Assembly: GCA_015228785.1 (NCBI GenBank)
Contig: JADGCU010000004.1
Span: forward strand, 1-57,847
Reading direction: 5' to 3'
DNA length: 57,847 bases
Origin: Candidatus Omnitrophota bacterium
Lineage (GTDB): Bacteria > Omnitrophota > Gorgyraeia > Zapsychrales > Fredricksoniimonadaceae
Made by a program: the position numbers and the translations under genes
Shown here: positions 1 through 57,847 of the stretch, one piece after another
Layout: every line of letters starts with the position of its first letter
Position numbering within the stretch: the stretch's first letter is position 1
The notes under the pieces: model-generated
The model's database searches: none
What the model was told of the DNA's origin: nothing
The model's input: the letters and a program-made list of their open reading frames with translations, nothing else

Positions 1-561
1 AAGGAGCTTGATGAGATCAATGACCAGATCGCGAAAGAATTACGGGCTTTAGGAGGCGATGTCACGGGACTTGACGGGGATGAGCACATTATTCATGTTG
101 AGAAGAAGAAATCTGATCGAGACTTGGGCTATGTTGGCACCATTACCAATATAGAGTTTAAGCGTCTTGCGCGGCATGTGCGCATGGGGCGGATCACGGT
201 TGTGGCACCTTTGGGGGATGGCGATGCTCAGCAGCCCCATAATGTGAATGCTGATGAGGTGGCGAGCGCTATTGCCTCCTCTATGAGGGCGGAAAAGTTT
301 GTTCTTTTGACAGATGTCCCTGGTGTTCTCAAGGACCAAAAAGATCCCTCTACATTGTTTTCAACATTGACAATGGCTGAGATTGATACGCTTAAACAAC
401 AAAAGATTATTTTTGGAGGCATGATCCCAAAGGTCGATGCCTGTATGGATGCGCTGAGGGGAGATGTCCCCAAGGCACACATCATTGATGCGCGTCAGGA
501 TCATGCGCTTCTTCTTGAGATCTTCACAGATAAAGGTATTGGCACTCAAATCGTTCCTTAA
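1..561 (+). CDS. argB: N-acetylglutamate kinase, C-terminal part (5' end lies outside the window)
   Basis: Frame 1 is open from base 1 to TAA at 559-561. The translation (VAPLGDGD...NVNADEVASAIA...LLTDVPGVL...FGGMIPKVDAC...HIIDAR...LLLEIFTDKGIGTQI) fits the amino-acid-kinase fold of ArgB. It is followed by argD-F-G-H. Confidence 0.9.
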   Translation, partial: KELDEINDQIAKELRALGGDVTGLDGDEHIIHVEKKKSDRDLGYVGTITNIEFKRLARHVRMGRITVVAPLGDGDAQQPHNVNADEVASAIASSMRAEKFVLLTDVPGVLKDQKDPSTLFSTLTMAEIDTLKQQKIIFGGMIPKVDACMDALRGDVPKAHIIDARQDHALLLEIFTDKGIGTQIVP

Positions 562-567
562 TTTTCC

Positions 568-1755
568 ATGAAGAAAAAAGAAGTATTTCAAAACTACGAG
601 AATTTTATATTTACTACTTACGGGAAGCTTCCTTTGGTCCTTGTCAAGGGGAAGGGCTCTGTTATTACGGATATTGATGGAAAGAAGTATTTAGATTTCT
701 TTCCCGGTTGGGGCGTGTCGAATGTGGGACATTGTCATCCCAAGGTCATGTCAGCCGTTAGGGATCAAATTGATAAGCTTATCCATGTTCCCAATAATTT
801 TTTTCATCCTAATCAAGGCCGGTTGGCAGCTGAAATTGTTCGTAATGCTTTTAATGGAAAAGTTTTCTTTTGTAATAGTGGGGCAGAGGCGATCGAGGCT
901 GCCATTAAATTTTCCAGAATCTATGGTGCTGGCAAAAGATTTGAGATCATTACGACGGAAACATCTTTTCATGGTCGGACGATGGGGGCTTTGGCAGCAA
1001 CGGGTCAGGCTAAGTATCAGGAAGGATTTGCTCCTCTCCCTGGAGGCTTTAAGACTGTTCCTTTTAATGATTTTAAGGCGATCAAAGATGCTGTTACAGA
1101 CAAGACCGTAGCTGTTCTTCTGGAGCTTGTGCAGGGAGAGGGCGGGATCAATATTGCTTCTAAAGAATATATTAAACAATTGAGGCAGTTTTGTCTGGAG
1201 AAGGACATTCTTCTTATTATTGATGAAGTTCAGACTGGTCTGGGTCGGACAGGAGAAATGTTTGCTTATAAGCATTACAATATTGATCCTGATATGATTA
1301 CACTCGCTAAGGGATTGGGTGGCGGACTTCCTATCGGGGCAGTCGTTGCCAAGGACAAGATCTCATGTCTTCTCAAGCCCGGCATGCATGGTTCAACATT
1401 CGGAGGGAGTCCTCTTGTTACAAAGGCGGCTCTTGGGGTGTTTAAGGCAATTCAGCAAGATAAGATGCTGGCGAATGTCAAGGTTATGGGGCCTTACTTG
1501 ATGGATAAGCTCGATGAACTGAAGAAGAAATATAAGATCATTAAGGATGTGCGTGGTTTGGGGTTAATGATTGGAGTTGAGCTTGCGATCGAGGGGAAAA
1601 TGATTTTTGAAGATTGTCTGGCCAATGGGCTTATCATTAATTGTACGCAAGGTAAGGTCTTGAGGATTATGCCGGCGTTGAACGTTACGCGCAAAGAGAT
1701 CAACAAGGCGATATTTATTTTGAATAAGGCGATCGAGAAGGCGACAGCTGTTTGA
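568..1755 (+). CDS. argD: acetylornithine aminotransferase (class III PLP aminotransferase)
   Basis: 395 aa ORF starting at ATG 568. Motifs FFCNSGAEAIEAAIKF, LIIDEVQTGLGRTGEMFAY and GSTFGGSPL are typical of ArgD. It lies inside the arg cluster. Confidence 0.92.
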   Translation: MKKKEVFQNYENFIFTTYGKLPLVLVKGKGSVITDIDGKKYLDFFPGWGVSNVGHCHPKVMSAVRDQIDKLIHVPNNFFHPNQGRLAAEIVRNAFNGKVFFCNSGAEAIEAAIKFSRIYGAGKRFEIITTETSFHGRTMGALAATGQAKYQEGFAPLPGGFKTVPFNDFKAIKDAVTDKTVAVLLELVQGEGGINIASKEYIKQLRQFCLEKDILLIIDEVQTGLGRTGEMFAYKHYNIDPDMITLAKGLGGGLPIGAVVAKDKISCLLKPGMHGSTFGGSPLVTKAALGVFKAIQQDKMLANVKVMGPYLMDKLDELKKKYKIIKDVRGLGLMIGVELAIEGKMIFEDCLANGLIINCTQGKVLRIMPALNVTRKEINKAIFILNKAIEKATAV

Positions 1756-1766
1756 TCGGAGGAAGC

Positions 1767-2693
1767 ATGAAAAGAGATTTCCTAAGTCTTAAGGATTACT
1801 CATCTCAGGACATTGAGAATCTTTTGAATTTGGCAAAACAACTTAAGGTGAATCCTCGTCAGACGTCGGATTATCTGCGGGGCAAGTCTTTTGCGCTTAT
1901 TTTTCAGAAACCATCCAATCGTACGCGAGTTTCTTTTGAGACAGGCATTTATCAGCTTGGGGGCAATGCGATCTATCTGGGGCCGGATGATATTGATCTG
2001 GGTAAGCGCGAGCCAACTTCTGATATTGCGCGGACATTGTCGCGCTATGTCGATGGTATTGTGGCTCGTGTTTTTTCTCATGATGATATTATGGATTTGG
2101 CCCGCTGTGCTACGGTTCCTGTGATTAATGGATTGTCAGATCTTTCTCACCCCTGTCAGGCGATGGCGGATATTTTTACGATCCAGGAGGTTTTCACCAA
2201 TTTGAAGGGGTTGAAGATGGCCTATGTTGGAGATGGAAATAACATGGTCAATTCTTTGTTGTTGGCCTGTGCCAAGGTAGGGGCGCATATTTCTGTCGCA
2301 ACACCTAAGGGATATGAACCCAATGCCGCCTATGTGAGATTGGCTCAGCAGGCCGCGGAGAAGACGGGAACGAGTATCGTTCTTACGAATTCTCCGCAGG
2401 AAGCTATCAAGGGGGCGCAGGTCGTTTATACAGATACATGGGTGAGCATGGGGCAGGAAGAAGAAACGGCTAGGCGTTTTAAGGATTTTCGCAGTTATCA
2501 GATCGATGAGAAGCTTGTATCGTTAGCGGAGAAGAATTATATTTTTATGCATTGTCTTCCGGCGCATCGGGGGCAAGAAGTGACGGCGTCTGTTATTGAT
2601 GGCCCACATTCCGTGATCTTTGATCAAGCAGAAAATCGTCTTCATATGCAAAAGGCGATCATGGTATTTTTGTATACATTTAAACATTCATAA
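1767..2693 (+). CDS. argF: ornithine carbamoyltransferase
   Basis: Motifs FQKPSNRTRVSFE, SDLSHPCQAMAD and HCLPAHRGQEV are OTCase hallmarks. I prefer ATG 1767, preceded by GGAGGA, over the TTG at 1752 reported in the ORF track. Confidence 0.93.
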   Translation: MKRDFLSLKDYSSQDIENLLNLAKQLKVNPRQTSDYLRGKSFALIFQKPSNRTRVSFETGIYQLGGNAIYLGPDDIDLGKREPTSDIARTLSRYVDGIVARVFSHDDIMDLARCATVPVINGLSDLSHPCQAMADIFTIQEVFTNLKGLKMAYVGDGNNMVNSLLLACAKVGAHISVATPKGYEPNAAYVRLAQQAAEKTGTSIVLTNSPQEAIKGAQVVYTDTWVSMGQEEETARRFKDFRSYQIDEKLVSLAEKNYIFMHCLPAHRGQEVTASVIDGPHSVIFDQAENRLHMQKAIMVFLYTFKHS

Positions 2694-2710
2694 TTGGGGG
2701 AATGGAACAG

Positions 2711-3886
2711 ATGAAGAAGGTTGTTTTGGCGTATTCTGGCGGACTAGATACATCGTGCATCATTCCTTGGCTCAAGGATCGTGGTTACGAAATCATCGCA
2801 CTTGTGGGCGATGTTGGTCAGGGTGATGATATGGAACAGGTGAAGGCCAAGGCGATCGCATCTGGTGCTTCCAAGGCGTATTGTCTGGATCTTAAACAGG
2901 AGCTTATCGAACAGTATGCACTTCCGACGCTTAAAGCAGGTGCTCTTTATGAAGGGAAATATAATTTAGCTTGTGCTCTTTCCCGTCCTTTGATCGCCTA
3001 TCATCAGGTTCAGGTTGCTAAGAAAGAAAAGGCCGATGGTCTGGTCCATGGATGTACGGGAAAAGGGAATGATCAGGTTCGTTTTGAAGTTACTTACCGT
3101 TTGCAGGCTCCTCATTTGGAGGTGATTGCGCCGGTTCGCGTCTGGGAATTTAAGTCGCGTGATGAAGAGATTGATTATGCGAAATCCAAGGGCGTTCCTG
3201 TTGTTGCGTCCAAGAAAAAGCCATATTCGATTGATACAAATGTGTATGGTCGTGCTATGGAGAGCGGGATTCTCGAAGATCCGATGGTCGAGCCCCCTGA
3301 AGATATTTTTTATATGACTATTGATCCTAAGAAGGCGCCTAATACGCCGGGCTATGTTGAGGTAGGTTTTGAAAAAGGAATTCCAGTGTCTGTGGATGGG
3401 GTCAAGATGAAACCTTTGGCTTTGGTTCTCAAGCTTAATGAGATTGCGGGAAAGCATGGTGTGGGTCGCGTTGATATGATAGAGAATCGTCTGGTGGGCA
3501 TTAAGTCGCGCGAACTATACGAGAATCCGGCAGGGACTGTTCTTCATATTGCTATTCGTGAGATTGAGAGTTTGGTTTTGGATCGTGATAGTCTTCGGTT
3601 TAAGGAGGCGCTCTCGCAAAAATATGCGGAATTGGTCTATAACGGTTTATGGTGGACTCCTTTGAAAGCCCAGATGGATGCGTTCTTCAATAAGTATCAT
3701 GAGCATACGACGGGTGTTGCTCGTATAAAGTTGTATAAAGGTTGTGCCATGCCCGTGGGTCGAAAGTCTCCATTTTCGCGTTATAGCGATAAGATGGCGA
3801 CTTATGGTAAAGGGGATACGTTCGACCAGTCTTTGGCCGAAGGGTTTATTAAACTTTGGACCGTGCCGTTCCAGAGACACTCGTAA
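2711..3886 (+). CDS. argG: argininosuccinate synthase
   Basis: N-terminus KKVVLAYSGGLDTS (ATP pyrophosphatase motif), plus GCTGKGNDQVRFE and NRLVGIKSRE. The ORF opens at ATG 2702, but ATG 2711 has better spacing from the GGGGGA at 2695-2700. Confidence 0.93.
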   Translation: MKKVVLAYSGGLDTSCIIPWLKDRGYEIIALVGDVGQGDDMEQVKAKAIASGASKAYCLDLKQELIEQYALPTLKAGALYEGKYNLACALSRPLIAYHQVQVAKKEKADGLVHGCTGKGNDQVRFEVTYRLQAPHLEVIAPVRVWEFKSRDEEIDYAKSKGVPVVASKKKPYSIDTNVYGRAMESGILEDPMVEPPEDIFYMTIDPKKAPNTPGYVEVGFEKGIPVSVDGVKMKPLALVLKLNEIAGKHGVGRVDMIENRLVGIKSRELYENPAGTVLHIAIREIESLVLDRDSLRFKEALSQKYAELVYNGLWWTPLKAQMDAFFNKYHEHTTGVARIKLYKGCAMPVGRKSPFSRYSDKMATYGKGDTFDQSLAEGFIKLWTVPFQRHS

Positions 3887-3966
3887 CAAGGCACAAGGCA
3901 TGAGACACAAGGCGCAGGAATGTGCTTTGTGTGTTGTGTCTTGTGTCCCTTCAGAAGGGGTTGTTT

Positions 3967-5340
3967 ATGCCAAGATTATGGGGATCAAGGTTCAAGGGGG
4001 AGTTTGGTGAGCTTTCTAAGAAGTTTACCTTTAGTGTTCACTATGATTCAAAGCTTGCGCTGTATGATTGTTTGGGATCGATCGCTCATGCCGAGATGCT
4101 AAGTGAAACAGGGATCATTCCTAAGAAGGATGCTTCTGATATTACCAAAGGGCTTAAGAAGATCGTTTCTGAGATTGAGAAGGGGACCTATGTATTTGAG
4201 CCTACATCTGAGGATGTTCATACGGATATTCAAAATCGTTTGAAGAAGATGATTGGAAGGCCAGCGGATCGATTACACGCCGCTCGCTCGCGGAATGATC
4301 AGGTTGTGACAGATGTTCGGCTTTATTGCATGGATCACATTCAGGCGATTATTGCAATGATCCGTAAACTACAGCGTTCGATTGTGACGTTTGCGGATAA
4401 ACACCAGGACGTCATTATTCCGGGTTATACGCATCTTCAGGCAGCTCAGGTTGTTCTTTTGAGTCACCATATGCTTGCTTATGTGGAGATGTTGGAACGT
4501 GATAAGGATCGTTTTGTGGATGCGCTTAAGCGAGTGGCCATTAATCCGCTGGGGAGCTGTGCTCTTTCGGGTTCATCTTTACCGATTGATCGGAATTCGG
4601 TAACAAAGAAGCTGGGTTTCTTGGAGACGTCTGCTAATAGTATGGATTCTGTAGCAGATCGTGATTTTATTTTGGAGACCTTGTCAGACATTTCAATCAC
4701 AGGCGTTCATCTGTCAAGGATGTGCGAGGATTTGATATTGTGGGTTACGAGCGAGTTTAATTTTATAAAACTCGATGATGCGTTTTGTACGGGATCTTCT
4801 ATTATGCCGCATAAGAAGAATCCTGATGTGCTTGAGCTTATTCGCGGATCATCGTCTAAGTTCCCGGGGCATTTAATGGAGCTTACCATTCTCATGAAGG
4901 GGCTGCCGCTCACATATAATAGGGATATGCAGCTCGATAAGCCTGCGCTCTTTGGCAGTGTTGAGACGATTCAGGCCATGCTTACGCTGATGAGTGAGCT
5001 TTTCGGTGGTATCAAGGTTAATCGTGAACGATTAGCCGAAAGGGTCAAAGATGAGTATTTCTTCTCGGTCGATATTCTGGAGTATCTTGTTCGTAAAGGA
5101 GCATCTTACCGGGAGGCTCATGATACGGTTGGGGTTATTGTGAAGGAATGCTTGGATAGAGGAAGCAAGCTCGCAGATATGTCCATTACGAATTTAAAGA
5201 AATATTCCATGTATTTTGAGACGGATGTGAAGAATCTCTTAACGCCTGAGATTTCGGTTCAGATTAAGCGTTCTGTGGGCTCTACAAATCCGGCTATGGT
5301 AAAAGCGCAAATTACGCGTTGGAAGAATAGGTTAAAGTAG
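3967..5340 (+). CDS. argH: argininosuccinate lyase
   Basis: N-terminus MPRLWGSRFKGEF. Motifs SRNDQV, GYTHLQAAQ and GSSIMPHKKNPD form the fumarate-lyase signature. The 15 codons upstream in the ORF track (from 3922) translate a GT-rich hairpin arm and are unlikely to be coding. Confidence 0.93.
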   Translation: MPRLWGSRFKGEFGELSKKFTFSVHYDSKLALYDCLGSIAHAEMLSETGIIPKKDASDITKGLKKIVSEIEKGTYVFEPTSEDVHTDIQNRLKKMIGRPADRLHAARSRNDQVVTDVRLYCMDHIQAIIAMIRKLQRSIVTFADKHQDVIIPGYTHLQAAQVVLLSHHMLAYVEMLERDKDRFVDALKRVAINPLGSCALSGSSLPIDRNSVTKKLGFLETSANSMDSVADRDFILETLSDISITGVHLSRMCEDLILWVTSEFNFIKLDDAFCTGSSIMPHKKNPDVLELIRGSSSKFPGHLMELTILMKGLPLTYNRDMQLDKPALFGSVETIQAMLTLMSELFGGIKVNRERLAERVKDEYFFSVDILEYLVRKGASYREAHDTVGVIVKECLDRGSKLADMSITNLKKYSMYFETDVKNLLTPEISVQIKRSVGSTNPAMVKAQITRWKNRLK

Positions 5341-5341
5341 C

Positions 5342-6613
5342 ATGTACGCACATCCCATTCATGATTTTCAATATAAGAATGGCGAGCTTTACTGCGAAGG
5401 GGTGAAGGTGTCTGCCATCGCCAAGAAGGTCGGCACACCGGTTTATATTTATAGTCATACGACCTTAGTTGAGCATTTTTGTAAGATCAGGGCAGCTTTC
5501 TCAGAAATTGATCCTATTATCTGTTTTGCAATGAAAGCGAACAGCAATCTAGCGATCTTGAAGGCCTTGGTCAATGAGGACGCTGGATTTGATATTGTTT
5601 CTGGCGGAGAACTTAAAAAGGCAAAGATGGTGAAGGCGGATATGCGGAAGGTCGCCTTTGCCTCTGTGGGAAAGACTGAGGGGGAAATTATTGAGGCGAT
5701 TAAGGCAGGGATTCTTCTTTTTAATGTGGAGTCTAAGCCTGAACTTTTAAATATTAATCGTATTGCGGCAAGGCTCAAAAAGACGGTGCAGGTCGCATTG
5801 CGTATTAATCCTGATATTGAGGCCCCGACGCATGCCAAGATTAGCACGGGAAGCCTGAAGAATAAATTCGGCATTGATTTAAAGACCGCGCGCCAGATTT
5901 TTCTTGATCAGAAAGCGTATAAGTATCTTAAAATCAATGGCGTTCATATCCATATAGGGTCCCAGATTACTAAGGCGGCTCCTTTTTTGCGTGCGATCGA
6001 GAAGGCGCTTGCTTTTATTGATGATCTTGAGATGGATGGTGTCAGGATCGACTATTTTGATATTGGCGGAGGTTTAGGGATTGTCTATAAGGATGAGAAC
6101 CCTCAGACAGCTAAGCAGTATGCTGATAAAGTTTTGCCTCTTTTACGTGGTCGTAAGTTTAAGGTCTTAATGGAGCCGGGGCGGTTTATTGTTGGTAATG
6201 CTGGTATTTTTATTACCACCAAGCTTTACTTGAAGGATAATGGCGTTAAGAAATTTATGATCGTGGATGCGGGGATGAATGATCTGGTGAGGCCCTCGAT
6301 GTATGGCGCTTATCATGAAATTATACCAGTAAAGAAGAGTGCTGTGGGCAAGGTTACGGTCGATGTTGTAGGGCCGATCTGTGAAAGCGGGGACACCTTT
6401 GCTTTTGACAGGAAGCTTCCTGATATCCAAGATGGTGAATATTTGGCGCTTTTGTCAGCGGGGGCCTATGGGTATGCGATGGCGAGTAATTATAATGTTC
6501 GTCCACGAGCGGCAGAGGTTATGGTGAAAGGCCATCAATGGGCCATTATTCAGGAACGTGAAACGTTCAAAGATTTAGTAGCAGGATCAAAGTTGCCAGG
6601 GTTTCTGAAATGA
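5342..6613 (+). CDS. lysA: diaminopimelate decarboxylase
   Basis: 423 aa. Fold-III PLP decarboxylase features are FAMKANSNLAIL, HIHIGSQI, DIGGGLGI, CESGD and GAYGY. It lies directly upstream of dapF/dapA/dapB. Confidence 0.92.
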   Translation: MYAHPIHDFQYKNGELYCEGVKVSAIAKKVGTPVYIYSHTTLVEHFCKIRAAFSEIDPIICFAMKANSNLAILKALVNEDAGFDIVSGGELKKAKMVKADMRKVAFASVGKTEGEIIEAIKAGILLFNVESKPELLNINRIAARLKKTVQVALRINPDIEAPTHAKISTGSLKNKFGIDLKTARQIFLDQKAYKYLKINGVHIHIGSQITKAAPFLRAIEKALAFIDDLEMDGVRIDYFDIGGGLGIVYKDENPQTAKQYADKVLPLLRGRKFKVLMEPGRFIVGNAGIFITTKLYLKDNGVKKFMIVDAGMNDLVRPSMYGAYHEIIPVKKSAVGKVTVDVVGPICESGDTFAFDRKLPDIQDGEYLALLSAGAYGYAMASNYNVRPRAAEVMVKGHQWAIIQERETFKDLVAGSKLPGFLK

Positions 6614-7449
6614 AAAAGATTCCTTTCTTTAAAATGCAGGGTGCTGGTAATGATTTTGTCGTGATTGATGATATCCCTGGGTTGGATCTTATTGATTTTG
6701 CGAGAAAGGCCTGCGACCGACATATGGGTATTGGTGCTGATGGGATCCTTGTTCTGGAATCATCTAAGAAAGCAGATTACCGGATGCGCATCATCAATTC
6801 TGATGGTTCTGAGGCGGAGATGTGTGGCAACGGGGCGCGATGCATGGCCGTGTATATTGCTCGTAAATTTGCGGTTGTCCCTGAAGTTTTTACGCTGGAG
6901 ACGATCGCGGGAATGATTCATGCCTCTGTTAATGATGAGATGGCATCTGTTCAGTTGAGTGAGCCTAAGGATTATCGCCCTAATATTGAGATTAAGTTTG
7001 GTGATCAAAAGCTTATTGGGCACTTCATCAATACAGGCGTCCCTCATGCGATTATTTTTGTACAGGGATTAGCGGAGTGTGATGTCAACGGACTAGGGCG
7101 CATGATCCGCAATCATCATGTTTTTGCGCCCAAGGGGACGAATGTCAATTTTGTTGAGAAGGTAAGAGATGGAATCATGGCGCTTCGGACGTATGAGCGA
7201 GGCGTTGAGGCTGAGACCATGGCCTGTGGAACGGGAAGTGTCGCATCCGCGCTTGTGGGGTATTTACAGGATCAGAAGAAGCTAGTGGCTCATGCTGGTG
7301 CTTCGATGAAAGTGGCCACTAAGAGTGGAGAGGTTCTAGATGTAACGTTTGATCTGGATCTGAAGGACGATAAGCCCGTGATCGCTAATGTATGGCTCAA
7401 GGGGACTGGAAAGTTTATTTGTAAAGGGGAGTATTATTATGGAGTTTAA
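6610..7449 (+). CDS. dapF: diaminopimelate epimerase
   Basis: F(F)KMQGAGNDFVVID N-terminus and two catalytic Cys contexts (MCGNGARC, ACGTGSVA). ATGA overlap with the lysA stop. Confidence 0.93.
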   Translation: MKKIPFFKMQGAGNDFVVIDDIPGLDLIDFARKACDRHMGIGADGILVLESSKKADYRMRIINSDGSEAEMCGNGARCMAVYIARKFAVVPEVFTLETIAGMIHASVNDEMASVQLSEPKDYRPNIEIKFGDQKLIGHFINTGVPHAIIFVQGLAECDVNGLGRMIRNHHVFAPKGTNVNFVEKVRDGIMALRTYERGVEAETMACGTGSVASALVGYLQDQKKLVAHAGASMKVATKSGEVLDVTFDLDLKDDKPVIANVWLKGTGKFICKGEYYYGV

Positions 7450-8320
7450 AGGTTCGATTGTGGCAATTGTGACACCGTTCACGGAACATGGCATTGACGA
7501 GAAGGTTTTGCAAAATCTGATCGAGTTTCAGATTAAAAATGGCACTCAAGGGATCGTTCCTTGCGGGACGACTGGCGAGTCGCCAACCTTGTCACACGAG
7601 GAGCATGACCGTGTGATTGAGATCGCAGTTGATACCGTGAATCACCGTGTTCCTGTGATCGCTGGGACGGGTTCTAATTCAACGGCAGAGGCGATCAGGC
7701 TGACTCGTCATGCCCAGGATGCGGGGGCGGATGCGGCGCTTGTTGTAACGCCTTATTACAATAAGCCCACTCAAAAAGGGCTTTATTTGCACTTTAAAGC
7801 CGTTGCAGAGAGCGTTAAGATCCCGATTATCCTTTACAACATCGAGGGGCGCTGTGCTCGTAATATCGAGACAGCGACAGTGAAGAAGCTTGCCAAGGAT
7901 TGTAAGAATATTATTGGTGTCAAGGAAGCCTCTGGAAATCTTGAACAGATGAAGGCTGTGAAAGAAGCTTGCGGAAAGAAGTTTGCCCTTATTTCTGGTG
8001 ATGATGCCTTGACCGTTCCTCTTATGAAGATGGGCGGAGTGGGGGTTATTTCAGTTGTCGCTAATATTGTTCCTAAGGAAGTCGCAGAAGTTGTCAGCTT
8101 GATGGCTAAGGGCAAGATTAAAGAAGCCGAGGCCAAGCAGGAGAAACTATTGCCTCTTATTAAGGCCATGTTTTTGGAAACCAATCCTATTCCTGTTAAG
8201 ACCGCGTGTGGGTTGATGGGGTTATGCTCACCTAAAACAAGGCTGCCGCTTTGTGAAATGGAGCCAGAGAATTTAAAGAAATTGAAAATTGCTTTGAAGC
8301 AATTTCATTTGATTAAGTAA
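7439..8320 (+). CDS. dapA: 4-hydroxy-tetrahydrodipicolinate synthase
   Basis: GSIVAIVTPF, CGTTGESPTLSHEEH, YYNKPTQ and IIGVKEAS motifs. ATG 7439 is preceded by AAGGGGA and overlaps the dapF stop by 11 nt. Confidence 0.93.
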   Translation: MEFKGSIVAIVTPFTEHGIDEKVLQNLIEFQIKNGTQGIVPCGTTGESPTLSHEEHDRVIEIAVDTVNHRVPVIAGTGSNSTAEAIRLTRHAQDAGADAALVVTPYYNKPTQKGLYLHFKAVAESVKIPIILYNIEGRCARNIETATVKKLAKDCKNIIGVKEASGNLEQMKAVKEACGKKFALISGDDALTVPLMKMGGVGVISVVANIVPKEVAEVVSLMAKGKIKEAEAKQEKLLPLIKAMFLETNPIPVKTACGLMGLCSPKTRLPLCEMEPENLKKLKIALKQFHLIK

Positions 8321-8340
8321 TTATTCTTTTTGAGGTTTTT

Positions 8341-9057
8341 ATGATCAAGTTAGCAATTACAGGGTGTATGGGCCGTATGGGGCAGCGGATTATTGAGCTC
8401 GCTCAGAAGGATAAGGAGTTTCAGATCGTTGCGCTTATCGAGAGCCCGAACCGTAAAGATGTTCCCGAATTAACAATGGGACTTCCTGTTTTTAAGGACA
8501 TTAGCATGCTTAAGGGCGCGGATGTGTTGATTGATTTTACGCTTCCTGAGGCAACGCCGTCTTTATTGAAGGCGTGTCATGAATATAAAGTTCGTATGGT
8601 TATTGGGACAACGGGTCTTGGTGCTAAAGAGAATTCTCAAGTCGAGGCTATTTCTCATGATATTGCGATCGTCAAGTCTTCGAATATGTCGATCGGCGTG
8701 AATGTTGTCTTCGGTCTCTTAAAGAAGATGGCCGAAACTCTTAAGGGATATAATGTTTCAATCACTGAGACCCATCATATTCACAAGAAGGATGCTCCTT
8801 CGGGAACAGCCAAGAGCATGGCTGAGGTTGTGGAAGCGGCGTCCGGGGCTAAGGTTCAGGATGTAGCGTCTGTGCGAGAGGGAGAAGTTGTGGGGTATCA
8901 TAAAGTTACATTTGAGAGTCCGGTTGATACTATTGAGCTTTCACATAACGCAAAGACGCGTGATATGTTTGCGGAAGGAGCTTTGGTTGCGGCTAAATTT
9001 ATAGCTAAGAAAAATAGCGGGCTTTATAATATGCAGCAAGTGCTAGGGTTAATTTAA
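8341..9057 (+). CDS. dapB: 4-hydroxy-tetrahydrodipicolinate reductase
   Basis: N-terminal Rossmann motif ITGCMGRMGQ and the DapB C-terminal domain motif ETHHIHKKDAPSGTA. Confidence 0.92.
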   Translation: MIKLAITGCMGRMGQRIIELAQKDKEFQIVALIESPNRKDVPELTMGLPVFKDISMLKGADVLIDFTLPEATPSLLKACHEYKVRMVIGTTGLGAKENSQVEAISHDIAIVKSSNMSIGVNVVFGLLKKMAETLKGYNVSITETHHIHKKDAPSGTAKSMAEVVEAASGAKVQDVASVREGEVVGYHKVTFESPVDTIELSHNAKTRDMFAEGALVAAKFIAKKNSGLYNMQQVLGLI

Positions 9058-9105
9058 AAATGAAATTCTAGAAATTATAAATCAAGAGAATTAAGGAGTT
9101 GGTGA

Positions 9106-10275
9106 ATGGCAGTTCAGGTCGAATTATCAGAGCGGCTTAAACAGTTGCCCCCGTATTTATTTCTTGAGATCGATAAAGCCAAGCGCGCTGCGATTGCTGA
9201 GGGGCGCGATGTCATTAATTTAGGCGTAGGGGATCCTGATCAAGCGACGCATCCTGTGATCATGGATGCGATGAAGAAGGCGATTGATGATCCGGCTAAT
9301 CATCATTATCCTTTCGACGCGGGTGTTCCTCAACTGAGAACTGAGATTGCTAAATGGTTCACAGGACGTTTTGGTGTTGACCTTGATCCGGTGAGCGAGA
9401 TATACCCTTTAATTGGATCTAAAGAAGGATTGGCGCATTTTCCTCTGGCAGTAATCAATCCTGGTGAGAAAGTTCTTCTAACTGAACCGGCGTATCCGGC
9501 CTATCAAGCTGCTGTGACATTTGCTGGGGGTAAGATCCAATATTTGCCTCTTAAAGCTTCTAACGACTTTCTTCCTAAAATCTCGGATATTGTGGAAAGC
9601 AAAAATGTGAAGGCAATTATTGTTTGTTATCCCAACAATCCAACAGCAGCTGTGGCGACAAAACAGTTTTATACGGATCTTGTTCGAGTGTGTATTGAAA
9701 AGAATATTATTATTGTATCGGATCTTGCTTATTCTGAGGTTTATTACGATGGGATCAAACCGCCAAGTATTTTAGAAGTTTCAGGCGCTAAGGATATTGC
9801 TATTGAATTTCATTCGTTTTCCAAGACGTATTATATGACGGGATGGCGATTAGGGTGGGCTTGCGGGAATACGACATTGATTGCGGCTTTGGCCAAAGTT
9901 AAATCTAATGTTGATTCGGGCGTGTTTAATGCTATTCAGCATGCGGGCATAGCGGCTCTTCATATTGACAAGGTTGAGATTGAGGATATGCGTATCTGCT
10001 ATCAAGAGAGGCGAGATGCTTTGATCAATGGGTTGCGGTCAATTGGATGGAAAATCGATCCGCCTAAAGGTGCTTTTTATGTTTGGGCCAAGATACCATC
10101 TAAATTCACCGATTCCATGGCCTGCTCCAAGGCTTTTTTGGATGAGGCCAATATTATTGTGACACCTGGCGTTGGTTTTGGTAAGAGCGGTGAGGGGTAT
10201 GTTCGTATGGCCCTTACAGTGCCTGTGGAGCGTATCCATGAGGCGGTTCAGCGCCTGTCAAAAGTATTGGTATGA
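9106..10275 (+). CDS. dapL: class I PLP aminotransferase, probable LL-diaminopimelate aminotransferase
   Basis: 389 aa. The LPPYLFLEID...INLGVGDPD N-terminus and the SFSKTY lysine motif are present. Its position as the last gene of lysA-dapF-dapA-dapB, with no dapD/dapC/dapE in the window, supports the DapL role. The substrate assignment is inferred from context. Confidence 0.7.
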   Translation: MAVQVELSERLKQLPPYLFLEIDKAKRAAIAEGRDVINLGVGDPDQATHPVIMDAMKKAIDDPANHHYPFDAGVPQLRTEIAKWFTGRFGVDLDPVSEIYPLIGSKEGLAHFPLAVINPGEKVLLTEPAYPAYQAAVTFAGGKIQYLPLKASNDFLPKISDIVESKNVKAIIVCYPNNPTAAVATKQFYTDLVRVCIEKNIIIVSDLAYSEVYYDGIKPPSILEVSGAKDIAIEFHSFSKTYYMTGWRLGWACGNTTLIAALAKVKSNVDSGVFNAIQHAGIAALHIDKVEIEDMRICYQERRDALINGLRSIGWKIDPPKGAFYVWAKIPSKFTDSMACSKAFLDEANIIVTPGVGFGKSGEGYVRMALTVPVERIHEAVQRLSKVLV

Positions 10276-10303
10276 TTGTTGCTAGGGGGTATTAGGGAGG
10301 ATC

Positions 10304-10720
10304 GTGGTGCCCGTTGTTTATCTCGGTTTAGGGTCCAATCTTGGTGACCGCGAAAAGAATATTCGTGATGCTGTTGAGCTCCTTAATAACAGTGGCGTCA
10401 AGATTTTGAAATTATCAAAGATCATTGAAACGAATCCTGTAGGCGGGCCGCCACAGGATCTTTTTTTAAATGCGGCCGTAAAGGCTGAGACCGCACTATT
10501 GCCACAAGAGCTTCTCAAGACATGTTTAAAGGTTGAGGCTGACCTGGGACGCATGAGAACAGTTCTTAATGGTCCACGTACAATTGACATTGATATCCTT
10601 CTTTATGATGATTGTACGATTAATACCCCTGAGCTTGTGATTCCCCATCCTCGCATGAAGGAGCGCGATTTCGTGATGCGTCCGTTACGGGAGATCGTTC
10701 CAGATATCATCATCAGATGA
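10304..10720 (+). CDS. folK: 2-amino-4-hydroxy-6-hydroxymethyldihydropteridine pyrophosphokinase (HPPK)
   Basis: YLGLGSNLGDR, IDIDILLYD and LVIPHPRMKERDFV motifs. GTG start at 10304. Confidence 0.88.
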   Translation: MVPVVYLGLGSNLGDREKNIRDAVELLNNSGVKILKLSKIIETNPVGGPPQDLFLNAAVKAETALLPQELLKTCLKVEADLGRMRTVLNGPRTIDIDILLYDDCTINTPELVIPHPRMKERDFVMRPLREIVPDIIIR

Positions 10721-10765
10721 ACGGTTTAGGGGATTGTTAAGGGAATATACGTGAGGTATGGTGTC

Positions 10766-11620
10766 ATGAAAGTCATCAAGACGAATAAGGCCCTCAGAGG
10801 AAAACTTGCTTTTTTAAGGAGTCAGGGAAAGAGCATTGGATTTGTGCCAACCATGGGAGCTTTTCATGAGGGGCACGTGTCGTTGATGCGTCGCTGTGTT
10901 AAAGAGAATGATATTACAGTGGTTAGCCTTTTTGTGAATCCTCTTCAGTTTGGCCCCAGGGAAGATTTAGCGAGATATCCACGGAATTTGAAGCGTGATA
11001 TTGAGATGGCCTCAGCAGTTAACGTTGATTTCCTTTTTGTTCCCTCGCTCCAGGAGATATATCCAGAGCCATTGTCAACATTTGTGCAAGTCGGAAAGAT
11101 CGGCAACATTCTTTGTGGGGCGTCACGGCCTGGACATTTTCAAGGTGTTGCGACAGTTGTCCTCAAGCTGCTAAACATCGTTCAGCCGTGTGTTATTTAT
11201 CTAGGGCAAAAGGATGCTCAGCAGGTTGCGGTGATCAAAAGAATGATTTTTGATCTGAATATTCCAGTTTCGGTTGTGATTTGTCCGACATCTCGGGAGG
11301 CTGACGGCTTGGCCATGAGCTCCCGTAATATTTATCTCTCACCGACGGAGAGAAGGGATGCTGTGGTGCTCAACAAGGCTCTTCGGATGGGGGCGCGATT
11401 GATCGCCTTTGGTGAACGCGACGGGGGTAAAATAATTTCTAAAATAAAAAAGTTGATTCTCGAGGGGAGTAGTGCTAGCATTGATTACGTTTCGATCGTT
11501 GAGATCTCTGGGTTTGCGCCGGTCCGTCGGATCAGTAAGGATGTGCTGATCGTTATCGCGGTCAAGTTCGGCACCACGCGGCTCATCGATAATGTGATAG
11601 TGAAAGTTCATGGCAAGTAG
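10766..11620 (+). CDS. panC: pantoate--beta-alanine ligase
   Basis: GFVPTMGAFHEGH (HIGH-like), NPLQFGP, GQKDAQQ and MSSRN motifs. ATG 10766 is preceded by GAGGTA. Confidence 0.92.
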   Translation: MKVIKTNKALRGKLAFLRSQGKSIGFVPTMGAFHEGHVSLMRRCVKENDITVVSLFVNPLQFGPREDLARYPRNLKRDIEMASAVNVDFLFVPSLQEIYPEPLSTFVQVGKIGNILCGASRPGHFQGVATVVLKLLNIVQPCVIYLGQKDAQQVAVIKRMIFDLNIPVSVVICPTSREADGLAMSSRNIYLSPTERRDAVVLNKALRMGARLIAFGERDGGKIISKIKKLILEGSSASIDYVSIVEISGFAPVRRISKDVLIVIAVKFGTTRLIDNVIVKVHGK

Positions 11621-12437
11621 TCATCATCGCTTGAAGTTGAGCATCATTGGATGTGGTGCCATTGGAAGCCGGATCGCAATAAGTACAATCAAGGAGCTCA
11701 AAGATCAGTTTATGATCTCAGCACTGTACGATATTGATCCTCTTAAGTCTCAGACCCTCGCTCGAAAGCTACGTAAACCATCTCTTGCTAAATCGACCCT
11801 TTCAGTGGCTATTCATGGTGCTGATATTGTTGTTGAAGCGGTTAATACGCCAGCCACTGGGGATATTGTTTCAAGGGTGCTTCGGTTGAAGAAAAGTGTT
11901 CTTGTTATGAGTGTGGGGAGGTTGATCGATGATGGCCGTCTTTTTCCTTTGGCGAAAAGATGTAATGGCAAGATGCTTCTTCCTTCTGGCGGGATTGCCG
12001 GGTTAGATGCTATTAAAGCAGCTCGCTTAGCGGGGATCACCTCTGCGATCCTTACGACCACCAAATCGCCACAAAGCTTCAAGGATAACGCCTATCAAGT
12101 AGAGAAGAAATTCCAATCTTCTAGTGTGAAGAGTGATGTGGTTCTTTTTGACGGGGGAGTTAGGGAGGCGGTTCGGTTCTTTCCTCAAAATATTAATGTG
12201 GCGGCGGTTCTGTCCCTCGCCGTAGGTGACATTGATAAGGTTCATGTTCGGATTATTGCCTCACCGAAAGTGACGCGCAATATCCATGAGATTGTGATTG
12301 AAGGCGCCTGTGGCAGAATCACGACACGAGTTGAGAATGAGACATGCCCCGATAATCCCAAGACAAGTTATCTTGCGGTTTTGTCGGCAATAGCAACACT
12401 TCAACAATACGGTCAGAATATTAAGATCGGAACATAA
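11610..12437 (+). CDS. nadX: L-aspartate dehydrogenase family protein
   Basis: IIGCGAIG Rossmann start. PSGGIAGLDAIKAA, FPQNINVAA, NIHEI and NPKTSYLAVLSAI match my recollection of Thermotoga NadX. It overlaps the panC stop by 11 nt. Confidence 0.82.
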   Translation: MASSHHRLKLSIIGCGAIGSRIAISTIKELKDQFMISALYDIDPLKSQTLARKLRKPSLAKSTLSVAIHGADIVVEAVNTPATGDIVSRVLRLKKSVLVMSVGRLIDDGRLFPLAKRCNGKMLLPSGGIAGLDAIKAARLAGITSAILTTTKSPQSFKDNAYQVEKKFQSSSVKSDVVLFDGGVREAVRFFPQNINVAAVLSLAVGDIDKVHVRIIASPKVTRNIHEIVIEGACGRITTRVENETCPDNPKTSYLAVLSAIATLQQYGQNIKIGT

Positions 12438-12446
12438 GGAGAGCGT

Positions 12447-13328
12447 ATGTCAGCAGAAATATTGTATTTTGTTATTATTGGTGTTGTTATTATATTTTTT
12501 ATGGGAATACGGTTTGTCCGTCCGACTCAGCGTGGTGTGATTGAGCGTATGGGAAAATATAATCGATTTGTCGTGCCAGGGTTTAATTGGTTCTTACCCG
12601 GGATCGAATCGATTATTTTGATTAATATCACCGAACAACTAATCGAAGCCAATCCCCAGGAAATCATTACAAATGATAATTTGAATGCTAAGGTGGATGC
12701 GCAGGTTTATTTCAAGATCAGAACGGATGAGCAGAGTGTTAAGAATGCGCTCTATAATGTTCAGAATTGCCAATATCAAATCGTAAACCTTGCCAGGACA
12801 ACGTTACGTAATATCATCGGTACTTTGTCTCTTAAGTCTGCCAATAGCGAGCGAGGTAAAATTAATTCTGAGCTTCTGATTGTTCTTTTAAGGGAAACCA
12901 AGGAGTGGGGAATTGAGATCGTCAGGACAGAGTTGAAGGAGATCGATCCGCCCAAGGATGTTCAAGAGACCATGAATAAAGTGGTTAAGGCCGAAAATGA
13001 GAAGATTGCGGCCATTGATTTTGCAACCGCAACAGAGACTGAGGCTGATGGCGCCAAGCGCGCGGAGATCAAGAAGGCTGAGGGCATTAAGCAGGCGAAG
13101 ATTCTTGCGGCTGAAGGTGAGGCTGAGGCGATTCGACTGGTCAATGAGGCTGCCGAGCAGTATTTTGTAGGAAATGCTCAGCTTCTAAGGCGACTTGAGA
13201 TGGTGGAAACAGCGCTTAGATCAAACGCTAAGATCGTTATTCCGACAGGGAGCGATCTGGTTAACGTTATAGGGGAGATGGCGGGCATAGTGCCGGTCAA
13301 ATCTTTAGACAACAAAAAACAATCGTAA
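12447..13328 (+). CDS. SPFH/band-7 (stomatin/HflC-like) membrane protein
   Basis: N-terminal TM helix, then RFVRPTQRGVIERMGKY...PGFNWFLPGIE and an Ala/Glu-rich coiled tail (AEGEAEAIRL), as expected for the band-7 family. Confidence 0.88.
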   Translation: MSAEILYFVIIGVVIIFFMGIRFVRPTQRGVIERMGKYNRFVVPGFNWFLPGIESIILINITEQLIEANPQEIITNDNLNAKVDAQVYFKIRTDEQSVKNALYNVQNCQYQIVNLARTTLRNIIGTLSLKSANSERGKINSELLIVLLRETKEWGIEIVRTELKEIDPPKDVQETMNKVVKAENEKIAAIDFATATETEADGAKRAEIKKAEGIKQAKILAAEGEAEAIRLVNEAAEQYFVGNAQLLRRLEMVETALRSNAKIVIPTGSDLVNVIGEMAGIVPVKSLDNKKQS

Positions 13329-13342
13329 AAGAGGGAGACAAC

Positions 13343-13588
13343 ATGGCTAAGAAAGTCGCAAAAGTCGGAGTAAAGAAGGAAAAGGGTTATCTTTATTTTA
13401 TCGACAAACAGGGTGACGTCTCAGCAGCGCTTATGGCGCGCGGGGCGAAAAAGGGTGGCAAGCCCAAGAAGGTCACCAAGGTTGGCATTAAGAAAGAGCC
13501 TGGTTTCCTTTATTTTATCGACAAACAGGGGGACATCTCTTGCGCCGCGATGGTTAAGGGCGGAAAGAAGAAGAAGGCTAAGAAGTAG
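13343..13588 (+). CDS. lysine-rich 81-aa protein built from two tandem ~39-aa repeats, function unknown
   Basis: ATG preceded by GAGGGAGA. The two halves share KV.KVG.KKE.G(Y/F)LYFIDKQGD(V/I)S.A.M..G.KK. A clean terminator follows. Confidence 0.7.
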   Translation: MAKKVAKVGVKKEKGYLYFIDKQGDVSAALMARGAKKGGKPKKVTKVGIKKEPGFLYFIDKQGDISCAAMVKGGKKKKAKK

Positions 13589-13607
13589 TTTAAGTTTTTA
13601 ATCAATA

Positions 13608-13652
13608 AACAGCCCCGGGGTCTCAGTTATGAGGCGCCGGGGTTGTTTTTTG
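13608..13652 (+). terminator. rho-independent terminator after the SPFH / microprotein pair
   Basis: AACAGCCCCGG (13608-13618) pairs with CCGGGGTTGTT (13637-13647) with one mismatch. A T-run follows (TTGTTTTTTGT). Confidence 0.8.
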
Positions 13653-13736
13653 TAAGGGCGAGGAAAATTCGCCGACAAATAAAAGAAAGTTTTAACCGTA
13701 AGACAACTATGATGTCTTTGCTTAAGGCAATATCGT

Positions 13737-16517
13737 ATGCATGACAATATTATTATTAAAGGTGCTAAAGAGCACAATTTAAAGAATTTGACCCTTGAAC
13801 TTCCGCGCAATAAATTCATTGTTGTCACGGGGTTAAGCGGATCAGGGAAATCATCTCTGGCTTTTGATACGATTTATGCTGAGGGACAGCGTCGATATGT
13901 GGAAAGTTTATCTGCTTACGCTCGACAATTTCTTGATCAGATGCAAAAGCCAGATGTGGAGTCTATTGAAGGCTTAAGTCCAACCATATCGATCGAACAA
14001 AAGACTACCAGTCGTAATCCTCGTTCTACTGTCGCCACACAGACAGAGATATATGATTACATGCGCCTCCTTTATGCGCGTATCGGGATTCCTTACTACA
14101 AAGGTCAGAAGCTTGAGAAACAATCGGCTCAAGAGATGGTTGAGCGTATCTTGCGTCTTTCTGAGGGGACAAAGATCAATATTCTTGCGCCCATGGTGAA
14201 AGGAAAAAAGGGGACATATCCAGACATTCAAAAGCAGGTTATGAAGGCCGGTTTTGCTCGTCTTCGGGTTGATGGTGAGACTTATGAGACGAGTGAGAAG
14301 ATCAAGCTTGATCGGTATAAGGTTCATCATATCGAAATTGTTGTAGATCGTTTGAGCATTAAAGATGATATAAAGGCGCGGCTAACAGATTCTGTTGAAA
14401 CCGCACTTCGTGTCGGGAAGGGAAGCATTATTGTTGCCTTTCAAGATAACAAACCAGACTTGATTTTAAGTGAAGCTTATTCAGTTCCGGCGGAAGATAT
14501 TGATCTTCCTGAATTGGAACCTCGTACCTTTTCATTTAATTCTCCCTATGGCGCTTGTCCAGAATGTAACGGGATAGGAACTAAGATGGAGATCGATCCA
14601 AACTCTTTGATCGGGGACCCTAAGAAGCCCTGGGTCTCGGCGATCGTTCCTTGGAAGAAGGGGCAACGCGCGTACATGATGTATTTTCGGGCAGTCATGA
14701 GGGAGTTGGCTCGGCTTTATAAGATCGATCTCACAATCCCTTTTAGTAAGCTTCCCAAAGGGTTTCGGCATGATCTTATTTACGGATCAGAAGATATCGT
14801 TTGGGGTAAGAAATATGAGGGGGTGACTGGATATCTCCAGCGACTTTTTCGTGATACGGATAGCGATTGGTTGAAAGAGGAAATTTCCCGTTTTATGTCG
14901 GAAGCGCCGTGTCCTTCATGCAGAGGGGAACGACTTAAGAAAGAAGCGCTCATGGTTCTTGTGAGTGGAATGAATATAGCGGATGTGACCAAATTCTCTG
15001 TTGTGCGGGCTAAGGCTTTCTTTGAGAATTTAGATCTTAATAAGGAACAGGCTCTCATTGCTGCTCCAATTATTAAAGAGATTATTCGTCGGCTTGAATT
15101 TTGTATCAATGTCGGGCTTGATTACGTAACACTTGATCGAAAGAGCGCCACGCTTTCCGGTGGGGAAGCGGAGCGAATTCGTCTCGCGACACAAGTAGGT
15201 TCCGGGCTTGTGGGGGTTATTTATGTTTTGGATGAGCCGTCGATTGGATTACACCAGAAAGATAATGAGCGTCTTTTGTCTAGCCTTCATGCGTTAAGAG
15301 ATCTTGGGAACACCTTGATCGTTGTAGAGCATGATGAGGATACTATTCGAAAGGCTGATTGGGTTGTAGATTTGGGGCCTGGCGCTGGTAAATTTGGCGG
15401 GGAGGTTCTTTATGCGGGAACGATTGATGGCCTTTTAAAGTCGAAGGAGTCTCTTACAGGAAAATATTTACGCGGAGAGATAAGAATCCCTGTTCCTGTA
15501 AAACGGCGGGAAATCATAAGATCGAAATTCTTGAAGATAAAGGGCGCCAGTGAGCATAATTTAAAGAATATCGATATTCAAATTCCTTTGGGGACATTCG
15601 TTTGTGTAACAGGTGTTTCGGGATCAGGGAAATCAACCCTTGTGGAGGATATTCTTTACAAGTCATTGGCGCGAAAATTTTATGGTTCCCGCGAAACACC
15701 AGGTGCTGTTAAGAAGATCGAGGGATTGGAGCATATTGACAAAGTCATTGTCGTTGACCAATCGCCTATTGGACGAACGCCGCGTTCTAATCCGGCGACA
15801 TATACGGGTGTTTTCTCAGATATCCGGACCCTTTTTGCCCGGCTTCCTCAAGCTAAGTTGCGCGGGTATGGCCCCGGAAGGTTTAGTTTTAACGTGAAGG
15901 GGGGGCGATGTGAGGCCTGTCAGGGAGATGGTATCAAGGAGATTGAGATGCATTTCTTGCCTGACGTCCATGTTGAATGTGAAATTTGTCATGGGAAACG
16001 ATTTAATGACCAGACTCTTCAGGTTGAGTTTAAAGGGAAGAACATTAGCCAGGTTCTTGATAGTTCTGTAGAGGAAGCGAGAGATCTCTTTGAGAGTATC
16101 CCTCGGATCAAGCGTGTTTTGGAAACATTGAGCGATGTGGGTTTAGGCTACATTAAATTAGGTCAGTCGGCGACAACTCTTTCCGGTGGCGAGGCCCAGC
16201 GTGTGAAGTTGGCCACTGAGCTTTGTAAACCAGCGACTGGAAAGACTATCTATATTTTGGATGAACCTACGACAGGTCTTCATTTTGCGGATATTGATAA
16301 GCTTCTTCATGTTCTTCAACGACTGGTTGATCGAGGAAATACTATTCTTGTAATTGAGCACAATTTGGAAGTTATTAAGAATGCAGATTATATCATTGAT
16401 CTGGGGCCAGATGGTGGTGATAGAGGAGGGCAAGTCGTTTTTTCTGGATCTCCAGAAGATATTATTAAACACAAGGGCTCTTATACAGGGCATTATTTGA
16501 AACCTTTTCTTTCTTGA
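13737..16517 (+). CDS. uvrA: excinuclease ABC subunit A
   Basis: 926 aa. Two ABC ATPase modules (GLSGSGKSSL, GVSGSGKSTL, LSGGEAERI, LSGGEAQRV) and zinc-finger Cys clusters (CPECNG, CEACQGDG...CEICHG). Confidence 0.96.
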   Translation: MHDNIIIKGAKEHNLKNLTLELPRNKFIVVTGLSGSGKSSLAFDTIYAEGQRRYVESLSAYARQFLDQMQKPDVESIEGLSPTISIEQKTTSRNPRSTVATQTEIYDYMRLLYARIGIPYYKGQKLEKQSAQEMVERILRLSEGTKINILAPMVKGKKGTYPDIQKQVMKAGFARLRVDGETYETSEKIKLDRYKVHHIEIVVDRLSIKDDIKARLTDSVETALRVGKGSIIVAFQDNKPDLILSEAYSVPAEDIDLPELEPRTFSFNSPYGACPECNGIGTKMEIDPNSLIGDPKKPWVSAIVPWKKGQRAYMMYFRAVMRELARLYKIDLTIPFSKLPKGFRHDLIYGSEDIVWGKKYEGVTGYLQRLFRDTDSDWLKEEISRFMSEAPCPSCRGERLKKEALMVLVSGMNIADVTKFSVVRAKAFFENLDLNKEQALIAAPIIKEIIRRLEFCINVGLDYVTLDRKSATLSGGEAERIRLATQVGSGLVGVIYVLDEPSIGLHQKDNERLLSSLHALRDLGNTLIVVEHDEDTIRKADWVVDLGPGAGKFGGEVLYAGTIDGLLKSKESLTGKYLRGEIRIPVPVKRREIIRSKFLKIKGASEHNLKNIDIQIPLGTFVCVTGVSGSGKSTLVEDILYKSLARKFYGSRETPGAVKKIEGLEHIDKVIVVDQSPIGRTPRSNPATYTGVFSDIRTLFARLPQAKLRGYGPGRFSFNVKGGRCEACQGDGIKEIEMHFLPDVHVECEICHGKRFNDQTLQVEFKGKNISQVLDSSVEEARDLFESIPRIKRVLETLSDVGLGYIKLGQSATTLSGGEAQRVKLATELCKPATGKTIYILDEPTTGLHFADIDKLLHVLQRLVDRGNTILVIEHNLEVIKNADYIIDLGPDGGDRGGQVVFSGSPEDIIKHKGSYTGHYLKPFLS

Positions 16518-16592
16518 ATAGTCTTCCTCTTCCGCTTCATTATTTTCTTGTTTTTTCCTATTATTTGCCTTGTTTTTGGTAGAATAGAAACT

Positions 16593-19058
16593 ATGAAATC
16601 CCGATTTTATCTGTTTCTTCATTTAATATTAACAATATTAGTTATTAATATTCAACCTGCTTTTTCTGAAGGGTCTAGCGAGAAGGAGCTGTTTGTCGTT
16701 GCTCAGAGGGCCTTTGAAGATGGGTTTTATGATGTTTCTCTCCGTTATGTAGATCAACTTATCAAAGAATTCCCCCAAACGAAAAAATATGTTGAAACAC
16801 GCCTTTTGGAAGGGCAGTGTTATTTTTTCAAGAAACAGTATTTAAAAGCTTTTAATGTTTTTCAAGAGCTTACGAGGCATACAGAATATAAAGATGTGAC
16901 GCTCTTTTGGCTGGGAGAGACTTATCTTAAGGTTGGTGATCATGCCAAGGCGCAAAATCAATATAAAGAGCTGATTCAGATATATCCCACTTCTCTTTAC
17001 GCGGCGCAGGGGTATTATTCTTTAGGGTGGAGTCTTTTTGAAAAAGGGGATTATGAGAGCGCCAGGAATAACTTTGTAAAGCTTGTCGAATTGTATCCTT
17101 CCAACAATCTGGCTGAGGACGCTGCTTTTAAGGCCGGTGAATGTGCTTATAACGCTGGACAATACGAAGGCGCTGTTTTTCAGTTTCAGAAGTTTATTCA
17201 AACCCATCCGAATTCTCGAAAGGTTTTTGACGCCAATTTTAATATTGCGGAAGCATTTTATTATCTCGATCAGTACGATAAGGCGAGCGGAGCTTATCGA
17301 AAGGCGTTGGAGGGGGTTCGGGATTCTAAGGAAAAGCTGAGTGTTTTAGTAGGCCTTGGATGGTCTTTTTTTAAAGCAAACAAATTTGATGAAGCTATTA
17401 AGGCGTTTGATGAGGCGCAGGCACATGCTAAAGCGAGTAATATTGCGGAGGATGAGATTCTTCTTGGTAAAGCAAGCCTTTTTTCGGCGCAAGATAAACA
17501 GAATGATGCGTTAATGAACTATTCTGATTTGATCGATCGGTTTCCGCAAAGTTTGCGCATTGCTGAGGGCTATTTGGGGCGCGCGAACACGTATTATCTT
17601 CTAAATGATTATCCTAACGCAATTAATGATTATAAGAAAATTCTTGATCTTTCTTCTTCCCAAGCGAAGGGATCGGAAATACTTGAGAAGGCACGTTTTG
17701 GTCTTGCGTGGACATATTTAAAGAACGGCTCTTTGGATCAATCGATTGAGAGTTTTAAGGGTGTTCTTGAAAAGACGCAAAGTAAGACTGTTAAGGTGAG
17801 CGCTATGACGCAGATTGGCGATGCTTATCAGGAAGCAGGTCAGGTCGATAATGCTATTGAGACATATGATAAAATTTTGAAAGAAATGCCTGACACGCCC
17901 TATTCTGATTATGTCCAGCATCGACTTGGCGTGGCTCTTTTAAAGGCAGGACGGATTGATACGGCTATTTTAGCTTTTCAGTCTCTTCAGGCAAATTATC
18001 CTAAGAGTAAGTTTATTATTGAATCAAAGTACTACTTAGGTGCAGCATATTTTAAAAAACATGATTGGGCGGGGACAATCCAGGTTCTTGAGCCGTTTGT
18101 CGCGGAAAATCCTCGCGACAATGAATTCTCCGCAGAGGCCTCTTATTTAATCGCGTTAGCGTTTTTTAATCAAAAACAATACGATGAAGCTCTAGAAATT
18201 TTTAATGAGTTGTTGAAATTGTATCCCGACAAAGAGACGCTTTCCCAGAATGTTCAATTAGGCATAGCTAAGACAAAATATGAAATGGGGAATTTTAAAG
18301 ATGCTTTGGCGATTTTTAAGGAAATTGATTTTCGTTTTCCAGGAACAGATGTTGCGTTAGAGTCGCTCATGTGGATGGGGCAACATAACATGGTTTCAGG
18401 GATATACGAACGAGCGTCGGAGAACTATCTTAAGGCGATAACAGATTTTCCCAAGAGTGACAAGAGGGATCTTCTTCATTTTGAATTAGGACGGGCTTAT
18501 CATGCGCAAAGCAAATTTGATAAAGCTTTAGAACAGTACCGTCAGGTTAAGGGGGAGTTCTCAGCAAAGGCTAAACTCGCAATTGCTGAGATTTTCTCAC
18601 AAGAGCTTGACCCTGAAAAAGCCATTGAGATTTATCAGAGCATTATTGCGACAAGCCCTGAATTTAAGCGCGATGCCCTTGTTAAGATTGGTCAAGTTTA
18701 TCGTAAGCTGAATAAACATGTTGAAGAAATCAAGGCTTATGAAGAGGCTCTTTTAGAACCATTAGGGGTTTGTCAGGTTATTAATGCGGAGATTCAATTT
18801 TTGATTGGAGATACGTACGAACTTATGAATGAAGTTGATAAGGCGGTGGAGGTCTATTTTAAGATCCCCTATGTATATGTTAAAGAACAAGTGTGGGTCG
18901 TTAAGGCGTATCTTCGAATTGCTAGGATTTATGAAAACAAGGAAGATTGGGAAAAGGCATTGGCTGCGTATGGTAAAGTCGTGGAGCTTAAAGTTGATGA
19001 GTCAAAGTTTGCCGAGGAACGGATGTCGCGCATCAATAGTGCGCGAAATTTAAAATGA
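16593..19058 (+). CDS. secreted multi-TPR repeat protein
   Basis: Signal-peptide-like N-terminus MKSRFYLFLHLILTILVINIQPAFS|EG, followed by about 800 aa of recurring TPR-like A..Y/F...A helix pairs. I prefer ATG 16593 to the TTG at 16548. Confidence 0.8.
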   Translation: MKSRFYLFLHLILTILVINIQPAFSEGSSEKELFVVAQRAFEDGFYDVSLRYVDQLIKEFPQTKKYVETRLLEGQCYFFKKQYLKAFNVFQELTRHTEYKDVTLFWLGETYLKVGDHAKAQNQYKELIQIYPTSLYAAQGYYSLGWSLFEKGDYESARNNFVKLVELYPSNNLAEDAAFKAGECAYNAGQYEGAVFQFQKFIQTHPNSRKVFDANFNIAEAFYYLDQYDKASGAYRKALEGVRDSKEKLSVLVGLGWSFFKANKFDEAIKAFDEAQAHAKASNIAEDEILLGKASLFSAQDKQNDALMNYSDLIDRFPQSLRIAEGYLGRANTYYLLNDYPNAINDYKKILDLSSSQAKGSEILEKARFGLAWTYLKNGSLDQSIESFKGVLEKTQSKTVKVSAMTQIGDAYQEAGQVDNAIETYDKILKEMPDTPYSDYVQHRLGVALLKAGRIDTAILAFQSLQANYPKSKFIIESKYYLGAAYFKKHDWAGTIQVLEPFVAENPRDNEFSAEASYLIALAFFNQKQYDEALEIFNELLKLYPDKETLSQNVQLGIAKTKYEMGNFKDALAIFKEIDFRFPGTDVALESLMWMGQHNMVSGIYERASENYLKAITDFPKSDKRDLLHFELGRAYHAQSKFDKALEQYRQVKGEFSAKAKLAIAEIFSQELDPEKAIEIYQSIIATSPEFKRDALVKIGQVYRKLNKHVEEIKAYEEALLEPLGVCQVINAEIQFLIGDTYELMNEVDKAVEVYFKIPYVYVKEQVWVVKAYLRIARIYENKEDWEKALAAYGKVVELKVDESKFAEERMSRINSARNLK

Positions 19059-19073
19059 TGAGAAAAGAAATAT

Positions 19074-19742
19074 ATGTCTATTGTTGAGATCGCTCCCTTT
19101 CAATTGTTCCTGAAAGGCGGACCTATGATGTGGCCACTCCTATTGTGTTCTATTTCTTCTTTAGCGATTATATTCGAAAAAGCTTTCTTCTTTTCTTCTG
19201 TAGAGAAGGAAATATTAGTTCTTAAGGATCAAGTTATTGGGGCGGTCCGTAAAGGGGATATGAAAGCAGCGGTAGCGTTTTGTGATGCGGTTAATTCGCC
19301 CTTATCGGGGATATTAAGAGCCGGGCTTCTTCATTTTGGTAAAGGAAAGACGGAAATCAAGGATGCTATGGAGGGAGCAAGCTCTGCTCAAGTGAATTTC
19401 TTAGAACAAGGGGTATCTTTTCTTGGTGCCCTAGGTAGCGTTGCTCCTCTTTTAGGATTTCTGGGGACTATTATGGCAATGGGGTTATCTATGCGAACGT
19501 TTCAATTGCGTCTCCAGGCCATGAACCCTGCGGCGTTTCAGGACATCGTGGGAGATGTTTGGGCGGCGCTAATTACGACGGCTTTTGGGCTATTGATTGC
19601 GATCCCGATTTTTCTCGCGTATCATTATTTTACAAGTCGCATTTTTGACATTGTTTTTCAGATGGAGCGCGCCGCCATGGATCTAACAGTTGCTTTAATG
19701 GATCTTTCTGGGACATCATCTTTGGAAGGGGATGAGGCGTGA
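19074..19742 (+). CDS. MotA/TolQ/ExbB-family proton-channel protein
   Basis: GGPMMWPLLLCS first helix and SVAPLLGFLGTIMAMG...ALITTAFGLLIAIPIFLAYHYF C-terminal helices are typical of the family. Confidence 0.88.
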   Translation: MSIVEIAPFQLFLKGGPMMWPLLLCSISSLAIIFEKAFFFSSVEKEILVLKDQVIGAVRKGDMKAAVAFCDAVNSPLSGILRAGLLHFGKGKTEIKDAMEGASSAQVNFLEQGVSFLGALGSVAPLLGFLGTIMAMGLSMRTFQLRLQAMNPAAFQDIVGDVWAALITTAFGLLIAIPIFLAYHYFTSRIFDIVFQMERAAMDLTVALMDLSGTSSLEGDEA

Positions 19743-20140
19743 ATTTCCGGAAATTTATTAAGACAGCACATCCTTTTAGTGCGAATCTTGTTCTGCCTTT
19801 GAACATTATTTTATTGGCGATTTTTTCTTTGTTTTTAATGTTTTTTTTGTCAGTATCATCTAAGATTGATATAAAGCTCCCGCGAGCGGTGACGAGTGAT
19901 ATTTTTAATGACGATAACATTACCATTATTCTTACAAATGAGAATATCATGTACCAGAATGGTCGTGTTGTTTCTATTAATGATTTGCGAGGATTCTTGA
20001 GTCGTTTGAATAATCGTAAGCGGCCGATTTTGATTAAAGTGGACCGTCGTGCATCTGTGGGACGAATTGTTGATATTTGGGATCTTGGTCGAAGTTTGGG
20101 GATAGAACGCATCAGCATCGCGACCGATCAGGGGGAGTGA
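19739..20140 (+). CDS. ExbD/TolR-family protein (atypical: the TM helix has Asn and no acidic residue)
   Basis: 133 aa with a single TM helix (NLVLPLNIILLAIFSLFLMFF) followed by the periplasmic pattern IKLP...ILIKVDRRASVGRIVDIWDL. GTGA overlap with the upstream gene. Confidence 0.8.
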   Translation: MNFRKFIKTAHPFSANLVLPLNIILLAIFSLFLMFFLSVSSKIDIKLPRAVTSDIFNDDNITIILTNENIMYQNGRVVSINDLRGFLSRLNNRKRPILIKVDRRASVGRIVDIWDLGRSLGIERISIATDQGE

Positions 20141-20144
20141 GGAC

Positions 20145-20576
20145 GTGATACAGTGGGGACGCTCTTTTTATGCCCTTAGTTTTTCAGTATTTATTCATAT
20201 AGTCTTTCTGGGGCTTTTTGTTTTATCCTGTAGGGGGGAAGTTAAAGATTTTAAGATTGATTTCTTCTTTTGGGGAGGCATCTTGAGGCATCAGGAATTA
20301 TTACCAGTGTTATCAGATGAAAGTCAGAACGATGGGCGTGTTCGTATAGATTCGCCATCTGCAATCTGGGCGCCAGTTCAGATGGTTGCGTGGAGGCTTG
20401 GATCGTCTGTAGAAAAACCGGAATTATTTAAGGTAAGGGAAGAGGATAAGAGTCTTCCTTCAAAATTTATGACGGCTCGTGTTGAATTGGATGTACAAGA
20501 TCAGTTAATTTCTAAAGACTCACAACTTGGTATTCCTGAAGCTCCGAAGGTGTATTTTCGACGGCCAGAACCATGA
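20145..20576 (+). CDS. hypothetical membrane-anchored protein with a TonB-type N-terminal anchor and no TonB C-terminal domain
   Basis: The anchor SFSVFIHIVFLGLFVL resembles the E. coli TonB S-x3-H anchor (LLSVCIHGAVVAG). The remaining ~110 aa have no Pro-rich spacer or recognisable TonB_C. It lies 4 nt after the exbD-like stop. Confidence 0.55.
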   Translation: MIQWGRSFYALSFSVFIHIVFLGLFVLSCRGEVKDFKIDFFFWGGILRHQELLPVLSDESQNDGRVRIDSPSAIWAPVQMVAWRLGSSVEKPELFKVREEDKSLPSKFMTARVELDVQDQLISKDSQLGIPEAPKVYFRRPEP

Positions 20577-20821
20577 TACACTGTGATCTTTTAACAGCGA
20601 TTGCATTCTTTCTAAGCGTGTTGATATTTGTTTTTTTTGGTGTTTGGTTTTTTTATGTTTTTAAACGTAAGTTTATTAATGTTCAAGATAAAGGGCCGAT
20701 AGAGCAGTGTCCCTATTGTGGCAATATGATATCGGATCATTCGCGCAAAGGCATTCTAATTTGTTCAGTGTGTCATAGCTACCTGGAGGTCAGGAATGAG
20801 AATCACGGGAAAAAGAAATGA
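20573..20821 (+). CDS. hypothetical small membrane protein with a C-terminal CxxC...CxxC zinc ribbon
   Basis: 82 aa with an N-terminal TM helix (LLTAIAFFLSVLIFVFFGVWFFYVF), then CPYCGN...CSVCHSY. ATGA overlap with the upstream ORF. Confidence 0.55.
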   Translation: MIHCDLLTAIAFFLSVLIFVFFGVWFFYVFKRKFINVQDKGPIEQCPYCGNMISDHSRKGILICSVCHSYLEVRNENHGKKK

Positions 20822-21107
20822 GTCGGGTATTGTGTTGATTGCTGTTGTGGCGTTTATTGTTGTTGTGAGCGTTATGATCTTGGGGATCATGAGTCGCAAT
20901 GCTTCTCAAACAGTTTCTGTTGAGGAGCAAGTGCGGCATATTCAAGCGGAACAATTAAGAAAGGGTGCCATGTGGGTGGCAAAGGCAAAAGAAGATAGGA
21001 ATGAAGGTTTACCGGAAACTATTATTGAAAAACTTGGTGACGGAAAAGACTTTTCTATTTATTTCTCAAAGACAGGTCGTAAAACGAATATTAATGTGAG
21101 TTATTAG
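20796..21107 (+). CDS. PilX_N/GspK-like pseudopilin-like protein
   Basis: 103 aa. The N-terminus NESG|IVLIAVVAFIVVVSVMILGI looks like a pseudopilin hydrophobic helix without Glu+5, as in GspK/PilX. GGAGG lies upstream. It overlaps the previous ORF by 26 nt. Confidence 0.5.
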   Translation: MRITGKRNESGIVLIAVVAFIVVVSVMILGIMSRNASQTVSVEEQVRHIQAEQLRKGAMWVAKAKEDRNEGLPETIIEKLGDGKDFSIYFSKTGRKTNINVSY

Positions 21108-21189
21108 AATTTCTGATTTTTTTCAGGAATGAATTTTTATTAAATGACTTTCAGGTCGCGAATTATTCAATAATTTTTTATTGTTAAAT

Positions 21190-22746
21190 ATGATAAGACA
21201 AAAAAAGCTGGGGATTTACTGGGGGCAAAAGGGGCTCAGTCTTGTTGAAATCAACAAGAATGAGATGGTTATGTTTTCTGCGATCTCTTTTGATTCTCTG
21301 GAGAAGAATCCTATTGTGGGGATCAAGTCTTTGGCTGATGATCCACGTCTTTTGGATCTTATTCAGACTTCTTATCGTTCCGCTCGATTTTCAACAATTG
21401 ACACTTGTTTTTCTTTGCCGTCTAAAGATATTATTATTCGTTGGTTTACAATTCCTTGGATGAAGCCATCGGAAATCCAGGGTGTTGTTGTTTTTGAAGC
21501 AAGAAAGTATATTCCTTTTCCGTTAGAGGATCTTTTTTTTACATATTATCCTTCCGTGTTTTCGAAAGGAGGGGTGCGCCAGGTTGGTATTTCATTCGTC
21601 GCCATTCGTAAAGCTACCTTTAATACGTATTTAACAGTTCTACGACAATCCGGGTTGAATGTTGTTTACGCAGAGCCCTCTGCTCTTAGTCTTGTTCGTT
21701 CTTTAGCCTTCAAGAGATTAATTGATACCACTCTTGTTACTGCGATTATTAATTTTTATCAGGATTCCGCTGAAATTGTTATTACGTCTAAGGGGCACGT
21801 TCGATTTATTCGGGATTTTAAAATATCGCTTGCTGATGAGAATTTATCTGAAGAACAAAAAGGACTTGTTCGGGCCAAGATGTTTAACGAAGTTAAAATG
21901 TCTCTTGATTTTTACGCTCGGCAACAGTCAGACGCTGATGTCAAAAGTGTTATCACGGTTTCTTCTGGAGTGAATAAGGAGATGTGGAGTGGACTTGGGG
22001 AGGACTTAGGGATTGCGATCCGCCACGTAGACCTTGTGGCAATCTTTGATAAGGCCATTTCCTCAAACGAGGGGCACGTGTACGCCTTAGGCACCGGCTT
22101 ATCTGGTGGGGTCCCATCCGTTGTTGATTTGGACCTTTGTGAAGATCAAGGGGCGGCCAAAGAAATTCGAGCATCAGCAGCACCGATTAAAGCCGGGACA
22201 TTAATTTTTTCTATTAGCGTGATTCTTGTTTCTGCGGCAATTTTCTTCTTGGCGAATGTTTGGTCACAATTGTTTCTTACAGAGCGGGAGGCGCAGAAAA
22301 TTGCTATTGTACAAATCTTGGGCCCTTACGCAGAAAAGCCACTTGAAACAATTCTTACGGAGAAGGGCACGGAAATTCAAAATCTTACGACTATTAGGTC
22401 GTTAAAACTTCGTAGTACTGCGACGTCTGCTCTTGTTCGTTTAATCAAGAGCATTCCTGAGGGTGTGTGGTTTCAGGGGATTTCTTTCTCTATAGACCAA
22501 GAATCGGAATCTGGCAATGTAGGAGAAAGAGGCGCAACGATAAAAGTGACTAGTTCAATGACGATTGAGGGAAATGTTTATTTGAATAGTACTAATGCAG
22601 AGTTTGAGGCGGCTAGTCGTTTTGTGGATGTTTTAAAAGATGACAAGGCTTTTTCGGGATTGTTTACAAATATTAAACTAAAATCGTCGAAGAAAGTTAC
22701 GTTAGGTAAGATCCAAGCGACTGCGTTCGTTATTAATTGCGAGTAA
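21190..22746 (+). CDS. PilM-PilN fusion protein (actin-like cytoplasmic domain, TM helix, periplasmic PilN-like domain)
   Basis: The PilM-like motifs SLPSKDIIIRWFTIPWMKPSEIQGVVVFEARKYIPFPLEDLFFTY and VVYAEPSALSL are followed by a TM helix (LIFSISVILVSAAIFFLANVW) and about 150 aa of periplasmic domain. Confidence 0.75.
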   Translation: MIRQKKLGIYWGQKGLSLVEINKNEMVMFSAISFDSLEKNPIVGIKSLADDPRLLDLIQTSYRSARFSTIDTCFSLPSKDIIIRWFTIPWMKPSEIQGVVVFEARKYIPFPLEDLFFTYYPSVFSKGGVRQVGISFVAIRKATFNTYLTVLRQSGLNVVYAEPSALSLVRSLAFKRLIDTTLVTAIINFYQDSAEIVITSKGHVRFIRDFKISLADENLSEEQKGLVRAKMFNEVKMSLDFYARQQSDADVKSVITVSSGVNKEMWSGLGEDLGIAIRHVDLVAIFDKAISSNEGHVYALGTGLSGGVPSVVDLDLCEDQGAAKEIRASAAPIKAGTLIFSISVILVSAAIFFLANVWSQLFLTEREAQKIAIVQILGPYAEKPLETILTEKGTEIQNLTTIRSLKLRSTATSALVRLIKSIPEGVWFQGISFSIDQESESGNVGERGATIKVTSSMTIEGNVYLNSTNAEFEAASRFVDVLKDDKAFSGLFTNIKLKSSKKVTLGKIQATAFVINCE

Positions 22747-22750
22747 TATT

Positions 22751-23407
22751 ATGGCTATGAAACCTATACAGTTTAAAGGGGGGAAGAAGGCTAAGCCTGG
22801 CTCTGATAGTGGCGAGGATGTGTCTCTTTTAAAGTGGCTTCGAAAGTTTGATATTGGTTTTTTTCGATATCTTTTACATGAGCGGCAATTTGAAGCGGGT
22901 GCGGTGATGGTTGCGGTCGTCTTCATTTTTCTGGCCTCTGGTATTGTTATTACTCGACTTAATAAAGTAGCTGATCTAGACCGGCAGATTATTGATTTGA
23001 CGGCTAAAAAGCTACCCGTTGAAGTTAAAAGAAAGGTTCTTCAGGAAAAGAAGGATTTTTTAACTAAGGCGGCTCCTGGACTTCCAGAAAAGAAATTTAT
23101 TTCTTTTCTGACGGGATTAGCTGAAAAGAGAGGCATTATCATATCAGAGTTCGAACCAGTTACTGTGCAGAATAAAGACTTTTATTCAACAACAAATATT
23201 AGTTTTTCATGTTCAGTTTCTTCTTTTTCGAAAGCCCTTTTATTTCTGAAAGACTTAGAAACGTCTCCGTATTCTCTAAAAATAAGATTTTTACGTCTTT
23301 GGGGACGGGGTTCCATGGATTTAGGACCTGGCAATATTCCTGTTCAGCAGGAAACGCCAGTACAAATAAACGTCAAGCTTTCTTCACTTATTTTGCTTGT
23401 TAAATGA
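22751..23407 (+). CDS. PilO/GspM-like inner-membrane pilus assembly protein
   Basis: Architecture is a basic N-terminus, one TM helix (AVMVAVVFIFLASGIVI), a coiled segment and a C-terminal alpha/beta domain (FEPVTVQNKDFYSTTNISFSCSVSSFSKALLFLKDLE). It sits between pilMN and the secretin. Confidence 0.6.
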   Translation: MAMKPIQFKGGKKAKPGSDSGEDVSLLKWLRKFDIGFFRYLLHERQFEAGAVMVAVVFIFLASGIVITRLNKVADLDRQIIDLTAKKLPVEVKRKVLQEKKDFLTKAAPGLPEKKFISFLTGLAEKRGIIISEFEPVTVQNKDFYSTTNISFSCSVSSFSKALLFLKDLETSPYSLKIRFLRLWGRGSMDLGPGNIPVQQETPVQINVKLSSLILLVK

Positions 23408-23940
23408 ATAATAAAATAAAATTAATAAGAAATACAATATCTTTAGCCGCTTATGCTGGTGTTATTGTAATTTTATGTCCGCCTATCTTTGGTGTGATGG
23501 CCCAAGAAGTTGCGAGCAATATTGTTTCGGAGCGGGAGGAAGATATTCTGGCGTTGCCGGATCCTTTCTCTATTCCAGAGGTGTTGCGGAAAACCTTGGT
23601 TGATATGGATAGGAAGATCAAGGCGGATTTTGAGCGCAGCCAGATAAAACCTGTGGCCGATAAAATTCCAGAACCACAACAAGTGGGGGAGCCTGAACCG
23701 CCACCGGTAGCAAAGCCCGACTTCCCTTCACTGAATATTTCGGGTATTATTTTTAGTGATTCGAATCCTCAGGTTATTATCAATGGGGATGTGTTTACTA
23801 CTGGTGATAGCATCAAATCTCCTGTTGGAGAGGTTAGTATCCATTCTATTGAAAGAAATCAAGTGACGTTTACTTTTTTGGGGGATTCCTATATAAGGGG
23901 CATTGGGGAAGAGGACAATAAAAGGCAATCAAAGAAATAA
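23404..23940 (+). CDS. PilP/GspC-HR-like periplasmic linker protein with a Pro-rich spacer
   Basis: N-terminal anchor or signal, a Pro/Glu-rich stretch (IPEPQQVGEPEPPPVAKPDFP), then a beta-rich C-terminus (LNISGIIFSDSNPQVIINGDVFTTGDSI...VSIHSIERNQVTF). It lies immediately upstream of the secretin. Confidence 0.45.
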   Translation: MNNKIKLIRNTISLAAYAGVIVILCPPIFGVMAQEVASNIVSEREEDILALPDPFSIPEVLRKTLVDMDRKIKADFERSQIKPVADKIPEPQQVGEPEPPPVAKPDFPSLNISGIIFSDSNPQVIINGDVFTTGDSIKSPVGEVSIHSIERNQVTFTFLGDSYIRGIGEEDNKRQSKK

Positions 23941-24006
23941 TATAATTTTAAATATATTCCTAATATTATATATTCGTAAAGCTTAAAAATTAGAGGATGA
24001 TTATTT

Positions 24007-25491
24007 ATGAAAAAAAGAATCTTTTTTTTGATCACCATGGTAACCATGCTGATTCTTTGGACGATGGACCCTTATGCTCTTGTTTTTGGCGCCAGTGATT
24101 CCGGGTTCGTATTTCCTCAGTACTCGAAGAAGGTTTCATTAGACTTTAAGAATGCGGATTTAAAAGATGTGGTAAAAGCTTTCTGTCGACAAGTTTCGAT
24201 GAACTTTTTGATTGCGCAAGATGTTGATGCGAAGGGAATTACTGTCTCGTTGACAGATGTTCCTATCGAAGAAGCATTAGAGAAAATTCTTTCTGCGTAT
24301 GGATTGGCATATGAATATGATGCCGCCAATAACCTCTTTTTTGTCAAAAACAAACCAAAAGAGGGGGCTGATACTTTGGTGACCAGGGTGTACCAACTGA
24401 AATTTGCGAGTGTTTCGGGTTCTGCTGTTGGCAATGAACTTGGTAAGGGAGGGGCGATTTCAGGAGGACTGAGTGGATCTTCCGGAAAAGGGGGTGGCGG
24501 AGGGGGAGCCTCCGGTGGTCTTGTGACAGCTTTAAAAACTATTCTCAAAGGTAAGGGGGCGTCTATAATTGAGGATTCGAGGACTAACAGTTTGATTATC
24601 ACGGCTTCTCAGGATAGTTTTTCTGGGGTAGAACGGCTTTTGGCAAGGCTTGATGCGCCCGTTCCCATGGTCATGATTGAGGTAGAGATGCTCGATGTTT
24701 CTAAAGTCTCGTCAGATCAAATAGGACTTACTTGGAGAACGGGAGTGGCTTTCAGCGGCGGTGCGCGGTCCATTCGTTTTCCATATGATGCTCAAGGGGA
24801 TTCAGGCGTGATCCCTACACGAGGCAAATTAAGCTTTGAGGGCGTTGGTGCTGTCTTAGAATTTCTTAAAGGTCAGGATGACACAAAATCTTTAGCCAGA
24901 CCCAGGATTTTGACTTTAGACAATCAGCCGGCCTCTATTAGAATATCAACAGATGAAGCCATTGGAGAGTCGACTACCTCTGAGAACAATAACGCAACAT
25001 CGACAAGAACAGCAGAGCGCACAACGACAGGTGTTTTGATGATGGTGACACCTCAGGTCAGTCTTTTAACGGATGAAATTACTCTTGTCGTTGAACCCAA
25101 GGTGATTGATGCTACAAAGTCCGTTAGTTTTCCTTCAGGGAATTCTTATAAGAATCCTGAAGAGCGAGGGGTCAAATCTATTCTTAAGGCCAAGAATGGA
25201 GAGACCATTATTATTGGTGGGCTTTTGCGAAGAGAGGAAACCTTAAACGTATCAAAGCTCCCATTTCTGGGTGATCTTCCATTTGTAGGAAATGCTTTCA
25301 AACACACAAAATTGATTAAATCAGATCGTGAACTGATGATTTTTATTACGCCTAGAATTATGAGTTCTTTAGGTGAAGATTCTAAAGACTTGACGCAAAT
25401 TGTTGAAGGTGTATCAAAAGGTGAGCAATCTAATTTTGATCCGAGAGAAAAGAGCATCTTTCAGGAAATGGACCGGATATCGGATAAGTAG
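24007..25491 (+). CDS. pilQ: secretin (PilQ/GspD family), compact form
   Basis: Signal peptide, N0-like domain (VSLDFKNADLKDVVKAF...VTVSLTDVPIEEALEKIL), one N1-like domain (IIEDSRTNSLIITA) and a secretin core (ARPRILTLDNQPASI, ETIIIGGLLR, LPFLGDLPFVGNAFK, RELMIFITPRI). Confidence 0.92.
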   Translation: MKKRIFFLITMVTMLILWTMDPYALVFGASDSGFVFPQYSKKVSLDFKNADLKDVVKAFCRQVSMNFLIAQDVDAKGITVSLTDVPIEEALEKILSAYGLAYEYDAANNLFFVKNKPKEGADTLVTRVYQLKFASVSGSAVGNELGKGGAISGGLSGSSGKGGGGGGASGGLVTALKTILKGKGASIIEDSRTNSLIITASQDSFSGVERLLARLDAPVPMVMIEVEMLDVSKVSSDQIGLTWRTGVAFSGGARSIRFPYDAQGDSGVIPTRGKLSFEGVGAVLEFLKGQDDTKSLARPRILTLDNQPASIRISTDEAIGESTTSENNNATSTRTAERTTTGVLMMVTPQVSLLTDEITLVVEPKVIDATKSVSFPSGNSYKNPEERGVKSILKAKNGETIIIGGLLRREETLNVSKLPFLGDLPFVGNAFKHTKLIKSDRELMIFITPRIMSSLGEDSKDLTQIVEGVSKGEQSNFDPREKSIFQEMDRISDK

Positions 25492-25502
25492 GGGAATATA
25501 TT

Positions 25503-27224
25503 ATGGCGCGTTTAAGGCTGGGTGAGATCCTTATTAAACAAGGGCTCATTACAGAGGCACAGCTTCAAGAAGCGATCGAAGCCCAAAAGGTCGAGAAGCT
25601 TCATATTGGTGAGATCCTTGTTAATCGGCAAATGATTAAAGAAGATGATCTGGCCTCTGCCTTGGGAACTCAACTTCTCATCCCCTACGCATCTCGCGCT
25701 TCAGGCCTTCTATCGCCACAACAGGAGCAGGGACTAGACAAGCTTGTTCCTTTTGATTTTGCCAAGACTAATTTTATTCTGCCGCTCAACCGCACCATTA
25801 ATTCATTAACTTGTGCGATCTTTAATCCCTTTGACCTTATGATGATCGACAATCTTAAGAAATTAACTGGTTGTGAGATTAACTTTGTGATCGCCACTCG
25901 CACCGATATCATGAAAGGCATTGATGAATTTTATGGTGGGAATACGGTTGATGGTAAGGGAGGCGCTTTATGGGGTGACGCGCTCGAGATTTCCAAATCT
26001 TCTCTATCTGAAACAATAAAGATCGATGATGGATATGATTCAGATCTGAGCCTTGATCGAGTTATTGCCAGGGCAGAAGAAGCTCCCGTTATCAAGCTCG
26101 TTGATCTGATTATTCGTCAGGCGATCGATGAGCGGGCGAGCGATATCCATATTGAGCCTTTTAAAGATAAATTGGAAGTTCGTTATCGTATTGACGGTGA
26201 GCTTTATCAGATCCCGCCTCCGGCCAAACATTTGCATCTTCCTATTGTTTCGCGCGTTAAGATTCTTGCTAAGCTTGACATTGCGGAAAGACGGTTGCCG
26301 CAAGACGGGCGTATTTCAGCAACGCTTGAGGAGCGCACTGTTGAGCTTCGTATCTCGACCTTACCGACAGTCTGGGGGGAGAAGGTTGTAATGCGTATTC
26401 TTGACAAGGATGCTGTAAAGCTGGATCTCGGGGTTCTTGGGTTTGACGCAAAACAACTTGATTTGATCCGAAAGGCCCTAAAAACGCCTTATGGACTTTT
26501 CTTTGTCACAGGGCCAACGGGAAGTGGTAAATCGACAACGTTATATTCTTGTTTGCGTCATGTCCAAGATCCGTCGTTGAATATTATGTCCGCAGAAGAT
26601 CCTGTTGAGTTTAGGATAGACGGGATCAATCAGGTACAGATTAGGCCTGATATTGGATTTACCTTTGCCGAGGCCTTGCGTTCTTTTTTGCGTCAGGATC
26701 CAGACGTCATCATGGTCGGTGAGGTGCGCGATCTTGAAACAGCCCAAATTTGTGTGCGTTCTGCGTTGACGGGGCATTTTGTTTTGAGCACTCTTCATAC
26801 TAATGACGCTCCCTCGGCTATTCAACGTCTTTTAGATATAGGGGTTCCTTCTTATTTGTTAACGCCTTCTTTAACGATGATCGTGGCACAAAGATTGGCA
26901 CGAAAACTTTGTTTGGATTGCAAGGAACCTTATGAGCCGAAAGAGGAAGAGTTGGGAGATCTTAAGTTGTCCACCGATCTTATTTATAGGGCCAAGGGAT
27001 GTGATAAATGTTCCCATACTGGATATAGAGGGCGACTGGTTATTGCTGAAATCATTGAGGTCGACGATGAAATTCGAAACATTGTCAGTAAAAATGGAAC
27101 TTACACTGAATTGAGAGATGCGGCTCGAAAGAATGGGATGGTCACATTATTTGAATCAGGGATTAAGAAAGTTGAGGAAGGCGCAACGAGTCTTGAGGAA
27201 GTTTTAGGTGTTACTTTAGGATAG
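25503..27224 (+). CDS. pilB: GspE/PilB-family assembly ATPase with an N-terminal MshEN-type domain
   Basis: Walker A GPTGSGKSTT, Walker B DPDVIMVGEVRD, His box LSTLHTNDA, and the tetracysteine CLDC...CDKC. The N-terminus carries two tandem RLG..L...G.I....L...L..Q-like motifs. Confidence 0.93.
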   Translation: MARLRLGEILIKQGLITEAQLQEAIEAQKVEKLHIGEILVNRQMIKEDDLASALGTQLLIPYASRASGLLSPQQEQGLDKLVPFDFAKTNFILPLNRTINSLTCAIFNPFDLMMIDNLKKLTGCEINFVIATRTDIMKGIDEFYGGNTVDGKGGALWGDALEISKSSLSETIKIDDGYDSDLSLDRVIARAEEAPVIKLVDLIIRQAIDERASDIHIEPFKDKLEVRYRIDGELYQIPPPAKHLHLPIVSRVKILAKLDIAERRLPQDGRISATLEERTVELRISTLPTVWGEKVVMRILDKDAVKLDLGVLGFDAKQLDLIRKALKTPYGLFFVTGPTGSGKSTTLYSCLRHVQDPSLNIMSAEDPVEFRIDGINQVQIRPDIGFTFAEALRSFLRQDPDVIMVGEVRDLETAQICVRSALTGHFVLSTLHTNDAPSAIQRLLDIGVPSYLLTPSLTMIVAQRLARKLCLDCKEPYEPKEEELGDLKLSTDLIYRAKGCDKCSHTGYRGRLVIAEIIEVDDEIRNIVSKNGTYTELRDAARKNGMVTLFESGIKKVEEGATSLEEVLGVTLG

Positions 27225-27280
27225 TTTTTTATTTGAGGGGTCCTGATCTAAAATACTCATATTAAAGGGAAGCCGTAATT

Positions 27281-28507
27281 ATGCCGAAATTTCTTATCAT
27301 ATCAAAAGATCGTGAAGGAACCCAAGAGACGGGGGTTGTTGAGGCTGCTGATCTCGATAAGGCCGTCCTTTCTATTCAGACTCAGGGACGATTTGTTGTG
27401 ACGGTTCAGCCCTTTGATGCGGAAGATATTTCCCGTATGCAGAGTTCAGGCATGTCTACGAAGCGGAAGTTTGCGCGAACAGGTGTCCGCATGATGGACG
27501 TTGTTTCTTTTGCTCGTCAATTGGCGACGATGCTAGAGGCAGGCGTTCCTCTTTTACGCAGTATTTCTGTTATTGAAGAGCAGGTTTCCAGCAAAAAGCT
27601 TTCTGTCGCTCTTTTATCGATTAAGGGCGATATTGAGCAAGGGGAAACGTTTAGTAAAGGACTTAGTAAGTATCCTACTATTTTTGGACAGTTTTGGGTG
27701 AGCCTCGTTGAGGTCGGAGAGGCCTCTGGAACATTGCCGAACATTCTTACCAAGCTAACATCTTATATAGAAGACGCGGCACGATTCCGCGCCCAGGTTA
27801 TTGGTGCTTTAATTTATCCCGCGATTTTAGCTTTTGTATGTATGGGAGCCGTTGTCTTCTTTGCTTTATTCGTTGGCCCAACTTTTGAAAAGGTTTTCAA
27901 AGATATGGGGACGGAATTACCTATGTTGACCGTTGTCATGCTTGCGATCTTTAAATTTCTAAAACAGAATTTCTTTCTGATTATTTTAGGAATGGGGGCG
28001 GTCGCTTATGCTTTGGCCTTGTATATTAAGACGCCTCGAGGACGCTGGCAGTACGAGTCTTTTATATTTAATCTTCCTGTTTTAGGTGAAATTGCCCGTG
28101 AAATTGTTATTGAACGGTTTGCTTCACAACTGGCTGTCTTGGTCGAAAGCGGTGTGCCTATTCTTTTTGGCCTTGATATTACAGAACGACTTGTTGAAAA
28201 TTCTATTTGTGCGCAAGTTATTCGCGATATACGTGAGGCAGCCCGTGAAGGACAGCTGTTGGCAGATCCTATGAGTTTAAGTGGGTTTTTCCCACCCATG
28301 ACGGTTCAGATGGTCAAAGTAGGAGAGGAGACTGGAGAATTGGCCAAGATGTTGGGGCATGTCTCAAGGTATTATAAGCAGGATGTTGAGGAATTTATGA
28401 AAAGGTTCTCAACCGTTATTGAGCCTATCATGCTTGTTGTGATGGGGATCATTATTGGCACCATTGTTATTTCTATGTTTTTGCCTTTATTCAATCTTTC
28501 AGGATAA
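27281..28507 (+). CDS. pilC: GspF/PilC-family inner-membrane platform protein
   Basis: 408 aa with a duplicated T2SSF pattern (FARQLATMLEAGVPLLRSI / FASQLAVLVESGVPILFGL; VEVGEASG / VKVGEETG) and three TM segments. Confidence 0.93.
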   Translation: MPKFLIISKDREGTQETGVVEAADLDKAVLSIQTQGRFVVTVQPFDAEDISRMQSSGMSTKRKFARTGVRMMDVVSFARQLATMLEAGVPLLRSISVIEEQVSSKKLSVALLSIKGDIEQGETFSKGLSKYPTIFGQFWVSLVEVGEASGTLPNILTKLTSYIEDAARFRAQVIGALIYPAILAFVCMGAVVFFALFVGPTFEKVFKDMGTELPMLTVVMLAIFKFLKQNFFLIILGMGAVAYALALYIKTPRGRWQYESFIFNLPVLGEIAREIVIERFASQLAVLVESGVPILFGLDITERLVENSICAQVIRDIREAAREGQLLADPMSLSGFFPPMTVQMVKVGEETGELAKMLGHVSRYYKQDVEEFMKRFSTVIEPIMLVVMGIIIGTIVISMFLPLFNLSG

Positions 28508-28724
28508 ATGCTGTATATAGAGGAGCTTAATTATTATAGAATGACCTTGTCTTCTCTATAGATATATGGCATACTTTTTATAGAAAATGATTGGCTGAAG
28601 GCAGGCACAGGGTTATTTATTTGTCCTTATATCGCATCTTTTAGGATTGCCTTTCCATCAGCTTTTATATAAAGGCACTTTATCGCGAAGAAAGGAGGCG
28701 GATAGATCTTAAGCGGCCATTATC

Positions 28725-28733
28725 TGGTATTAT
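28725..28733 (+). promoter_or_regulatory. candidate extended -10 promoter element for the major pilin gene
   Basis: TGGTATTAT (TGnTATTAT) lies about 26 nt upstream of ATG 28759, with the GGAGGA RBS at 28749-28754 in between. There is no convincing -35. Pattern match only. Confidence 0.3.
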
Positions 28734-28758
28734 ATTTTAATAATAATTGGAGGAAAAT

Positions 28759-29178
28759 ATGAAGAATAAAGGGTTTACACTTATTGAAATCATCATTGTT
28801 ATCGTTATTTTAGGCATCATGGCATCCTTGGCTCTTCCCAAAATTACCTCAACAATTGGAAGAGGTAATATTCCGCAAGGATTAGAAGTTATGGGTAAAA
28901 TCCAAAGGGAGATGGATCAGTGCGCTCAAATGGCAGCAACATCTGAGTGCGATTCGTTTGCCGAGTTGGGGTATACTGCTGATGTAGATACTGGTGGTAC
29001 CTATTCGAAAAATGGATGGGATTATACCGTATCGACTACTAATATACAAGGAGTCTGTACAAAGTGCAGTCCAAACGGCACTATTACTTTTACTATAACA
29101 TCAGCTAGCAATGATGGGGTAACGATTAATACTCAAGATGCTTCTGGAGCATTCGCTGGATTTAAGTTTAAGAATTAA
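28759..29178 (+). CDS. type IV prepilin, probable major subunit
   Basis: Canonical class III signal MKNKG|FTLIEIIIVIVILGIMASLALP (Gly-1, Phe+1, Glu+5). It is the first pilin gene, has its own long upstream region, and is followed by a strong terminator. Confidence 0.9.
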   Translation: MKNKGFTLIEIIIVIVILGIMASLALPKITSTIGRGNIPQGLEVMGKIQREMDQCAQMAATSECDSFAELGYTADVDTGGTYSKNGWDYTVSTTNIQGVCTKCSPNGTITFTITSASNDGVTINTQDASGAFAGFKFKN

Positions 29179-29190
29179 TGGTTTTTAAAA

Positions 29191-29235
29191 GGACCCTCCC
29201 TTGGCAGTTATCATGTTAAGGGAGGGTTCTTTCTA
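29191..29235 (+). terminator. rho-independent terminator/attenuator after the first pilin gene
   Basis: ACCCTCCCTT (29193-29202) pairs perfectly with AAGGGAGGGT (29218-29227), followed by TCTTTCT. Confidence 0.75.
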
Positions 29236-29244
29236 AGGATTAAA

Positions 29245-29673
29245 ATGAAGGGCGTGTTAGGAAGAAAAAACATGAAAGCTTTTACACTTGTTGAAGTTAT
29301 CATTGTTGTTGTTATTTTAGGAATCATTGCGGGCCTTGGGGTTCCCATGATTGCAGGTCCTTCTTTGGAAAAGGCATCGTTCTCTGAAGCCCTTCATCAA
29401 CTGACCTCTTACGTAACTGCGGAAAAATCTTATTATTTTGATAATAATTCTCAGTATGCTGGACTTTGTGGGAAATTGGATGTAGATGTTTATTTTAAGG
29501 GTTTTGACAGTATTGATTGTAGTGCTGGGGGTATACCAGGGGTGATATCGATCAGGCGCAGTGAAGGGCCTGAAGCGGGTTATCATGTCAAGGTTGACGC
29601 CACTAAGTCTCCTCCGGAATATAAATGTAATGACTGTCCTCTATATTTACAGAAACTTTTACCACAAAATTAA
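29245..29673 (+). CDS. type IV pilin-like protein (Ala at -1)
   Basis: N-terminus ...NMKA|FTLVEVIIVVVILGIIAGLGVP. The alternative start ATG 29272 would give the short leader MKA. Four Cys lie in the C-terminal half. Confidence 0.85.
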   Translation: MKGVLGRKNMKAFTLVEVIIVVVILGIIAGLGVPMIAGPSLEKASFSEALHQLTSYVTAEKSYYFDNNSQYAGLCGKLDVDVYFKGFDSIDCSAGGIPGVISIRRSEGPEAGYHVKVDATKSPPEYKCNDCPLYLQKLLPQN

Positions 29674-29696
29674 TCCTGATACGAGAAGAAGGACCT

Positions 29697-30107
29697 ATGG
29701 TTAAAGTCATGAATATTCATCAGAAGGCGTTCACCTTAGTTGAAATATTGATCGTGATCATCATTGTGGGGATCGTTGCCGGATTTGGGATTCCGAATTT
29801 TTCAAAATCTATAGGAAGGTCCAGGGTCAGGGATGCGATGAACAATCTTTCTGTTATTCATGCGGCTAACGCTATTTATGAAGTCAGGAACAATGCTAAT
29901 GTTTCCGGAGATCTTGATGCTATTAATGATAAGCTTAAGTTGAATATTATATCATCCGGAGGGACAATATATCAATGTTCCACTGGCATATGCACCGCGA
30001 CTTCTGCGGCAGGCACGAGTGATTTCGTGGTCACAATGAACCTTAACGCGGCACTAGAGAAAACGAATTTAGTTTGTTCGCCTTCTAGTTCTTCTTCATG
30101 TCCGTAA
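29697..30107 (+). CDS. type IV pilin-like protein (Ala at -1, Ser-run C-terminus)
   Basis: N-terminus MVKVMNIHQKA|FTLVEILIVIIIVGIVAGFGIP. The C-terminus is ...VCSPSSSSSCP. Confidence 0.85.
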   Translation: MVKVMNIHQKAFTLVEILIVIIIVGIVAGFGIPNFSKSIGRSRVRDAMNNLSVIHAANAIYEVRNNANVSGDLDAINDKLKLNIISSGGTIYQCSTGICTATSAAGTSDFVVTMNLNAALEKTNLVCSPSSSSSCP

Positions 30108-30157
30108 CATGTTTTTATAAGAACAGGGCGTTTTGTTATTCCTAAAGGGTTGTTAAT

Positions 30158-30520
30158 ATGTATATGCGTAACATAAAGAAAAGCGTTAAAGCCTTTTCTA
30201 TGGTTGAGGTCATCGTGGCTTCCATTATTTTAATGACCACAATTACGCTTGTTTTTGGCACTATAGCCAATACGCGAAAGCCCGTTGTTGTGTCTACTCG
30301 TAAGCTTCGGGCAGCGACTTATGCGCAAGAAGTCCTTGATACCCTTCGAACACGCGTAAATGATAGTGAATGGAATAACGCAACTGTTCTTAAGGAGGGG
30401 GACCATTATCTCAATGAGATCCTTGCTGCTCCAACAGGTGTTAGCGGAACGTATAAGATTAAAGATGAGAATGGATTTAAGAAGGTCACGGCTAATGTCA
30501 CATACAACGATGATATATAA
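30158..30520 (+). CDS. minor pseudopilin-like protein (GspI/PilV-sized, Ala at -1)
   Basis: N-terminus ...KSVKA|FSMVEVIVASIILMTTITLVFG with Glu+5. 120 aa. Confidence 0.75.
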   Translation: MYMRNIKKSVKAFSMVEVIVASIILMTTITLVFGTIANTRKPVVVSTRKLRAATYAQEVLDTLRTRVNDSEWNNATVLKEGDHYLNEILAAPTGVSGTYKIKDENGFKKVTANVTYNDDI

Positions 30521-31181
30521 GGTGGGATCTGATAGGTCTGTCTTTTTATCTCGCGGCCTTACCTTGTCAGAACTTTTAATCGCCACAACTATTGTTACTG
30601 TTGTCCTTTTGGGACTGGGGGTTGCCGGTGTTGCGATGAAAAAGATGGATACCGGTTATGTGCGTGATACCGCCCTCTATATGAAGTTGGCTGCTATAGG
30701 GGAAGATATTCGTCTTTCTGCTTTAGAGGCTCGCGGTACACGGAAGGATCCAGGTATTTTTGTAGATTCTTCGATATATAAAATGTGTTTTCGTTACCGC
30801 ATAACAGAGGATCCTAATGTAAAAGATTGGCGTTGTTATTCTTTTTTGCCCGATGAGTCGCCTCAAACAAAATTTTATTCTTGTAATTTGTACGAGCCCG
30901 GAGCATGTACGGATAAAGGCCGCAGGACGTATCTGGGAGATCTCAATCAAGATGTTTTTTCAACTTCTGGTTCTAATAAATATTGTAATGCTCCCACTTT
31001 TGATGCGTCTCTTAACACGGAAGATCATAATCTCAGGTTTAAATTGATCGTTCGCGAGGATAATACGTGTAAGAAATGCGGAGCTTCCCCAAGTTGCCAT
31101 GAGCGTTTAAATAATGGGACAGAAGATAATTCTCAGGAATGGATTGAATATACCATTTATCCAGAGGCCCACAGTTTTTGA
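30510..31181 (+). CDS. large Cys-rich minor pseudopilin-like protein (GspJ/PilW-like size)
   Basis: ATG 30510 gives MIYKVGSDRSVFLSRG|LTLSELLIATTIVTVVLLGLGVA (Gly-1, Glu+5) and overlaps the previous stop by 11 nt. The ORF-track extension back to 30360 is in a frame overlapping the previous pilin and is not credited. Confidence 0.75.
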   Translation: MIYKVGSDRSVFLSRGLTLSELLIATTIVTVVLLGLGVAGVAMKKMDTGYVRDTALYMKLAAIGEDIRLSALEARGTRKDPGIFVDSSIYKMCFRYRITEDPNVKDWRCYSFLPDESPQTKFYSCNLYEPGACTDKGRRTYLGDLNQDVFSTSGSNKYCNAPTFDASLNTEDHNLRFKLIVREDNTCKKCGASPSCHERLNNGTEDNSQEWIEYTIYPEAHSF

Positions 31182-31182
31182 T

Positions 31183-31917
31183 ATGCCCCGTTTCTTCATT
31201 CCAAATATTTCTTTAAAAGATCAGAATATAATCATTAGTGCGGCTGATGAGGCGCATCATATTGTTCGCGTTTTGCGTTTAAAGACAGGGGATGATGTTG
31301 AGTTGATCAATGGCTTAGGAACATTGGCGCGCGGGGTCATAACCCGTATCCTTGATCATGAAGTCTTTATTCGCATTAACGATTGCCTGACAATGAAGCC
31401 ACGGGAAAAAGGAAGAATTATTCTCGCTTGCGCGCTTCCTAAAAAGGCCAAGTTTGAAGTGATCCTTGAGAAGTGCACGGAATTAGGGGTGGATGAGATC
31501 ATCCCCATGATGACGGAACGTACTGAAGTCCGTCCTCATTCGGGAGGGGGGAAAGAGGAACGTTTTGAGAAGGTTATCGTGAATGCGTCTAAGCAGTCTA
31601 AACGACTTTTCTTTCCAATCCTTCATCCTGTGATGACTTTTGATGATGTGTTGACCAGGTTTGCTTCCCCAGAGCGTGTTGTTTTTATCCCCTGGCTTGA
31701 AGGCAATCGGATTTCACTCAAGGACGCAGTCTCCCGAAATCCTTCTTCGAAAGACTTTCTTGTTTTGATAGGGCCGGAAGGCGATTTCACCTCTCAGGAG
31801 GTTGAGCGATCGATAGAACGGGGAGCCTTGGCGGTCACCTTAGGGGACAACACTCTGAAGGTTGACACCGCGGCTACGGCTGTCGTTGCAGGGCTGAGAC
31901 TTTTTTGTGATGCTTAA
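31183..31917 (+). CDS. rsmE: 16S rRNA (uracil1498-N3)-methyltransferase
   Basis: MPRFFI start, HHIVRVLRLKTGD (PUA-like N-domain) and a SPOUT C-domain (LIGPEGDFTSQEV). ATG 31183 is 1 nt after the preceding stop. Confidence 0.85.
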   Translation: MPRFFIPNISLKDQNIIISAADEAHHIVRVLRLKTGDDVELINGLGTLARGVITRILDHEVFIRINDCLTMKPREKGRIILACALPKKAKFEVILEKCTELGVDEIIPMMTERTEVRPHSGGGKEERFEKVIVNASKQSKRLFFPILHPVMTFDDVLTRFASPERVVFIPWLEGNRISLKDAVSRNPSSKDFLVLIGPEGDFTSQEVERSIERGALAVTLGDNTLKVDTAATAVVAGLRLFCDA

Positions 31918-33616
31918 AATGACAGTTTACCAGAAGCACATCATCTCCCTTGTTATTATTACATTGGCTGTTTGGTGTCTTTCTCTTAAGAATGGATTCT
32001 TGGGAGATGATATGCTTCTTTTCTTGCAAAATTCTTTTTATTCTTCCTTTGATAATGTGAAGACGCTTTTTTCTGCATCTTATAACACAACATCAGATAA
32101 TTTGCTCCTTCATTCGCAGATGAACAAAGGGTCAGGGTCTGTGGCGTATCGCCCCGTATTGAGCATGACATATTTCTTTGATGCCGTACTGTGGGGAAGA
32201 AATCCATTCGGGTTTCATTTGACAAATTTGATTATTCATACAGTTAATGTTTGTCTTGTTTATAACTTTATTTTTAGATTATTTGGTTTATATGGACTTT
32301 CATTTCTAACGGCCCTCTTTTTTTCGATCCATCCCGTTCAATCTGAAGCGATTTGCGCGATCGGATATCGCGCTGACCTTCTTGTTACGCTGTGGGTTCT
32401 TTTATCTGCAATCTCCTGGATGGCATTTCGGCGAGGCAAGATGGCGGGGTTTCTTGGAGCTATCCTTTTTTACTTATTAGCACTTCTTTCCAAGGAATCT
32501 GCTGCGTTTCTTCCATTCTGGTTCCTTGTCTTTGACCGATGGAAAAAGGTATCTTGGAAAGAAATTTCATGGCCCTATTTTGGATTTTGTTTGGCGGCTA
32601 GTTCATACCTTTATCTGTATTTTATTGTTTTTCCTAATACATCTCTTCATGCCTTTCATATGGGGTGGCTTGAAAAGTTGTCTGTTTGTGGTAAAAGCTG
32701 GACCAACTATATTACATATTTTCTTTTGCCAATCCTTGTTGTTCCATTTCCGCCCCTTTATTACACTTTTCCTCGACCTTTATCGTTAACAAGTGAAATC
32801 TGGTTTTTAGCTGTATTCTTTGTGTTGGCAGGGATCCTGTTGGTTAAGAGGTCTACGCCACAGCGACCGTACCATTTAATGGGATTATGGGCGGCCCTCT
32901 TCTTTTTTCCGGCATCAGGGATTATTTCTAATCCTAATCCCGTCGCGCTTCGATACCTATATTTCCCCGGGGTTGGTGTTTACTTGATCTTGGCTGTTAT
33001 TCTGGAATGGATAGCGCATACAGCATTTTTCCAGTCGCCCACTAAACGCAAGAAAATTATTCTCTGTTCAATCTTTGTGGGAATGTGTCTTGCGGGAACA
33101 TATGTTAACATCAATTACTGGAAGAATTATTTTACGATGGGCAGCTGTTTATCTAAAGAATTCCCTGATCATTATTTTGGCCATCTTATTTTAGGAGAAT
33201 TTTGGGCAGGCAAAGGATATCCTGGGAAGGCGGTTCAAGAATTTAATATTGCCCTTGATGACCGCAGAGCGAACTCTCCCTTCCTTGTTTATTCCGCAGG
33301 ATTGGCTTATTTAGATCTAAAGGATTATGCCAGGGCTCGGCAAGCCTTTGAATTTCTGATAGTTCGAGGCAGTAAGTATGGGTTAGGATATCGCGGGATG
33401 GGGATGCTTTCTTTTCAGCAAGAGAAGTATTCTGATGCTGTTTCTTATCTTGAAAAAGCACTTGCTTTGGATCCTCTGATTTCTGATATGATTTTGCTTT
33501 TAAAAGCATATGATGCTCTTGACAACATTGCGAAGGTGGAGGAGTTGTTAGAGAAAAGTAAAAACTTATTCCCGGATTCAAAGATACAGAGGCAGCCTAA
33601 GGGGGCGCATCAATGA
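31907..33616 (+). CDS. TMTC-like GT-C fold membrane glycosyltransferase with C-terminal TPR domain (paralog 1)
   Basis: Multi-pass membrane N-domain. It has a first-loop FLGDDM acidic motif and GSVAYRPVLSMTYFFDAVLWGRNPFGFHLTNLIIH, typical of the PMT/TMTC-type family. TPR-like repeats occupy the last ~130 aa. Confidence 0.75.
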   Translation: MMLKMTVYQKHIISLVIITLAVWCLSLKNGFLGDDMLLFLQNSFYSSFDNVKTLFSASYNTTSDNLLLHSQMNKGSGSVAYRPVLSMTYFFDAVLWGRNPFGFHLTNLIIHTVNVCLVYNFIFRLFGLYGLSFLTALFFSIHPVQSEAICAIGYRADLLVTLWVLLSAISWMAFRRGKMAGFLGAILFYLLALLSKESAAFLPFWFLVFDRWKKVSWKEISWPYFGFCLAASSYLYLYFIVFPNTSLHAFHMGWLEKLSVCGKSWTNYITYFLLPILVVPFPPLYYTFPRPLSLTSEIWFLAVFFVLAGILLVKRSTPQRPYHLMGLWAALFFFPASGIISNPNPVALRYLYFPGVGVYLILAVILEWIAHTAFFQSPTKRKKIILCSIFVGMCLAGTYVNINYWKNYFTMGSCLSKEFPDHYFGHLILGEFWAGKGYPGKAVQEFNIALDDRRANSPFLVYSAGLAYLDLKDYARARQAFEFLIVRGSKYGLGYRGMGMLSFQQEKYSDAVSYLEKALALDPLISDMILLLKAYDALDNIAKVEELLEKSKNLFPDSKIQRQPKGAHQ

Positions 33617-33639
33617 TCCTTTGGAAAATATGAACATTT

Positions 33640-35445
33640 ATGATGAGCAAAATTAATACGCCTAGGAAACATATTCTCGTTCTTATTTTGATTACATTGT
33701 CTGTTTGGGGGATTTCCTTGCAGAACAAGTTTTCTATAGATGACACGTCTTTCTTGGGTAGAAATTCTTTTTATGCTTCTCTTGATAATATTCATAGGAT
33801 TTTTTCTGATTCCTATATCACGAAAGAGGAGCTTAATTTCTCGCTTTCTCAAACTGATAAGGCTTCTGGGTCTGTTGCTTATCGTCCGGCTGCGGATTTG
33901 CCGTATTTCTTTGAATTCGCATTATGGGGAAAGAATCCCTTCGGGTTTCATTTAACAAATTTGCTTATTCATGTTGTAAATGTTTGTCTGGCGTATTGCC
34001 TTCTTTTAGGATTATTTCATAAGCAGGGACTTTCGTTTCTGGCCGCGCTCCTGTTTTCTATTCATCCCGTACAATCCGAGGCAGTCTGCGCTATTGGGTT
34101 TCGTGCTGACCTTCTCGTGACGCTTTGGGTGCTTTTATCTGTTCTCTCTTGGATGGCATTTCGAGATGGTAAGAAAGCGGGTCTTTCTTTGACAATTATG
34201 TGTTATTTGCTCGCACTCTTTTCAAAGGAACCTGCGATCCTTCTTCCGCTGTGGCTTTTGGTGTTTGATCGGTGGAAGGGGATCCCTTGGAAAAAGACAC
34301 TGCGGCCTCAGATATTGTTGTGGATTGCCGCAGGATTTTATCTTATTCTTTATTTCTTTATTTTTCCAAATAGAGCAATCCATGCGCTCGAGCCAAGTTG
34401 GGCTGACAAATTGTCTATATGCGGAAAATCATGGACCACGTATATCTTATATTTCTTTGCCCCTACGCTTGTTACCCCATTTCCGCCACATTATTGGCCT
34501 TTTCCACAAACACTATCTTTGATGAGTGAAATATACTCTTTGCTGCTTGTTTTTATACTTGCAGGAATTCTGGTTGTTAAAAGATCATCGCGAGAGCGCC
34601 CGTACCATTTGATGGGCTTATGGGCAGTCTTTTTCTTTTTTCCCGCTTCAGGAATTATTGTTAATCCGAATCCTGTTGCCCTTCGGTATCTATACTTTCC
34701 TGGTCTTGGCATTTATTTGTTGCTTGCCGTTATTCTTTGGCGTATAGCGCGGCTAGAATTCATGGAACAACTGACGAAGAAATGGAAAGTTCTCTTCTTG
34801 TTTTTCTTCTTAGGTATGTGTTTGATAGGAACTTTTATCAATATAGGTTATTGGAAAGATCGTTTTACAATCGGGCATTTCTTTTCCCAGGAATTCCCTG
34901 ATCATTTCTTTGGGCATTTTGTCTTGGGACAATCTTTGGGAAACAGGGGAGAGCATAGAAGGGCCGTTCAGGAGTTTGCTATTGCTTTAGATGATCCTCG
35001 GGCAAATGATCCGTTACTTGTGTATTCTGCTGGGTTGGCGTATTGGGAACTTAAAGATTATACTAAAGCCCAGCAAGCCTTTGAGTTCTTGATTGAAAGA
35101 GGGGGGAAGCTTTCGTTAGGATATTTTGGAATGGGGATACTCTTTTATTCCCAGAACAAGTATGTAGAGGCTGCCCCTTTCTTTGAAAAGGCATTAACCT
35201 TAGACAAGACCCCTTCACATATGATATTTCTTTTGCAAACATATTTCAATTTAGGGGACACTGAGAAAATAGAAGAATTGATAAAAAAAAGTAAGATTCT
35301 CTTTCCAAAGGAAGACCTAAAAAGGCGCGGTCATCGAGTTCCTCAAGAAACGTCTGCGGTCTTGGATTCGCCTTCTTTGCTTCCTGGTGACATGGAGTTT
35401 TATTTCGCTTCTCAGCCTAAAAAGAGGTCCTTTCTGAGAGAGTGA
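33640..35445 (+). CDS. TMTC-like GT-C fold membrane glycosyltransferase with C-terminal TPR domain (paralog 2)
   Basis: Collinear with paralog 1 and shares long identical runs (NPFGFHLTNL, SIHPVQSEA, RADLLVTLWVLLS, RPYHLMGLWA, NPNPVALRYLYFPG, LVYSAGLAY). It has an extra ~30 aa C-terminal tail. Confidence 0.75.
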   Translation: MMSKINTPRKHILVLILITLSVWGISLQNKFSIDDTSFLGRNSFYASLDNIHRIFSDSYITKEELNFSLSQTDKASGSVAYRPAADLPYFFEFALWGKNPFGFHLTNLLIHVVNVCLAYCLLLGLFHKQGLSFLAALLFSIHPVQSEAVCAIGFRADLLVTLWVLLSVLSWMAFRDGKKAGLSLTIMCYLLALFSKEPAILLPLWLLVFDRWKGIPWKKTLRPQILLWIAAGFYLILYFFIFPNRAIHALEPSWADKLSICGKSWTTYILYFFAPTLVTPFPPHYWPFPQTLSLMSEIYSLLLVFILAGILVVKRSSRERPYHLMGLWAVFFFFPASGIIVNPNPVALRYLYFPGLGIYLLLAVILWRIARLEFMEQLTKKWKVLFLFFFLGMCLIGTFINIGYWKDRFTIGHFFSQEFPDHFFGHFVLGQSLGNRGEHRRAVQEFAIALDDPRANDPLLVYSAGLAYWELKDYTKAQQAFEFLIERGGKLSLGYFGMGILFYSQNKYVEAAPFFEKALTLDKTPSHMIFLLQTYFNLGDTEKIEELIKKSKILFPKEDLKRRGHRVPQETSAVLDSPSLLPGDMEFYFASQPKKRSFLRE

Positions 35446-35454
35446 AACTCCTTT

Positions 35455-35483
35455 TTGACATCCCTAGACCCTTTATGTATAAT
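35455..35483 (+). promoter_or_regulatory. sigma70-type promoter upstream of recA
   Basis: Perfect TTGACA (35455-35460), a 17-nt spacer, then perfect TATAAT (35478-35483). It lies about 47 nt upstream of recA ATG 35530, with GGGAGG at 35517-35522. Confidence 0.6.
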
Positions 35484-35529
35484 CTAGCTCCCCCAAGATA
35501 CTAATATTTATTTAATGGGAGGTATACGT

Positions 35530-36588
35530 ATGACAGATCCAAAGAAGATGACAGCTGTGGAAGTCGACAACAAACGGAAGGCCTTGGATCTTGCCCTGAC
35601 GCAGATCGAGAAGCAGTTTGGCAAGGGCTCTATCATGAAGATGGATGGTCAGGCAAGGGTTGATGTGGATTCAATCCCTTCAGGATCGATCGCACTCGAC
35701 CTTGCTTTGGGCGTAGGGGGTATTCCTCGTGGACGCGTGATCGAGATATTCGGTCCTGAGTCTTCAGGTAAGACGACCCTTACGTTAAGTATTATTAGTC
35801 AAGTTCAGAAAAAGGGAGGGGTCGCCGCGTTTATCGACGCAGAGCACGCCTTTGATGCGCAATATGCGGCCAAGATCGGGGTTAAGCTTGATGAACTTCT
35901 TGTTTCCCAGCCGGATACGGGGGAGCAGGCGCTTGAGATTGCCGAGACCCTGACACGTTCCAATGCGGTTGATCTGGTGGTTATTGATTCAGTAGCTGCG
36001 CTGACGCCTAAAGCTGAAATTGAAGGGGAGATGGGGGATAGTCACATGGGCCTTCATGCTCGACTTATGTCCCAGGCGCTTCGTAAGCTTACCGCAGTGA
36101 CAAGCAAGTCTAAGACATGCTTGATCTTTATTAATCAAATACGCATGAAGATCGGTGTTATGTTCGGTAATCCTGAAACAACAACTGGCGGAAATGCGCT
36201 TAAGTTTTATTCTTCGGTTCGTATTGATCTGCGGCGTATTGAAACGATTAAAAGAGGCGATGAACCAATCGGTAATCGTGTGCGTGCCAAGATCGTGAAA
36301 AACAAGGTAGCGCCGCCTTTTCGTGAGGCGGAGTTTGAGATCCTGTTTGATGAGGGCATTTCCTATTTATCGGATCTTATGGATCTTGCTGTGAAATACA
36401 ATGTGATCGATAAATCAGGCGCCTGGTTTGCTTATGAAGGTGAACGTTTAAGTCAAGGACGTGATAATTTAAGAAAATATTTACAGGAAAATCCCAAGAT
36501 CGCCCAGAAGATCGAAAAGGGTCTTTTGGAGAAGATCAAGGGAAAGGTCCCTCCTGTTGTTAAGGCTGAGACGAAAAAAGGCGAATAA
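35530..36588 (+). CDS. recA: recombinase A
   Basis: [17 protein letters not shown] (Walker A), [17 protein letters not shown] and [28 protein letters not shown] motifs. Confidence 0.97.
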
Positions 36589-36602
36589 CGCGGTTTTTCT
36601 TC

Positions 36603-37064
36603 ATGGATGATGATCTGTTTAAAAAGGCGAGGGGGTACGCCCTTCGCCTTTTCAAATTAAGGCCTCGAAGCGTTGGGGAGCTTAGAGATAAGCTTACTGT
36701 GAAGGGTTACGAAATCGATCTCGTCGAAAAAGTTGTTTCAGCATGCCTGGGAGCAGGGCTGCTTGATGACAGCGCCTTTGCTAAAGCTTGGTTTCAAAGC
36801 CGTTTGAAGAAGTATGGTTTTCGACGTGTGTCCCGAGAGCTTGTCGATAAAGGTATCCCCAAAGATGTCATTAATACAGTTTGGGAACAGGTACGGGGTG
36901 ATTATGATGAAGAAACACTTGTTCGCCAGATCGCTGAGCGGCGGTTTTTCTCTCGCGAACAAAAGGATACTCCGGTTCTAAAACGTAAGAAGCGCGTTAT
37001 GGATTACCTCGCTCGCCGAGGTTTTAACTTAAGCATTATTAGCAAGGTGATAAGACAGTTATGA
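36603..37064 (+). CDS. recX: RecA regulator RecX
   Basis: 153 aa helical-repeat protein (YALRLFKLRPRSVGELRDKL...GLLDDSAFAKAW). It lies immediately downstream of recA, in the conserved recA-recX-alaS order. Confidence 0.85.
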   Translation: MDDDLFKKARGYALRLFKLRPRSVGELRDKLTVKGYEIDLVEKVVSACLGAGLLDDSAFAKAWFQSRLKKYGFRRVSRELVDKGIPKDVINTVWEQVRGDYDEETLVRQIAERRFFSREQKDTPVLKRKKRVMDYLARRGFNLSIISKVIRQL

Positions 37065-39421
37065 CAGGCCACGAAATTCGAAGCAAATATCTTGAGTTTT
37101 TTGCATCTAAAGGGCACAAGATCGTTCCCAGCGACTCACTAGTGCCCAAGGATGATCCTACGGTTCTTTTCACGACTGCCGGAATGCAACAGTTTAAGCC
37201 GCAATTTATGGGGCGCATTACGGATTATACTCGTGCGACATCATCTCAAAAATGTTTACGAACAGATGATCTGACGGAAGTGGGGGTTACAGATTTTCAT
37301 CATACCATGTTCGAGATGCTGGGGAATTTCTCTTTTGGGGATTATTTCAAAAAAGAGGCGATTGCGTGGGGATGGGAATTCTTGACCAGTGTTATGAAGA
37401 TCCCGGCTGAGAAACTTTGGGTCTCGGTCAATAAAGATGACGATGAGGCTTATAATATTTGGCTTCATGAGATCAAGATCCCTGCTCAACGAATCGTTAA
37501 GCTTGGCGACAAGTCCAACTTTTGGCCTTCTAATGCTCGTTTAAATGGCCCCAATGGTCCCTGTGGTCCCTGTTCGGAAATATTCTTTGATTGGGGAGTT
37601 GATATTGGCTGTAAAAGGACGGAATGTGATCCCGATTGTAGCTGCGGCCGTTTTTGTGAGGTCTGGAATCTTGTTTTTACTCAGTACAATCGTAAGGATG
37701 GCGGCGTGCTAGAGCCTTTGCCGGCCAAGAATATTGATACGGGGATGGGATTGGAGCGTTTAACGGCTGTCATGCAGGGCAAACGCAATAATTTTGAGTC
37801 AGACCTGTTTCAGCCGATTATTGGGGCGATTGATAAAGCCTTACTAGGGGAGAAAGTGACAATTAGTCTACGCGAAAAGCGCGTGATCGCCGATCATATT
37901 CGTGCGGCTACCATTGGTCTTGCGGATGGTGTTCCGCCATCTAATGAAGGGCGAGGATATGTCATGCGGCGGTTGATCGTTGACATGACCAATATCATGC
38001 TTCAGGCAGGAATAAAGAAGCCTTTGGTGTATACTTTTGTTTCTGCTGTTGTTGATGTCATGAAGACCCCGTATCCAGAGCTTGTTGCCAAGGAGAAAGA
38101 TATTGCTGTAGATATCAGGCGCGTTGAAGAGGCGGTCATTAAGCTTAATGCTGAGAAAATTCCTGAATTTATGGGTGAGCTTGAGCGAATTAAGAATGAC
38201 TTTGATCTTTTGGGAGAAGTCATGTTTCGTTATCGCGATAGCTTTGGTCTTCCGATGAACCTTATTCAGCAGAAGGTTAAAGAGAAATTTGGTGAAGATA
38301 TCTTTAAAACAGCTGATCTTGTCTGTGAAAGATTGATGCAGGAACAAAAAGAACGTTCTCGGGCGGGAAGCAAGATGCAAGGGGATGTATTTTTGGCCGG
38401 GGATGTGGATATTAAGAATTTCCCTAAGACCGCTTTCTTAGGATATGACCAGCCTTCAGCAGATGTTTCGGTTCTTGCTTTCTTTGTCAGCGGTAATATG
38501 GTTGCTGAGGTGAAAGAAGGGCAGACGGTTTCAGTCATTTTGGATAAGACACCTTTTTATCCAGAACAAGGTGGCCAGGTTTCAGATTTTGGAATTCTTA
38601 GGGGAAAAACAGGTTCAGTGGAGATTCACGATACTCAAAAAGCTGGGGATGTCATTATTCATCGAGGGGTTGTCACAGGGACGCTCAAAACAGGTGATTT
38701 TGTTAAGGCATCGATCGATGGAGAACGACGGATCGCGATCATGCGTAATCACACAGCGACTCATCTTTTGCAGGCCGCGCTTCGTCAGGTGTTAGGGGAA
38801 CATGTGAAACAACAGGGATCTTTTGTTGATGAGACAAGGCTTCGTTTTGATTTTACGCATCCTAAAGCGCCAACTAAAGACGAGCTACAACGGATTGAGG
38901 ATGCTGTTAATTCATTTGTCCGCCGGTGTGATAGCGTGTCTAAAAAGGTGATGACAATTGAAGAGGCTAAGCAGAGTGGTGCGTTGGCGTTCTTTGCAGA
39001 GAAATATGGTGAGACCGTACGTGTTGTGTCTGTAGGGGAATATTCTAAAGAATTTTGTGGTGGGACACATTTAGATACAACAGGACAAATCGGTCTCTTT
39101 AAGATTCTTTCAGAGGGGGCAGTTGCTCAAGGTATTCGACGTATCGAAGCGGTTACAGGTGTGGGGGCGCTGGACTATGTGAAGGCGAAAGAACATCAGC
39201 TTGAGAAGATAGCCGTGATCCTTAAGTCCTCGGGAGATGAGGTGGTATCCCGGGTAGAGCAGCAGGTTAAAAAGGTCAAGGACCTTCAAAAAGAAGTGGG
39301 AGATCTAAATTTTGAGTTGATCAAGGGGACGATTGCCCAAATCATCTCTGGGGCTGAAAAGGTTCATGACGTTGCTTATGTCGCGCATGCGTTTGTTAAC
39401 GTGGATATGGACACTCTATGA
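37061..39421 (+). CDS. alaS: alanine--tRNA ligase, first 786 codons, ending at an in-frame TGA
   Basis: Class II core (FTTAGMQQFKP, FEMLGNFSFGDYFK), editing-domain HxxxH (MRNHTATHLLQ) and CGGTH. The reading frame continues beyond the TGA at 39419-39421. Confidence 0.93.
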   Translation: MTGHEIRSKYLEFFASKGHKIVPSDSLVPKDDPTVLFTTAGMQQFKPQFMGRITDYTRATSSQKCLRTDDLTEVGVTDFHHTMFEMLGNFSFGDYFKKEAIAWGWEFLTSVMKIPAEKLWVSVNKDDDEAYNIWLHEIKIPAQRIVKLGDKSNFWPSNARLNGPNGPCGPCSEIFFDWGVDIGCKRTECDPDCSCGRFCEVWNLVFTQYNRKDGGVLEPLPAKNIDTGMGLERLTAVMQGKRNNFESDLFQPIIGAIDKALLGEKVTISLREKRVIADHIRAATIGLADGVPPSNEGRGYVMRRLIVDMTNIMLQAGIKKPLVYTFVSAVVDVMKTPYPELVAKEKDIAVDIRRVEEAVIKLNAEKIPEFMGELERIKNDFDLLGEVMFRYRDSFGLPMNLIQQKVKEKFGEDIFKTADLVCERLMQEQKERSRAGSKMQGDVFLAGDVDIKNFPKTAFLGYDQPSADVSVLAFFVSGNMVAEVKEGQTVSVILDKTPFYPEQGGQVSDFGILRGKTGSVEIHDTQKAGDVIIHRGVVTGTLKTGDFVKASIDGERRIAIMRNHTATHLLQAALRQVLGEHVKQQGSFVDETRLRFDFTHPKAPTKDELQRIEDAVNSFVRRCDSVSKKVMTIEEAKQSGALAFFAEKYGETVRVVSVGEYSKEFCGGTHLDTTGQIGLFKILSEGAVAQGIRRIEAVTGVGALDYVKAKEHQLEKIAVILKSSGDEVVSRVEQQVKKVKDLQKEVGDLNFELIKGTIAQIISGAEKVHDVAYVAHAFVNVDMDTL

Positions 39422-39433
39422 CGCGTTTCAGAT

Positions 39434-39697
39434 TTGCTGAAACAGAAATGCACAACGGTAGTTGCTCTTCTTGTGGCCACGACGGCAAATGATGGCGCTG
39501 TGATTATTTCAGTTTCTGATGATCTGGTGAAGAAAGGAATGAATGCGGGGACGATTATAAAGAAAATGGCCTCTCTTTTCGGAGGGTCTGGTGGTGGTCG
39601 GCCGAATATGGCACAGGCAGGATGCAATGAACCTTTGCGTCTGCTGGGAGCTTTTGAAGATATGAAGAAAATTGTAAAAGAGAGCATGACGACATGA
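39434..39697 (+). CDS. alaS: alanine--tRNA ligase C-terminal (DHHA1/C-Ala) segment, same frame as alaS
   Basis: VVALLVATTANDGAVIISVSDDLVKKGMNAG...GGSGGGRPNMAQAG is the conserved AlaRS C-terminus. 37061-39697 is a single frame of 879 codon positions interrupted only by the one TGA. The TTG start at 39434 has no RBS. Confidence 0.8.
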   Translation: MLKQKCTTVVALLVATTANDGAVIISVSDDLVKKGMNAGTIIKKMASLFGGSGGGRPNMAQAGCNEPLRLLGAFEDMKKIVKESMTT

Positions 39698-40917
39698 AAC
39701 TTCTGAAATTACACAGCAAGGGCATTGAACAGCTTTATAATCGAAATCTTTATTATCGTCGAAAAAGTACGATTGAGAAAGTTCAGCGCATGATTGAGGA
39801 TGTGCGGGTCAATGGTGATGAGGCGGTTTTAAAGTATACTCGTCGATTTGATAAGGTGAAACTCCTGGCGAAGGATCTTCGTGTGAGCGAAAGCGAAATT
39901 AGCGGGGCTTTTCAGAACATTTCACCAGAATTTATATCGACATTGAAGTTTGTTATTAACAACGTTTCCATGTTTTATAAAAAACAGATCAAAAAGCCGG
40001 CATGTATCAAGAGTGACGAAGGGATTCATCTTAAAGAAGAATATAAGCCGATTGATACGGTTGGCGTTTACATTCCGGCGGGGACGGCGCCTCTTGTGTC
40101 TTCTGTTTATATGACGGTGATCCCGGCTCAGATAGCTGGTGTCAGGCGGATTATCATTGTTACGCCACCTGGTAAGGATGGTCGTGTTAATCCACACATT
40201 TTAGCTGTTGCCAATCTCTTGAATGTTAAAGAGGTCTATAAGATTGGGGGGGCTCAGGCAATTGCGGCGATGGCATTTGGAACCAAAATAGTCCCTAAGG
40301 TCGATAAAGTTGTAGGTCCAGGAAATTCCTATGTGACGGAGGCCAAGCGTCAGATCTTTGGTTATGCGGATATTGATATGCTGGCCGGACCCACCGAGCT
40401 TGTGGTTATTGCTAACCGCTACAGCAATCCAGATTTTGTTGTAGCAGACTTTGAGTCTCAACTTGAACACGCTGGAGGGTTATCAATTCTTATTTCGACG
40501 TCCAAGCAGCTTATTCGTCAGGTCAGGAACCGTGTTCAGGGTGGTTTTGTGATCTATGCGAAAAACATGGAAGAAGCATGTGAGATCACAAATAAGATTG
40601 CTCCAGAACATCTCCAGATCTTGACGAACAATCCTCAGAGTGTGGCACGGATGATCAAAAATGCGGGGGCGATCTTTTTAGGCGCCTATAGTCCAACGCC
40701 TTTAGGAGATTATATCGCAGGCCCCAGTCATGTTCTTCCCACATTGGGCACGGCAAGGTTTTCATCTGGTTTGAGCTTGAATGATTTCCTAAAGACGAGT
40801 CATATTATTTCTTATTCCAAAAAGGCCCTTGAAAAGGTGCGCGAGTCTTTGGAGCGTGTCGCCCTTATCGAAGGACTGGTCAAGCACGCGGAAAGCGTGA
40901 ACGTAAGATTTAAATAA
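39694..40917 (+). CDS. hisD: histidinol dehydrogenase
   Basis: 407 aa with IGGAQAIAAMAFGT, VDKVVGPGNSYV, MLAGPTELVVIA, FESQLEHA and PEHL motifs. ATGA overlap with the alaS stop. Confidence 0.92.
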   Translation: MKLLKLHSKGIEQLYNRNLYYRRKSTIEKVQRMIEDVRVNGDEAVLKYTRRFDKVKLLAKDLRVSESEISGAFQNISPEFISTLKFVINNVSMFYKKQIKKPACIKSDEGIHLKEEYKPIDTVGVYIPAGTAPLVSSVYMTVIPAQIAGVRRIIIVTPPGKDGRVNPHILAVANLLNVKEVYKIGGAQAIAAMAFGTKIVPKVDKVVGPGNSYVTEAKRQIFGYADIDMLAGPTELVVIANRYSNPDFVVADFESQLEHAGGLSILISTSKQLIRQVRNRVQGGFVIYAKNMEEACEITNKIAPEHLQILTNNPQSVARMIKNAGAIFLGAYSPTPLGDYIAGPSHVLPTLGTARFSSGLSLNDFLKTSHIISYSKKALEKVRESLERVALIEGLVKHAESVNVRFK

Positions 40918-40936
40918 AGGCAACCGTGGAGGCCTT

Positions 40937-41554
40937 ATGAGTGAACGCATCGCCCAGGTGGAACGAAAGAGTAAAGAAACGCATATCAAGGTCAAGATCG
41001 GACTTGATGGGCGTGGAGACCGTTGCGATATCAGAACAAGCATCGCATTTCTGGATCATATGCTTGAACTTTTTGGGTTCCATGGTCTTTTTGATCTGGA
41101 GATCGAAGTTGTAAGGGCAGATACAGCCATTGATATCCATCATACCAATGAAGATATTGGGATTGTTTTAGGTAAAGCTGTGAAGCAGGCGTTGGGGGAG
41201 AAAGCAGGAATTCGGCGCTTTGGTTTTGCGGGGGCTCCGATGGAAGCAACGGTTGCTCGGTGTATTATTGACATCAGTGGCAGAGGATATTTTAAGCTTA
41301 ATATTGAAAATGACAAAGTGGGCCCCACAAAGGAAAAAGAAGAATATTCGCTCAGTTATCTTGAGCATTTCTTGGAATCATTTGCACATACTCTCGGAGC
41401 CACAATTAGCGTAACCATTCAAAATGTCTCAGATGATGTTCATACGAATGTCGAAGCTGTTTTCAAGTCTCTGGGGTTAGCCTTGGATCAAGCGACGCAG
41501 ATCGATCCTCGGCGACAGGGAGTTGTTCCGAGTACAAAGGGAATTATTGACTAA
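40937..41554 (+). CDS. hisB: imidazoleglycerol-phosphate dehydratase
   Basis: RKSKETHIKV, FLDHMLE, HHTNEDIGI and NVSDDVHTNVEAVFKSLG motifs. Confidence 0.92.
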   Translation: MSERIAQVERKSKETHIKVKIGLDGRGDRCDIRTSIAFLDHMLELFGFHGLFDLEIEVVRADTAIDIHHTNEDIGIVLGKAVKQALGEKAGIRRFGFAGAPMEATVARCIIDISGRGYFKLNIENDKVGPTKEKEEYSLSYLEHFLESFAHTLGATISVTIQNVSDDVHTNVEAVFKSLGLALDQATQIDPRRQGVVPSTKGIID

Positions 41555-41601
41555 TCAAACAGAGAGCTGTTGACGGTCAGACGTCTGACATCTAACGATT
41601 G

Positions 41602-42210
41602 ATGGGTATGATTGCTATTATTGACTATGGTATGGGGAATTTGCGGAGCGTCCAGAAGGCTTTGGAGGTTGCTGGAGGAACAGCAAGCATCGTTAGCCGT
41701 CCCGAAGATATTCTCAAGGCTGATAAGCTTGTTATGCCTGGTGTGGGAGCGATCAGGCCGGCGATGGATAAACTTAAAGAATTGGGGCTTGTTGAATCAA
41801 TCAAGACATATATTTCTTCAGGAAAACCTTTTTTAGGGATTTGCTTGGGTTTTCAGCTTTTATTTGAATCGAGTACTGAAGGCGGGGATGTTAAAGGGCT
41901 TGGTATTTTAAAGGGCACGGTCGATCGTTTCCAGGGTTCGGTTAAGGTTCCTCAGATGGGATGGAACACCATTCAGAAAACCCCTAACGGTGAGGGCATG
42001 TTTAAAGATGTTCCTGAAGGCTCTTTTGTCTATTTTTGCCATTCTTATTTTGTAAATCCCCAAGATAAGTCCGTGACAGCAACGTTTACAGATTATGGGA
42101 TCCCGTATACGTCGTCGATCTGTGTTAAGAACATCTGGGGAACACAGTTCCATCCTGAAAAAAGCCAGGCAGTGGGGCTCACAATATTAAAGAATTTTGT
42201 GTTGTTATGA
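41602..42210 (+). CDS. hisH: imidazole glycerol phosphate synthase, glutamine amidotransferase subunit
   Basis: IAIIDYGMGNLRSV, LVMPGVGA, GICLGFQLL (catalytic Cys) and FHPEKS motifs. The start could be ATG 41602 or 41608. Confidence 0.92.
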   Translation: MGMIAIIDYGMGNLRSVQKALEVAGGTASIVSRPEDILKADKLVMPGVGAIRPAMDKLKELGLVESIKTYISSGKPFLGICLGFQLLFESSTEGGDVKGLGILKGTVDRFQGSVKVPQMGWNTIQKTPNGEGMFKDVPEGSFVYFCHSYFVNPQDKSVTATFTDYGIPYTSSICVKNIWGTQFHPEKSQAVGLTILKNFVLL

Positions 42211-42926
42211 TTATTCTACCAGCAATTGACATCATGCATGGGAAGGTAGTTCGGCTTTTTAAGGGCCAATTTGATCAGATCACGGAGTATGGTTCTGACC
42301 CTGTTGAAATGGCGCGTCATTGGGAGGCTTTAGGGGCAAAGTATTTACATGTTGTTGATCTTGACGGCGCAGAGACTGGGGAGCGTCGCAATTCTGCTGT
42401 GATCAAACGTATAGCCCGTGAGATCAAGATTCCTATTGAGACGGGTGGAGGTATTCGTACGCGAGATGTTTTGGATGAGTATCTTGACAATGGCGTAAGT
42501 CGTGTGGTTCTCGGCACCAGGGTTGTTGAGGATCGGGATTTCTTAGGATCAGTTCTTAAGTCCTGGAAGGACCGTATTGCGGTCAGTCTTGATTGTAAGG
42601 AGGGATTTGTCGCTCAACGAGGTTGGGTTGAGACATCAACCGTCAAAGGTATCGATCTAGCGAATGATCTTGCTGCGATGGGATTGGCATATATTATTTA
42701 TACAGATATTGCCCGTGATGGGGCGCTATCAGGTCCCAATATGGATGGTTTACAAGAAATGCTAAAGTTAACAGGGGTCAAGATTATTGCCTCTGGGGGG
42801 ATCAAAGATATTGCGGATATCAAGGCGTTATTGGCCTTGAATAGCCCTAATTTGTACGGCGCTATCACGGGCCGGGCGATTTACGAAGGCAAGCTGGATT
42901 TTCAAGAAGCTTTAAAATTATGTTGA
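42207..42926 (+). CDS. hisA: 1-(5-phosphoribosyl)-5-[(5-phosphoribosylamino)methylideneamino]imidazole-4-carboxamide isomerase
   Basis: IILPAIDIMHGKVVRL, LHVVDLDGA, ETGGGIR, IIYTDIARDG and ASGGI motifs. Confidence 0.92.
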   Translation: MIILPAIDIMHGKVVRLFKGQFDQITEYGSDPVEMARHWEALGAKYLHVVDLDGAETGERRNSAVIKRIAREIKIPIETGGGIRTRDVLDEYLDNGVSRVVLGTRVVEDRDFLGSVLKSWKDRIAVSLDCKEGFVAQRGWVETSTVKGIDLANDLAAMGLAYIIYTDIARDGALSGPNMDGLQEMLKLTGVKIIASGGIKDIADIKALLALNSPNLYGAITGRAIYEGKLDFQEALKLC

Positions 42927-42996
42927 TCAGGGAACAACGCATAGAGCACAACAGGAATATCCTTTTGCGTTTGGCTTCTGATACTTTGTGATTTCT

Positions 42997-43761
42997 ATGT
43001 TAACTAAACGAATTATTCCTTGTCTTGATGTTAAAGACGGTCGCGTCGTAAAGGGTGTGAATTTTCTAAACCTTCGCGATGCGGGAGATCCTGTCGAAGT
43101 TGCGAAAATTTACGATCAGGCCGGTGCTGATGAACTCGTTTTCTTGGATATTACAGCGAGTCATGAGCGCCGGGGGATCTTTATTGATGTGGTCAATCGG
43201 ACGGCGGAGCAGATTTTTATGCCGCTGACGGTCGGTGGCGGAATCAATTCTGTTGAAGATATTCGAAGACTCTTGAATGCTGGGGCAGATAAAGTTTCCA
43301 TTAATACCGCTGCAGTTAAGAATCCACAGCTTGTAAAAGAGGCATCGGAGCGTTTCGGTAGTCAGTGTATTGTTGTGGCGATTGATGCTAAGAAGATGGG
43401 TCATGGATGGAAGGTGTTTACACATGGTGGAAGAAATGAGACTGAAAAAGAAGCTGTTGCCTGGGCTAAAGAAGTCGAGCGTTTAGGAGCAGGTGAGATT
43501 CTTCTGACAAGCATGAATACAGATGGAACAAAGGATGGGTTTGACTTGCCTTTGACTAAGGCGGTAACCGAAGCTGTCAATATTCCGGTTATCGCGTCAG
43601 GTGGTGCGGGTAAGGTTGAGCATTTTTCTGATGTGTTTACGAAAACAGGAGCAGATGCTGGTTTGGCCGCATCGATCTTTCATTATCGAGAGATCGAAAT
43701 TGATCAAGTTAAGCAGCATTTAAGAGAACAGGGCATTCCTGTTCGACAGGTTGCGCTATGA
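42997..43761 (+). CDS. hisF: imidazole glycerol phosphate synthase, cyclase subunit
   Basis: [52 protein letters not shown] and ASGGAG motifs. Confidence 0.94.
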
Positions 43762-45260
43762 TCCATGAAATGACAGAAAAAGAATTCCTTGGCTTTGTCA
43801 AGAAAGGGAATCTGGTTCCCGTTTATCGAGAGATTTACGGGGATCTTGAAACGCCTGTGGCTGCCTATATGAAGTTGGCCAAAAATTCTAAATATTCTTT
43901 TTTGCTTGAATCTGTTGAAGGCGGTGAGAAGTTAGCACGATATTCTTTTCTTGCCAGGGATCCTGAATTGGTCCTAAGAAGCAAGGGGAATGAGGCTGAG
44001 ATCATTCGTTTCAAAAAGGGCAAGAAAACGACTGAAAAACGCACGTTTAAGCGAACACCATTAGAAATTGTTCGGGAGTTGATATCTAAATATAATTATG
44101 TTAATATACCCGCCCTTCCGAGATTTTGTGGAGGGTTGGTAGGTTATTTAGGTTATGATACTGTCCGGTTCTTTGAGAAATTACCTGATAAAACACGAGA
44201 TGATCAGAGTTTTGATGATATTGTTCTGATGTTAGCTAAGGATCTGGTCATTTTTGACCATCTGCATCACACGATCAAGATCGTTTCATGTGTTGAGGTT
44301 GATCCCAAAGACGTTCAGGTCGAGCTTAAAAGAAAATTTCGTGCGGCTCAAAAGAAGATCGATGGTCTTGTTGTGGGGATGACAGCCTCGCTTCCTAGAC
44401 AGAAATTACTGACACAGCAGTCGTTGAAACTGACTGTTCATTCGAATTGTACGCGTAAAAATTTTGAAGGCATGGTTGAGTCTGCCAAGGAAGAAATTCG
44501 GGCTGGCGAGATCATTCAGGCTGTTCTTTCCCAGCGGTTTGAAGTGGACGTGAATATCGATGCGGTCAAACTCTACCGTACGCTTCGGACATTGAATCCA
44601 TCGCCATACATGTATCTTTTGAATTTGGATGGATTGAATGTTGTTGGCTCATCGCCGGAGCTTCTGGTCCGCTGCGAACAGGGATTTGTTGAGACGCGTC
44701 CCATTGCCGGTACCCGTCCACGCGGGAAGACGCTAGAGGAGGATGTGGCGTTTGAGAAAGATCTTTTGGCTGATCCGAAAGAGCTTGCTGAGCATGTGAT
44801 GCTCGTGGATCTTGGCCGCAATGATCTAGGGCGTGTTTGTCTTGAGGGAACGGTCAAGGTGACGGATTTGATGACAGTTGAACGCTATTCGCATGTCATG
44901 CACATTGTTTCAAATGTTCAAGGTCGCTTGAAACCTGAATACGATGCGGTTGCCGCCTTTGAAGCCGTTTTCCCGGCTGGAACGCTTTCAGGGGCGCCTA
45001 AGGTCAGGGCTATGGAGATCATTGATGGCTTAGAAAAGAATCGCCGAGGACCGTATGGAGGGGCGATTGGGTATTTCAGTTTTTCGCAGGATTTGGATAC
45101 ATGTATCACAATTCGTACAATTCTTCTGAAAGGGAAAAAGGCTTATATTCAAGCAGGGGCAGGAATTGTCGCAGACTCAGACCCGACGCGTGAATATGAA
45201 GAAACGGTCAACAAGGCAAAGGCTCAGATAAGGGCCCTTGAGTTGGCTCATAGAAGGTAA
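43758..45260 (+). CDS. trpE: anthranilate synthase component I (TrpE/PabB chorismate-utilising family)
   Basis: [18 protein letters not shown]-domain and C-terminal chorismate-binding motifs ([49 protein letters not shown]). No trpG/D/C/B/A in the window. Confidence 0.85.
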
Positions 45261-45290
45261 CAGACAAAAAACACAGAAAAAGGAGCACCA

Positions 45291-45539
45291 ATGGAAGTCA
45301 GGATCAGAATGCAGAGAACAGGCGACCCGGCCCAGAAAAATTACAACTGGCGCATTGTCGCAATCTCCAAGCAGTCTCCGCGTGATGGACGCGTGCTGGA
45401 GTCGTTGGGCTATTATGACCCGTCTCAGAAGCCGGCCGTGTACAAGTTGGACGTGGCCAAGCTTGAGAAGTGGGTTAAGCAGGGCGCTCAGATGACCGAT
45501 ACGGTCCGCACCCTCTACAACAAAACCAAAAAAGCGTAA
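45291..45539 (+). CDS. rpsP: 30S ribosomal protein S16
   Basis: MEVRIRMQRTG...YNWRIVA...RDGR.LE.LGYYDP pattern. AAGGAG RBS upstream. Confidence 0.95.
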   Translation: MEVRIRMQRTGDPAQKNYNWRIVAISKQSPRDGRVLESLGYYDPSQKPAVYKLDVAKLEKWVKQGAQMTDTVRTLYNKTKKA

Positions 45540-45563
45540 CAGCTTTTCTAAGAAAGGTTTTCT

Positions 45564-45842
45564 ATGCAGGCGCAGCCAAACATGCTTGCCTTTATAGTCC
45601 AGTTAATACTAATTGGAGGGATTGTTTATTTCATTGTATTCCGTCCCGAAAGCAAGCGAAAGAAAGAACTTCAAGAAATGATTAAAAACTTGAAGAAGAA
45701 CGATGAAGTCGTGACTGCTAGTGGGATTCATGGCGTTGTTGTGAATGTCAAGGAAAAGACCGTTATTCTGCGTCTTGATGAGAATTGTCGTGTTGAGTTT
45801 GACAAGGATGCGATCCTTGTTGTGACTAAAAAGGCTGAGTAA
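45564..45842 (+). CDS. yajC: preprotein translocase subunit YajC
   Basis: 92 aa with a single TM helix, then FRPESKRKKE...L.KNDEVVTASGIHG.V. It lies directly upstream of secDF. Confidence 0.88.
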   Translation: MQAQPNMLAFIVQLILIGGIVYFIVFRPESKRKKELQEMIKNLKKNDEVVTASGIHGVVVNVKEKTVILRLDENCRVEFDKDAILVVTKKAE

Positions 45843-45871
45843 TCGTTAATCTGTAATTAGGTAAGGAACCT

Positions 45872-48073
45872 ATGAGTAAGGCACTGCGGACAAAACTTTT
45901 GATCATTCTTAGTGTTTTTCTCGGCTGCGTATTGTGCGCTTGGCCGATTCAGAAGCGTATCAACCTCGGCCTTGACTTAAAAGGCGGTATGCACTTGATC
46001 TTGAAGGTGGATACGTCTACGCTCATTGGGAAATCCAAGGAAGATGCGGTAGCCCGTGCGATAGAAATTTTGCGTAATCGCATTGACAGTATGGGTGTTG
46101 GAGAGACTGTGCTCCAGCGTCAGGGTGAGGATCAAATCCTTGTTCAGCTTCCTGGTGTTACAGATCGGGATAAGGCCGTTGACATGGTTAGACGCGTCGC
46201 GCATTTGGAGTTTAAGCTTGTTAAAGAAGATCCGGAAATGTTCAAAGCCGCTTTGAATGGCAATGTGCCTGAAGGATATGAGATCAAGCATCTTAAAGAT
46301 GAAAATGGGGCCCCTATCTTGCTTGAATCCAAAGCGCCCATGGGTGGAGATGCTATTTCAGATGCGATGGCAGAACTTGATCAGGAATCATTTTTTTATA
46401 AAATCAACTTGAAATTTAATCCTGAAGGCACTAAGGCCTTTGCGGATCTGACCCAAAAACATGTGGGTGAACGATTGGCTATTGTTATGGATAATCAGGT
46501 GCTTTCTGCGCCTAATATCCGCGAGCCGATCATGACCGGGACAGCTGAGATCACAGGGCAGTTTAAGTTTGATGAGGCATCGCTTTTGGCGCTCGCACTG
46601 CGTTCGGGCTCGCTTCCTGTGCCGATTTACATTGAAGAGGAGAGGACGGTTGGACCGCTGTTAGGCAAAGATTCGATCGAGGCTGGGACGCGCGCAACAA
46701 TCTATGGGGTTCTTTTTGTTCTGGCATTTATGATTATGTACTATTGGATTGGGGGAATGATCGCGTCAGTATCACTTATTTTAAACCTGATTATGATTAT
46801 TGGATTTATGGGGTTTTTAAATATCATGCTTCCGGGGTCTCAGGTAACCCTTACGTTGCCTGGTATTGCGGGTATCGTATTGACACTCGGAATGGCTGTG
46901 GATGCCAACGTCCTAATTAATGAACGTATTCGTGAGGAGCTGGATAACGGGAAACCATTGGTCGCGGCTATCAATGGGGGTTATGACAGGGCGTATACAG
47001 CGATTTTAGACTCGAATCTCACGACGATCATTGCGGCAGCGCTATTGTTCCAGTTCGGTTCTGGCCCTATCAAGGGGTTTGCTGTCACGCTTGTCATCGG
47101 TCTTATGGCAAGTTTATTTACCGCTGTTTATGTTTCGAGAGCGATCTTTGATTTTCTTCTTGAGAAGCGCCTCATTACGAATCTTCGAATGATGCACGTT
47201 GTTGGTCGGAATATGAATATCAACTTTCTTAAGAACATGGGAATCTTTTGTGCGCTGTCAGCATTTATTACGGTTGTCGGTTTGGTAACGATCTTTATGA
47301 AGAAGGATTCGGCGTATGGGATCGATTTTGCGGGTGGCCAGGTTCAGGAATATCGTTTTGACAAACCGGTTTCCGTTGATGCCATTCGTGCTGCCCTTAA
47401 AGATGGTAATGTTAAGGATGCGGTGATTCAGCAGTTTGAAAAAACGCCGGAAACCGTTATTGTCCGTACCAGCGAGGATACGTACGAACAGGTTTCTGGT
47501 GTTTTCAAGAAAGACATCAAAGATAATAATTTTCAAATGATGCGCTTAGAGAAAGTAGGCCCTGTCGTTGGCCAGGCTCTTCGTGAGCGTGCTATCTGGG
47601 CGATCTTGCTGGCTTTGGCTGGGATCCTGATTTATGTTGGTTTCCGCTTTAAGAATTTTGGGTTTGCGGCAGCAGGAGTGGTCGCGTTGATCCACGATAT
47701 CATTATAGCTCTTGGATTGTCAGTTATGATGGGGCGACAAATAGATCTGTTGGTTGTGACAGCTCTTTTGACAATCGCGGGGTATTCGATTAATGATACG
47801 ATTATTGTTTTTGATCGTGTTCGTGAGAACATGCTCAAGAATCGGAAGATGAGCCTTCCGGAAGTCATTAATCATAGTATTAACCAAACCTTGGGGCGTA
47901 CAATTTTGACAACATTTGTGACGTTGCTCGTTGTTATTGCGCTTTTTGTCTTTGGGGGAACAGTGCTTAATACATTCTCTCTTGTTATGATAATTGGCTT
48001 TATTTGCGGTGTCTATTCAACGATGTATATTGTGACGCCTTTGGTTTTGACGTTTCAAAAGAACTGGAAGTGA
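45872..48073 (+). CDS. secDF: protein translocase subunit SecDF (fused)
   Basis: 733 aa with a SecD periplasmic head (LGLDLKGGMHL, LEFKLV) plus two 6-TM RND-like halves (AVDANVLINERIREE; INDTIIVFDRVREN). Confidence 0.93.
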   Translation: MSKALRTKLLIILSVFLGCVLCAWPIQKRINLGLDLKGGMHLILKVDTSTLIGKSKEDAVARAIEILRNRIDSMGVGETVLQRQGEDQILVQLPGVTDRDKAVDMVRRVAHLEFKLVKEDPEMFKAALNGNVPEGYEIKHLKDENGAPILLESKAPMGGDAISDAMAELDQESFFYKINLKFNPEGTKAFADLTQKHVGERLAIVMDNQVLSAPNIREPIMTGTAEITGQFKFDEASLLALALRSGSLPVPIYIEEERTVGPLLGKDSIEAGTRATIYGVLFVLAFMIMYYWIGGMIASVSLILNLIMIIGFMGFLNIMLPGSQVTLTLPGIAGIVLTLGMAVDANVLINERIREELDNGKPLVAAINGGYDRAYTAILDSNLTTIIAAALLFQFGSGPIKGFAVTLVIGLMASLFTAVYVSRAIFDFLLEKRLITNLRMMHVVGRNMNINFLKNMGIFCALSAFITVVGLVTIFMKKDSAYGIDFAGGQVQEYRFDKPVSVDAIRAALKDGNVKDAVIQQFEKTPETVIVRTSEDTYEQVSGVFKKDIKDNNFQMMRLEKVGPVVGQALRERAIWAILLALAGILIYVGFRFKNFGFAAAGVVALIHDIIIALGLSVMMGRQIDLLVVTALLTIAGYSINDTIIVFDRVRENMLKNRKMSLPEVINHSINQTLGRTILTTFVTLLVVIALFVFGGTVLNTFSLVMIIGFICGVYSTMYIVTPLVLTFQKNWK

Positions 48074-48080
48074 GCTTTTC

Positions 48081-48133
48081 AAAAAGCCCCTGAACCCGGG
48101 AGACTATTCTCTCGATAATTCAGGGGCTTTTTC
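48081..48133 (+). terminator. rho-independent terminator after secDF
   Basis: AAAAAGCCCCTGAA (48081-48094) pairs perfectly with TTCAGGGGCTTTTT (48119-48132). The stem is GC-rich, the loop is 24 nt, and a T-run follows. Confidence 0.7.
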
Positions 48134-48166
48134 TATCTGCACGGGATACATAATTCGAGGTGATCC

Positions 48167-50077
48167 TTGTTCCTTTCCCTCAAGTATTTTATTAGTCAAA
48201 CGATCTCTCTTGAAACGTTTAAGAGTGACATCGCCCGCTTCGGCTATAACCGTGTCAATTCGGTCTCAGAAGAAGGAGAGTATGCTGTCAGAGGAAGCAT
48301 CCTTGATATCTTTCCTGTCAATTTTGATTCCCCTGTCCGTTTTGATATTGATGACGATAAACTCCGCACGATCTATTCATTTAATCTAAAAACTGGCAAG
48401 AACATTTGGGAACATCGCGTTGTCATCATACTGCCGTGGAAGAAGCGCGCGGCAGAGGCCACGGGGTTTAGTTCTGAAATGCCGTTGGCCAACTTTGTGG
48501 ATATAGAAAAAGGCGATTATGTTGTCCATAATCGTCACGGAATAGGCCGTTTCTTAGGTCTTAAGAATTTCGAGATCGACCTCAAGACCGTCGAGCACTT
48601 TGTCATTGAATATCAGGGAGGAGAGAAGCTTTACGTTCCTCGTCACGACCTTCATCTTGTTCAGAAATACATTGGCTTTGCTAAAAAGCCGCCGCGTCTT
48701 TTCAAGCTTGGCTCTCGGGAGTGGGAAAAGGTTCGCAAGATGGTCGAGAAACGCATTCAGCGTATTGCGGCCGAACTTTTACGCGTCCAGGCTCTTCGTG
48801 AAAGTCTTAAGGGATATGCGTTTTCAAAGGATTCTCAGTGGCAGGGGGAATTTGAGAGAGCTTTTCCTTATCAGGAAACTTCGGACCAGCGGAAGGCGAC
48901 GGAGGATGTGTGTTGTGACTTGGAGGATATTCGTCCCATGGATCGCCTTTTGTGTGGGGATGTTGGGTATGGAAAGACGGAAGTCGCGATGCGTGCGGCA
49001 TTTAAGGCTGTTATGGATGGCAAGCAGGTGGCGGTCCTTGTCCCGACAACTGTCCTGGCAGAACAGCATTTCTACAACTTTTCTAAACGCATGAAAGATT
49101 ATCCTGTCAAGATCGGGATGCTTTCGCGTTTTCGCACCAAGGCTGAGCAGAAAGATATTGTGAAGGAAGCCGCTGAAGGACGTATTGATATCCTGATCGG
49201 TACGCACCGTTTACTTTCAAAGGATGTGGTATTTAAAGATTTGGGTCTTATTGTCATCGACGAGGAACAGCGTTTTGGCGTCACGGCCAAGGAACGACTG
49301 AAGCACATGAAACTGCTGGCCGATGTCTTGACGCTGACCGCAACGCCGATCCCTCGAACTTTGTACATGGCTCTTGCCGGATGCCGGGACATGTCGGTTA
49401 TATCAACCCCGCCTCAGAATCGGATACCTGTCACTACGCAGATGATTCATTTTGATGAAGAGATCATTGAAGATGCAATCCGAAGGGAGCTCAGGCGTGG
49501 CGGGCAGGTGTTCTTTCTTCATAATCATGTAGAGGATATCGAACCATTGGCGCAGATCATTCAGCGTTTAGTGCCTGAAGCTCGCCTTGCTGTCGGGCAT
49601 GGTCAAATGCCAGGTCGGGAGCTTGAGGCCGTGATGCTAAAGTTTCTCAAAGGCGAGATTGATGTTTTGGTCTGTACCACTATAATAGAGTCCGGTATTG
49701 ACATTCCAAATGCTAATACCTTGATTGTGAATCGTGCGGATCGTTTTGGACTGTCTGATCTTCACCAATTGCGAGGCAGGGTGGGACGGATGGATATTAA
49801 GGCATACGCCTATTTTATAATTCCTGAGCATGCGCACCTTTCAGGAATTGCCAAAAAGAGGATCGAGGCACTTCAGAAATTCAGTGGGCTTGGTGCAGGA
49901 TTTCAAATCGCCTTTGAGGATCTACAGATTCGCGGAGCAGGTAATATTTTAGGCCAAGAACAACATGGGTATATTTCAACGATCGGCTTTGATCTTTATT
50001 GTCGGTTGCTGAAAGAATCAGTAGAGAATATTAAGAAAGAAATGGAGACAACGCATGCGGTTTCGCAGACTATTTAG
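48167..50077 (+). CDS. mfd: transcription-repair coupling factor, unusually short (636 aa) form
   Basis: RNAP-interaction (CarD_TRCF) domain GDYVVHNRHGIGRFLG...KLYVPRHDLHLVQKY. Superfamily-2 translocase motifs GDVGYGKTEVA, DEEQRFG, TATPIPRT and QLRGRVGR. TRG region GFQIAFEDLQIRGAGNILG. TTG start, with an in-frame TGA at 48161-48163 that forbids upstream extension. Confidence 0.88.
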   Translation: MFLSLKYFISQTISLETFKSDIARFGYNRVNSVSEEGEYAVRGSILDIFPVNFDSPVRFDIDDDKLRTIYSFNLKTGKNIWEHRVVIILPWKKRAAEATGFSSEMPLANFVDIEKGDYVVHNRHGIGRFLGLKNFEIDLKTVEHFVIEYQGGEKLYVPRHDLHLVQKYIGFAKKPPRLFKLGSREWEKVRKMVEKRIQRIAAELLRVQALRESLKGYAFSKDSQWQGEFERAFPYQETSDQRKATEDVCCDLEDIRPMDRLLCGDVGYGKTEVAMRAAFKAVMDGKQVAVLVPTTVLAEQHFYNFSKRMKDYPVKIGMLSRFRTKAEQKDIVKEAAEGRIDILIGTHRLLSKDVVFKDLGLIVIDEEQRFGVTAKERLKHMKLLADVLTLTATPIPRTLYMALAGCRDMSVISTPPQNRIPVTTQMIHFDEEIIEDAIRRELRRGGQVFFLHNHVEDIEPLAQIIQRLVPEARLAVGHGQMPGRELEAVMLKFLKGEIDVLVCTTIIESGIDIPNANTLIVNRADRFGLSDLHQLRGRVGRMDIKAYAYFIIPEHAHLSGIAKKRIEALQKFSGLGAGFQIAFEDLQIRGAGNILGQEQHGYISTIGFDLYCRLLKESVENIKKEMETTHAVSQTI

Positions 50078-50987
50078 CATTTTCTTTATTTATTTTCTCC
50101 TTGTGGCTCCTCACGCATGGTCCATGGAAGATGCGATCCTGGCTGTTGTGAATGATGAGGTTATTACAGTTAAGGATCTTAAGGAGTATCTTCAAGGTAT
50201 TTTGGCTCAACTTAAGGTCGAGGGCAAGACACAGGCAGAGGCACAGGAGACTATTCAGCAATATCAGGCCAAGGGTGTTGAACAGCTTATTGATGATCGG
50301 TTGATTCTTTCCGCAGCAAACAAGATGGGCATGCTGATCCGACCGGAAGCGATTGATCAAAGACTTGATGAAATTAAGAAGCGTTATAAGAGTTATGATG
50401 AGTTTTTGGATACGATCAAACGGGAAGGGCTTACGGTCACAGAGATCCGTAAGAAGCTCGAGAATCAGATAAAGGGACAGATTGTTGTGAATAATGAGGT
50501 ACGGGCCAAGGTATATGTGAACCCGCAGGAGGTCACAGATTATTTCAACACTCACAAGGAGGAGTTTACGACAACCAGCCGCGTTTTTCTGAATACCGTC
50601 TTTGTGAATTCTGAGGCGGGAAGAGAATCCGCTCACAAAAAAATAGCCGAAGCCAGAAAAAAGATCAAACAGGGCGTTGGTTTTATGCTCGTTGTTCAGG
50701 ATTTTTCCGATCTTCCTTCAGTCGGAGAGGTGACGGAAGAGCAGTTACGCCCTGAATTTAAGAAGCAGCTAGACAAAATGATCGTGGGAGATGTGTCGGG
50801 CGTTGTTGAGGTGCCGGAAGGATTTTATATTATAAAACTTGAAGGCCGCAAGCCAGGGACCACAGCGGTTCTTAAAGACGTTAACGATGCCATTTACCAG
50901 AAACTTTTTGAAGATAAATTTCGTGAGCGTTTTAAAGCATGGATCGAGAAGCTCCGGAAGAAGGCCTATGTTGAAATCAAATCGTAA
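50055..50987 (+). CDS. SurA-like periplasmic chaperone / parvulin-type PPIase
   Basis: Signal peptide MRFRRLFSIFFIYFLLVAPHAWS, SurA_N-like helical domain (ILAVVNDEVITVKDL) and a degenerate parvulin domain ending GFYIIKLEGR. It lies upstream of pdxA-rsmA, as in the E. coli surA-pdxA-rsmA order. Confidence 0.75.
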   Translation: MRFRRLFSIFFIYFLLVAPHAWSMEDAILAVVNDEVITVKDLKEYLQGILAQLKVEGKTQAEAQETIQQYQAKGVEQLIDDRLILSAANKMGMLIRPEAIDQRLDEIKKRYKSYDEFLDTIKREGLTVTEIRKKLENQIKGQIVVNNEVRAKVYVNPQEVTDYFNTHKEEFTTTSRVFLNTVFVNSEAGRESAHKKIAEARKKIKQGVGFMLVVQDFSDLPSVGEVTEEQLRPEFKKQLDKMIVGDVSGVVEVPEGFYIIKLEGRKPGTTAVLKDVNDAIYQKLFEDKFRERFKAWIEKLRKKAYVEIKS

Positions 50988-51915
50988 GGTGATCGGGATT
51001 ACATTGGGGGATCCTGCGGGTATCGGACCAGAGGTCACAGCCGCAGCGCTTCTCACCATGAATCTCAAGAAGTTGGATGTTGTTCTCATTGGTAATGAGG
51101 ATGTGTTTCGTCAATTTTGGCCCGGCAATAAGCCTTTTCCATCTTTTATTCATATGGCTTCTGATGCCAAGATGAAGCATGTTCCAGGAAAGCCGACGCC
51201 TGTTTCTGGTTATGATTCCCTCTTATATTTAAACAAAGCTGTTCATCTTCTAAAGTCTGGGAATATTCATGGTCTTGTCACGGCACCTGTTTCAAAAGAG
51301 TCTGTGGGATTGTTTCACAAAGGTTTTAAAGGTCATACGACTTACCTTGCGCAGGCTTTTGGCCTTGGAAATGTTGAGATGGTCTTTGTGGCTGATGGTA
51401 TGAAGATGGTTCTTGTAACGCGTCATGTTCCTTTGAAAGATATTTCTTCCATGATCATAACAAAGAAAGTCTTAAGCGTTATTACGACGACATATCGATT
51501 TCTTATTGAGCGCTTCAGCATTAAGAAGCCTAAAATTGCTGTTTTAGGAATGAATCCACACGCAGGTGAAGGTGGTCACATGGGAAATGAAGAGATCAGG
51601 GCGATTATTCCCGCCATAAAGAAGGCGAGAGCTCAAGGAATGGATATCAGCGGTCCTTTTGCGGCAGATACTTTCTTTGAGCCGCGTAATTGTAAGGGGT
51701 ATGACCTCATCGTTGCTATGTATCATGATCAGGGACTTATTGCTTTAAAGACCCTTTATTTTGATAAGCTTGTCAATCTGACGGTTGGATTGCCTTTCAT
51801 TCGAACATCTCCAGCTCATGGAACAGCATTCGGCATTGCTGGCAAGGGGCGTGCAAATTCTGGATCTATGAAAGCCTCTATTGAATTGGCTGTTCAGCTT
51901 ACGGGGCGCTCATGA
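50968..51915 (+). CDS. pdxA: 4-hydroxythreonine-4-phosphate dehydrogenase
   Basis: IGITLGDPAGIGPEV, VTAPVSKE, GHTTYLA, LGMNPHAGEGG, MYHDQG and TSPAHGTAF motifs. ATG 50968 overlaps the surA-like stop. The ORF-track start at 50839 is an out-of-context extension. Confidence 0.9.
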   Translation: MLKSNRKVIGITLGDPAGIGPEVTAAALLTMNLKKLDVVLIGNEDVFRQFWPGNKPFPSFIHMASDAKMKHVPGKPTPVSGYDSLLYLNKAVHLLKSGNIHGLVTAPVSKESVGLFHKGFKGHTTYLAQAFGLGNVEMVFVADGMKMVLVTRHVPLKDISSMIITKKVLSVITTTYRFLIERFSIKKPKIAVLGMNPHAGEGGHMGNEEIRAIIPAIKKARAQGMDISGPFAADTFFEPRNCKGYDLIVAMYHDQGLIALKTLYFDKLVNLTVGLPFIRTSPAHGTAFGIAGKGRANSGSMKASIELAVQLTGRS

Positions 51916-52739
51916 AAAAACTGTCTAAAGAGCCAAACAAGAATTATCCTGCTTTTGTTGCCGAGAAAAGACTGGGGCAGAATTTTCTTCATGATCGGAA
52001 AGTTCAAACCCGAATTATAGAAGCGTGCCAATTCTCTCCTGAGGAAACAGTCTTGGAGATCGGCCCTGGCCAAGGAGCGTTGACACGGCAAATTCTTCCG
52101 TGCGTCAAAGGCGTTATTGCGGTCGAAGCAGACCGTCAACTTGCAGAAGGCTTAGAAAGGGAGTTTTTAGATTCTAATCTGACGCTTCATCACGGGGATT
52201 TTCTTAAGTTTGATTTTTCGAAGATCCCCGGTCCTATTAAAGTAGTGGGCAATCTCCCGTATTATATTTCAACGCCTATTATTTCAAAAGTTCTTGAAAA
52301 TCGAGAAAAGTTCACGTCTCTTTTTATGACTGTACAACTTGAATTTGGTGAGCGCCTTGTCGCAAAACCTGGAAACAAGATTTATTCCTCTTTCACCTGT
52401 TTTGTAAATTATTTTTCAGAACCAAAACTTCTTTTTACAATTAGTAAGAATGCTTTTAGCCCGGCCCCTAAGGTGATGTCCTGTTTTATGCGTCTCGACA
52501 TGCGAAAGACTCCACCGGTTTCTGTTAAAGATGAGCCTTTGTTTTTACAGGTGATCCGTTTAGCTTTTCAGCAGCGGCGAAAAACTCTTTTGAATTCGTT
52601 AAGTCAGCTTTGCCCCAAGGCTAAGTTGGGCGCTGTGCTCGCCCAGGCAGGTGTCCCTGAACGGACAAGGGCCGAGGAATTGGGGCTTGAAAAATTTGCG
52701 ATGATATCGAATTGTATGAAGGTGGCTCTTGATGGATAA
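51912..52739 (+). CDS. rsmA: 16S rRNA (adenine1518/1519-N6)-dimethyltransferase
   Basis: LGQNFL, LEIGPGQGALT (SAM motif), VGNLPYYISTPI and FSPAPKV motifs. Confidence 0.92.
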   Translation: MKKLSKEPNKNYPAFVAEKRLGQNFLHDRKVQTRIIEACQFSPEETVLEIGPGQGALTRQILPCVKGVIAVEADRQLAEGLEREFLDSNLTLHHGDFLKFDFSKIPGPIKVVGNLPYYISTPIISKVLENREKFTSLFMTVQLEFGERLVAKPGNKIYSSFTCFVNYFSEPKLLFTISKNAFSPAPKVMSCFMRLDMRKTPPVSVKDEPLFLQVIRLAFQQRRKTLLNSLSQLCPKAKLGAVLAQAGVPERTRAEELGLEKFAMISNCMKVALDG

Positions 52740-53112
52740 GAAGATCTATTATCATGACACGGATGCGGGCGGGGTTGTGTATTACGCTAATTACCTTAAG
52801 TACCTTGAGGAGGCGCGTACCGAGTATCTTGAGTCGCGAGGGGAGAATGTTCCTAAATTTATCGAGCAAGGGTTCTTTTTCGCTGTTCGCTCTTGCAATG
52901 TCATTTACAAATCACCAGCAAGGTATGGCGAGACAATTAGTGCAGATGCGAATGTGAAGAAAGTAACAGGAACACAGATCTTCTTTCATCAGCGTATTTT
53001 GAATAAGGCGACAGAACAGGTGATGGTTGAGGCAGAAGTATCGCTTGTATGCCTTACGTTAGACTTTAAACCACGGGCGATCCCTGATGGGTTAAGGGAG
53101 AAACTAGCATGA
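52732..53112 (+). CDS. YbgC/4HBT-family acyl-CoA thioesterase
   Basis: YYHDTDAGGVVYYANYLKYLEEAR hot-dog-fold N-terminus. About 126 aa. Confidence 0.82.
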   Translation: MDKKIYYHDTDAGGVVYYANYLKYLEEARTEYLESRGENVPKFIEQGFFFAVRSCNVIYKSPARYGETISADANVKKVTGTQIFFHQRILNKATEQVMVEAEVSLVCLTLDFKPRAIPDGLREKLA

Positions 53113-54755
53113 AAATTTCTCTCAAAGTAATCTTTCTCGTTTCTTTTCTTCTCGCTTTCTTGGCTATTGACGGCTTTATTGGGTACAGCCTTTTGAAGCG
53201 TATGGGAGGGGAGCTGGAAGGAGTAGTAGGTAAAGATGTGGCTTTGATGCAGACCGCAACTATTATCACAAGATCTCAGCTTCAAAAAGCTGTTGTATTT
53301 GAGCGTGCGCGCAGGATAGCTGAGGAATTGGCCTATCAAGAAACAACGCCAGCCCGCAAGGATTACTTGGCGTCTTTTACTCGGAAAGAGAAAGGTAATT
53401 TTGAAGAATTAGCAAAGACGGGCGCGCTTAATATTATAAAAGGCAAGGAACTCATTAATAATACTCTTCATGCCGTGAAAGATGGGGCGACAAAAACTGA
53501 TCTGCAAAAGGTGGCGAACATTCTTAAGGAGATTGAACGGACCCATATTCATTATGATGCCCTGATCGGTCAGATGTTTGACATGATTCTTTCTGGAAAG
53601 TATGAGCTTTCAGGGGAGGATATTGGACAGTTGCATCGTGATGAGAACAAGCTTTCGAACGAATTAAAAAATCTTCTTACGGAAATCGAGCGCCTTACTA
53701 ACCAATCTCTCACAAAAGCAGGCAAATACGAGAAGACCGCTGAGATGATTTTGTGGGTAGCACTTGGAATAAGTTTCTTTGCCGGATTGATTATTGCCTT
53801 TTGGATTATTTATAGCATTGACGGGCCATTAAAGACATTGGTTAAAGCAACGCAAGATGTGGGGGCTGGGAAGCTGGATGTGCGTTTGAATGATTCATCG
53901 CGGGATGAGATCGGGGAAGTCAGTCGTTCATTTAATACGATGACACGTCAGTTAATTGAAGCCAAGAAGGAGTTGGAGCGTCAAAGTGATGTGTTAAGAC
54001 ATAATTTGGAGTTGACCGAGGCTCAAAAGAAAGACCTGGAAAAGGTGAACCGCGAGCTTGACCGATTTGTTCAGACGGTCAGCCATGATATCCGGTCTCC
54101 TTTGATGGGAATATCCTGGTATGCTGATTTTCTAAAGAATCATCATTATGCTACATTAGATGATAAAGGAAAAGAATGCCTGGAGGGTGTTTGCCGTGGT
54201 GTGGTTCGTGCTAATGCCCTGATCAAAGATCTCCTTGTATTAACCCGTATTTCGAGGGTGCGTAATCCCTATGAATATGTTCAGATCGGGGCGCTTGTGG
54301 ATGAAGTATTGGGCAACCTGGAATACAAGATCAAGCAAAACAACGTCGATCTTCATATTCAGAAGAATATGCCAGCTATTATTTGTGACGGGATCAAGAT
54401 CAAAGAGGTTTTTCTTAATTTCTTGACCAATGCCATCAAGTTTTCATCTGGCAATCCTGACGTCCAACCTCGCGTTGATGTGGGATACCAGGAGAATGTT
54501 GATTCTCATGAGTTCACGATCCATGATAATGGGATCGGGATTGCTCCGGAAAATCATGACGAGATCTTTGCTGTTTTTAAGCGTTTGGATACATCTGATA
54601 AATACGAAGGAACCGGGGTGGGGCTTGGTATCGTGAAAAGTGTTATCGATGATCATGGAGGAAAGATCTGGATTGATTCTGATCTAGGCAAGGGAGCAAC
54701 CTTTCATTTTACGATCCCCAAAGGTCTTGAGAGTCATAAGCCGGTAGTGGCATAA
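53109..54755 (+). CDS. HAMP-domain sensor histidine kinase
   Basis: TM1, a ~190 aa helical periplasmic sensor and TM2, followed by HAMP (PLKTLVKATQDVGAGKLDVRL...EIGEVSRSFNTM) and a coiled coil. Kinase motifs: H-box SHDIRSPL, N-box LTNAIKFS, G-boxes DNGIGI and GTGVGLGIV. No adjacent response regulator. Confidence 0.88.
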   Translation: MKISLKVIFLVSFLLAFLAIDGFIGYSLLKRMGGELEGVVGKDVALMQTATIITRSQLQKAVVFERARRIAEELAYQETTPARKDYLASFTRKEKGNFEELAKTGALNIIKGKELINNTLHAVKDGATKTDLQKVANILKEIERTHIHYDALIGQMFDMILSGKYELSGEDIGQLHRDENKLSNELKNLLTEIERLTNQSLTKAGKYEKTAEMILWVALGISFFAGLIIAFWIIYSIDGPLKTLVKATQDVGAGKLDVRLNDSSRDEIGEVSRSFNTMTRQLIEAKKELERQSDVLRHNLELTEAQKKDLEKVNRELDRFVQTVSHDIRSPLMGISWYADFLKNHHYATLDDKGKECLEGVCRGVVRANALIKDLLVLTRISRVRNPYEYVQIGALVDEVLGNLEYKIKQNNVDLHIQKNMPAIICDGIKIKEVFLNFLTNAIKFSSGNPDVQPRVDVGYQENVDSHEFTIHDNGIGIAPENHDEIFAVFKRLDTSDKYEGTGVGLGIVKSVIDDHGGKIWIDSDLGKGATFHFTIPKGLESHKPVVA

Positions 54756-54824
54756 GAACACGAGTTTTGCCTTGTCTTCACCTGGTGCGGGTGATAATAT
54801 TGTTCCCCTAATTAGTTAAATAAT

Positions 54825-55109
54825 ATGATTACCAAAGATAATGTTAATTATATAGCGGCATTGGCCAGGCTTCATGTGAGCGAGGCTGAGGCAGATCGTT
54901 TTGCCAAGGACCTTGAAGGTATTCTTCATTATGTGGAGAAATTGAACAAGGTCGATGTGTCCTTCGTTAAGCCTACGAGTCACGTGTTGGATGTTGAAAA
55001 TGTCTTTCGCGAAGATATTGTGTCCCCGTCTTTGCTTAATGAGGATGCCCTTCGCTCCGCAGTTGATAAACATCATGGTTTTTATAAAGTTCCCAAGGTT
55101 ATTGAATGA
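54825..55109 (+). CDS. gatC: Asp-tRNA(Asn)/Glu-tRNA(Gln) amidotransferase subunit C
   Basis: 94 aa with [15 protein letters not shown] and the LNKVDV pattern. It lies upstream of gatA with an ATGA overlap. Confidence 0.9.
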
Positions 55110-56530
55110 ATCTTTACGATTTAACTGCTCATCAGCTGTTGTCCTTGATCAAGGATAAGAAAACAACCGTTCAGGCGATGGTTGATTCTATCTTGTCTCG
55201 GGCTAAAAGTGTTAATGATAAAACACATGCTTTTGTGAGGTTTCATGATCCGTTGTTGTCCGACGGGACATGCCCAATCCCGATCGGAATCAAGGACAAT
55301 ATTTGTATCCAGGGGAAGCTTGCAACATGCGCTTCTAAGATTTTGAACGGATTTCATGCGCCTTATGATGCGGCGGTGATCGAAAAGATTAAAGGACGTG
55401 GGGGCGTTATTCTGGGCAGTCTTAATATGGATGAATTTGCCTTTGGATCTTCAACGGAAACATCTGCTTATGGCGTTACGCGTAACCCCTGGGATCTAAA
55501 GCGTGTTCCCGGTGGATCATCCGGTGGTTCGGCGGCATCAGTCGCGGCAGGGCAGACTGTCTGGGCTTTGGGGAGTGACACAGGCGGGTCAATCCGTCAG
55601 CCAGCATCGTTTTGTGGTATCGTGGGGATGAAGCCGACGTATGGTCGGGTTTCGCGTTACGGGCTTATTGCTTTTGGATCCAGTCTTGATCAAATCGGGC
55701 CGCTTACCAAAGACGTAACTGACAGCGCGCTTCTTTTGAATATCATTGCTGGTTTCGATCAACGCGATTCAACGTCTGTTAATAAACCAGTTCCTGATTA
55801 TACCAAGGCATTACGTCGGGATGTGAAGGGTCTTCGGATCGGTATTCCTAAAGAATATTTTATCGACGGCATTCAGCCCGAAGTTTTAAAAGCGGTTCGA
55901 GAGGCCATCGAAGTCTTAAAGAAAGAGGGCGCTGTCATCAAAGAAAGCTCTTTGCCGCACACAGAGTATGCGGTGGCGACCTATTATATTGTGGCAACAG
56001 CCGAGGCAAGTTCAAATTTAGCACGTTTTGATGGAGTTCAGTACGGCCTGCGTGCGCTTCCTGAGAAGACCCGAAAGACAACACTGGTCGATATGTACGA
56101 GACAACGCGTGAGAAAGGTTTTGGGGATGAGGCCAAGCGCCGTATTATGCTGGGCACGTATGTCCTTTCCTCGGGTTATTATGACGCGTATTATTTGCGA
56201 GGACAGAAAGTTCGCACGTTGATCAAGCAGGATTTTGATAAAGCTTTTGAGGAATGTGATGCCATCATTTGTCCCACAGCGCCGACAACTGCGTTCAAAA
56301 TCGGCGAGAAATCAAATGATCCCTTATCTATGTATCTGTCTGATATTTTTACGATTCCTGCGAATTTGGCAGGGATCCCCGGCATCTCGATCCCCTGCGG
56401 GTTTGATGCTAATAAGCTTCCCATCGGCCTTCAGATCATGACCAGGGCTTTTGATGAGGAAACACTGTTGCATGTGGCCTATACGTATGAACAATCGACC
56501 GCCTGGCATTTGGAGAGAGCTAAGCTCTAG
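55106..56530 (+). CDS. gatA: Asp-tRNA(Asn)/Glu-tRNA(Gln) amidotransferase subunit A
   Basis: Amidase signature [14 protein letters not shown]...[12 protein letters not shown], plus IGIKDNI. Confidence 0.95.
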
Positions 56531-56534
56531 TGAT

Positions 56535-57847
56535 ATGGAATTTGAAACAGTTATCGGACTAGAAGTTCATTTACAACTGAACACTCAAACCAAGATCTTT
56601 TGCGGGTGCAGGAATTCTTTTGGTGAAGATCCTAACACGTCCGTATGTCCGGTGTGTTTGGGGATGCCGGGCTCTTTGCCTGTGTTGAACCGTCAGGTGC
56701 TTATCTCGGGAATGAAGGTGGGCCTTTCGCTTAATTGCGAGATCAATTCTTTTGTGAAGTTTGATAGGAAGAATTATTATTATCCTGATTTGCCGAAAGG
56801 ATATCAGATTTCTCAATATGATTTTCCGATCGCAAAGAAGGGCTTTCTCATTATTACGACCTCTGGAGAGAAGAAGACTATTGGAATCACCCGTGCCCAT
56901 ATCGAAGAAGATGCGGGAAAACTCATTCACAACGACACACTTAAGGCAACTTTAGTTGCCTACAATCGAACAGGCACCCCGCTGATCGAAATCGTTTCTG
57001 AGCCAGATATGCGTTCAGCCCAAGAGGCTTACGATTATTTGACGGCGCTTAAACTGACGCTTTCCTATTTAGGGGTCTCTGATTGCGATATGGAAAAGGG
57101 AAGTCTTCGCTGCGATGCGAATGTGTCAATTCGGCCTGTAGGAGAGAGCACGTTAGGGACTAAGGCGGAACTCAAGAATATGAATTCATTTAGTTCTGTC
57201 CGCCGAGCGATCGACTATGAAGTGGCTCGTCAGACCCGTCTTGTTATGGCCGGGGGAAAAGTTATGCAGGAAACTCTTTTGTGGGATGAGGCCAAAGGCA
57301 TGACGCATCCTATGCGCAGCAAAGAACAGGCTCATGATTATCGATATTTTCCGGAGCCGGACTTGGTCCCGTTTACCCTTAAAGCAGATGAAATTGAGAA
57401 TGTTAAACGTGATCTTCCCGAACTTCCCTATGCAAAACTTGTTCGGTTGATTGACCAATATAAAATTTCTGAGTACGATGGCATGATCCTTGTTCAAGAT
57501 AAGAGCATGGCAGATTTCTTTGAAGCGTGTGCGAAACTCTATCCTGATGTAAAGAAAGTTTGTAATTGGATGAACGTCCAGCTTATGAAAGAGCTTAATG
57601 ATCGCAAATGTTCTGTCAGGGATCTTAAGGTGACACCGACAAACTTTACAGCGCTGATCAAGAATGTCGAAGATGGCACGGTGAGCAATCTGATAGGCAA
57701 GGATATCCTTTCAGACATTGTTATTTCTGGAAAGGACGTTGGTCGTATTATTGAAGATAAAGGGCTAGCTCAGGTCTCAGATGATTCAGCGCTTGAGAAG
57801 ATCGTTGATGAGATCATTTTTTCAAATCCGCAGGTTATGGAGCAAAT
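56535..57847 (+). CDS. gatB: Asp-tRNA(Asn)/Glu-tRNA(Gln) amidotransferase subunit B (3' end lies outside the window)
   Basis: ATG 56535 gives MEFETVIGLEVHLQLNTQTKIFCGC...CPVCLGMPG...KNYYYPDLPKGYQISQ. The frame stays open to the window edge. It is absent from the ORF track because it has no stop. Confidence 0.93.
   Translation, partial: MEFETVIGLEVHLQLNTQTKIFCGCRNSFGEDPNTSVCPVCLGMPGSLPVLNRQVLISGMKVGLSLNCEINSFVKFDRKNYYYPDLPKGYQISQYDFPIAKKGFLIITTSGEKKTIGITRAHIEEDAGKLIHNDTLKATLVAYNRTGTPLIEIVSEPDMRSAQEAYDYLTALKLTLSYLGVSDCDMEKGSLRCDANVSIRPVGESTLGTKAELKNMNSFSSVRRAIDYEVARQTRLVMAGGKVMQETLLWDEAKGMTHPMRSKEQAHDYRYFPEPDLVPFTLKADEIENVKRDLPELPYAKLVRLIDQYKISEYDGMILVQDKSMADFFEACAKLYPDVKKVCNWMNVQLMKELNDRKCSVRDLKVTPTNFTALIKNVEDGTVSNLIGKDILSDIVISGKDVGRIIEDKGLAQVSDDSALEKIVDEIIFSNPQVMEQ

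What the first reader, a model, noticed from the sequence alone, without database searches (positions are those of the whole stretch)
16593..31181. An Exb/Tol-like membrane module is packed tightly against a PilMNOPQ-PilB-PilC-pilin machine
Seen: 18 consecutive + strand genes, with gaps that are zero to a few tens of nt, apart from the 251-nt pilin leader. There are start/stop overlaps at 19739, 20573, 20796, 23404 and 30510. The genes encode, in order:
- a secreted multi-TPR protein;
- a MotA/TolQ/ExbB-family channel;
- an ExbD/TolR-family protein;
- a protein with a TonB-type anchor;
- a TM plus zinc-ribbon protein;
- a GspK/PilX-like pseudopilin;
- a PilM-PilN fusion;
- PilO-like and PilP-like proteins;
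- a secretin;
- a GspE/PilB ATPase;
- a GspF/PilC platform;
- five prepilins.
The pseudopilin-like gene at 20796 physically overlaps the last gene of the Exb-like block, so the two modules are translationally contiguous rather than merely adjacent. Established: ExbBD/TolQR stators use proton-motive force to act on the outer membrane through a TonB/TolA-type partner, while type IV pili and T2SS are driven by cytoplasmic ATPases. As I recall, a genetic link between a TonB paralog and twitching has been reported in Pseudomonas (tonB3). I know of no described system in which the two are fused into one operon. Inference: the Exb-like unit may be a dedicated accessory of this pilus or secretion machine, for example in secretin gating, pilus retraction or substrate uptake. 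No PilT-type retraction ATPase, prepilin peptidase, TonB-dependent receptor or canonical TonB C-domain is present in the window.
Basis: partly seen in the sequence, partly recalled or inferred. Interest (0 to 1): 0.8.

Follow-up and report, generated by a model that had tools for sequence, protein, structure and literature searches.

The report
Exb/Tol cassette inside Omnitrophota pilus cluster
In an uncultured Omnitrophota bacterium, four genes resembling the proton-driven Tol/Ton membrane motor sit inside the gene cluster for a type IV pilus machine; the arrangement is kept across the phylum and I found no description of it, but in this organism the motor's key acidic residues are gone.

Summary
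Window 16593-31181 holds 17 (not 18) tightly packed + strand genes:
- a CpoB/YbgF-type TPR protein;
- TolQ/ExbB-like and TolR/ExbD-like proteins;
- a 143-aa protein with a TonB/TolA-type S-x3-H anchor and no TonB C-domain;
- a TM + zinc-ribbon protein;
- a PilX-like minor pilin;
- a PilM-PilN fusion, PilO, a PilP/GspC-HR-like protein, secretin, PilB, PilC and five prepilins.

The organism is an Omnitrophota.

The four-gene Exb cassette is a monophyletic lineage. It was present in 47 of 62 pilus loci of different species. Sampled the other way, through ExbD, 34 of 35 loci had PilMN just downstream. One clade lost all four genes together.

Two cautions apply. Unrelated housekeeping genes (UvrA, PanC, AspDH, RsmE) are conserved neighbours too, so synteny alone does not prove a shared function. 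Also, the window's ExbD has Asn in place of the universal membrane Asp, and its ExbB has Ala in place of the TM3 Glu. This derived state recurs in several lineages and goes with faster evolution.

Best reading (about 0.5): a dedicated accessory of the pilus machine, comparable to PocAB-TonB3 of Pseudomonas. It was ancestrally proton-driven but acts as a scaffold rather than a motor here.

Main rival: an independent Tol-like envelope system. I rate it a new variant of a known kind.

The parts
16593..19058 (+). Secreted 821-aa TPR protein built of about 8 CpoB/YbgF-type TPR units
   Evidence: Pfam TPR_6/TPR_2 at 1e-70. TIGR02795 tol_pal_ybgF at 261.7 bits (cut-off 90.1) in 8 stretches. Signal-peptide-like N-terminus. 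Present in 59 of 62 related loci, including those without the Exb cassette.
19074..19742 (+). TolQ/ExbB-like channel subunit. The likely start is the ATG at 19125, as in database protein P0001. TM3 has Ala164 where relatives have Glu.
   Evidence: PF01618 at 83.9 bits. Best NCBIfam hit is TolQ. Best solved structures are TolQ at 4e-10, then ExbB at 6e-5. Monophyletic with the other pilus-linked copies. Residues.
19739..20140 (+). TolR/ExbD-like subunit with Asn22 (codon 19802-19804) at the position of the universal membrane Asp
   Evidence: PF02472 at 53.6 bits. Alignment with 56 relatives, with a canonical ExbD from an ExbB-ExbD-TonB_C operon (L001), and with E. coli ExbD and TolR.
20145..20576 (+). 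143-aa bitopic protein: TonB/TolA-type anchor (Ser14-x3-His18), conserved F(L/W)GSIL motif, and a C-terminal motif that reads PLRL in most relatives and is degenerate here (YFRR); no TonB C-domain
   Evidence: Family alignment. hhalign to the N-terminus of a real TonB, with the S..H motif aligned. No TonB_C in 47 members. 38 relatives among 1.84 billion representatives, nearly all 130-160 aa. In the AF2 model only the TM helix is confident.
20573..20821 (+). 82-aa protein: N-terminal TM helix and a predicted cytoplasmic CxxC...CxxC zinc ribbon
   Evidence: Weak Pfam zinc-ribbon hits. The four Cys (46, 49, 64, 67) and 'QCPYC ... CPxCxSY' are conserved in 58 loci. Overlaps the anchor gene in 45 of 53 species.
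20796..21107 (+). 103-aa PilX/GspK-like minor pilin. It overlaps the zinc-ribbon gene by 26 nt.
   Evidence: Weak NCBIfam GspK N-terminus hit. PilX_N in 14 of 40 family members. The family alignment shows a G-hydrophobic helix and an RIQAE motif. Kept upstream of PilMN in loci that lack the cassette.
21190..22746 (+). PilM-PilN fusion protein
   Evidence: PilM_2 at 9e-8 and PilN at 0.002. TIGR01175 pilM at 2e-13. 247 relatives in GTDB species genomes, almost all labelled Omnitrophota.
22751..23407 (+). PilO-like protein
   Evidence: No Pfam hit alone. The family profile matches M. xanthus PilO (3jc8) at 1.1e-8.
23404..23940 (+). PilP/GspC-HR-like protein (secretin-binding beta-domain)
   Evidence: T2SSB at 4.5e-6, below the cut-off. 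In the AF2 model the C-terminal domain has pLDDT 86-89. Best folds are GspC HR (TM 0.80 over 64 columns), GspB, PilP and PulC HR.
24007..25491 (+). Short secretin (N0/STN, one N domain, secretin domain)
   Evidence: Secretin at 1.6e-37, plus Secretin_N and STN. GspD and PilQ models score equally, both below their cut-offs.
25503..27224 (+). PilB/GspE-type assembly ATPase with an N-terminal MshEN c-di-GMP-binding motif
   Evidence: T2SSE at 4e-138 and MshEN. TIGR02538 pilB at 616 bits; NF053729 at 59 bits against a cut-off of 38.
27281..28507 (+). PilC/GspF platform protein
   Evidence: T2SSF at 6e-54 in two stretches. GspF at 343 bits and PilC at 300 bits, both below their cut-offs.
28759..29178 (+). 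Major prepilin (MKNKG|FTLIEI), behind a 251-nt leader
   Evidence: N_methyl at 4.8e-9. TIGR02532 above its cut-off. Sequence read.
29245..31181 (+). Four further prepilin genes (29245-29673, 29697-30107, 30158-30520, 30510-31181)
   Evidence: N_methyl on three. An XpsI/ComGE-like N-terminus on the 30158 gene. Cleavage motifs read.

Best explanation
The region is the phylum-conserved type IVa-pilus-like gene cluster of an Omnitrophota bacterium. At its 5' end, between a CpoB-type TPR gene and a PilX-like minor pilin gene, lies a four-gene cassette of its own lineage: a TolQ/ExbB-like protein, a TolR/ExbD-like protein, a short TonB/TolA-type anchor protein, and a TM + zinc-ribbon protein.

I infer that the cassette is a dedicated inner-membrane accessory of the pilus machine. 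The nearest functional parallel is the PocA-PocB-TonB3 complex that Pseudomonas needs to make and place type IV pili. In this reading an ExbB5:ExbD2-type complex holds the anchor protein through its S-x3-H helix. The anchor's periplasmic tail and conserved C-terminal motif contact a periplasmic part of the machine: the secretin N0 domain, the PilP-like protein or the TPR protein. The zinc ribbon faces the cytoplasmic side. None of these contacts has been shown.

In most species the complex keeps the membrane Asp and Glu and is probably proton-driven. In the window's lineage both are replaced (ExbD Asn22, ExbB Ala164), so here it most likely acts as a static scaffold or tether and not as a motor.

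Shown: gene content, conservation, monophyly, loss as a unit, and the residue changes. Inferred: physical association with the pilus machine and the mode of action.
For: - Domain identities.
- Taxon and conservation: PilMN relatives are almost all labelled Omnitrophota. The order TPR-ExbB-ExbD-anchor-Zn-PilX-PilMN holds in 47 of 62 species loci with enough upstream DNA.
- Reciprocal sampling through ExbD in metagenomes: 34 of 35 loci with downstream DNA have PilMN within 3.5 kb, 53 of 53 have ExbB upstream and 34 of 34 have the TPR gene.
- The pilus-linked ExbB proteins form one clade that excludes 117 other ExbB hits.
- The four genes are absent together in one clade of the PilB tree. That clade keeps the TPR gene, the PilX-like gene and the pilus genes, and carries a small wHTH gene in the slot.
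- Gene overlaps: anchor/Zn in 45 of 53 species and Zn/PilX-like in 37 of 57.
- The anchor has a TonB-like S-x3-H helix and never a TonB_C domain. It is a stable protein of about 140 aa.
- Asp/Asn states, the correlated loss of the ExbB Glu (23/7 against 4/22), and lower ExbB/ExbD identity among Asn-type species at equal PilB divergence.
- Precedent: PocAB-TonB3 is required for type IV pilus production and placement, and a TonB3-PilQ N0 contact has been proposed (PMC5285504; PMC6321873).
- No defence-system match.
Against: - UvrA (48 of 51), AspDH (38 of 48), PanC (35 of 48) and RsmE (27 of 43) are conserved neighbours too. The whole window is one co-directional housekeeping run. Conserved order can therefore be inherited synteny without shared function.
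- In many species a small HTH gene and 200-400 nt separate the PilX-like gene from pilMN, so two transcription units are possible.
- The cassette's closest families are Tol-type: TolQ is the best hit and the TPR protein is of YbgF type.
- A whole clade does without the cassette, and many lineages have lost the Asp, so it is not essential to the pilus.
- There is no expression, interaction or structural evidence.
- The trees are neighbour-joining, midpoint-rooted and without support values.
- The correlation test is not corrected for phylogeny.
Confidence: 0.5

Rival explanations
1. An independent Tol-like envelope system. The CpoB/YbgF-type TPR protein, TolQ-like, TolR-like and a short TolA-like anchor would serve outer-membrane tethering or cell division. 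They would lie next to the pilus genes only because this part of the Omnitrophota chromosome is a deeply conserved, co-directional block.
For: - TolQ is the best NCBIfam and PDB match for the ExbB-like protein.
- The TPR protein scores above the YbgF/CpoB model's cut-off, in 8 stretches.
- The anchor has the S-x3-H motif that TolA shares with TonB.
- Unrelated genes (UvrA, PanC, AspDH, RsmE) are conserved neighbours as well.
- No TolQ, TolB or Pal KO appears for the two Omnitrophota species clusters held in the Seymour supplement, so no other Tol system is evident there.
Against: - No TolB or Pal gene is in the window or the loci.
- The anchor is only about 140 aa, with no long TolA helical domain and no TolA C-domain.
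- The TPR gene stays when the cassette is lost.
- A conserved zinc-ribbon TM protein has no Tol counterpart.
- The cassette is flanked on both sides by genes that stay next to the pilus genes in cassette-less species, and it overlaps the PilX-like pilin gene.
- Frequent loss of the essential Asp is unexpected for a housekeeping Tol motor.
Confidence: 0.3
2. An ordinary Ton energiser. On this reading this ExbB-ExbD pair is the cell's general set. It works with a canonical TonB and TonB-dependent receptors encoded elsewhere, and the local anchor protein is incidental.
For: - At least two Omnitrophota species clusters carry the KOs for ExbB, ExbD, TonB and a TonB-dependent receptor.
- A 2026 preprint reports TonB C-domain proteins in Omnitrophota.
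- The gene order ExbB-ExbD-anchor mirrors exbB-exbD-tonB operons such as L001 and L082.
Against: - The window's ExbD lacks the Asp and its ExbB lacks the Glu, as do many relatives. That would disable a Ton system.
- The cassette is a separate clade from ExbB proteins that sit beside TonB_C genes.
- It carries its own TonB-like anchor and a zinc-ribbon partner in every species.
- It is lost as a unit in one clade.
- No receptor or TonB_C gene lies in the window or any of the loci inspected.
Confidence: 0.08
3. In the window's lineage the cassette is a decaying relic. After losing its ion-binding residues it would have no function and would persist only because deletion has not yet happened.
For: - ExbD Asn22 and ExbB Ala164.
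- At equal PilB divergence, ExbB/ExbD identity is 0.36-0.44 between Asn-type species and 0.53-0.66 between Asp-type species.
- One clade did delete the cassette.
Against: - All four reading frames are intact in every Asn-type species sampled.
- Conserved periplasmic ExbD motifs (LP.AVTSD, TSENI.Y), the ExbB pore threonines, the anchor's His and the four Cys are all kept.
- Asn-type lineages are old enough to have diverged to about 40% identity without any frameshift.
Confidence: 0.1

Closest known systems
PocA-PocB-TonB3 ('polar organelle coordinator') of Pseudomonas aeruginosa
   Same: An ExbB-like, an ExbD-like and a TonB-like protein that are needed for type IV pilus production and placement, not for nutrient uptake. 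A contact between the TonB-like protein and the secretin N0 domain has been proposed (PMC5285504; PMC6321873).
   Different: From my own recollection, not checked here: the Poc genes are scattered (tonB3 near pilG, pocAB elsewhere), not embedded in the pilMNOPQ-pilBC cluster, and TonB3 is a TonB paralogue. The protein here is about 140 aa, has no TonB_C and comes with a zinc-ribbon TM partner. Orthology could not be tested because no Poc sequences were on hand.
Tol-Pal system (TolQ-TolR-TolA-TolB-Pal-CpoB)
   Same: TolQ is the best family and structure match. There is a TolR-like partner, an anchor with the S-x3-H motif, and a CpoB/YbgF-type TPR protein encoded next door.
   Different: There is no TolB or Pal. 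The anchor lacks TolA domains II and III. The TPR protein is about 8 fused CpoB-type units. There is an extra zinc-ribbon protein. The TolR Asp is absent in the window.
Ton system (ExbB-ExbD-TonB)
   Same: Gene order ExbB-ExbD-anchor, Pfam MotA_ExbB and ExbD domains, and a TonB-type TM helix.
   Different: No TonB_C and no obvious proline-rich spacer. No receptor nearby. It is a separate clade from ExbB proteins that neighbour TonB_C genes. The Asp is lost in the window.
AglRQS-Glt gliding machinery of Myxococcus, and GldLM of the type IX secretion system
   Same: Precedents for a Tol/Exb/Mot-type stator recruited to power or organise another envelope-spanning machine together with TPR and TonB-like proteins (established knowledge; review PMC9389320).
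   Different: The partner machines differ (focal-adhesion gliding complex, T9SS). Neither is linked to a type IV filament system. Their stators keep the membrane Asp.
Type IVa pilus machine (PilMNOPQ-PilBC) and type II secretion system
   Same: PilM, PilN, PilO, a PilP/GspC-HR-like protein, secretin, PilB/GspE, PilC/GspF and prepilins are all present. Omnitrophota clusters of this kind were classed as T4aP by Seymour et al. 2023 (PMC10066038).
   Different: PilM and PilN are fused, which gives a GspL-like topology. The secretin is short and has no AMIN domains. The equivalog models for PilB, GspE, GspF and GspD all score below their cut-offs. PilT and PilD are not in the cluster.

Membership tests
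MotA/TolQ/ExbB channel family | PF01618 domain above Pfam's gathering score | tested here: met
   83.9 bits against a cut-off of 22.9. TolQ structures match at 4e-10.
MotA/TolQ/ExbB channel family | Pore-lining Thr in TM2 and TM3, and the TM3 Glu (E. coli ExbB E176 / TolQ E173) | tested here: inconclusive
   Thr132 and Thr168/169 are kept. The Glu position is Ala164 in the window. It is Glu in 23 of 30 Asp-type relatives and in 4 of 26 non-Asp relatives.
ExbD/TolR/MotB stator subunit | PF02472 domain above the gathering score | tested here: met
   53.6 bits against a cut-off of 25.4.
ExbD/TolR/MotB stator subunit | Protonatable Asp mid-way in the single TM helix (the ion-binding site of 5:2 motors) | tested here: not met
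   The window has Asn22 (AAC at 19802-19804). The states are Asp 31 (30 pilus-linked loci plus the canonical ExbD of L001), Asn 24 (23 genome loci plus the window), Thr 1 and Ser 1, and in metagenome loci Asp 71, Asn 5, Thr 2. The canonical ExbD of L001 has Asp at that column. The role of the Asp is from PMC9389320.
TonB | N-terminal TM anchor with the S-x3-H motif | tested here: met
   Ser14-x3-His18. His is at least 90% conserved in 47 members. hhalign aligns it with the anchor of a TonB_C protein (probability 43%).
TonB | C-terminal TonB_C domain (PF03544) | tested here: not met
   0 of 47 family members match at E <= 0.1. Relatives are nearly all 130-160 aa.
Tol-Pal system | TolB and Pal encoded with TolQRA | tested here: not met
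   No TolB or Pal domain in the Pfam-scanned window ORFs. The rest of the genome was not available.
Tol-Pal system | CpoB/YbgF-type TPR protein | tested here: inconclusive
   TIGR02795 scores 261.7 bits against a cut-off of 90.1, but as the sum of 8 repeat stretches in an 821-aa protein. The architecture is unlike the roughly 260-aa CpoB.
Ton system | TonB-dependent receptors served by this ExbBD set | not testable with these tools
   None in the window. The KO for a receptor is present in two other Omnitrophota species clusters. The genome of the window organism was not available.
Type IVa pilus system | PilM, PilN, PilO, PilP, secretin, PilB, PilC and prepilins with a class III signal | tested here: met
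   The evidence for PilP rests on a fold match with E about 0.03 and TM 0.80 on a 64-residue domain.
Type IVa pilus system | PilT retraction ATPase and PilD prepilin peptidase | not testable with these tools
   Absent from the window and from the roughly 20-kb loci. Both KOs are present in two Omnitrophota species clusters.
Type II secretion system | GspC/GspL/GspM and a GspD with N0-N3 domains | tested here: not met
   No GspL or GspM hit. The PilM/PilN/PilO models match instead. The secretin has N0 and one N domain only. The PilP-like domain resembles GspC HR and PilP equally.
Poc complex (PocA-PocB-TonB3) | Orthology to PocA, PocB and TonB3; requirement for pilus assembly | not tested
   No Poc sequences were available in the tools. 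The comparison is functional, from the literature only.
Anti-phage MotAB-like systems (e.g. Zorya) | Match to PADLOC models | tested here: not met
   No hit for any of the cassette proteins.

The most novel reading that the evidence does not exclude
A proton-driven 5:2 stator is an ancestral, integral part of the Omnitrophota type IV pilus machine. In Asp-type species, ion flow through the TolQR-like complex would be coupled, via the short TonB-like anchor, to a step of pilus dynamics such as secretin gating, filament rotation or retraction, or uptake through the secretin. That would make it a type IV filament system driven by both ATP and proton-motive force. The Asn/Gln-type variants, including the window's, would be naturally 'locked' versions of it.
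Probability: 0.15. Interest if true: 0.9.

Novelty: new variant of a known kind. Interest (0 to 1): 0.6.

Why it matters
How the Pseudomonas Poc complex (ExbB/ExbD/TonB-like) influences type IV pili has stayed unexplained since 2013. A whole phylum in which such a complex is built into the pilus gene cluster is independent comparative evidence that the link is ancient and direct. It also supplies natural variants for testing what the complex does: Asp-type, Asn-type and cassette-less lineages.

Omnitrophota are ultra-small, probably predatory or parasitic bacteria, and pili are thought to mediate their attachment to hosts. An extra energy-coupling or tethering module on that machine bears on how they attack or hold on to hosts.

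The repeated replacement of the supposedly universal stator Asp, together with the partner Glu, is of interest for the 5:2 motor field. It is a possible case of a motor turned into a scaffold.

Tried and rejected
- Exact-sequence look-ups of the window's ExbB found no record. The contig of the closest relative (70% identity) is syntenic but ends just after the PilX-like gene, and its DNA is not held.
- The nearest non-Omnitrophota ExbB hits are ordinary exbB-exbD-tonB operons and say nothing about pili.
- The first iterative HMM run timed out.
- The HMM for ORF 20796 drifted into all pilins, so I used positional orthologues instead.
- The anchor protein gave nothing in a profile search of PDB sequences or in Pfam. 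It gave a poor AF2 model from a 4-sequence alignment (pLDDT 51), so I ran no fold search on it.
- An hhalign of the PilP-like family against the PilO-like family was uninformative.
- The promoter and terminator scan gave counts at chance level, and every terminator-like site lies inside a gene. A sigma-54 promoter in the pilin leader was not convincing by eye.
- No tRNA and no Rfam family occurs in the window.
- A defence-system reading (Zorya-like MotAB) was rejected.
- A T2SS reading was considered. The PilM/PilN/PilO models fit better than GspL/GspM, but the ATPase, platform and secretin models do not discriminate.
- Literature searches for an ExbB/TolQ link to pili in Omnitrophota found nothing.

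Full report
**1. What is in the sequence**

Start/stop overlaps occur at 19739, 20573, 20796 (26 nt), 23404 and 30510. Gaps are 82 nt or less, except the 239-251 nt leader before the major pilin gene.

Profile searches support each assignment:
- A TPR protein, whose best specific model is the CpoB/YbgF TPR of Tol-Pal (TIGR02795, 262 bits in 8 stretches).
- MotA_ExbB at 83.9 bits and ExbD at 53.6 bits, both above Pfam's cut-offs. TolQ is the best NCBIfam and PDB match.
- A PilM-PilN fusion.
- A PilO-like protein, which has no Pfam hit by itself but whose family profile matches M. xanthus PilO at 1e-8.
- A PilP/GspC-HR-like protein. The AF2 model of its C-terminal domain has pLDDT 86-89. The best folds are the GspC HR domain (TM 0.80), GspB, PilP and PulC HR.
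- A short secretin with an STN/N0 domain, a PilB/GspE ATPase with an MshEN c-di-GMP motif, a PilC/GspF platform and five prepilins.
- ORF 20796 belongs to a family in which 14 of 40 members hit PilX_N.
- ORF 20573 is a TM helix followed by four conserved Cys.

Nearly every + strand ORF of 100 aa or more in the window was scanned against Pfam. The exceptions are two ORFs nested inside longer ones and the two at 10304-11620, which I name HPPK and PanC only from a syntenic relative's annotation. The rest of the window is arginine, lysine and histidine biosynthesis, PanC, AspDH, UvrA, RsmE, RecA/RecX, AlaS, SecDF, Mfd, SurA, PdxA, KsgA and the like. There is no PilT, PilD, TonB_C, TonB-dependent receptor, TolB or Pal.

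**2. Whose genome it is, and whether the adjacency is conserved**

Homologues of the PilM-N fusion are named Omnitrophica where a name exists. A scan of one genome per GTDB species found 247 relatives, and I fetched the best 80 with 10-kb flanks. Nearly all are labelled Omnitrophota.

I used tblastn and iterated HMMs built from the window's proteins. These show the order UvrA - TPR - ExbB - ExbD - anchor - Zn-TM - PilX-like - PilMN - PilO - PilP-like - secretin - PilB - PilC - pilins - RsmE in species whose PilMN is only 24-41% identical to the window's.

Of 62 loci with at least 4.5 kb upstream of PilMN, 47 have the cassette and 59 have the TPR gene.

That sample was conditioned on PilMN, so I also sampled the other way. 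A metagenome scan with an alignment of the ExbD-like proteins gave 228 relatives, of which 80 were kept. Of 35 loci with enough downstream DNA, 34 have PilMN within 3.5 kb. All 53 with upstream DNA have ExbB, and all 34 with more upstream DNA have the TPR gene.

On a neighbour-joining tree, the pilus-linked ExbB proteins form one clade that excludes all 117 other ExbB homologues returned from the 5.8-billion-protein collection. The ones I looked up lie in ordinary exbB-exbD-tonB operons. The cassette is a lineage of its own that is essentially never found away from these pilus genes.

**3. The cassette behaves as a unit**

Fifteen loci with ample upstream DNA lack ExbB, ExbD, the anchor and the zinc-ribbon gene all together. 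On a PilB tree they fall in a single clade.

Thirteen of these 15 keep the TPR gene (L039 and L079 show neither UvrA nor TPR upstream), and those for which the slot was read keep the PilX-like gene directly upstream of pilMN. In 12 of the 15, a small winged-helix ORF sits in the slot, and it never co-occurs with the cassette (0 of 55).

The cassette is therefore flanked on both sides by genes that stay with the pilus genes, and it was lost (or, with another root, gained) once as a block. Within the cassette, genes overlap or nearly abut in most species: anchor/Zn overlap in 45 of 53, and Zn/PilX-like overlap in 37 of 57.

**4. Why synteny alone is not enough**

The same loci also keep UvrA (48 of 51), AspDH (38 of 48), PanC (35 of 48) and RsmE (27 of 43) in place. 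The whole 57.8-kb window is co-directional with a strongly positive GC skew.

In many species outside the window's clade, a 60-70 aa excisionase-type HTH ORF and 200-400 nt separate the PilX-like gene from pilMN, so two transcription units are possible. The terminator and promoter scans are at chance level and uninformative.

Conserved order and overlaps are thus compatible with an inherited block in compact genomes.

**5. The anchor protein**

ORF 20145 and its 53 positional orthologues are about 140 aa. They have a TM helix carrying Ser-x3-His (His at least 90% conserved), a conserved F(L/W)GSIL motif just after it, a poorly conserved middle with a 'KP', and a C-terminal 'PLRL' motif in most members, degenerate in the window's own protein.

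hhalign places the helix, with the S..H residues in register, on the anchor of a genuine TonB_C protein from an exbB-exbD-tonB operon (probability 43%). No member matches TonB_C.

Among 1.84 billion representatives only 38 relatives exist, nearly all 130-160 aa. It is therefore a stable short protein, not a truncated TonB. Its AF2 model is confident only for the TM helix.

It occupies the tonB/tolA position and probably docks into the ExbB-ExbD complex as TonB and TolA do. That docking is an inference from the shared motif, which is established for TonB and TolA.

**6. A twist: the stator's ion-binding residues**

All characterised members of the family (MotB, PomB, ExbD, TolR, AglQ/S) have an Asp mid-way in the TM helix. 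It is the ion-binding site, and Asn there mimics the protonated state (review PMC9389320).

The window's ExbD has Asn22.

In the 57-row ExbD family alignment the states are Asp 31 (30 pilus-linked genome loci plus the canonical ExbD of L001), Asn 24 (23 genome loci plus the window), Thr 1 and Ser 1. Asn fills almost the whole clade around the window and also appears sporadically elsewhere. In the metagenome sample, which favours conserved sequences, the counts are Asp 71, Asn 5 and Thr 2.

The ExbB TM3 Glu ('GGIWEALLTT', the position of E. coli ExbB E176) is Glu in 23 of 30 Asp-type species but in only 4 of 26 non-Asp species. It is Ala164 in the window. The Fisher test gives p = 5e-6, not corrected for phylogeny.

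At equal PilB divergence, ExbD and ExbB are 53-66% identical between Asp-type species but 36-44% identical between Asn-type species.

The frames are nevertheless intact. The periplasmic ExbD motifs, the ExbB pore threonines, the anchor's His and the zinc-ribbon Cys residues are all kept.

My reading is that the ancestral cassette was a working ion-driven stator. In several lineages, including the window's, it has changed constraint and cannot work as a canonical proton motor, yet it is retained.

**7. What it most likely does**

The closest known biology is the PocA-PocB-TonB3 complex of P. aeruginosa. These are ExbB-, ExbD- and TonB-like proteins required for type IV pilus production and polar placement. 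Their mechanism is unknown, and an interaction of TonB3 with the PilQ N0 domain has been suggested because N0 resembles the signalling domain of TonB-dependent receptors (PMC5285504; PMC6321873). The secretin here has that STN/N0 domain.

I therefore favour a dedicated accessory complex of the pilus machine (about 0.5), ancestrally energised and a scaffold or tether in the window's lineage.

The rivals are:
- An independent Tol-like envelope system (about 0.3). This is supported by the TolQ and CpoB affinities and by the synteny caveat. It is weakened by the absence of TolB and Pal, the tiny anchor, the extra zinc-ribbon protein and the retention of the TPR gene when the cassette is lost.
- An ordinary Ton energiser (about 0.08). 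Canonical TonB and receptor KOs do exist in some Omnitrophota, but a stator without Asp could not serve them.
- A decaying relic in this lineage (about 0.1).

A defence-system reading is excluded.

**8. Novelty**

Seymour et al. 2023 catalogued T4aP clusters in Omnitrophota and noted neighbouring F-type ATPases. West-Roberts et al. 2023 and a 2026 preprint describe T2SS/T4P-like loci near giant genes. None mentions ExbB, ExbD or TolQ next to the pilus genes, and broader searches found no operon-level fusion elsewhere.

Recruitment of Tol/Exb/Mot-type stators to other machines is known (Ton, Tol, flagellum, Agl-Glt, GldLM, Poc). This is therefore a new variant of a known kind and not a new category.

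**9. Limits**

- No whole genome of the window organism was available, so the count of ExbBD sets, TonB, receptors, Pal, TolB, PilT and PilD is unknown.
- There are no transcript or protein data.
- The trees are neighbour-joining, midpoint-rooted and without support values.
- ORF starts in the loci are longest-ORF calls.
- The Poc proteins could not be compared directly.

Noticed in passing
L021:9814-10002, L022:9773-9964, L066:9786-9995 (and 36 other loci); absent from window 21107-21190: A conserved 60-70 aa excisionase/MerR-type HTH ORF (LLDVEELA.YLKL.KQTIYNWL..RKISG.K.GG.WRFDK.EID.WL) lies directly upstream of pilMN in 39 of 74 related loci. That includes all 15 cassette-less loci. It is missing in the window's clade. 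It may be the local regulator of the pilus genes.
   Followed up: partly
L066:8994-9200, L077:8930-9136, L063:8949-9155: In the clade without the Exb cassette, a 68-aa ORF that looks like a winged-helix protein (MIIEIGI.AGEIWHFLDQ...LMSLGWLAREGHV) occupies the slot between the TPR gene and the PilX-like gene. It is present in 12 of 15 cassette-less loci and 0 of 55 cassette-bearing loci.
   Followed up: partly
window 25503-25680: The PilB/GspE ATPase starts with an MshEN-type c-di-GMP-binding motif (NF053729, 59 bits against a cut-off of 38). This suggests that c-di-GMP controls pilus assembly.
   Followed up: no
window 31907-33616 and 33640-35445: Two tandem paralogues (59% identical over 563 aa) just downstream of the pilin genes and RsmE. 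Each has a hydrophobic-looking N-terminal region of about 420 aa with no Pfam family, followed by C-terminal TPR repeats. A glycosyltransferase-like role, perhaps on pilins, is only a guess.
   Followed up: partly
window 1-57847: Every ORF I treat as a gene is on the + strand. GC skew is positive throughout (0.06-0.26 per 2 kb). There is no tRNA and no Rfam match. The window looks like a long co-directional housekeeping stretch on one replichore.
   Followed up: partly
window 52729-53112: A YbgC-type acyl-CoA thioesterase (TIGR02799, 117 bits, below the cut-off of 141) lies 33 kb from the TolQR-like genes. In Proteobacteria ybgC heads the tol-pal operon.
   Followed up: no
window 48167-50077: The Mfd (TRCF) homologue is only 636 aa. 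It has UvrB-interaction, CarD/RID and helicase domains, and no Pfam match C-terminal to the helicase domains (residues about 545-636). E. coli Mfd is, as I recall, about 1150 aa.
   Followed up: no
L012, L002, L037 and about 20 loci labelled 'uncultured Planctomycetales': Contigs with the full Omnitrophota-type syntenic block (UvrA and PilB 75-80% identical to the window's) are deposited under other names: Candidatus Elulimicrobium (Patescibacteria group in NCBI taxonomy), Elusimicrobia, Saprospiraceae and Planctomycetales. These are probably mislabelled or misbinned.
   Followed up: partly
window 13329-13736: A 409-nt gap lies between the Band_7 gene and uvrA. On the syntenic contig of the closest relative an 83-aa ORF is called there.
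   Followed up: no
L053:5800-7687; L043, L050, L054, L058, L059, L068 (about 3200-5000): Some lineages carry insertions of about 1.8 kb between the TPR gene and ExbB (L053) or between uvrA and the TPR gene. The flanks of the cassette are therefore not completely rigid.
   Followed up: no
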